Part shown: in pieces, positions 1 through 23,412 of the stretch | Layout: every line of letters starts with the position of its first letter | How positions within the stretch are numbered: position 1 is the first letter of the stretch | NCBI GenBank assembly: GCA_964534375.1 | Contig: CAZHPN010000041.1 | Span: forward strand, 13,421 to 36,832 | Source of the DNA: an uncultured bacterium | Lineage (GTDB): Bacteria > Lernaellota > Lernaellaia > Lernaellales > Lernaellaceae | Direction of reading: 5' to 3' | DNA length: 23,412 nucleotides | Position numbers and translations under genes: made by a program | The notes under the pieces: generated by a model | What the model was told of the DNA's origin: nothing | The model's input: the letters and a program-made list of their open reading frames with translations, nothing else | Database searches by the model: none

Positions 1-1420
1 GCGGGAGCGCGGGCTGCGCGAACACGAGCGGCGGTTCCGGTTTCGCCGCCGCCGGGGGCGGGAGCGCGGGCTGCGCGAACACGAGCGGCGGTTCCGGTTT
101 CGCCGCCGCCGGAGCGGGCGCCGGCTGTGGCAACGCCATGGGCTGTTCAGGTTTCGCCGCCGGAGGCGTGGGAGCGGGGAGTGCGAACACGGGCGGCGGT
201 TCCGGCTTTGCCGCTGTCGGAACGGACACCGGCTGCGCGAACACGGGCAGCCGCACAGGTTTCGCTGCCGGGGGCGGGAGCGCGGGCTCTGCAAACACGG
301 GCGGCGGTTCCGGCTTCGCCGCCGAAGGCGCCGGCATCGGCCGCGCGTACACGGGCGGGAGTTCCGGCTTCCCCGCCGGGGGCGTGGGGATGGGGAGTGC
401 GAAAACGAGTGGCGGTTCCGGTTTCGCCGCCGCCGGAGCGGGCGCGGGCCGCGGCAACGCGAGGGGTGGTTCAAGTTTCACCGCCGCCGGAGCGGGCGCC
501 GGCTGCTGGAACTCGATGGGCGGTTCAGGTTCCGCCGCCGGGAACGAAGGCGTGGGCTCTGCGAACTCGGCCGGCGGTTCCGGTTTCACCGCCGCCGGAG
601 CGGGCGCCGGCTGCTGGAACTCGATGGGCGGTTCAGGTTCCGCCGCCGGAGGCGGAGGCGCGGGCTCTGCGAACTCGGGCGGCGGTTCAGGTTTCGCCGC
701 CGCCGGAGCGGGCGTCGGCTGCTGGAACTCGATGGGCGGTTCAGGTTCCGCCGCCGGAGGGGGAGGCGCGGGCTCTGCGAACTCGGGCGACGGTTCAGGT
801 TCCGCCACCGGGGGTGTGGGGGCGGGCTGCGCTAACATGGGTGGCGGTTCGGGTTTCGCTGCCGAAGGCTCCGGCAGCGACTGCGCGGACACTGGCGGCA
901 GTTCCGGCTTCCCCGCCGGGGGCGTGGGGATGGGGAGTGCGAAAACGAGTGGCGGTTCCGGTTTCGCCGCCGCCGGAGCGGGCGCGGGCCGCGGCAACGC
1001 GAGGGGTGGTTCAAGTTTCACCGCCGCCGGAGCGGGCGCCGGCTGCTGGAACTCGATGGGCGGTTCAGGTTCCGCCGCCGGAGGCGGAGGCGCGGGCTCT
1101 GCGAACTCGGGCGGCGGTTCCGGTTTCGCCGCCGCCGGAGCGGGCGTCGGCTGCGCGAACTCGGGCGGCGGTTCAGGTTCCGCCACCGGGGGTGTGAGGG
1201 CGGGTTGCGCTAACACGGGTGGCGGTTCGGGTTTCGCTGCCGAAGGCGCCGGCAGCGACTGCGCGGACACTGGCGGCGGCACAGATTTCGACGGCAAAGG
1301 CGCCGGCTTCAGTTGCGCAAACACGGGCGGCGGTACAGGTTTCGCCGCCGAAGGCGCCGGCATCGACCGCGCGAACACAGGCGGCGGTTCCGGCTTCGAC
1401 GGCGGCGGCACTTGCGCGGG
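1..1420 (-). repeat. Coding degenerate tandem repeats (about 17-19 aa units, consensus roughly PAPAAAKPEPPPxFAQ) within the caspase protein
   Basis: 1-55 repeats at 58-112 (57-nt period). 360-541 is identical to 900-1081. 781-899 is nearly identical to 1159-1277. Confidence 0.9.
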
Positions 1421-3364
1421 TTGGGAAGTTTCGAAGGCCTTTGCCAGACGCGACGCGGCGCTCACCGGCGGCGGCGGCACGCGTTTTTTTCTGGGAAGCG
1501 TTGCTGCGGCCGTCGTGGCATCTTTGGCCAACACGTCTGGCGCCGGCCGCTCCTGGGACTCAGGCGGGGTTGCAGGCTGGGTCTCGTGGGCCACTATCGG
1601 CGGCGACGCTACGTCGGCGACCCCGTCCGGCGCTTCCGCGACCGGGATCGCCGTGCCAGGCTGTTCGCGGCTTTCAGCCTTCGCCGAACGGGGAGCAGGT
1701 GGTTTCGGCGGCGGTCCGATGCGGGCCATTCGCGACGATTTCTGCGCCTCGTCTTCGGCCAATTTTTTCGTCTTTTCGATGGCCGAAGTCAATTCGGCAA
1801 TTTGTCTTGCGTCTTCCAACAAGCGCGCCAATTTTTGGGTTTCCGCGTAGGCCTCCGTCGCCTGTTCGAACGCCTTTTGCTTCGTCAATGCCTCGGCGCG
1901 CCGGATTTTCACGGTCAGCAACGACTCAACGGATTTGATCCGGCTTTCGACCAATTGTAGGCCTTCGGCCGCCTCCGCATTGCCGGGGCTCGCGGCCAAC
2001 GCCTTGTTGAAGTATTGCCTGGCCGCCGAAAGACGGTCGTCACGGAAAGACTTCACCCCAGAGAGCAGGCAGTACGACGCGTCTTCGCCGTATTGGCGCA
2101 GGTAGCCGGTCAGGAGGGTCTCCGCCTCTACGCCGTGCTCGGCGTCGATCGCGGCGCGGATCCTGGACAGAGCGTCGGCTTTCTTGTCCGCCGGCGCGGT
2201 CTCTACAGGTGCGGCGCATGGGGACGGAATGGCGTCGACCGCCAGTCCCGTCGCTCGTTTCGGCGCGGCAAGCGCCGCATCCAGTGTTGCTTTCGCCGGC
2301 AACACGGCCTCGGGGTCGGGGAGAAACGGCAGGAAGTATTCGTCGGAAAGGCTGCCGAACAATAGCGGCTCCTGGCATAACTCTCTTTTGCGCGCTTCGC
2401 GTTGGACTGAAGTCCGCACATAGCTGAACAGGTCGTAGACCGAGACCCGGTCCGAATTGCGGCCCGTCGCTCCGCCGGTCAGGCCGTCGACCAGGTAGTA
2501 CGTGAAAAATCCGTGGCCCAAATTCTCATTTTCATAAGATTGCTGACTTACGCGGCAGGCGGAGAAAACGACGACGTTGTTGTCCGCGAGGCTGGCCATC
2601 GCCCGGTCCTGGTTGCCGACGGACAAACCCGTCGATTCGGACGCCGACGCCGCGTGACAGGAATCAAGGAAGAGCACCGCCCGTTTCGGGCTGATAGTTC
2701 GAATAACCTGCCGCAGGGCCTCGTAGCTAAACGCCGAATGGATAAACGACGCGCCGTCGGCGAAATCATGCGGCACGATGTAACCGCCGAAGGGCGAGTA
2801 GTGGCCGTGGCCGGCGAAATAGATGAGCAAGGAATCGCTGGCTGTCACGCGGCCGTACAAGGTCTCGAAGACGCGCGCGATGTTTTCCATCGTCGCCTGA
2901 TCGTCGAGGAGAATTTGCACATCCTGTTCGCGCAGCGCGTTGACCGTGGCTTTCGTCAGCAGTCGGTGAAACAGCCGCGCGTCGGCCGCCGCGCCGGGCA
3001 GGTGAGCGAAATTCGGATTCACATAATCGGAAATGCCGATGACGACCGCGTGGTTGCGGCTTTCCTCTTTCGAATCGACGTAATTGAACGCCACCTCGGC
3101 GCGAAGGTCGCGCTTGACGGCTTCAGCCATCACCGTCAACTTGTGCTCGCCCGGCGAATCGACCACGACGCGGCGGTAGATGTTCTTGTCGGTCGAGGCT
3201 TCGACGAAAATGCCGCGGGGACGGTCTTCGGTCATCACTTGGTCGTCGAGAAGGACAATGTAATTGTCGAACTCCTCCAGGACGCGAAACGCCACGGTGA
3301 AGACCTTGTTCTTGATATTTTGGCCCGGTTGGGGATAGAGAATCTTGATCCCGCTCTCGCTCAT
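1..3364 (-). CDS. Caspase-like (peptidase C14) domain protein with TPR-like region and long Pro/Ala-rich repeat tail; 3' end runs off the window
   Basis: Hand translation from ATG 3364 (GGAAAGG upstream): MSESGIKILYPQPGQ...AVVIGISDY...LPGAAADA...LLIYFAGHG (His codon 2809-2807)...VLFLDSCHA (Cys codon 2659-2657)...SACRVSQQSYE...GHGFFTYYLVDGL. Then TPR-like ARQYFNKALAASPGNAEA, then PEPPxxFAQPAP repeats. The same frame is confirmed at 139 and 58. It is missing from the ORF track, consistent with there being no stop in the window. Confidence 0.92.
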   Translation of the reverse strand, partial: MSESGIKILYPQPGQNIKNKVFTVAFRVLEEFDNYIVLLDDQVMTEDRPRGIFVEASTDKNIYRRVVVDSPGEHKLTVMAEAVKRDLRAEVAFNYVDSKEESRNHAVVIGISDYVNPNFAHLPGAAADARLFHRLLTKATVNALREQDVQILLDDQATMENIARVFETLYGRVTASDSLLIYFAGHGHYSPFGGYIVPHDFADGASFIHSAFSYEALRQVIRTISPKRAVLFLDSCHAASASESTGLSVGNQDRAMASLADNNVVVFSACRVSQQSYENENLGHGFFTYYLVDGLTGGATGRNSDRVSVYDLFSYVRTSVQREARKRELCQEPLLFGSLSDEYFLPFLPDPEAVLPAKATLDAALAAPKRATGLAVDAIPSPCAAPVETAPADKKADALSRIRAAIDAEHGVEAETLLTGYLRQYGEDASYCLLSGVKSFRDDRLSAARQYFNKALAASPGNAEAAEGLQLVESRIKSVESLLTVKIRRAEALTKQKAFEQATEAYAETQKLARLLEDARQIAELTSAIEKTKKLAEDEAQKSSRMARIGPPPKPPAPRSAKAESREQPGTAIPVAEAPDGVADVASPPIVAHETQPATPPESQERPAPDVLAKDATTAAATLPRKKRVPPPPVSAASRLAKAFETSQPAQVPPPSKPEPPPVFARSMPAPSAAKPVPPPVFAQLKPAPLPSKSVPPPVSAQSLPAPSAAKPEPPPVLAQPALTPPVAEPEPPPEFAQPTPAPAAAKPEPPPEFAEPAPPPPAAEPEPPIEFQQPAPAPAAVKLEPPLALPRPAPAPAAAKPEPPLVFALPIPTPPAGKPELPPVSAQSLPEPSAAKPEPPPMLAQPAPTPPVAEPEPSPEFAEPAPPPPAAEPEPPIEFQQPTPAPAAAKPEPPPEFAEPAPPPPAAEPEPPIEFQQPAPAPAAVKPEPPAEFAEPTPSFPAAEPEPPIEFQQPAPAPAAVKLEPPLALPRPAPAPAAAKPEPPLVFALPIPTPPAGKPELPPVYARPMPAPSAAKPEPPPVFAEPALPPPAAKPVRLPVFAQPVSVPTAAKPEPPPVFALPAPTPPAAKPEQPMALPQPAPAPAAAKPEPPLVFAQPALPPPAAAKPEPPLVFAQPALP

Positions 3365-3449
3365 GGCTTTCGCCTTTCCCGCGTCTTTCTTTTTTCGAAG
3401 CGGAGCGCTGCAACAGCGTCCGCGGCGCGTATTTGCCGCTCACTTCCCA

Positions 3450-4178
3450 TCAGAAGTCCTGCGGCGAGCCTGCCACAGGCGTCTTTTTGCCGACGGCAGG
3501 CACGCTCGGCGTCGCCGACGGCACAGGCGCCGTGTCGGCGGGCGCATTCGGCGCCGCCGCCGGCACAGACGCCTTGTCGGTGGGCGCATTCGGCGCCGCC
3601 GCCGGCAGCGACTCCTTGCCGGGCGGTGCGGCGTGACCCGCTACGTGCTTCTTGACGGCGGGCGCCGCATGTTGCTTCTCCACGACGGCATTCGCGACCG
3701 GCGGCGTCTTGCTGCTGGAAGCGCTTCCCGCGTCCCTGTTGTCGCCGTTGGGCGCCAACGCTCCTTCCCCCGCTCCGCCCGCCTGCGCCGCCGCCGCATC
3801 GAGCGGCGCATCGCCAGCCGGCGGACGCTGCCCTGTGGCCGAGACGGCAATCAACACCGCGATGTGCAGGCACAGCAACGATCCGAACATTGGCAATGTG
3901 CGGGGCCCCGGCGAAACCGGCGAACGGAAAACGCGCAACGACAATAATCCCAGCGCCAGTCCGACTGCCGCGGCAAGAATCCCCGCAACGAGTTGTCCGG
4001 TAAGCGCGAGAATGCCGCCGATGATCGGCGCAAGCAGACTGAAAAAACCGAATAATTTGGCCTGCTCCGCCTTCGCCCCGGTTTTTTTCTTCGCGCCGGG
4101 TCCGGCAGCCCGAGGAGGCTGGCGAAGCCCCGACGCCGGTTTGGCGGACCACTGCGTACTTCGCGGCGTTTGATTCAA
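3450..4178 (-). CDS. Hypothetical membrane protein (about 3 hydrophobic helices, Pro/Ala-rich C-terminal tail)
   Basis: 242-aa ORF with hydrophobic segments LFGFFSLLAPIIGGILAL, LVAGILAAAVGLALGLLSL and FGSLLCLHIAVLIAV. Its TTG start overlaps (TTGA) the reconstructed stop of the IS-split upstream gene. A 25-bp internal repeat lies at 3541 and 3583. Confidence 0.75.
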   Translation of the reverse strand: MNQTPRSTQWSAKPASGLRQPPRAAGPGAKKKTGAKAEQAKLFGFFSLLAPIIGGILALTGQLVAGILAAAVGLALGLLSLRVFRSPVSPGPRTLPMFGSLLCLHIAVLIAVSATGQRPPAGDAPLDAAAAQAGGAGEGALAPNGDNRDAGSASSSKTPPVANAVVEKQHAAPAVKKHVAGHAAPPGKESLPAAAPNAPTDKASVPAAAPNAPADTAPVPSATPSVPAVGKKTPVAGSPQDF

Positions 4179-4294
4179 AATTGATTCCTATCGTCCTGGT
4201 TGTCGGGCGTCGCCGGCGCCAGCCACGCCGGCGGCTGAAAAAGCTTTTCGTCGTCCAGCAGCCGTTGAAATTTTTCTTCTTTGTCGAATTTTTG
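4175..4294 (-). pseudogene. 3' fragment (37 codons plus stop) of the exported-protein gene split by the IS
   Basis: Removing 4295-7690 plus one TSD copy joins ...PLNPQK to FDKEEKFQRLLDDEKLFQPPAWLAPATPDNQDDRNQF* in frame. The TGA is at 4177-4175. Confidence 0.88.
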
Positions 4295-4319
4295 GGGAAT
4301 TATATACTTGACTACCTAA
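4295..4319 (+). repeat. Left terminal inverted repeat
   Basis: GGGAATTATATACTTGACTACCTAA, the exact reverse complement of 7666-7690. Confidence 0.96.
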
Positions 4320-4327
4320 GTTCACAA
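4299..4327 (-). promoter_or_regulatory. Putative outward-facing sigma70 promoter in the IS left end
   Basis: Minus strand TTGTGA (4327-4322), 17-nt spacer, TATAAT (4304-4299), pointing at the 4178 gene and the caspase gene. Confidence 0.55.
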
Positions 4328-4417
4328 GCCCATGAAATCACGTTGTTTTTTCATACCAGCGTTTCCTGCCGAAACTTTGCATGACGATCAGAATAACTCT
4401 AAAGTATTTTTTACGAT

Positions 4418-4469
4418 TATACTTGACTACCTTGATGCAAGGTGTTACGTTTAGGTTGTAAGTAAGGAG
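4418..4469 (+). promoter_or_regulatory. Putative transposase promoter overlapping an internal TIR-core copy, plus RBS
   Basis: TTGACT (4423-4428), 17-nt spacer, TACGTT (4446-4451) with an extended TG. TIR core TATACTTGACTACCT is repeated at 4418-4432. Palindrome ACCTTG-ATG-CAAGGT sits in the spacer, and AAGGAG precedes ATG 4478. Confidence 0.55.
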
Positions 4470-4477
4470 AATAACAG

Positions 4478-5395
4478 ATGAACGACAGTGTGACACTTTC
4501 TACCTTCCAGTTTTTCGAGAAGTTTCCAAACCAGGAGACGGCTCGTGTTTACTTGGAAGAACAACTTTGGGTTGATGGCCCTTTATGTCCGACGTGTGGT
4601 GGCAAAAACGTCACGTCCCGCAAGGGCGGTTACTACCGCTGTAACCCGTGCAAATTCGATTTCACGGTAAGGACGGGAACGATCTTCGAGCGGTCGCACA
4701 TTCCATTGCACAAGTGGCTTTACGGCATGTACCTGTTGGTCACGTCCCGTAAGGGTGTTTCTTCACTGCAACTTTCCAAGGAAATCGGGATCACACAAAA
4801 ATCGACGTGGTTTATGCTTCACCGGCTACGCGAAGTTTGCGGCGACAATTCGATCAAACTGGCGGGTATCGTCGAAATCGACGAAACTTTTATCGGCGGC
4901 AAAGAACGAAATAAACACGCGAGCAAGAAGCTCAACGCGGGGCGCGGCACGGTCGGCAAAGTGGCGGTTCTGGGTATGCGGGAACGCGGTGGGCGCACGG
5001 TGGCGATGCCCGTTGTCGGAACCGACAAGGCGACGTTGCAAGCCGAAATTCGTGCAAACGTCGAGACGACCGCCACGATCCACACCGACCAGCACGGCGG
5101 ATACGATGGCTTGGGCGCGGATTTTAAGGCGCACGAAACCATCGACCATTCGGCTGGCGAGTACAAGCGTGGCAACGTGAGTACGAACGGAATCGAGAGC
5201 GTTTGGGCCGTGATGAAGCGTGGCGTCTATGGCGTGTACCACCACGTCAGCGACAAGCACCTTGGCCTCTACACAAACGAGTTCGCTTTTCGCCTGAACG
5301 ATGGTAATGTTGGTCGTCAGACAATGGACCGAATTGCCAGCATCGTCGAAGGATCGACAGGCCATCGTTTGACGTATAAGGCGTTGACGACATGA
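4478..5395 (+). CDS. IS1595-family (ISXO2-like) DDE transposase
   Basis: N-terminal Zn ribbon CPTC...CNPC; GTIFERSHIPLHKW; HTH region; EIDETFIGG, IHTD, TNGIESVW, YTNEFAFRLN motifs. Confidence 0.95.
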   Translation: MNDSVTLSTFQFFEKFPNQETARVYLEEQLWVDGPLCPTCGGKNVTSRKGGYYRCNPCKFDFTVRTGTIFERSHIPLHKWLYGMYLLVTSRKGVSSLQLSKEIGITQKSTWFMLHRLREVCGDNSIKLAGIVEIDETFIGGKERNKHASKKLNAGRGTVGKVAVLGMRERGGRTVAMPVVGTDKATLQAEIRANVETTATIHTDQHGGYDGLGADFKAHETIDHSAGEYKRGNVSTNGIESVWAVMKRGVYGVYHHVSDKHLGLYTNEFAFRLNDGNVGRQTMDRIASIVEGSTGHRLTYKALTT

Positions 5396-6561
5396 GCGAT
5401 TCTTTAGACAAGCTAGACGAGTTCGCCAAGCTGGTTCTCGCGTATCGACCAAAGAAGAAACGGGATAACATGCAAAACAAGTCACTGAATCGAAGTTTAC
5501 ACGCCGCGAAGGCGACGAAGCAGGATGAGTTCTACACGCAACTTTCCGACATTGATGATGAATTGAAGCATTACACGAAGTATTTCAAGGGCAAGACTGT
5601 TTTGTGTAACTGCGACGATCCAAAGGTCAGCAATTTCTTCCACTACTTCTCGCACAACTTCGAGAAGCTGCAACTGAAAAAGCTGATCGCCACCTGCTAC
5701 AAGAATTGCGACGCCGATCTGTTCAGCAAGCACACGGATGAAAGAGGAATCTACCTTGAGTATGAGGGTGACAAGAGCGGCAACCGCGTCCCCGACCCGG
5801 ACGAAATCGGCATTCACAAGCTAAAAGGCGACGGCGATTTTCGTAGCGAGGAATGCGTTAAGCTGCTCAAGCAAGCGGATGTCGTCGTCACCAATCCGCC
5901 GTTCTCGTTGTTTCGGGAGTACGTTGAGCAGTTGGTGAAGTACAAGAAGAAGTTCCTCATCATCGGGAATACAAATGCACTCACTTACAAGGATACATTC
6001 CGCCTCATAATGGAGGACAAACTTCGCACCGGCTACACAAACTTCAATGTCGGAATGTTTTTTGCCGTCCCAGACGACTGGGAGCAATTCCATCACGTTG
6101 ACAAAGACGGTAGGAAAATCGTGCGTGTGGCGACTTCGTGCTGGTTTACGAATTTAGACGTTGCGAAGCACAAGGAATCCTTGCCTCTCTACAAGGAATA
6201 TACTCCAGAAGAGTTTCCCAAGTACGACAACTACGACGCAATCGAGGTGTCCCGTTACAAGGACATTCCGGCTGACTACGACGGGCCGATGGGCGTCCCA
6301 ATTACGTTCCTCGATAAATACAACCCTAACCAATTTGAGATCGTGGGGGTTACGCAATCTTGGTTCGACGGAAGAATCAAGACGTATCCTCAACAAACAC
6401 AGGTTGGGGCTGATGGGCATAGAAGCAATGTGACAAAGCTGAATGATGGAGCGGCATTGAAGTCTGACTCAATTCCTCAGAACACGACTTATTATATAGT
6501 TAACGGGGAATACTACGTCAAAGTTTATGCGCGGATTCTCATCAGAAGGAAAACCCCATGA
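5392..6561 (+). CDS. Adenine-specific DNA methyltransferase, EcoRI family (alternative start ATG 5470)
   Basis: DEFYT, KTVLCNCDDP, GDGDFRSEEC, VVTNPPFSLFREY (motif IV NPPF), YDNYDAIEV and MGVPITFLDKY are characteristic of this family. ATGA overlap with the transposase. Confidence 0.9.
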   Translation: MSDSLDKLDEFAKLVLAYRPKKKRDNMQNKSLNRSLHAAKATKQDEFYTQLSDIDDELKHYTKYFKGKTVLCNCDDPKVSNFFHYFSHNFEKLQLKKLIATCYKNCDADLFSKHTDERGIYLEYEGDKSGNRVPDPDEIGIHKLKGDGDFRSEECVKLLKQADVVVTNPPFSLFREYVEQLVKYKKKFLIIGNTNALTYKDTFRLIMEDKLRTGYTNFNVGMFFAVPDDWEQFHHVDKDGRKIVRVATSCWFTNLDVAKHKESLPLYKEYTPEEFPKYDNYDAIEVSRYKDIPADYDGPMGVPITFLDKYNPNQFEIVGVTQSWFDGRIKTYPQQTQVGADGHRSNVTKLNDGAALKSDSIPQNTTYYIVNGEYYVKVYARILIRRKTP

Positions 6562-7640
6562 AGATCGAACTTAAGGAAATCGCGATACAAAAGCTAACAG
6601 ACGACTTCTCCGACAGCGCCGAAGCGGGAGTTGTCGCGTATGGTGGAAAACTCGACATTCGACCGCCGTATCAGAGGGAGTTCATCTACAAGGACAAGCA
6701 GCGAGACGCGGTGATTGATAGCGTTCGCAAAAACTTTCCGCTGAACGTGATGTATTGGGCGGTACGCAAAGACGGCAATTTCGAGGTGATCGACGGGCAA
6801 CAGCGCACGCTTTCAATTTGTCAGTACATCAACGGGGACTACGCTATCGACGGGTTGTATTTCCACAATCTGCAAGATGACCAGCAACAACAGATTCTTG
6901 GTTACAAATTGATGGTCTATTTCTGCTCAGGGACTGACAGTGAAAAGCTAGATTGGTTTAGAACCATCAACATCGCTGGAGAGGAACACACCGAGCAGGA
7001 ATTGCGGAACGCTGTCTATGCAGGACCGTGGACAGCCGATGCCAAGCGGTATTTCAGCAAGACAGGTTGCGCGGCCTATGGGCTGGCGAGCGATTATCTG
7101 CGGGGCAGCCCGATCCGGCAGGAATATCTGGAAACGGCAATCGCATGGCGCTCGGATGGCAAGATCGAAGATTACATGTCGAAGCATCAGCACGACAACA
7201 ACGCGACGCCGCTGTGGCAATACTTTCAAAAAGTGATCGGATGGGTGAAAGCTACGTTTCCAGAGTATCGACGAGAAATGAAGGGGGTGGGTTGGGGAGT
7301 TCTTTACAATCAGTTCAAGGACAAAGAGTTCGATACCGACAAACTGGAAAAACAGATTGCCAAGCTGATGATGGATGACGATGTAGAGCGGAAATCTGGA
7401 ATTTACCCGTATGTACTGGATGGCGACGAACGACACCTGAACATCCGCGTGTTTTCCGACAACATGAAGCGGGAAGCATACGAGAGGCAAAAGGGCGTCT
7501 GCTCCTGGTGCAAGAAGAAATTTCAGTTGAATGAAATGGAAGGCGACCACGTCAAGCCCTGGCACGAGGGCGGGAAAACCAGCGCGGCCAACTGCCAGAT
7601 GCTATGTAAAGACGATAACAGAAGGAAGTCTGGAAAATAG
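6558..7640 (+). CDS. DUF262 (GmrS/ParB-like) plus C-terminal HNH endonuclease; putative restriction partner
   Basis: YQREF and VIDGQQRT (DUF262); CSWC...DHVKPWHEGGKTSAANCQMLCKDDNRRK (HNH); ATGA overlap with the MTase. Confidence 0.9.
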   Translation: MKIELKEIAIQKLTDDFSDSAEAGVVAYGGKLDIRPPYQREFIYKDKQRDAVIDSVRKNFPLNVMYWAVRKDGNFEVIDGQQRTLSICQYINGDYAIDGLYFHNLQDDQQQQILGYKLMVYFCSGTDSEKLDWFRTINIAGEEHTEQELRNAVYAGPWTADAKRYFSKTGCAAYGLASDYLRGSPIRQEYLETAIAWRSDGKIEDYMSKHQHDNNATPLWQYFQKVIGWVKATFPEYRREMKGVGWGVLYNQFKDKEFDTDKLEKQIAKLMMDDDVERKSGIYPYVLDGDERHLNIRVFSDNMKREAYERQKGVCSWCKKKFQLNEMEGDHVKPWHEGGKTSAANCQMLCKDDNRRKSGK

Positions 7641-7665
7641 TTGTCGTCTGATGATTCTCGACGAA

Positions 7666-7690
7666 TTAGGTAGTCAAGTATATAATTCCC
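7666..7690 (-). repeat. Right terminal inverted repeat
   Basis: TTAGGTAGTCAAGTATATAATTCCC, followed by TSD AATTTTTG. Confidence 0.96.
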
Positions 7691-8628
7691 AATTTTTGCG
7701 GGTTCAGCGGCTCGGGGGACCACGCGATTCCGGTTTCTTGCGGCGGCGGCGCCTCGACCTTTCGCAGCCCTTGGTCGTAGCGAAGCAACAGACTCTTTGG
7801 GTTGGTATTTTCCGGAACCAAGAACAGCAAGGCGTTCATTATTTCGCGGCGATCGAAGCGCAGCACACGCCACGCGATCGGATCGTGATTGCGGAACAGG
7901 ATTTTTCTGGCGGACGGACGGGTGTCGGCCGGACCTGTGTCTGCCACGCCGAAGAAATACCAGCCGTAGCAAGGCGACTCGACGGCGCCGATTTCCGAGA
8001 CCATGGTGAAATCCCGCAGGCGAAACCGGAATTCATCGTCGCTGGTTTTTCCCGCGAACACCACCACGGCGAAGATTCTGCCCTTGGGCGGTTCAAGCTC
8101 GGAACTCACGACGGACGCGCCCTGTTTGAATCTGAATTGGACTTTTTTTGTCAAGAAGCCGCTCGGAGACGTCCCGATCGGCGTGTCGATCATTTCCACG
8201 CGCCGCGCCGGCTCAGGTTTGCCCGAATTCCTCGGATCGAGAATCGTTTGATACCTCTGGCTCTGCCAGTGATATTGCGGCGCGGCAGTCGGGTCCTTTT
8301 TGCGCTGTTGATAGACGAGTGCGTCTTGTTTCTCTCTCGCCAATTCCACCAGCGTCCTGATTTCGTTGTCGCCGTATTTTCCCCATGTGTGCACAAACAA
8401 TTCCCAGCGCAACAGAGCCCGTCCCAGGTCAGCCCCGCCGGCCGTTACATCGCAAACGTTGGCAAACTCTTGACGGGCCGCGGCTTGCGGGTCGCCGACG
8501 TCCTCCGCAGCCGCAGCCAGACCGATGACGGCCGCCAAGAACCCCGCGAGCAGAACCGCGACTCGCCCACCCGCTTGGCAATGTTTGATCACCATGTGCA
8601 TGAGGTCCTCCAGCTCAATCCGGTTCAT
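7691..8628 (-). pseudogene. Exported protein, 5' part, interrupted by the IS (read-through stops inside the TIR at 7666); paralog of the adjacent lipoprotein
   Basis: Signal-like VAVLLAGFLAAVIGLAAAAE. The ORF runs into the TIR as ...PQK-LGIIYLTT*. The true C-terminus is at 4175-4288. Confidence 0.8.
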
Positions 8629-9859
8629 ACGCCTGACTCGTCGAATGGCCTTCCCCGAACTGATAATGAAACTGCTTGATATCCTGTTCCGATGGGGCGG
8701 GGGCGCGGGTCAGCCATGTTGCCTGCACGCAGTTCTCGCCGTAGTGCAACGACGCTTTGTCATCCCCCAGGGCGTCGCGATCCGTCACCGAAAACAACAG
8801 AGCGATCTTCAGGCCGATCCCGCTGGGAGTCGTCACCATCATGTGGACCCGTTCGCCGTACCGGAAGACCATCGTTTGCAGCGCCTGGTCGGCCGAGCCT
8901 GTGGCCGCGGTGTAAAATGTCCATCCTTTGAGGCGGTACTCGTGGTCATTCATTACCAGCGCGTACTGCGAAAGATAGGCGTCGAGGTGTTCGTAGGTGT
9001 TGAACCCATCGAGCACGACAATCACGAATTGGCGTCCGTTCTGTGCCGGAACCATACCATCTTGTTGTCTGCCTGAACGAAACGTGACGCTGCGCCCAGC
9101 GGCGAAAGCGTTTGCCCGGTCGCCAAAGGGTGTGCGATTGACGGCCGGACAACGGAGAACAGGGCCACCCGGCGCAGCGGACGCAGCCGTCGCAGCCGGC
9201 AGGAAATAATAATTCAAGGTGCTGCAGTCGACCTCGGCGCAACTACTGCAAAGTCTTTGGCATTCGTTGACTCTGGACTTGTCCAACATCTGGCGCTGTC
9301 CGAGATATTGGAGCACGTCGAAATATCGCGGGCAGCCAACTTTTGCGGTCATGGCGGCCTTCGGCCTCGTCATGCAGTCGCGGAACTTGTTGGCCACGGT
9401 CCCGGCCTCGGCCGTATCCCCCTGTTTTTTCGCCTCGCCGAATCTGTCGAACAGTTCGGCAGCTTCACTTTCCTCCGGGGTGCGATTTAATTTCGCCAAT
9501 TGATTCAGTTTTCTTTGTTGGAACTCCACGGTAAAAAAATTCGTTTTCTCGAGCATGATCTTGGTTTGCCCCACGCCGCCGCGAGTCCACATGTAATCAT
9601 CCCACCTGCGGGCGGCTGTTGCACATGTCTTGCAGAAATCTCTGTTCGGGTCCCCGTCCCCTTGTCGGCAGCGGTTTTGGCAGTCGAACACATGCTGTTC
9701 CATAACATCGGGATTGAATCCGACGTTAGCGCCTGAATTACTCCAAGGCATATCGTCGCGCAGATGGCGCAGGTCATCATCGATCCATTCGCTTAGCGCG
9801 TACTCGCAACCGGTCATCGCGACAATGGCCGCCAAGAAAACAAGCGAGCTTCTTCTCAT
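8615..9859 (-). CDS. Cys-rich lipoprotein of unknown function
   Basis: MRRSSLVFLAAIVAMTGC lipobox; AAGGAG RBS; many Cys residues; overlaps the next gene. Confidence 0.8.
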   Translation of the reverse strand: MRRSSLVFLAAIVAMTGCEYALSEWIDDDLRHLRDDMPWSNSGANVGFNPDVMEQHVFDCQNRCRQGDGDPNRDFCKTCATAARRWDDYMWTRGGVGQTKIMLEKTNFFTVEFQQRKLNQLAKLNRTPEESEAAELFDRFGEAKKQGDTAEAGTVANKFRDCMTRPKAAMTAKVGCPRYFDVLQYLGQRQMLDKSRVNECQRLCSSCAEVDCSTLNYYFLPAATAASAAPGGPVLRCPAVNRTPFGDRANAFAAGRSVTFRSGRQQDGMVPAQNGRQFVIVVLDGFNTYEHLDAYLSQYALVMNDHEYRLKGWTFYTAATGSADQALQTMVFRYGERVHMMVTTPSGIGLKIALLFSVTDRDALGDDKASLHYGENCVQATWLTRAPAPSEQDIKQFHYQFGEGHSTSQAYEPD

Positions 9860-9893
9860 CGGCGAACTCCTTTCTATCTATCAGCGCCCGAAT

Positions 9894-11798
9894 TCAGGCG
9901 ATTTCCGTTTCGACCGCCTCGTCGTTGCGTAAACCTAGAGCGCTTACGGTCGTCCCGAGGTCGACGGCCATTCCCCGAACCCGAAATGCCGCGACTTTGC
10001 CGGAAAACGGCAAGGGATAACCGGCCGCTTCGTAATCCGCGCGCACCATGTCGAAAACTTGCCCCAATGGGCTCGTGAAATAGATTTCGTGAATGTACAA
10101 GTCCGTGACGGCGCCGTCGGGCCCCCGCACGCGGAAGCAGGGCGGCGCCGGTTCGTCTGCTTGGACGGCAGCGGCGCCCTGCTTTGCCAGTCCGTCCTCG
10201 CGGTTCGCAGACGCTGGAACAGTCGCGGTCGGCGGCTGCAATGGAGACCCGCCGGCCCCTGCCGCGGGGCCGGCAGGGTCAACAGTGGACGCCGACCACG
10301 CCTCCGGGGGCGCCGCCGTCTCTTTGTACTCGTCGCGGGACCCGCTGTCGCGCCGGCCTTCCGGCATTGGAAAGGCCGCGGCGGGCGCGGCGGCTTTGGG
10401 CCTATACCCCTGGGTTTTCCCGGTAAAGCCGCCGCCGGCCTGGGGCCGGAAACCGGCGGCCGGGTTCCCCTGGATTTCGCGTTCGGGCGCCAACGACTCC
10501 CGGCCAAAAAGAAACGGCACAAAAAACAGGCCGCCAAGCGCCGCTAGAGCTATCAGGTAAATGATCATGACCTCGCGGGCGCGTTTGCCCTTTGAGCGCG
10601 ATTCGGCTGATCTAACGGGGGATGTTGGTTTGCCCGTTAGCGCCTGGTTCTTGATCGATTCGCAGATGGCGCGGAACGAGTCCTTAGGGACTTGGATGTT
10701 GCCCGCCACGTCCGAGAAATTCCTGGTGAGTTCGGGAGCGGTCAAGTTCGCGGCGGAGACCTTGTACTTGATGTCGCCGATCAATGCGTTGCGCGCGTGC
10801 CGACTCCGAAAATAAACGTGGAACTCCGCGGCGAAGGTCGCGGTGAAACCTCGCCACAGGTTCGACAGTTCATCGGCGGTGCGGATGCTGTAGTATTCGC
10901 CCGTATTAGATTTCAGGGAGCGAACGACTTCCTCGTCCAGACCGTCTTCGCCGCGGATATCGGGATCGCCGAAACCGACGGTATGCACTTGGAGTCCCGA
11001 TTTTTCGACCAGCCGAAGAATCTCGTCTTTTTTCATCTTGTACTTGGGGTCCAAATGGCCGGAGCCGGAATCGCCGGAGTCTTTTCCGTCAGTTAGCACG
11101 ATCATCGTCCGCCTTCCCGACTGCTTCGCCATCACCTCCAAACCGACGCTCACGGCCTTGTATAGGCACGTGTTGTATAATGGGCGGAGCTTTTCGACCT
11201 CCGACTTCAACGGCGCCGGGTCCGCGGAGAATTTGACTGAATCTGGCTCGCCGACCACCGAGTGGAATGGGAGAATGCCGATCTGGTCCTGCGGGCCTTT
11301 TCGGTCGATGAACTGGAGGAGCACTTTCTTCAATGCTTCGATCTTGCTGGTGCGTTCACCCTTGCTGGCCGGATATTTCATGCTCCCGGAAACATCCACC
11401 ACCAGCAGCACCGTCAAGGGGCCACGGGATGAAATATCCGCCGTAGGCGTCGGCGCGACGCCGTTTTCGCCGGCCTGAACGGCGGGCGTCGGTGAAGCTA
11501 AATCAGCCTCCGTCTGCCGAACAACCTTTCGTTCCGTCGGGGGGATCGGGCGTCCATCTTCCTGAACCATGATCGAATCAACGACGTTCTGCTCGACCTG
11601 GACCGGTTTGCCGTGTTCATCGACGAGATTAAGGTCGATGACAATGCACGGTCGGTCTTCGTAATCGCTGAGTTCAACCTGGTTGATCTTAATCTCTTTC
11701 GGCGCAGCGCCGGCGTCGACGGCGCTGAGCGCCCAAGCCGCCGCCAAAAAGCAGCAAGCCAAGAACAACCGTGGTTTGCTTTCTTTCATACGTCTCAT
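9894..11798 (-). CDS. Signal peptide, VWA domain, TM helix, Pro/Ala linker and C-terminal ubiquitin-like domain
   Basis: MIDAS DVSGS, NTCLY, IVLTDG, VHTVGFG; TM VMIIYLIALAALGGLFFVPFLF; the C-terminal about 80 aa align with the Ubl of the E2 fusion. Confidence 0.88.
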   Translation of the reverse strand: MRRMKESKPRLFLACCFLAAAWALSAVDAGAAPKEIKINQVELSDYEDRPCIVIDLNLVDEHGKPVQVEQNVVDSIMVQEDGRPIPPTERKVVRQTEADLASPTPAVQAGENGVAPTPTADISSRGPLTVLLVVDVSGSMKYPASKGERTSKIEALKKVLLQFIDRKGPQDQIGILPFHSVVGEPDSVKFSADPAPLKSEVEKLRPLYNTCLYKAVSVGLEVMAKQSGRRTMIVLTDGKDSGDSGSGHLDPKYKMKKDEILRLVEKSGLQVHTVGFGDPDIRGEDGLDEEVVRSLKSNTGEYYSIRTADELSNLWRGFTATFAAEFHVYFRSRHARNALIGDIKYKVSAANLTAPELTRNFSDVAGNIQVPKDSFRAICESIKNQALTGKPTSPVRSAESRSKGKRAREVMIIYLIALAALGGLFFVPFLFGRESLAPEREIQGNPAAGFRPQAGGGFTGKTQGYRPKAAAPAAAFPMPEGRRDSGSRDEYKETAAPPEAWSASTVDPAGPAAGAGGSPLQPPTATVPASANREDGLAKQGAAAVQADEPAPPCFRVRGPDGAVTDLYIHEIYFTSPLGQVFDMVRADYEAAGYPLPFSGKVAAFRVRGMAVDLGTTVSALGLRNDEAVETEIA

Positions 11799-12745
11799 TC
11801 CTTCGAGGCCCCGCGCCGCAGGCGGAAATGAAAACGAGTTTTCCCCAATTGCACGGTGTCGCCATGTTTCAGTGCGATCGGGGCGGTCACCTGTTGATTA
11901 TTCACATAGGTCGCCGCGCCCTGGTTTTGCGCTTCGGGCATCTTCACCCACAACGGCGTCAGCAGGTAACGATTGGTGTCCTCGGACCACTCCAAGATCG
12001 CGTGCACGGCGTCGATGTCCGGATCATTGGCGCGAATCTGCAAATTCGCCTTCGGGCTCGAGCGGCCGGGGTCGCCATTGCCGAAGACGTTCAACGCATC
12101 GCGGAAGACCGGGCTGTGAAAACGGCCGTCGTATTTGGCGATGTTGCTGTCGTCGCCAACCAACTCGACATGTGCCGATAACGAGACGATGGCGTGAATG
12201 GCCAGCGCCAGCAAGCCGCCCATGAGTGTAACCGACGACACGCGCACCCAGTCGATGCTCACGGGCAAAAACCGTGCAACCCAGAACAGCAGTCCCGCAA
12301 TCACGCCGCCGACCATGCCGCCAATCAGCCCCCAAACGGCCCGCGAAACCGACATTGGATGCAGAGCCTGGCCCACGCCGATCACCAACCCGATCAAAAC
12401 AAACGCGACCACCCGCGCCAGTATGTCGTTGGACGCAACCAAATTCTGGTACGCGAGAATGCCGAGCCAGCCGCCCGCGACGCCCCCGCCGACGCCGGTG
12501 GCGGCCCCGATCACGGCGTCGCGCCACGCGTTCGCAAGGCCCGACATCCAGACGTTTTCTGCGGCGCAGATCGTCGCCCCGACGAAAAGGCCCACGGCGC
12601 CGAATAGCGGAAGCGAATCCCACGGCTTCGCCAGCGCCATCGGCGACAACAGCGAGAACAGCTCCGAGACAAACCAGCCCGACGCGCCCGCGATCATACC
12701 GGCGACGGAAAACAAATAAAGCACCGCCCATGGAAACACGAGCAT
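11795..12745 (-). CDS. Multi-pass membrane protein with C-terminal FHA-like domain
   Basis: About 6 Gly-rich TM helices, then DPDIDAVHAILEW...TYVNNQQV...LKHGDTVQLGKTRFHF (FHA C-terminal signature); ATGA overlap with the VWA gene. Confidence 0.85.
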   Translation of the reverse strand: MLVFPWAVLYLFSVAGMIAGASGWFVSELFSLLSPMALAKPWDSLPLFGAVGLFVGATICAAENVWMSGLANAWRDAVIGAATGVGGGVAGGWLGILAYQNLVASNDILARVVAFVLIGLVIGVGQALHPMSVSRAVWGLIGGMVGGVIAGLLFWVARFLPVSIDWVRVSSVTLMGGLLALAIHAIVSLSAHVELVGDDSNIAKYDGRFHSPVFRDALNVFGNGDPGRSSPKANLQIRANDPDIDAVHAILEWSEDTNRYLLTPLWVKMPEAQNQGAATYVNNQQVTAPIALKHGDTVQLGKTRFHFRLRRGASKE

Positions 12746-12750
12746 ACTCC

Positions 12751-14724
12751 TTAGAAGTCCTGGCCTTTCCCCGTGCTTGTCGCGCGCGCCGAACGCCCAC
12801 GCGTTGCCCTAGACCTGATCCGGTCGGCCGCGGGTCTGTCTGGCGACGACGCCGACCAACGGGCCGAGTATTGATATTTGCCGCCGTTGAGATCCACGGT
12901 CAGTTCGACAGCGCTGGGTTCGGCTGCCGTCCACCCGACCCCACCGGGGCACAATGAATAATCTGGATTTATTTCACCGCCGTTAAGCGCATTGGTCACC
13001 GTGGCGGGATCTAACGTCAGCGGGCACGATTTGCCGCCGTTCCATTCCAGCATCAACGACCCGCTTTCAACGGTCAGCCCCCCAGCCCTGACGGCGTCCA
13101 ACTCATCTGAGGACGGCATCTCAGATAGGAAAACCGCGCGGTGGAAATAAGTCAACTTGCCAAGGGTCGATTTCGGTTTGCCGTTGAGATTGTCTTCCCA
13201 GAATCTTCCACGATTGGGCGCTTCGCCTTTGGTCAACAACTCCAACTCGAATAAAGCAGTCCCCGAGCCGCCGGCCTTAATCGTGAATTGACGGATGCCG
13301 CGGCGAAAGCCGTCAAAATCCAAAGCGGCTATTTCCCCCCCGCCGTTGGAACCCGCAGCCGTCGAAACGCGGGAGATGGTCGCCTTCACGAAATCTTGCC
13401 TCGTCATTTCTTTCGGAACATCCCATTTGAGCTCGTACGTATCAGCCGACACCGTGCGCCCGTGGAGGTTGAGCGCTGGCGGTTCCGTGTGCAGAGCCGG
13501 CCAGATGAACTGATCCAGGAGGATCAAAATCAGGAGGAACAACACCAGGCCCGCCGGAACCATGATTCGCCAATGGGTCAGTTTGGCCCACCATTTCACT
13601 TCGACCGTTGGCGAACCGGAAAAAACCATGGGCGCCGGCCCGATCGAAAACGCGGGGCCGACCGCCGAGGCGGCGGCTTCGTTTGGCGCGCCGCGCAAAT
13701 AACCGATCGGCCGATTCGGGTCAAGCAGAAAAAAAACCTTTTGCGGCTTCTTATAATTGGGATGACCTTCGACTTCTTCGCGCGGAAAGAACGTCGCCGT
13801 TTTTCGTCTCGGTTGGACGACCATCGCCACGCAAAATGGCTCTTCGAAATTCCGGTGAAACATCGATTGGTCGTAACCGGAAAGAAACAAATCGTGGTCC
13901 GGGTGGCTGTGGTACCAGCCCACTACCTCGTACGACTTGTGCTGCGATTGGTTGAATTGTTGCAGTTGGTGCAAAATGTTGCGAACGGCGTACCCCGGAA
14001 AAGTAAACTCGGTCGCGCTGGCGTTTTCTGAATCAACAGGCGCCGCCATCTCGATGGTCACGGTGAAACGACCGGACTCGGCGTCCAGGCCATGGACGCC
14101 GAACAACACCCCGCCCACCTCCCGGGCCTGCGCCGCCTGCAAGCCGGAATCGCAGTGGTCGTGGATTTGGCGCAGAACGTCGCGGCTGACGTGCACGAGC
14201 ACGTGAGTCGTTTTTGGATCCCAAGTGAAGAAATCGTTTCCCACGGCCGTCGCGGGCTTGGCCGCCGGCCGGTTCTGCGGCGTCGGCGGCCGGGCCGGCA
14301 ATGGCGGAACTGGATGCCTAGATTCAGGGGCGGTAATTGACGAAACCGGCTCGACAGCCAAACCGGGCTGGAAAGTGTGTTCGACGACGTTCGACGTTTC
14401 GACAATCGCGTCGTGTGCTGATCGGTCGCGAGGCGGCGCATAAGCGTCGCGCGAGTCTTCGGCGTCGCTCGGGTCGGCCGGCGGCGCCGCCAACGGCGGC
14501 GGCTGTTCCCCGGCGACAGACGGCGGCGCTTCCAGAGCGCTCTCCGAAAACGGCGTCGCTGGCGCAGGAGACGCCTCAGCGCGCCCGGCCGCGACGAACG
14601 GCGCGGCCTCAACCACGCCCAATTCCGCGGACCGCTCGGCGGCGGTCGTATTCCCGTCCCGCGGACGTTTCGGCGCCGTGGCGCCGCGTTTCTCCCGGGA
14701 GTCGAGTGGTTCCGATTTCGCCAT
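12751..14724 (-). CDS. JAB/MPN+ (JAMM) metalloprotease with TM helix and C-terminal, probably extracytoplasmic domain
   Basis: EVGGVLFG...VVGWYHSHPDHDLFLSGYD matches E...HxHx7Sx2D; disordered N-terminus; TM IMVPAGLVLFLLILILL. Confidence 0.92.
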   Translation of the reverse strand: MAKSEPLDSREKRGATAPKRPRDGNTTAAERSAELGVVEAAPFVAAGRAEASPAPATPFSESALEAPPSVAGEQPPPLAAPPADPSDAEDSRDAYAPPRDRSAHDAIVETSNVVEHTFQPGLAVEPVSSITAPESRHPVPPLPARPPTPQNRPAAKPATAVGNDFFTWDPKTTHVLVHVSRDVLRQIHDHCDSGLQAAQAREVGGVLFGVHGLDAESGRFTVTIEMAAPVDSENASATEFTFPGYAVRNILHQLQQFNQSQHKSYEVVGWYHSHPDHDLFLSGYDQSMFHRNFEEPFCVAMVVQPRRKTATFFPREEVEGHPNYKKPQKVFFLLDPNRPIGYLRGAPNEAAASAVGPAFSIGPAPMVFSGSPTVEVKWWAKLTHWRIMVPAGLVLFLLILILLDQFIWPALHTEPPALNLHGRTVSADTYELKWDVPKEMTRQDFVKATISRVSTAAGSNGGGEIAALDFDGFRRGIRQFTIKAGGSGTALFELELLTKGEAPNRGRFWEDNLNGKPKSTLGKLTYFHRAVFLSEMPSSDELDAVRAGGLTVESGSLMLEWNGGKSCPLTLDPATVTNALNGGEINPDYSLCPGGVGWTAAEPSAVELTVDLNGGKYQYSARWSASSPDRPAADRIRSRATRGRSARATSTGKGQDF

Positions 14725-14734
14725 TTTGTTTCAC

Positions 14735-15658
14735 CTAACCCGGCATGCGGCCGGGCGCGCGCCGAGTCGGCATCGGCCCGATCGGTTTCTTGACCACAAA
14801 TTCGGTTCGCCACTGTTGTTTATTGGCTTCCAACGGGTTTCGCAGTTTGACCCTGTCGGTCGGGAAAAAATCCGGGTGTTCTTTGGAATATTTGATAAAC
14901 CAGGCCTTGGCCGCTTCGTTCATCCGGGCGTCGACCTCGTCGAGGTTCACCAGCTTGGGCTCGAACTGGATCACGTGACTGATCTGGACAGCGACGTAGC
15001 AAAGATCCGCGTCCAATTCGTTCCAATTGGTGGCATAGCAAATGTTGCCCTTTTCGAAGTTGACGTTGGGATGAAACAAAGAAAAGTCCGGCGCCAGATC
15101 GGCGATCGGTTTCTCAATCGGGTATTTCGCCCCGAGAGTCAGTTGCACGACATGGCGATCGTTCATCACCGGGTGTCCGTGCTGGTCTATTTTCTTGACC
15201 CCCTTTATTCCTTCGTAGATCAGTTCGAGTTTGAAACTGTCGATGGGTTTGACATGCAGCCAGTTCGCGTTTTCGGCCTGCTGGGCCATGCGCTTCAAGA
15301 TTTCGATGTCGGCGACGCGGCGAACCGTGTTGTCATAAACAACGGGGTGAGCGGCCGGGGCCGGCCCGGGCGGCCCCGCGGCCACCTGGGAATCGATGAA
15401 AACCTCGACAGCGCCGCCGTCAGCTATGCCCGCGGAAGCAAGGGTGTCTTCCGGATTTACCAGTTCGCCCTGGAAGTAAAAAAAGATCTCTTCGTCGGGT
15501 TTTATTCGAATGGGCGGTGTCGCCGAATCCGTGCTGTGTTTGTAGAACTCGATGGCGTAATCCATGAGGTCCTTGAGCGCGGTGTTGAAGTCGTAAATCT
15601 CCACCGGATAGGCGGTGGTGCCGCGCATGGTTTGAACTTGCAGAACGAAATTCGGCAT
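14735..15658 (-). CDS. Ubiquitin-like domain fused to E2/UBC conjugating domain
   Basis: ATG 15658 after AAGGAG. N-terminal beta-grasp-like ...FYFQGELVNPEDTLASAGIADGGAVEVF...VAAG. UBC motif YPIEKP...FHPNV...GNICY (Cys codon 15040-15038)...NW. Confidence 0.9.
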   Translation of the reverse strand: MPNFVLQVQTMRGTTAYPVEIYDFNTALKDLMDYAIEFYKHSTDSATPPIRIKPDEEIFFYFQGELVNPEDTLASAGIADGGAVEVFIDSQVAAGPPGPAPAAHPVVYDNTVRRVADIEILKRMAQQAENANWLHVKPIDSFKLELIYEGIKGVKKIDQHGHPVMNDRHVVQLTLGAKYPIEKPIADLAPDFSLFHPNVNFEKGNICYATNWNELDADLCYVAVQISHVIQFEPKLVNLDEVDARMNEAAKAWFIKYSKEHPDFFPTDRVKLRNPLEANKQQWRTEFVVKKPIGPMPTRRAPGRMPG

Positions 15659-15660
15659 TC

Positions 15661-16317
15661 TTAACTCCTTCTCGCCGTCGTGTCCCAACCGTCGGACAGA
15701 ATCGCAACGTTGCAACTAGGGCAGAGGAAATTCTTGGCTTTCCACGATGATTCGCTCAGAAAGAATGGTTCGTCCGGATGGCCGTCCTCGTTGGGGCAAG
15801 CGTATACGGCAAACCTTCTGCCGCCTGGCCCGGAATTCGCGCCGGTAATCGGGTCCATCCAATTCGGGATGTACCGCGGGGCGCCGAATTGAGACGGCAT
15901 CTTCGTTTGCGGGAGAAGAATCCGGCCGTCGTCGGTGTACGTCTTGCCGCCGGCCTGCGCCGGCGCGGCTTGCGGATCCGGATAAGCATACGCAAAAACG
16001 CTGGCGACTCCTGCGGCCAGCCCAAACCCGCCAAAAACCCCAGCCAGAAGCCCAGGGTCGTCTTGAAAGGAGTACGCCACGTAGATCAAGCCAGGCACGA
16101 CAACCACGACGGCCGCGCCCAGGCGCGTTTTGCTAAGGAAACCTCGCCAAACAAACAGCGCGCAAGCTACGCAAGAAACGACACCGAAAGCTCCGGCGAC
16201 GAACACCGCGATGACGTCCGGGGGCACGAGATTTCGGCCGCCCAAGATCAGGAGCACGGGAAACGGCATCAGGGCAAAGGCTATGGGCGCGATGTGTCGG
16301 CTCATGTTGTATTTCAT
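15661..16317 (-). CDS. About 4-TM membrane protein with C-terminal one-zinc RING/SP-RING-like motif (candidate E3)
   Basis: ATG 16317 preceded by GAGG-containing purine tracts; four hydrophobic helices; C-terminal DPITG...CPNEDGH...W...CPSC. The CDS is certain; the E3 role is inference. Confidence 0.7.
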   Translation of the reverse strand: MKYNMSRHIAPIAFALMPFPVLLILGGRNLVPPDVIAVFVAGAFGVVSCVACALFVWRGFLSKTRLGAAVVVVVPGLIYVAYSFQDDPGLLAGVFGGFGLAAGVASVFAYAYPDPQAAPAQAGGKTYTDDGRILLPQTKMPSQFGAPRYIPNWMDPITGANSGPGGRRFAVYACPNEDGHPDEPFFLSESSWKAKNFLCPSCNVAILSDGWDTTARRS

Positions 16318-16333
16318 CCCCTCGACCGACCTC

Positions 16334-17533
16334 TCACGAAAACGAAAGCAAGCGGTCAATGTCGCCGGTCAATTCGGCGTATTGAAACGCAAGCGGATTC
16401 TCCGCGTCGCTCACTTTGAAAATGTCTCCCGGGCGAAATCCCGCATCCGCGAGCGTTTTTTCGACGCACAGCGAGCGACGGTTGATCAGCGCGCTGAATT
16501 CCGTGCCAGCCAGACGCAGCCCACATTTCGGACAAGACGCTCTCTTGCAATCCTTCCTGGCGAACACGAGCAACGGCAGACCAATGGCATAGTCCTCACC
16601 GCAGTTCTCACAGCGGGCCGTATGCAACAAATCGTAGAACAACTCGATTTGCGGATTCGCGAACGAATCAGCTAAAATGTCCAACAAGCCGCCGACGGTC
16701 GTACGATCTGCGGACACGTCAACCAACTCGACGACTTCAGTGATCGGGTACTCGGGGTGAACACTACAGTTCGGATTTCTCTTGATGGGGCGGGCGACAA
16801 ATCGTGGACTCCCGGTTTCGATAAATTGAATCACTCCCGGTTGCGGCGGCAAGCGGTCGTTTTTCACGAGATAGCGCAGCCCTTCTGTCATTTGAAGGCC
16901 GGCGATGATTGAGGCCATCATCGGTGTGGATGGGATGAACCCGGCCTCGGCGGCGCCGTGCTCGGAGATCGCACACGACCAGCGATTCAGTTGGGCGTTG
17001 AGATCGTAGTATTCCGCCCGCGCTTTTTTGGATTTGTTGCACTCGTAGCAAGGGCCGTCGGCTGAAGGTTGATAACTGGCAATCTGTCCGTTCAGTTCGA
17101 TGTTGGCGTTCATTCCGCCGTCCACCCATGGAGTACCGATGTGCTGAAGAACATGATTGAGATGGAAGCGCGGCAAATAACCATCGAAACAGCAGAAGAC
17201 CAAATCGCAACGGCGAAACGCCCCCATTCCCAACGTCATGATGTCGGCGGCGTAAGTGGCGACTCTCGTTTCCGAGTTTAGTTGCCGAAGTTTTTGCGCC
17301 GCGACCTCCACCTTGAGTTTGCCCACGTCGTCGCTTCGAAACAGCACTGAACGCGTCAGATTGGACGCCTCAACGGTGTCCCTGTCGACAAGAAACGCGC
17401 GGCCGATCCCGATCAGACCGAGCAATTTTACGATCTCATTCCCGATTGCGCCCACGCCCGCAACCATCACGGTCGCGTCGCGGATTTTCTGGCGGTCCCA
17501 CCAATGAATGGCGTCTAAACGAGAGTAATCCAT
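16334..17533 (-). CDS. ThiF/E1-like Ubl-activating enzyme with C-terminal Zn-ribbon/ubiquitin-fold extension
   Basis: DYSRL; GVGAIG nucleotide motif; DRDTVEASNLTRS; Zn site CYEC...CSVH; candidate catalytic WSC (Cys187); extra CENC...CPKC and KTLADAGFRPGDIFKV. Confidence 0.93.
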   Translation of the reverse strand: MDYSRLDAIHWWDRQKIRDATVMVAGVGAIGNEIVKLLGLIGIGRAFLVDRDTVEASNLTRSVLFRSDDVGKLKVEVAAQKLRQLNSETRVATYAADIMTLGMGAFRRCDLVFCCFDGYLPRFHLNHVLQHIGTPWVDGGMNANIELNGQIASYQPSADGPCYECNKSKKARAEYYDLNAQLNRWSCAISEHGAAEAGFIPSTPMMASIIAGLQMTEGLRYLVKNDRLPPQPGVIQFIETGSPRFVARPIKRNPNCSVHPEYPITEVVELVDVSADRTTVGGLLDILADSFANPQIELFYDLLHTARCENCGEDYAIGLPLLVFARKDCKRASCPKCGLRLAGTEFSALINRRSLCVEKTLADAGFRPGDIFKVSDAENPLAFQYAELTGDIDRLLSFS

Positions 17534-17624
17534 CGGATGCCCCCGCTGTTCTGCGGCTGCCCTCAGTGAAATTTTCTAGTTGCCGAACCCAAAGCCAGAA
17601 CCCAAAAACCGTGATTGAGGAAAC

Positions 17625-17653
17625 TTTTTAACTAACTGTGTGTTCTCTGTCAA
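17625..17653 (-). promoter_or_regulatory. Putative sigma70 promoter of the ubiquitin-like operon
   Basis: TTGACA (17653-17648), 17-nt spacer, TAAAAA (17630-17625), about 90 nt upstream of the E1 ATG. Confidence 0.5.
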
Positions 17654-17929
17654 GCTGCCCGTTCCGACGCCGACGATCCCAAGATTTTTTCAGCAACTTG
17701 TTATCTGATTGAAATGGCGACGGAAAACGCCAACCAATCGAAATGCGTCAACGATTGTGAAACGCCTCGCTCGAATGATCAGCGTCGTTGTTGTCTGCGA
17801 GAAGTTTCAACAGCAACGTCCGCGGACTCAAAGGCGGCCTTCGGCCCCAACAACCTGAGACGTGCGACGGATACCACTCCACGTTAAGCCGCGGAACGCG
17901 CAGATGAGGGATTCTCCACACAATAGATC

Positions 17930-18173
17930 CTGCTCGGCGGTTTCAGCCAGGCGTCCAGGCATCCAGAAGACGGCGTTTTTCACGCGGTCAATCGTGGCCT
18001 TTGTAATATGGACAATATGGCGCTCTTTGACGGCCGTGGGCGGCTTCTCCGGCGCTTTGAACGTCCCCCACCGGCTCCTGGCCCCGCCGGCTTGCCTTGG
18101 CGGCGGCGGGCGTCTTGGCGTCCGGGAGGAGGGCGTCCAGAGGATTCTCCCCGATTGTGCTTTTTCTCGTCAT
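17930..18173 (-). pseudogene. Probable frameshifted small partition-associated (RHH-like) protein
   Basis: N-terminus MTRKSTIGENPLDALL resembles ParA-partner tails. Another frame continues KERHIVHITKATIDRVKNAVFWMPG after a G run near 18065-18069. It lies downstream of the parA fragment. Confidence 0.4.
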
Positions 18174-18415
18174 GGCTTGACCTTCTGGTTTTTTGAGGCG
18201 GGCTTTACTTTTTCTTCAAGCGTTTTCATCGCATTTTCGATCGTTCTCACTGTTCCCACTCCCACGAAAAGAACAGCGGCAGTCAAAAGTAAAATGGCCC
18301 CGATAACCTGCTCGTTCTGAGCCCCGTCCCCTAAGAGAAGACGTTTAACTCCCTCCACGGTGGCAAGACTAGATAAGAACATAAACCAAAACACAAAAGA
18401 GCGAAGTTTCGTCAT
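18170..18415 (-). CDS. Small hypothetical 2-TM protein
   Basis: 81 aa; GGAGG RBS; ATGA overlaps at both ends; two hydrophobic stretches. Confidence 0.6.
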   Translation of the reverse strand: MTKLRSFVFWFMFLSSLATVEGVKRLLLGDGAQNEQVIGAILLLTAAVLFVGVGTVRTIENAMKTLEEKVKPASKNQKVKP

Positions 18416-18565
18416 GGTTTGACCTCCTGCTTGATTACTTCGAGGGCCAGGGCGTGATAATCCTCCGCTCCGGCGGCCGTGGGCTCGTAAATGGTTACCG
18501 GAAGCCCGAAGGACGGCGCTTCCGCAAGACGGACGTTTTCCCGGATGACGGTCCGGAAGCAGAGG
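18412..18565 (-). pseudogene. parA: ParA/Soj family ATPase, C-terminal fragment only
   Basis: FRTVIRENVRLAEAPSFGLPVTIYEPTAAGAEDYHALALEV is the canonical Soj/ParA C-terminus; there is no Walker A region. Confidence 0.85.
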
Positions 18566-18899
18566 CTCGCCTTGTCGATCAGCTTGCCGATGTCCGGCTG
18601 CTTGGCCTGGCTTGCAGGAAGGGCCAGCGGGCCTCCTTTTGCACCCAGAAGACGTTCTCGGCGCGGTATTCGTCGGGGTCTTCGGCGTCGGCGTGCGGCT
18701 CGGTCTTCAACGCCTCGTGGCGCTCCTGGAAGGCGTCGGAGATGTACTTGAGGAAGATCAGCCCCGGCACGACGTGCTTGTACTCGGCGGCGTCCATATT
18801 GTTCCGCATCTTGTCGGCCGCCGCCCACAGCGTGGCCTTGAAGCCGAGACTGGCCCCGCCGTTCTTCTTGCCGCCGTTGGTCTTCTTCGCCCGAGCCAT
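18566..18899 (-). pseudogene. hsdM: Type I R-M methyltransferase subunit, N-terminal fragment, frameshifted and truncated
   Basis: LWAAADKMRNNMDAAEYKHVVPGLIFLKYISDAF...EDPDEYRAENVFWV..EARW, then a frameshift to AKQPDIGKLIDKA, then an abrupt switch to parA sequence. Confidence 0.88.
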
Positions 18900-19168
18900 G
18901 AGGTTCACGCCCCTATACGCGACGGTTCATCGCGTACTTTCGCCGATTTTTGTGACAGCCGGGGTAACATACCCGATGAAAAATCACGGTTGCAATGCCC
19001 TCTTCATGAAACGATTAGGCCGGGAAGGCAAGGCGGGTGCGGGCTCGTGCTGGCGCAAATCAACACCTTCTCGACAGCGGGACGAACGCCGGCCCGCGCC
19101 CTGAAAGACGGAAGGCGGCCTCCCAGCACGTCAGGAGGGCGGTCGCCGGCCCCGACGATGCAGGCGCC

Positions 19169-19194
19169 AGCCACTTCGGATAGCCACTTCGGAT
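19169..19194. repeat. 13-bp tandem duplication AGCCACTTCGGAT x2
   Basis: Seen directly. Confidence 0.8.
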
Positions 19195-20187
19195 ACGCCC
19201 AATTTGGAAACGCCGGAGCGCCCGACAACGCGCGATTTTTTGCTTCTGTAAGCGCCTTCCCGACACGACGCCCGGCACGACACGGCCTTGGCTAACTCGG
19301 GGCGCGCCTCGGCGCTGGCAGGTTCGGGATGACGGGCCGGGCGTCTAACGGAGCCACGCAGAACCGAGCAGACGGTCTCCACGCGATGACATTGAATCTC
19401 TTTCCGTCTCTGTGGCGCCTCCGTGTGAGGTCCGGGTTCGACATCATCCGTGTGAACCTCCTTTTCGCTGTCCGGGCCCTGAGGCCGCGGCGACCGTGGC
19501 CTTGCGGCAGCAATTCTTGGTTTCACGGAACGCTGCCACGCACCGCGCTCACATCTTAAATGAGATTAAATCACAGTATGTTCAGCCTCTTTTTTCTGTT
19601 TGGTTTCTCACTTTGTTTCAGCATCGTAAATTTATCGAACCCAACTGAACGACCAGTCGATTCCATGGTCAAAAAGTTCGATATTCGTACTGCATCCGTT
19701 TCGTTTCGGTCGCTTTGCGTTCGATTCCGAGCGAAAATGAATTACTCGATAAAAAGAGATTTTGTGGCTTTTCAAGCCTGGTGCATTCGCGGTTGATCGC
19801 GCCACCGTTCATCGCACAATCCGCAATCTTCCGTCCAACAACCAACCGAATTGGTGAATAACGATTGAGAAAACGGCCGCCAAAGTCCACCGTTCTACAA
19901 ATCTCTACACTTCCAGAAATACAAAAATAACTTTTGCACGCCGGCGCGTCATGTCGTTCGATGAACCAGCAGGCAAATTCGTCGCGGCCATGGCTGCCCG
20001 GATTTGCGCCTTGATGATTCATCGGCGGCCAGCGTTGTTGCGAGAGAATATCAACAACCGACGTTGCGGCGCTGTGACTGGGCATCGGCTGACCTCGTTG
20101 CGTTCATGCGACGCAATCGCAGCAGTTCACGTTCTCATCCGCGCAAATGCCTGAAACGGTCGCAGCTTTTCCCGCTTATTTTTTACT

Positions 20188-20217
20188 TTTTCCCGCCTTT
20201 TCCCGCCTTTTCCCGCC
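20188..20217. repeat. 10-bp tandem repeat TTTTCCCGCC x3 (partial copy at 20167-20175)
   Basis: Seen directly, in intergenic DNA. Confidence 0.85.
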
Positions 20218-20463
20218 TTTTCTCACTTTGTCACGCTTGGCGGCCAATAATCGCAAAAGAGGGTTATTACCAGTTTGATATCTGATCTCACTATTGTTCT
20301 AAGCGTATGAATACAAGATGTATTTATCTTGCTTTGTAAATTGCATTTAGTAAATAGTTACAGCAAAAAAATGATTATTGTTATTTCCTCTAAAAAATTA
20401 TCTGACCATATATTTTCGTAATTAGTGCATCTCGATCCGAACTTGCGCGCAAGAACAATGTCC

Positions 20464-20493
20464 AAATACAAGGGGCGGGCCGAAGCCCGCCCC
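20464..20493 (-). terminator. Intrinsic terminator of the respiratory operon
   Basis: Minus strand GGGGCGGGC-TTCG-GCCCGCCCC (9-bp stem, cUUCGg loop) followed by TTGTATTT, about 25 nt after the stop at 20518. Confidence 0.85.
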
Positions 20494-20517
20494 CCATGGT
20501 CCCACGTTGCGCAGGCG

Positions 20518-21771
20518 TCAGTGATCCACGTCCGGGAAGTCGGGCAAGCGGTACAGCACCGGCATGCGGTTGACGATCCATTTGAAGACGCAGACGCCGA
20601 TGGTGGCGAGGGTCAGCGAGCCCATGATTTCCATCCAGCTCGGGAAGTAGCGGACGGGCGCGTTCCAGTTGAGGCCGACCATCACGACGTTGAAGCGGTT
20701 GATCATCACGCCGAGCACCGCAACGATGCTGCCGGCGCGCGCGAGGCCCGCATTGTTCCCGCGGACCGCGTAGGCGTACAGGAACATCGGCAGCACGACG
20801 CCGAAGCCGATCTCGAACCATTTCCACCAGCCATAGCCGGTGTGCATCAGGGTGTTCATCGTGAAGTCGCCGTGCGCGAGGCCGCGCGCCAGTGACAACG
20901 TCATCAGCGCGAAGTAAGCGAAGAGGCAGAACGCCGCCGCCTTGGCGAGGCCGATCGTCAGGTCGTTCATGTGCGCTTCGCTGTGCTCCTGCCCTTTCAG
21001 TTGGTAGCCGAACACGTTGTGCGAGATCATGCTCTCGATGATCAGCATCGCGATGCCGCCGTAGAGGCACGAGACGAAGAACAGGTAGGGGATGAACGTC
21101 GAATACCACAGCGGGTGCAGCCGCGTCGGCATCAACAGGAACATCGCGCCGAGCGCCGATTGGTGGCCCATCACCAGCACCGAGCCGAGGATGACTGCGC
21201 CGATGTGGATCTTGTCCAGCCAGGCGCGGATCTTCTTCAGATTGAGCCATTCCACGACGGCGGGCAGAAACTCGATGAACTGGATCATCAGGTAGAGGCA
21301 CAAGTGTTCGGCGACCAGGAACAGCACCGACGCCGTGCCGAAATAGTAGAACGGCAGCGGCAGCGCCCAATAGCGGCCGAGGTCGATGGCCAGGCCCATG
21401 ATCGCGAAGAAGTAGCCGAGGAAGCCGGTGAGGATCGCCGGCCGCACCATCGGCTTATAATCCTTGCGGCCGAACAGATAGACGCCGACGACCATCACGA
21501 AGCCGCCGGTCGCGACGGCGACGCCGAAAAACATGTCGAAGCCGAGCCAGAGGCCCCAGGGGTTGATGTCCGACAAATGGGTCGAGGCGCCGAGGCCCTT
21601 CCAGAAGCGGTAGGCCATGACCGGCAGGCCGACGGCGAGAATCATCGCGGCGATGACGTTGAACGGCGTCACGAGGCTGCGCACGTATTCGCCGACGGTT
21701 TTGCCCATGAGAATCTTGTCGCGGAACCAGGAGGTCTTCTCGTCGACGGCGGTAATTGCTTGTCCGTTCAT
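20518..21771 (-). CDS. NrfD/PsrC-family membrane subunit (HybB/HmcC-like)
   Basis: About 10 TM helices; PWGLWLGFD, RPAILTGFLGY, DLGR, HQSALG...KLHPLW-like (TRLHPLW), YFPSWME. Confidence 0.92.
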   Translation of the reverse strand: MNGQAITAVDEKTSWFRDKILMGKTVGEYVRSLVTPFNVIAAMILAVGLPVMAYRFWKGLGASTHLSDINPWGLWLGFDMFFGVAVATGGFVMVVGVYLFGRKDYKPMVRPAILTGFLGYFFAIMGLAIDLGRYWALPLPFYYFGTASVLFLVAEHLCLYLMIQFIEFLPAVVEWLNLKKIRAWLDKIHIGAVILGSVLVMGHQSALGAMFLLMPTRLHPLWYSTFIPYLFFVSCLYGGIAMLIIESMISHNVFGYQLKGQEHSEAHMNDLTIGLAKAAAFCLFAYFALMTLSLARGLAHGDFTMNTLMHTGYGWWKWFEIGFGVVLPMFLYAYAVRGNNAGLARAGSIVAVLGVMINRFNVVMVGLNWNAPVRYFPSWMEIMGSLTLATIGVCVFKWIVNRMPVLYRLPDFPDVDH

Positions 21772-22685
21772 TTGTGCGCCTCCTCATCTTTCGAGGCTTT
21801 GCCAATGCCGCGGGTGATCACGTAGAAGCCGGCCAGCAGGACCGGCAAGCCGACGTGCAGCACCGGGATCGTCGCCAGGTAGCCGTAGGTCAGACGCGGC
21901 AGAGCTTCGATGCCGACTTCCGTGTGGAAGGCGAGCTTGTCGAACGGCACTTTGGAAATGTACATCCAGCACGTGCCGCCGACTTCTTTTTCGCCGAAAA
22001 TGTGATCGACGTAGCCGGAGTTTTCCGCATCGAGGCGGCGGCGGGCGATCTTCAGCAGGTCGTCGCGTTTGCCGAAGATCAACGCTTCTTGCGGGCAGGT
22101 CTCCACGCAGGCCGGGATGCCGCCGGCTTTGACGCGGTCGTAACACATCGTGCACTTGCGCACACGCGGCGTGAACGCATCCTGGTATTCGTAGGTCGGC
22201 ACGTAGAACGGGCACGCCTGCATGCAGTAACGGCAGCCGATGCAATGGTCCGACGCGTAAACCACAGGGCCTTCCGGCGTCTTGGTGAACGCTTTGGCGA
22301 GGCAGGCGGCGAAGCAGGCCGGCTCGTCGCAGTGCATGCACTGCTGTTTGACGAAGGTCTCGGCCCGTCCCGTTTCGGCTTTGGCGAATTTGTTGACGAC
22401 GGTGAAGTGGGCGTGGTCCATCCGGCGCTTCGTGTCGAGCACCTTCAGGTTCTCGAAGGCCTGCGCCTTGTCGACCGGCTTCGGCAGGTTGTTCGCCACG
22501 TTGCAGGCGCCTTCGCAACTGCGGCAGCCGATGCACAGGCTGGTGTCGCAAAGCACGCCGTACCGATCGGGGTTGCCGGTGAAATCGTGCGCCTCGGCGC
22601 GCGTCGGCGCGCCCGCCGCCACGGCGGCGCCGGCGGCGCCCGCGCCGGCCATGAGCTTGAGAAATTCTCTACGACTGACGGCCAT
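21768..22685 (-). CDS. Tat-exported 4Fe-4S protein (HybA/HmcB-like)
   Basis: SRREFLK Tat motif; CIGCRSCEGAC, CMHCDEPACFAAC, CIGCRYCMQACP, KCTMC...PACVETCP; C-terminal TM. Confidence 0.93.
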   Translation of the reverse strand: MAVSRREFLKLMAGAGAAGAAVAAGAPTRAEAHDFTGNPDRYGVLCDTSLCIGCRSCEGACNVANNLPKPVDKAQAFENLKVLDTKRRMDHAHFTVVNKFAKAETGRAETFVKQQCMHCDEPACFAACLAKAFTKTPEGPVVYASDHCIGCRYCMQACPFYVPTYEYQDAFTPRVRKCTMCYDRVKAGGIPACVETCPQEALIFGKRDDLLKIARRRLDAENSGYVDHIFGEKEVGGTCWMYISKVPFDKLAFHTEVGIEALPRLTYGYLATIPVLHVGLPVLLAGFYVITRGIGKASKDEEAHK

Positions 22686-22688
22686 GGC

Positions 22689-23186
22689 TTATTGCTCCGT
22701 TTTTTTGGGGGTTGCGTTGGTCGTGGGTTGCGCGCCTTTTTTGTCCGCCGCGGGCTGTTTGAGTTTCTCGTGGCAGTCGGTGCAGCCGGTCGGCCCGCTG
22801 CCCGAGGTCTTGTGGCAGTTCATGCACTGTTGATGATACGCCGCTTTCAAGCCGGGCAGGCGATCTTTCGCTGTTTTTATCGGCTTGCCCGAGTGGCACT
22901 GGCTGCACGGGAAATATTCGCCCGGCTGACTGTGATGATGGCAGACCGCGCAGTCGCCGGCATAACCGGTGTGCGCTTTGTGCGTGAATTCCACCGGGCC
23001 GTAGAGTTTCTTCAGACTGTCGAGGGTGGCTGTCTCCGGCGCCATGTCGTTGGCGGCGGCGGCGGCCGGGGCCGGGGTTTTCTTGACCTCCTTGTTTTCG
23101 GCGTAGGCGACGACGGCCGCCGTCAGCAACGAAAACAACAGGAGGAAAAGAACGGGAGCCGCAGTGTGGCGAAATCCGGGTCTCAT
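22689..23186 (-). CDS. Tetraheme class III cytochrome c (c3-type)
   Basis: Signal peptide; VEFTHKAH; four CxxCH motifs (CAVCH, CSQCH, CMNCH, CTDCH). Confidence 0.93.
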   Translation of the reverse strand: MRPGFRHTAAPVLFLLLFSLLTAAVVAYAENKEVKKTPAPAAAAANDMAPETATLDSLKKLYGPVEFTHKAHTGYAGDCAVCHHHSQPGEYFPCSQCHSGKPIKTAKDRLPGLKAAYHQQCMNCHKTSGSGPTGCTDCHEKLKQPAADKKGAQPTTNATPKKTEQ

Positions 23187-23268
23187 GCATTCTCCTCTCG
23201 GGTCGGTTAAGCCGAAATTGCGCCGGGCCCACCCGCCGCAATCGTCGGCCTTTTTTACAAGGAGCGCG

Positions 23269-23412
23269 TCATTCGTTCGTCAGGAAAAAATCCCTGGCGA
23301 TTTCGTCCCAGTGCGCGGGGTCGATGTTCTTCGCCATGCCGCTGACGGGCGAACCGCCATCGGCCGCGACCATGCCGAGTTGGCCGCCGGCGCGCGAGTA
23401 GAGCGCGTCGAT
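23269..23412 (-). CDS. 3' end of an unidentified upstream gene (partial)
   Basis: Open frame IDALYSRAGGQLGMVAADGGSPVSGMAKNIDPAHWDEIARDFFLTNE* with GC-rich third positions. Confidence 0.5.
   Translation of the reverse strand: MDALYSRAGGQLGMVAADGGSPVSGMAKNIDPAHWDEIARDFFLTNE

Follow-up and report, generated by a model that had tools for sequence, protein, structure and literature searches.

Do the genes for a ubiquitin-like tagging machinery and the gene for a caspase-type protease, found clustered in the genome of a wetland bacterium, make up one system, and how would such a system work? We addressed this question in a 23,412-nt stretch of DNA (the window, that is, the whole stretch analysed). 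The array comprises ten genes in one orientation, with gaps of at most 85 nt once an inserted 3,396-bp IS1595 element is removed in silico (Table 1). The initial annotation had likewise listed ten co-oriented genes with gaps under 90 nt without the insertion sequence (IS), and its labels for the E1, Ubl-E2, JAB, FHA, VWA with C-terminal Ubl, and caspase agree with Pfam, motif and structure matches. Starting from E1, the spacings are 16 nt (to the TM/Zn protein gene), 2 nt (to Ubl::E2), 10 nt (to JAB-TM) and 5 nt (to TM-FHA); TM-FHA and VWA-TM-Ubl overlap by 4 nt, G7 follows after 34 nt and overlaps G8 (start at 8628) by 14 nt, and G9 is separated from the caspase gene by 85 nt. Base 1 does not mark the end of the array: the caspase gene extends beyond the window, and at least four further co-oriented, closely packed genes lie in the region downstream of it. 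We propose that the locus is a conserved inner-membrane operon for Ubl conjugation, a divergent member of a class with E1, TM-E3, Ubl-E2, JAB, TM-FHA and VWA genes, and that it works in the manner suggested below; we put the probability of this reading at about one half.

Table 1. Features of the gene array and of the element inserted into it (positions within the window).
Feature	Position	Strand	Evidence or remark
E1	16334-17533	-	399 aa; Pfam ThiF 9e-42
TM/Zn protein	15661-16317	-	TM prediction; four-ligand zinc motif
Ubl::E2	14735-15658	-	307 aa; HPN and Cys207
JAB-TM	12751-14724	-	Pfam JAB 7.6e-11, Prok-JAB 3e-8
TM-FHA	11795-12745	-	Pfam FHA 1.2e-9
VWA-TM-Ubl	9894-11798	-	Pfam VWA_2 4e-11; AF2/Foldseek beta-grasp
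G7	8615-9859	-	no known family; lipobox-like N-terminus by eye
G8, 5' part	7691-8628	-	TM 17-45; cut by element at 7690/7691
IS1595-family element with passenger genes	4295-7690	.	inserted into the system, not a component
EcoRI-like adenine methylase (in element)	5392-6561	+	EcoRI_methylase 2e-129
GmrSD_N/HNH restriction enzyme (in element)	6558-7640	+	type II; PADLOC REase_II 3e-135
IS1595 transposase (in element)	4478-5395	+	DDE_Tnp_IS1595 1.5e-43
G8, displaced 3' end	4175-4294	-	last 37 codons and stop
G9	3450-4178	-	TM prediction; no known family
Caspase	1-3364 (window part; start 3364)	-	Pfam Peptidase_C14 2.3e-22

The enzymes at the head of the array have intact domains and catalytic motifs. 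The E1 combines a Rossmann GxGxxG motif with two CxxC pairs and a C-terminal domain, and Cys187 is its candidate catalytic residue; Cys187, C308/C311 and C334/C337 are invariant in an alignment of 15 sequences. It has 379 full-length relatives at E ≤ 1e-20, and its closest solved structures are the eukaryotic UBA7 and UBA1 (PDB search, 1.3e-21). PADLOC E1-E2 models align only with its adenylation part (best 7e-22), with BilD at 8e-7, and BubCD in the PDB reaches 6e-7 against 1e-21 for UBA7. The Ubl::E2 protein, whose true start is the conserved Met of "MPNF", consists of an N-terminal beta-grasp ending in VAAG (residues 92 to 95) and a UBC-type E2 with HPN at 196 and Cys207 as the catalytic residue. 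Its beta-grasp matches Rad60-SLD at 1e-4, under the curated cut-off; its relatives carry PF00179 (17 fusions aligned), and the E2 has no PADLOC match. The E2 family profile matched 258 PDB sequences at E ≤ 0.01 (best 3e-10), and all 60 among the matches listed are named as E2 proteins of the eukaryotic type (UBC). The VAAG at the Ubl/E2 junction is present both here and in a second genome (G006; same family, different genus), and it agrees with the free Ubls of related operons, which terminate in ...TAG or ...VAG. The JAB domain (residues 176 to 310) keeps an intact HxHx7SxxD JAMM motif (HSHPDHDLFLSGYD at 272) and lies N-terminal to a single TM helix (382 to 413), followed by a C-terminal ectodomain of about 240 aa with weak Ig/Fn3-like leads.

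The second gene occupies the slot that, in related operons, encodes a TM-Prok-RING E3, and its product had been called RING-like. This label does not hold. The protein has about four predicted TM helices and a C-terminal zinc motif with the ligands C174, H180, C199 and C202, and this C-x5-H...C-x2-C pattern is the only ligand pattern conserved with the G006 orthologue (39% identity). Prok-RING_1 (PF14446), which is binuclear and has eight ligands, was rejected as its family, as only four ligands are conserved; no Prok-RING match was obtained even at E 10, the hhalign probability against TM-Prok-RING proteins was 3 to 11%, and a local RING profile that finds 52 of 80 related loci matched only at a CPxC fragment. 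A genome-wide search found PF14446 nowhere in the window genome (94% complete). No homology to Prok-RING was detected, nor any other family (Pfam, NCBIfam, PADLOC) or PDB match, and an E3 role is presumed for this TM/Zn protein from its position.

The remaining members of the upstream half are membrane or exported proteins. TM-FHA is polytopic (5 to 6 TM helices, C-terminal FHA domain) and 55% identical to its G006 orthologue. The phosphothreonine-binding position of FHA domains is usually Ser. Here it is Asp (read by eye) and there is no kinase gene near the array, so classic phospho-signalling through TM-FHA is doubtful. VWA-TM-Ubl has an N-terminal signal or anchor, a VWA domain that begins about 100 residues later (DxSxS at 135), and a TM helix (407 to 433), from which a disordered linker leads to a beta-grasp at the C-terminus (about 550 to 634); the AF2 model of its last 100 aa has a pLDDT of 84, and Foldseek ranks SUMO2/3, NEDD8 and ubiquitin (probability 1.0) at the top of the matches to this model. 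In both genomes this Ubl lacks a terminal Gly-Gly and is therefore probably not conjugated. G7, helical in its N-terminal part and beta-rich in its C-terminal domain, is exported and probably a lipoprotein, judging from its lipobox-like signal; it matched no family in the searched libraries, its AF2 model is poor (pLDDT 43), and it resembles a single G006 gene (25% identity, E 4e-13). G8 is membrane-anchored and shares the C-terminal beta domain of G7 (E 3e-6 against the G7-like gene of G006). The two had been described as paralogs, which is only partly borne out, by about 125 C-terminal residues that they have in common (27% over 127 aa, E 3e-4). The predicted topology, with the VWA domain between two hydrophobic segments, a JAB ectodomain and the lipobox-like start of G7, fits the extracytoplasmic sensor suggested by the initial annotation.

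At the other end of the array, G9 is a small membrane protein whose 2 to 3 predicted TM helices are rich in glycine and whose 120-aa tail is rich in Pro and Ala; it has no match in Pfam, NCBIfam or PADLOC. The caspase carries its catalytic motifs (His187 in AGHG, Cys236 in DSCH) and begins with a beta-rich domain of about 100 aa (weak BiPBP_C lead, E 0.048) followed by a helical region; the TPR repeats that had been assigned to it found no counterpart among Pfam TPR families at E ≤ 0.01. It further contains Pro-rich repeats of 18 aa (54-nt period), with about 25 copies within the window and about one Lys per repeat, and it runs across two 100-N scaffold gaps to a terminal TM helix. The G006 orthologue (37% identity over 568 aa, E 2e-120) has its C-terminal TM helix at 705 to 735.

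The element between the two halves has perfect 25-nt inverted repeats, an 8-bp target duplication (4287 to 4294 and 7691 to 7698) and a GC content of about 0.50 against about 0.60 in its flanks. Because it encodes a methylase and a restriction enzyme (a type II restriction-modification pair) next to its transposase, the term IS alone understates it. The insertion is within the 3' end of G8; in-silico excision together with one target copy restores a G8 frame of 349 aa that ends at 4175 and whose stop overlaps the start of G9. In another sample, too, DNA contigs run across the two junctions, and the insertion is therefore neither an assembly accident nor a rare allele. The element truncated G8 and separated the upstream part from G9, the caspase gene and the genes beyond, and it may have inactivated the downstream half. 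We consider it possible, though somewhat doubtful, that what remains in this organism is a decaying remnant, cut off from the operon promoter in its caspase half and no longer working. Decay would agree with the insertion inside G8, with its presence in a second sample, and with fragments of ParA and HsdM genes just upstream of E1 (read by eye), in a flank that also holds NrfD/4Fe-4S genes and gene debris. However, all other reading frames are intact and retain their catalytic residues, the displaced part of G8 amounts to its last 37 codons only, and the perfect inverted repeats and intact target duplication suggest a recent insertion by an element that could itself supply outward transcription.

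Is this architecture known elsewhere? Operons with E1, E2, Prok-RING and JAB genes and YukD-like Ubls were predicted from genome comparisons (Burroughs, Iyer and Aravind 2011, as cited in PMC7159879). The order E1, TM protein, Ubl-E2, JAB, TM-FHA and VWA is common to the window and 11 Chloroflexota loci, in which all 8 TM proteins tested match Prok-RING_1 and all 3 small ORFs tested match YukD. The window shares with this class the E1 family (32 to 37% full-length identity; Cys187 and both CxxC pairs are shared), the Ubl-E2 fusion with HPN...C, the JAB, and homologues of the TM-FHA protein (phmmer E 3.5e-8) and of the SP-VWA-TM protein (3.9e-22). In contrast to the class, it has neither Prok-RING_1 nor a free YukD Ubl, and its E1 lacks the wHTH and sits on a long branch by itself. 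No small ORF fits into the 10 nt between E2 and JAB, and a free-Ubl profile matches no window protein. It also differs in the fusion of the JAB to a TM helix and ectodomain, in the C-terminal beta-grasp of the VWA protein, and in the additional genes for G7, G8, G9, the caspase and a DUF4384 protein.

In place of a signalling or conflict system, we also considered an assembly factor for an envelope or secretion complex, in which the beta-grasps would be mainly non-covalent structural adaptors and the FHA domain a scaffold, with E1, E2, JAB and caspase serving only for tuning or processing. The beta-grasps would then be likened to YukD of type VIIb secretion, the FHA protein to the FHA-type cytoplasmic domain of YscD, and a structure spanning the envelope would include the Pro-rich spacer and the FadL-like outer-membrane protein encoded downstream. 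Oka et al. [quoted passage not shown] The free Ubls of syntenic Chloroflexota and Bacillota operons are of the YukD family, TM-FHA proteins of related loci match Yop-YscD_cpl, the VWA Ubl does not end in Gly-Gly, and the caspase gene is followed, at gaps of at most 41 nt, by genes for the FadL-like protein and for two helical paralogues resembling apolipoproteins, all of which suits such a role. We nevertheless regard it as unlikely: the catalytic residues of E1, E2 and JAB are all retained, which speaks for a central role of covalent conjugation, the window and the 13 kb downstream contain no recognised genes for a secretion ATPase, channel or substrate, and YukD (PF08817) matches neither the Ubl domains of the window nor anything in the genome (94% complete).

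Bil, Bub and CBASS Cap2/Cap3, which carry out actual conjugation chemistry (PMC11601603), also bring together E1, E2, Ubl and a JAB-type peptidase; the window differs in having no E1-E2 fusion, in the UBC-like E2 with HPN, and in that its components sit in the membrane and are combined with VWA, FHA and caspase. Kaur et al. 2020 (PMC7159879) described operons in which a Ubl-E2 fusion, E1, RING, JAB and vWA are combined with a caspase effector. Their "FtsH ternary" complex variant has the Ubl-E2 fusion, separate E1, JAB, vWA and caspase-like effector in one operon, as the window does, and its JAB was proposed to free Ubl from Ubl-E2. As described there, its vWA protein bears an N-terminal beta-propeller (or ClpN repeats), whereas ours is exported and membrane-anchored with no propeller family found; EAD1 is present on its Ubl-E2 and caspase, whereas the window Ubl-E2 begins with the Ubl, apparently without an N-terminal EAD1, and no EAD1 model came up in the libraries searched. 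Further, the window lacks a RING, most of its components are membrane proteins, and no AAA+ family of the MoxR or FtsH type, or any other, was found in its ORFs or 13 kb downstream. The architecture had been described as unrecognised, which is too strong: because its six-gene core is shared with the Chloroflexota operons and similar sets appear in Kaur et al. 2020, it is a variant of an already predicted kind. On the evidence of gene content, what is new here is a Ubl operon without RING and YukD that is coupled to a tail-anchored caspase.

How firm is this coupling? The initial annotation had made its case depend on E1, E2 and JAB genes occurring with the membrane and caspase genes elsewhere, and the whole set does recur in G006. 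All ten positions are kept there in the same order (on two contigs), nine of them backed by sequence similarity (60% identity for E1) and that of G9 by position and topology only (a 126-aa ORF with 3 TM helices and no sequence similarity to G9). A DUF4384-type gene follows the caspase in both genomes, and the flanks are unrelated, with arginine-biosynthesis genes and an FGE-sulfatase-domain gene upstream in G006. The distribution is patchy: beyond the window genome, 1 of 7 members of the family and 1 of 16 other genomes from the phylum carry this E2. In the 80 best loci with E1 relatives, local profiles detect an E2 in 70, a JAB in 69, a Prok-RING-like domain in 52, a TM-FHA homologue in 21 and a VWA homologue adjoining TM-FHA in 15. 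A caspase gene was found in one of these 80, where it lies some 8 kb off in the opposite orientation, beside a VgrG gene; the caspase link is therefore specific to a small clade (two genomes, one family) and could be a recent juxtaposition.

The caspase also has likenesses outside Ubl operons. In the EACC1-caspase pairs ("System 4" in PMC7159879), a third of the caspases have TM helices, and the gene immediately 5' codes for a small TM protein. The window pair resembles them in the variable C-terminal region and TM helix of the caspase and in the small glycine-rich TM protein before it; unlike the two-gene EACC1 system, it is embedded in a Ubl operon. One might therefore liken G9, the caspase and the DUF4384 protein to the membrane-associated caspase conflict systems of that article, and regard them as a module that merely adjoins the six-gene membrane Ubl core, a reading that gains from the absence of the caspase in 79 of the 80 other loci, from the best NCBIfam match of the caspase (the "EACC1-associated" type NF047832, E 5.6e-29) and from the position of the element at the boundary of the halves, but that seems improbable to us, given that the halves are adjacent, tight and in the same order in two genera with unrelated flanks, that without the element the G8 and G9 frames overlap, that the NF047832 score of 101 bits falls short of the curated cut-off of 140 bits, that G9 has 2 to 3 TM helices and no family match where EACC1 is defined by a single helix, and that, in the same article, sets of Ubl-E2, E1 and JAB are functionally tied to caspases elsewhere.

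Returning to the inner-membrane conjugation operon, we infer all steps of its working, from sensor through conjugation to caspase, as follows. The lineage would have dispensed with a recognisable RING and with the free Ubl of the YukD type, and would have gained the VWA Ubl, the JAB ectodomain, the exported G7 and G8, the tail-anchored caspase and the DUF4384 protein. The membrane-tethered JAB would cleave Ubl-E2 after V-A-A-G, giving a Ubl with a C-terminal glycine, which would be adenylated by E1 and handed via Cys187 to Cys207 of E2. The polytopic zinc-motif protein would keep the charged E2 at the membrane, as TM-Prok-RING proteins are presumed to do, and the Ubl would be joined to a membrane-proximal partner, for which the cytoplasmic tails of the VWA and FHA proteins or the lysines of the Pro-rich caspase repeats are candidates. 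The periplasmic module of VWA, G7/G8 and JAB ectodomain would govern conjugation, with caspase activity or assembly as the output and the JAB as the reversing enzyme.

A bolder form of this proposal, which we think quite improbable, is that the locus, built into the envelope, does in bacteria what ubiquitin-controlled caspase activation does elsewhere. The VWA, G7/G8 and Ig-like JAB ectodomains would bind a ligand in the periplasm, and the signal, relayed across the membrane, would switch on Ubl conjugation by E1, E2 and a non-RING zinc-motif E3. Attachment of Ubl to the regularly spaced lysines of the caspase repeats or to the VWA/FHA tails would cause the tail-anchored caspase to assemble or to be released, acting in death or defence, and the JAB would reset the system. 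If true, this would define a new kind of E3 that is mononuclear and membrane-embedded.

Contigs from two RNA libraries of two studies match the part from E1 to G8 at 100% identity (14 of 30 and 17 of 30 bins), a weak sign that the locus is transcribed, as DNA carry-over could give the same contigs. In other variants of the system, genes for peptidases (trypsin-like, M48) and for a JAB anchored in the membrane (JAB-TM-LysM) turn up again, so that the pairing of a Ubl system at the membrane with a protease is a recurring theme.

All ten genes of the array lie on the minus strand, spanning 17533 down to 1, and neighbours overlap or are at most 85 nt apart, which bears out the tightly spaced, co-oriented array described in the initial annotation. 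Eight of its ten domain labels also stand, the exceptions being the RING and the TPR. The interval 1..17533 is cut at base 1 by the window edge, beyond which the caspase gene continues. The earlier interpretation is supported in part: the locus is a genuine, conserved, membrane-associated operon for conjugation of a ubiquitin-like beta-grasp protein (Ubl), and its architecture, which had not been recognised as a known system, is a variant of a class predicted computationally.

Genes of the array, the element inserted in it and the identity of each protein to its counterpart in G006, a relative genome of the same family
Feature	Position	Strand	Identity to G006	Remark
E1	16334-17533	minus	60%	
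Polytopic membrane protein with C-terminal zinc motif	15661-16317	minus	39%	
Ubl::E2 fusion	14735-15658	minus	55%	
JAB-TM-ectodomain	12751-14724	minus	47% and 28%	
TM-FHA	11795-12745	minus	55%	
VWA-TM-Ubl	9894-11798	minus	32%	
G7	8615-9859	minus	25%	
G8	from 8628	minus	25%	3′ end interrupted by element 4295-7690
Inserted element	4295-7690			3,396 bp, between G8 and G9, located within the 3′-terminal part of G8
G9	3450-4178	minus		
Caspase	from 3364	minus	37%	continues beyond base 1 of the window; first 560 residues align well with G006, full-length BLASTP hampered by Pro-rich bias
DUF4384 protein			22%	beyond the window

The conjugation enzymes retain their diagnostic features. The E1 matches ThiF at 9e−42 (Pfam), and its best solved relatives are the eukaryotic UBA7 and UBA1 (1.3e−21), ahead of MccB, ThiF and MoeB. 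The E2 carries an HPN motif at 196 and Cys207, PF00179 is present in its close relatives, and a 17-sequence E2 profile retrieved 258 PDB sequences (E ≤ 0.01), with all 60 of the matches listed being E2/UBC proteins. The N-terminal 95 residues of the fusion, its Ubl part, gave a sub-threshold SUMO-like match and end in V-A-A-G at the junction with the E2 in both the window's genome and G006. The JAB keeps the full JAMM motif, and the Ig/Fn3-like matches of its ectodomain (ESM Atlas) score at most 0.86, which is sub-threshold. In the VWA protein, DxSxS is kept, and the last 100 residues are predicted to form a beta-grasp (pLDDT 84) that comes closest, among solved structures, to SUMO2/3, NEDD8 and ubiquitin. 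The two exported or membrane-anchored proteins G7 and G8 have about 125 C-terminal residues in common (27% identity, E 3e−4); the AF2 model of G7 is poor (pLDDT 43). The caspase retains its His and Cys motifs, and no TPR family was found in it.

The protein previously labelled RING-like has about four predicted TM helices, and only C-x5-H...C-x2-C is conserved in it. It matched no family even at E 10 and no PDB entry, and it has no significant similarity to TM-Prok-RING proteins, whose position it occupies. Among 5.8 billion proteins, its C-terminal part found no relative beyond itself, and its ESM Atlas hits, among them zinc-ribbon clusters with a TM under 0.5, score 0.82 at most and are all sub-threshold. 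In the complex predicted for the E2 core and its candidate partner, the zinc-motif domain, the score was 0.00 and the partner fold uncertain, a result that weighs neither way on binding.

The array is interrupted by an element flanked by perfect 25-nt inverted repeats and an 8-bp target duplication, with a GC content of about 0.50 compared to about 0.60 in its surroundings. Its genes, for an IS1595 transposase, an EcoRI-like adenine methylase and a type II restriction enzyme of the GmrSD_N/HNH kind, make the element an IS that carries a restriction-modification passenger. This mobile restriction-modification unit, with a complete type II pair, landed within another accessory system. Excision in silico yields a G8 of 349 aa whose stop overlaps the start of G9. 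The stretch was found in several wetland metagenome runs, and DNA contigs from two further samples match it at 95-100% identity (mostly ≥99%), bridging both IS junctions in one sample and the left junction in the other. A candidate IS-free allele was rejected: the single joint in an X3 contig (4313->7668, with a 22-nt side) falls within the inverted repeats and has too little length to be taken as such an allele. Contigs from RNA libraries (two libraries from two studies) are 100% identical to parts of the genes from E1 to G8 and of the IS genes, in 14/30 and 17/30 bins, and give a weak hint that the operon is transcribed. Bases 1-3000, in the caspase gene, are uncovered by these contigs, a gap from which neither silence nor a polar effect can be concluded. 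That the system has been inactivated in this host by the IS, which does disrupt G8, is a possible, though less likely, reading.

The set recurs in G006, where the same gene positions follow in the same order on two contigs. The first holds E1, the TM/Zn protein and Ubl-E2 and breaks off after the beginning of JAB; the second holds the remainder of JAB, then TM-FHA, VWA-TM-Ubl, a single G7-like gene, an ORF of 126 aa with 3 TM helices, the caspase and a gene for a protein related to the DUF4384 protein. The likeness of the 126-aa ORF to G9, a small membrane protein, is one of position and topology only. The G006 caspase has a C-terminal TM helix, and the DUF4384 relative lies directly 3′ of it. 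The flanks are unlike, with arginine-biosynthesis and FGE-sulfatase-domain genes in G006, and NrfD and 4Fe-4S genes and gene debris in the window. Genome G061, in which the record PMZC01000031.1 is placed, gives matches identical to those of G006.

Beyond these genomes, the E2 is rare. A word-indexed search of 5.8 billion proteins returned four homologues including the window's own, and a profile scan of 1.84 billion representatives returned 108 (E ≤ 1e−3), about 15 of which (267-292 aa) were counted as Ubl-E2 fusions; 13 were fetched and aligned. An E2 match is present in 3 of 61 related genomes including the window's own, in one of seven other genomes of its family and, across the phylum, in 2 of 17. 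Two protein matches, P0002 (E2, 58%) and P0115 (E1, 53%), are encoded on the same 43,372-base contig, on which a third instance of the operon probably exists. The 17-row E2 alignment offered no conserved stretch for locus searches, and those with another E2 match (P0005) alone and with a five-row E2 subgroup found no loci. In a metagenome scan, the only matches were three contigs of marine origin (L006-L008), which encode an E2 26% identical to the window's over residues 157-280.

The E1, by comparison, has many relatives: 379 full-length ones at E ≤ 1e−20, some with a GntR wHTH and those named coming from Planctomycetes, Armatimonadetes and Anaerolineales, and at least 579 (of at least 600 matched stretches) in species-representative genomes. 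In the best 80 of these loci, local profiles derived from the proteins of the window and of G006 matched an E2 in 70, a JAB in 69, a Prok-RING-like domain in 52, TM-FHA in 21 and VWA in 15. The zinc-motif protein matched in G006's own locus only, and the G7/G8 domain in none. The caspase matched in 1 of the 80. We consider it unlikely that two modules are merely juxtaposed here. In a quick maximum-likelihood tree of E1 (81 rows), the window and G006 form their own long branch (length 2.87, support 100) outside the Planctomycetota clade, a placement subject to long-branch caveats.

In 11 Chloroflexota loci, the gene order is E1 (~560 aa), TM protein (~300 aa), Ubl-E2, small ORF, JAB, TM-FHA and VWA. 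A TM ORF of at least 200 aa occupies the second position in 10 of the 11, and all eight tested (one doubtful frame and one near-duplicate were left out) match Prok-RING_1 (Pfam), five of them above the curated cut-off. Seven small ORFs in these loci all end in ...TAG, and the three tested are YukD; the profile of this free Ubl matched neither beta-grasp domain of the window. Elsewhere, the components are combined differently. The Bacillota loci L036 and L047 have JAB-TM-LysM and trypsin-like peptidases, L036 also a Prok-RING protein, and L047 (8487-10265) also YukD and an E2::TM-FHA fusion in a single 592-aa polypeptide (Pfam); in L052 (4209-6167), both of the local profiles, for E2 and for TM-FHA, match one 652-aa ORF. 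In the Clostridia locus L080 (7057-8844), one protein has an exported VWA and TM helices and ends in Prok-RING_1; its gene adjoins the JAB-TM and TM-FHA genes. There the vWA sensor and the E3 are one chain. Two related loci have M48 peptidases. In the Pirellulaceae locus L086, a double E2/JAB/E1/Prok-RING cluster is accompanied, ~8 kb away and on the other strand, by genes for a caspase, FHA-DUF6931 and a VgrG-type spike (1-4072, minus strand). A compact soluble set occurs in an unrelated family (L020 1-2155, G029 contig C64), with E1, a free Ubl ending in ...LVAG, E2 and JAB, followed by two secreted proteins without known family; one in-frame TGA is flagged in its E2 match.

A membrane-associated class of Ubl-conjugation systems was reportedly predicted from sequence comparison by Burroughs et al. 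in 2011. As judged from gene content and order, our operon is a genuine, conserved system of this class, as the class is known through Kaur et al. 2020, who cite it, and through the Pfam families Prok-RING_1 and YukD. Unlike that class, the window's clade has no recognisable RING and no YukD, and neither family was found anywhere in the source genome of the contig (6.3 Mb, 381 contigs, 94% complete). It differs further in the beta-grasp on the VWA tail, the ectodomain on the JAB, the extra G7, G8 and G9, the tail-anchored caspase and the DUF4384 protein. We propose that the locus is a new variant of a class that is itself a computational prediction. The FtsH ternary systems also bring together a Ubl-E2 fusion, E1, RING, JAB, vWA and caspase, with JAB proposed to free the Ubl, according to Kaur et al. 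2020 (PMC7159879). As described there, they have MoxR, FtsH, a propeller and a RING; the present locus has none of the four and, therefore, does not belong to that setting. In the literature searched, we found no bench tests of the bacterial E1/E2/RING/JAB operons nearest the eukaryotic ubiquitin system; the systems that have been tested are the more distant ones, Bil, Bub and CBASS.

We hypothesize that JAB releases the Ubl, that E1 and E2 charge it, and that the zinc-motif protein positions the E2 at the membrane. The Ubl would be conjugated to a membrane partner under the control of a periplasmic module of VWA, G7, G8 and the ectodomain, and the caspase would be the output. A structural role in the assembly of an envelope complex seems improbable for an operon whose E1, E2 and JAB retain their catalytic residues. 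The locus extends the membrane form of the class to a small deltaproteobacteria-like phylum and shows that the class can do without a recognisable RING and free Ubl. This lack raises the question of what acts as the E3 and which beta-grasp is conjugated. The tail-anchored caspase joined to the class in this clade offers, next to the FtsH ternary systems, a second, independent bacterial link between Ubl and caspase. A real coupling would bear on the first union of ubiquitin-type tagging and caspase-type proteolysis. The locus is of limited value as a model because the organism is known from metagenomes only, two genomes have the full set, and the window copy is interrupted by a mobile element.

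Within the window, the caspase gene encodes ~25 copies of an 18-aa Pro-rich repeat (54-nt period, 7-1350), with more beyond it (11988-13420 of L002, the part of the contig left of the window); each repeat has roughly one lysine (26 Lys in 561 aa). A 100-N scaffold gap lies directly before the window start and a second gap 380 bases further, both within these repeats. A repeat-encoding frame is open in each segment and leads to a TM helix and a short tail. Co-oriented genes follow with gaps of at most 41 nt (L002 7037-11972), encoding a FadL/TodX-like outer-membrane protein (a weak match), two apolipoprotein-like helical paralogues (48-53% identical) and the DUF4384 protein; two larger uncharacterised genes lie beyond.

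On the 5′ side of E1, no sigma-70-like promoter was found in 17400-18500, and the ~3 kb at 17534-20500 contain no ORF with a family match; the window holds no Rfam families or tRNAs. Of two overlapping open frames on the minus strand (18412-18908), one resembles, by eye, the C-terminus of a ParA-type ATPase and the other the N-terminus of a type I HsdM methylase. The frame at 18412-18828 had no Pfam match, and the two look like gene debris directly 5′ of the operon. Further upstream (20518-22685, minus strand) are genes for an NrfD-type membrane subunit and a 4Fe-4S ferredoxin-type subunit, an ordinary respiratory-complex pair.

Follow-up and report, generated by a model that had tools for sequence, protein, structure and literature searches.

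In the window (the whole 23,412-nt stretch of DNA analyzed here), a bacterial ubiquitin-like domain (Ubl) and its own E2 carrier are fused in one gene within a membrane-linked operon, an architecture that is already known. Conservation across homologous sequences suggests that the Ubl, if released, most likely ends at Ala93 or Ala94 of a V92-A93-A94 motif, and not at Gly95, where a preliminary description of this DNA had placed its end. On balance, it is probable that the adjacent JAB peptidase frees this alanine-ended Ubl, which would then be conjugated by the E1 (Cys187) and the E2 (Cys207) encoded in the same operon. All coordinates given below are those of the window, and all features described lie on its minus strand.

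The fusion gene (14735-15658) encodes a protein of 307 aa, laid out as a beta-grasp domain (residues 1-91), a disordered joint (residues 92-105), a canonical UBC-type E2, and a disordered tail. Its start was assigned to the ATG at 15658, located 2 nt past the stop codon of the upstream gene, rather than to an alternative TTG at 15715 (326 aa), which was dropped because M1-P2 at 15658 is invariant among homologues of the protein. Details of the open reading frame agree with those described previously: residue 95 is a Gly (15376-15374) followed by PPGPAP, the HPN motif occupies residues 196-198, the candidate catalytic Cys is residue 207, and the chain terminates in GRMPG. Assignment of the N-terminal part as a beta-grasp was corroborated by an AF2 model built on 25 sequences, in which pLDDT exceeds 90 over residues 1-91 and the elements follow the order b-b-a-b-b-b (strands 3-10, 13-20, 57-62, 65-67, and 83-89; helix 28-38). 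The Ubl body spans residues 1-89 (15392-15658) and, in the model, begins at residue 1 of the fusion, with no N-terminal extension. Structural comparison of residues 1-90 with VIA-align yielded Z scores of 11.2, 10.2, and 9.5 for ubiquitin-like chains; the ubiquitin-like protein 7mrj_B superposed with Z 11.2 and rmsd 1.7 over 74 residues, and ubiquitin, SUMO, ISG15, and the SLD2 domain of Rad60 scored between Z 9 and 10. When residues 1-95 were scanned alone, Pfam Rad60-SLD was recovered at 25.5 bits, above its cut-off of 23.8.

The E2 domain (residues 106-293; 14780-15343) likewise proved to be an intact UBC, as previously described, with both a conserved motif and a fold that matches E2 enzymes in Foldseek and VIA-align. 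For residues 106-267, nearly all of the top Foldseek matches listed are eukaryotic E2 chains (best E 6e-6), and VIA-align superposed the domain on UBE2S with Z 11.7 and rmsd 2.6 over 126 aligned residues. Across 25 family rows, the His of HPN (15065-15073) is present in 24 (one has Gln), while its Pro and Asn and the catalytic Cys207 (15038-15040) are present in all 25. Pfam UQ_con returned nothing on the fusion protein itself at E <=0.1; it is on record for the relatives P0004, P0005, and P0064.

To locate the end of the Ubl, the joint was compared among close homologues and across the 25 family rows, which were picked from 105 matches by length and match position and include one protein (P0065) that turned out not to be a Ubl fusion. 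A word-based search yielded three close homologues and the 25-row profile six proteins only. From residue 92 onward, pLDDT falls below 50. At this point V-A-A (residues 92-94; 15377-15385) is invariant in 4/4 close homologues (overall identity 51-58%; three independent ones only), marking it as the proposed site of JAB cleavage and E1 activation. The corresponding family columns read V13/A8/L3/S1, then G17/A8, then A13/S4/G4/T3/V1, giving a consensus of [V/A/L]-[G/A]-[small] whose spacing from the last strand is fixed, with no indel between strand and motif in 22 of the 25 rows. A93 thus occupies the Gly column of the family (17 Gly, 8 Ala). The last strand ends at D89 by DSSP, four residues before A93; R72 and G76 of ubiquitin are likewise four residues apart. 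Ala in place of Gly is an unusual end for a beta-grasp Ubl. On the sequence record it recurs in this column, being kept in 8 of 24 rows, seven of them in three deep lineages beside Gly clades and one in the long-branched P0018, and the Ala/Gly label requires two changes on the tree, a number not equaled in any of 500 shuffles (0/500). Because the tail was aligned with MAFFT over a short, low-complexity stretch, its register could be one residue off.

Neither of the two Gly residues on which the preliminary description had centered its models is conserved, and the Gly-based framing does not hold, whereas the underlying idea of a polyprotein survives. Gly95 lies just past the conserved motif, V92-A93-A94, and for that reason is not the right residue: it opens a Pro-rich linker restricted to one clade (residues 95-105, G95-PPGPAPAAHP; 15344-15376; pLDDT <50). 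Residues 95-100 of this linker correspond to gap columns in 20 of the 25 family rows, and residue 101 in 21. That the JAB cuts after Gly95, leaving Ubl(1-95) with a C-terminal Gly as the active form, is accordingly improbable: the canonical end of a Ubl is indeed Gly, and VAAG-P is kept in 3/4 close homologues, but P0003 has Ile at this position, VAA in P0007 runs directly into the E2 domain with no linker in between, and a Gly-Pro scissile bond is a poor substrate for DUBs. Activation of the full-length protein through its terminal Gly307, another of the proposed models, fails on conservation and can be given almost no weight. The disordered tail (residues 294-307; 14738-14779; pLDDT <50) does end in Gly, but this last residue is not conserved: the last letters among the four close homologues are G, A, Q, and R, and one of the chains not ending in Gly runs on for a further 60 residues, so that a terminal Gly is found in 1/4 close homologues and in only 3 of the 25 family rows.

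Open reading frame and profile searches upheld the earlier observation that the window holds no free Ubl gene and extended it to the rest of the contig and to the genome. No suitable small open reading frame was found upstream of the E1 gene, and the seven open reading frames in the 13 kb of contig outside the window contain no Ubl family. In the 6.3-Mb, 94%-complete genome, there is no second copy of the Ubl domain; PF00240 matched the same locus only, PF14454 matched nothing, and PF08817 gave one match (E 0.3) on a different contig. Two ThiS/MoaD genes of the genome also sit on other contigs. Beyond this genome, a scan of a collection of genome contigs with the 4-row alignment recovered one locus, and a plasmid collection gave no match. 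Three metagenome loci (L002-L004), the only ones recovered in a scan for related loci, align at 26% identity to residues 138-261 only and were dropped as relatives; L002 contains a gene for an unfused E2 of 155 aa, which has a UBE2S-like motif and lies among eukaryotic-looking genes. In operons of this kind, the lack of a Ubl gene does not amount to a gap, and the last visible Gly need not be the activated residue.

The genes surrounding the fusion supply the remaining candidate components of a conjugation pathway. The E1 (16334-17533; 399 aa; Pfam ThiF, 143 bits) is a single ThiF-type adenylation domain carrying a zinc site (C162-x2-C165/C256/H259), the crossover-loop Cys187, and a zinc ribbon (C308/C311/C334/C337) in its C-terminal domain; all of these residues are invariant in the orthologue from G013, the one other genome used for gene order comparison (84% complete). 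Its best sequence matches in the PDB are the active adenylation domains of UBA7/UBA1, followed by MccB and ThiF. Between the E1 and the fusion lies a gene for a four-TM protein with a C-terminal single zinc knuckle, C-x5-H-x18-C-x2-C (15661-16317), identified by a hydropathy scan and an orthologue alignment in which these four metal ligands, and no others, are conserved. For this gene, the ATG at 16317 is the probable start codon, the longest open reading frame beginning at 16359. No Pfam, PADLOC, or NCBIfam family was found for this protein, the ESM Atlas returned nothing above 0.82, and Pfam detected no RING family either in the whole protein at E <=0.1 or in its last 80 residues at E <=1.

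On the other side of the fusion, the JAB/JAMM peptidase (12751-14724; 657 aa; Pfam JAB, 42.3 bits; Prok-JAB, 33.9 bits) consists of a Pro/Ala-rich N-terminus, the JAB domain with a complete JAMM motif (E202, H272-x-H274-x7-S282-x2-D285), one TM helix (residues 385-403), and a C-terminal domain of ~250 aa belonging to no known family. The JAB gene is next to the fusion in both operon-bearing genomes; JAB and E1 are encoded separately, two genes apart, and ThiF and JAB flank the fusion both in the window and in G013. Next come a polytopic membrane protein (11795-12745) with five hydrophobic segments and a C-terminal FHA domain (Pfam FHA, 38.9 bits), whose G013 orthologue is 55% identical, and a vWA protein (9894-11798; Pfam VWA_2, 43.8 bits) composed of a signal peptide, the vWA domain, one TM helix (residues 412-430), a Pro/Ala-rich stretch, and a C-terminal tail-less beta-grasp. 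Two paralogous envelope proteins (7666-9859), one with a lipobox (8615-9859) and the other with an N-terminal hydrophobic segment (7666-8628), yielded no known families; in G013, vWA is followed by just one lipoprotein gene, which both of them match. A caspase-domain protein (2-3364; Peptidase_C14, 80 bits) may be an effector. Between its gene and the operon sits an inserted IS1595/EcoRI-type methylase/GmrSD cassette with a GC content of 0.50-0.52, versus 0.57-0.61 for the operon, and in G013 a caspase-domain gene directly follows the lipoprotein gene. A promoter/terminator scan found two promoter-like sites against 2.8 expected, none of them usable on the minus strand.

From the folds, the conserved motif, the preserved catalytic residues, and the shared gene order, we infer that the joint is cleaved, at which bond, that Ala serves as the activated end, and where the targets lie, as follows. 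Tag and carrier enzyme would be made together as one pro-protein. The JAMM peptidase would cut the disordered joint at V92-A93-A94, most likely after Ala93 and possibly after Ala94, producing a Ubl of ~93 residues with a C-terminal alanine and a separate canonical UBC E2. The single-domain E1 would adenylate the end of the Ubl and then hold it as a thioester on Cys187, from which it would be handed to Cys207 of the E2 and on to a lysine of the target, which probably lies at the membrane in the company of the zinc-knuckle, FHA, and vWA partners. The catalytic Cys residues of E1 and E2 are both intact and conserved. The JAB is membrane-anchored, and it may have further or more important substrates besides the Ubl-E2 junction. 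Release from a pro-protein by the JAB was one of the models in the preliminary description and is the best supported of them, except that Gly95 does not stand as the released end. It has a direct experimental precedent in the BubAB Ubl-E2 fusion, which BubCD cuts right after a conserved Gly (PMC11601596), and it was predicted for UBC-type Ubl-E2 fusions by Kaur et al. 2020 (PMC7159879). In two other systems, BilA is cut by BilC at G97|A98 (10.1101/2023.09.26.559546), and the E. cloacae CD-NTase, in a construct ending in Ala, was seen as an AMP conjugate in Cap2 (10.1101/2022.03.31.486616).

The preliminary description had overlooked the beta-grasp with which the vWA protein ends on the cytoplasmic side (9897-10139). 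An AF2 model from two sequences has pLDDT 87.5, pTM 0.75, and the element order b-b-a-b-b-h-b, and SUMO2/3 mostly make up the top Foldseek matches listed (E ~1e-3, probability 1.00). Comparison with the Ubl-E2 family by hhalign gave a probability of 84% (E 7e-6), with the alignment ending at the column of residue 87; this profile comparison is significant, whereas BLASTP of the fused Ubl against this domain is not (E 1.7). A word-based homologue search with the domain returned the query only. Conceivably, this second, SUMO-like beta-grasp, homologous to the fused Ubl, could itself be the conjugated end, with the whole membrane protein attached unprocessed, as Cap2 does with the CD-NTase. The vWA protein and its G013 orthologue share the very same end point, and the last residue is small in both (A and G, respectively). 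However, two sequences are few enough for the small last residue to be a matter of chance, and the chain stops one residue past the last strand, at the column of D89 in the fused Ubl, and therefore lacks the four-residue tail that would reach the E1 active site. Attachment through this end is thus very improbable. A complex prediction for the E1 with this domain, run without controls, scored 0.00 and 0.00 against a mark of 0.32, which weighs neither way.

Tail-less Ubl-like domains that serve only for docking do exist, one of them on this vWA protein in the same operon, and VIA-align also matched the fused Ubl to the SLD2 domain of Rad60 in complex with Ubc9 (rank 43). Both would fit a fused Ubl that is never released and instead binds the E1, the JAB, or membrane partners in cis or in trans, the tag being encoded elsewhere or lost. 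Such a purely docking role, also among the models first proposed, is unlikely: it offers no reason for [V/A/L]-[G/A]-[small] to keep a constant spacing from the last strand within a disordered linker in 25/25 rows, and without release of the Ubl, the E1 and E2 of this genome would have no tailed substrate. Release of an alanine-ended Ubl by the JAB is the preferred reading.

Taken jointly, the parts of the operon could also be read as a transmembrane Ubl signaling device under outside-in control, although as a combined proposal this is doubtful. The periplasmic vWA domain, the C-terminal domain of the JAB, and the two lipoproteins would sense an envelope event that gates the cytoplasmic JAMM domain, so that the Ala-Ala cut of the Ubl-E2 acts as the on-switch. 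The tail-less SUMO-like domain of the vWA protein would keep the E2 or the E1 at the membrane, and the freed, Ala-ended Ubl would be conjugated locally, whereupon the caspase-type effector would fire. If true, it would be without precedent among bacterial systems with a canonical UBC in having an Ala-ended beta-grasp tag and outside-in control.

To our knowledge, biochemical proof of bacterial Ubl conjugation is limited to CBASS, Bil, and Bub, each of which has a diverged E2. The canonical HPN-Cys UBC branch, predicted from genomes, is the closest to eukaryotic E2s, and no bacterial test of it was found in the literature searched. Burroughs, Iyer, and Aravind reportedly described, in 2011, prokaryotic systems of the UBC type with a Ubl-E2 fusion, JAB, E1, and a prokaryotic RING. 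The locus analyzed here offers a compact, testable case, with one pro-protein, one JAB, and one E1, a predicted cut at V-A|A, and a putative alanine-ended tag.

In CBASS Type II (10.1101/2022.03.31.486616), the Cap2 E1 can adenylate a chain whose last residue is Ala, and the Cap3 JAB trims or removes this end; in contrast to the present locus, E2 and E1 are fused, and the substrate is no beta-grasp but a CD-NTase whose tail is disordered. The Bil JAMM cuts the Ubl precursor behind a conserved Gly with a small residue next to it (G97|A98), resembling the V-G-A of the family studied here, but BilA is a free gene and BilB a CEHH-type E2, whereas no free Ubl was found here (10.1101/2023.09.26.559546). 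BilD has an inactive and an active adenylation domain, unlike the single 399-aa ThiF domain of this E1; in PADLOC, the sole match to a Bil model is a weak BilD hit on the E1 (26 bits), and no model matches the Ubl-E2 protein.

The Type I Bub system (6E.1; BubAB/BubCD), described in the preprint by Ye, Gong, Chambers & Corbett 2024 (PMC11601596), shares three features with this locus: the Ubl is N-terminally fused to the E2 of the operon, a JAB/JAMM of the same operon cuts right after a conserved small residue, as is proposed here, and the freed Ubl is activated by a homodimer-type single-domain E1, the E1 here being single-domain as well. It differs in that BubB is a diverged UBC fold without C-terminal helices that uses Ser and oxyester intermediates, whereas the present E2 has HPN, Cys207, and C-terminal helices, and in that the Bub JAB is fused to an E1 lacking the crossover Cys, whereas here a separate membrane JAB accompanies an E1 with Cys187 (PMC11601596). 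The present E1 matches BubCD at E 6e-7, against 1e-21 for UBA7, and Pfam scans of the operon and flanking open reading frames detected no DUF6527/BubE.

A close likeness in layout is seen with the UBC-type systems of Kaur et al. 2020 (PMC7159879), where, as here, a classical UBC E2 lies behind a YukD/ubiquitin-like domain and is accompanied by separate E1 and JAB genes, vWA, and a caspase-type effector; P0106, an EAD1-YukD-E2 protein from Actinomadura, is a detectable relative of the fusion (E 1e-15). The FtsH-ternary vWA-MoxR system from the same source has MoxR, a double FtsH AAA+, and EAD1 on both Ubl and effector (PMC7159879), and none of AAA+, FtsH, MoxR, or EAD1 was encountered in Pfam scans of the operon and its flanking open reading frames. 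Compared with its UBC-type relatives, the locus stands apart in that all partners are membrane proteins, which hints at processing controlled from outside the cytoplasm, and in that the tail carries Ala where most have Gly.

The 307-residue Ubl-E2 fusion (14735-15658) is encoded within a run of seven closely spaced minus-strand genes, whose intergenic distances range from a 4-nt overlap up to 34 nt. The first, at 16334-17533, encodes the E1 (ThiF, 143 bits). A four-TM protein whose C-terminus carries a zinc knuckle (15661-16317) and the fusion itself come next, and then a JAB/JAMM peptidase (12751-14724) that combines a single TM helix with a long domain at its C-terminus. The remaining genes encode a polytopic membrane protein that terminates in an FHA domain (11795-12745), a secreted vWA protein (9894-11798) in which a single TM helix precedes a cytoplasmic tail, and a lipoprotein (8615-9859), after which comes a minus-strand paralogue of the latter (7666-8628). 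The four-TM protein has only four conserved metal ligands (C-x5-H-x18-C-x2-C) and no family match. A family match was likewise lacking for the ~250-residue domain that follows the TM helix of the JAB protein (12751-13570, minus strand), which is presumably periplasmic and shares 29% identity with its counterpart in G013, another genome of the phylum.

The protein agrees with the preliminary description made from the sequence alone, and both proposed folds were recovered. Modeled with AlphaFold2 from 25 related sequences, it consists of a confident beta-grasp (residues 1-91, pLDDT >90), a disordered stretch (residues 92-105, pLDDT <50), a confident alpha/beta domain (residues 106-293), and a disordered tail (residues 294-307). 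In an exhaustive structural comparison, residues 1-90 matched ubiquitin-like proteins (Z 11.2, rmsd 1.7 over 74 residues), including ubiquitin, SUMO, ISG15, and Rad60 SLD2 at Z 9-10, and residues 106-267 matched E2 enzymes, with Z 11.7 to UBE2S; eukaryotic E2 chains also made up nearly all rows among the top Foldseek matches listed. When residues 1-95 were scanned separately, Rad60-SLD scored 25.5 bits against a Pfam cut-off of 23.8. Neither PADLOC nor NCBIfam has a model that matches the protein. Its E2 is canonical, with HPN196-198 and Cys207 kept in 24-25 of 25 relatives. In the E1, a CxxC zinc site is present and Cys187 of the crossover loop is conserved; among solved structures, the E1 sequence is closest to the active adenylation domains found in UBA7 and UBA1 (E 1e-21). 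The JAB motif reads E202, H272-x-H274-x7-S282-x2-D285. Judged by these residues, all parts for a thioester cascade are intact. In the disordered E2 tail (14750-14782, minus strand), I293-G294-P295 and P302-G303, which do not lie at the chain end, are invariant in four close homologues and may form a short docking motif.

The absence of a free Ubl gene, noted previously for the window, extends further: none was found upstream of the E1, among the seven ORFs on the contig outside the window, or under PF00240, PF08817, or PF14454, and the genome (94% complete) holds no second copy of the Ubl domain. Two ThiS/MoaD genes are present, both on other contigs. A second beta-grasp does occur within the operon, formed by the cytoplasmic 81-residue C-terminus of the vWA protein (9897-10139, minus strand), beyond its TM helix. 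Modeled from 2 sequences as b-b-a-b-b-h-b (pLDDT 87.5, pTM 0.75), it has SUMO2/3 as its best structural matches (E ~1e-3, probability 1.00) and is homologous to the fused Ubl, matching the Ubl-E2 family profile with a probability of 84% (E 7e-6). Its end is formally a candidate for the conjugated C-terminus, and the window protein terminates in Ala, its G013 counterpart in Gly; however, the chain stops one residue past the last strand and thus lacks a tail, and we regard this domain not as a tag but as a docking or acceptor module. Since no other tailed Ubl is available, the simplest working model is that the JAB peptidase would cut the Ubl-E2 pro-protein to release the Ubl, with which the E1 and then the E2 would be charged. 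The polyprotein idea advanced earlier is the best supported of the proposed models; the release at Gly95 that accompanied it is unlikely, as the alignments below indicate.

Three close homologues (51-58% identity), one of them essentially the G013 protein, were compared with the query. The last residue in these four sequences is G, A, Q, or R, so the terminal Gly is peculiar to the window, whereas none of the four departs from V92-A93-A94; three carry Gly95, and the fourth (P0003) has Ile there. An exhaustive profile-free search returned 100 matches, mostly stand-alone bacterial E2s of ~170-220 aa, and 21 of these (239-326 aa), selected because the match or the HPN position implied an N-terminal extension of at least ~90 aa, were aligned with the four close sequences; P0031, P0100, P0061, P0090, P0104, P0106, and P0013, with other lengths or architectures, and all short E2s were left out. 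Across the 25 rows, the Gly95 column is a gap in 20 (G4, I1 in the rest) and the chain ends in Gly in only 3, so that neither glycine is conserved and, at the level of sequence, the Gly-centered question is answered negatively for both. From the last strand to the motif, 22 of 25 rows are free of indels. Column compositions are V13/A8/L3/S1 at V92, G17/A8 at A93 (G16/A8 of 24 without P0065, which has a Cys-rich N-terminus in place of the Ubl), and A13/S4/G4/T3/V1 at A94, giving a family motif of [V/A/L]-[G/A]-[small] in which Ala93 of the window occupies a column that is Gly in most relatives. In one homologue, P0007, V-A-A runs straight into the E2 domain without a linker or any Gly.

The G/A column is the sole one confined to residues known to be E1-activated, the next column including Thr and Val. 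From D89, at the end of the last strand, to A93 is four residues, the same spacing as between R72 and G76 of ubiquitin. SUMO1 residues 21-97 span model residues 1-93 in the structural comparison (rank 45), which is weak evidence for the bond, as the comparison lists just the ends of the aligned ranges and model quality in the tail is poor. The family motif also resembles that of UFM1, which is cut at V-G|S-C. A similar motif is found in E. aridi BilA, reported to be cut at G97|A98 (10.1101/2023.09.26.559546). On the basis of the column restriction, the spacing, and the likeness to BilA and UFM1, we favor A93|A94 as the predicted scissile bond, with A94|G95 second; with either bond, the earlier concern over a poorly cleaved Gly-Pro junction falls away. 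Ala in the Gly column is not a degenerate oddity: in a maximum-likelihood tree of the 24 fusions, midpoint-rooted for drawing only, the eight Ala rows need just two state changes. Three deep lineages hold seven of these rows, and the remaining one, P0018, is a long branch. An Ala-ended Ubl is chemically plausible by analogy with an E. cloacae CD-NTase construct ending in Ala, for which an AMP conjugate was seen in Cap2 (10.1101/2022.03.31.486616).

The Ubl-E2 gene was found in 2 of 17 genomes of the phylum, the window's own and G013 (84% complete). In G013, where the operon is divided between two contigs, the gene order is the same: E1, TM-Zn, Ubl-E2, JAB, TM-FHA, vWA, and lipoprotein, followed directly by a caspase-domain protein; the single lipoprotein gene stands against two paralogous envelope proteins in the window (7666-8628 and 8615-9859, minus strand). 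In the window, a minus-strand caspase-domain gene lies past an opposite-strand cassette of IS1595 transposase, EcoRI-type adenine methylase, and GmrSD/HNH nuclease (4478-7640, plus strand), with a GC content of 0.50-0.52 versus 0.57-0.61 for the operon. Because the caspase gene directly follows the lipoprotein in G013, the cassette looks like a later insertion separating the operon from its caspase gene. Just upstream of the operon are overlapping ORF remnants (18412-18908, minus strand), one an N-terminal piece of HsdM (64.5 bits) and the other an ORF with a C-terminus resembling that of a ParA-type ATPase; they point to a mobile or defense region that has decayed. Downstream of the caspase gene and outside the window, locus L018 (G000:C41, 7037-13193, minus strand) encodes a FadL/TodX-like outer-membrane protein (sub-cut-off match), two helical apolipoprotein-like repeat proteins, and one DUF4384 protein, which may be members of the same envelope-linked system.

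In known systems, the BubCD JAB domain cleaves the Ubl-E2 fusion BubAB directly after a conserved Gly, as reported from Edman sequencing (PMC11601596), and Kaur et al. 2020 described UBC-type systems with a Ubl+E2 protein beside JAB, E1, and prokaryotic RING, for which JAB release of the Ubl was predicted (PMC7159879). The EAD1-Ubl-E2 type of that study (P0106) is a detectable relative (E 1e-15), and bacterial proteins combining YukD and UQ_con form clusters of 58, 98, and 57 members in the ESM Atlas. Cysteines in both E2 and E1, the separate JAB, and the lack of DUF6527 rule out a Bub system for this locus, which is neither a Bil nor an FtsH-ternary system either. Particular to it are the Ala at the Gly position, the lack of a free Ubl, the one-zinc knuckle, and the all-membrane partners, including a membrane-anchored JAB. 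The polyprotein idea is already known, having been demonstrated for a sister family and predicted for the present one. New are the predicted V-A|A cut, the putative Ala-terminated tag, the Ubl domain without a tail at the end of the vWA protein, and the membrane-bound architecture.
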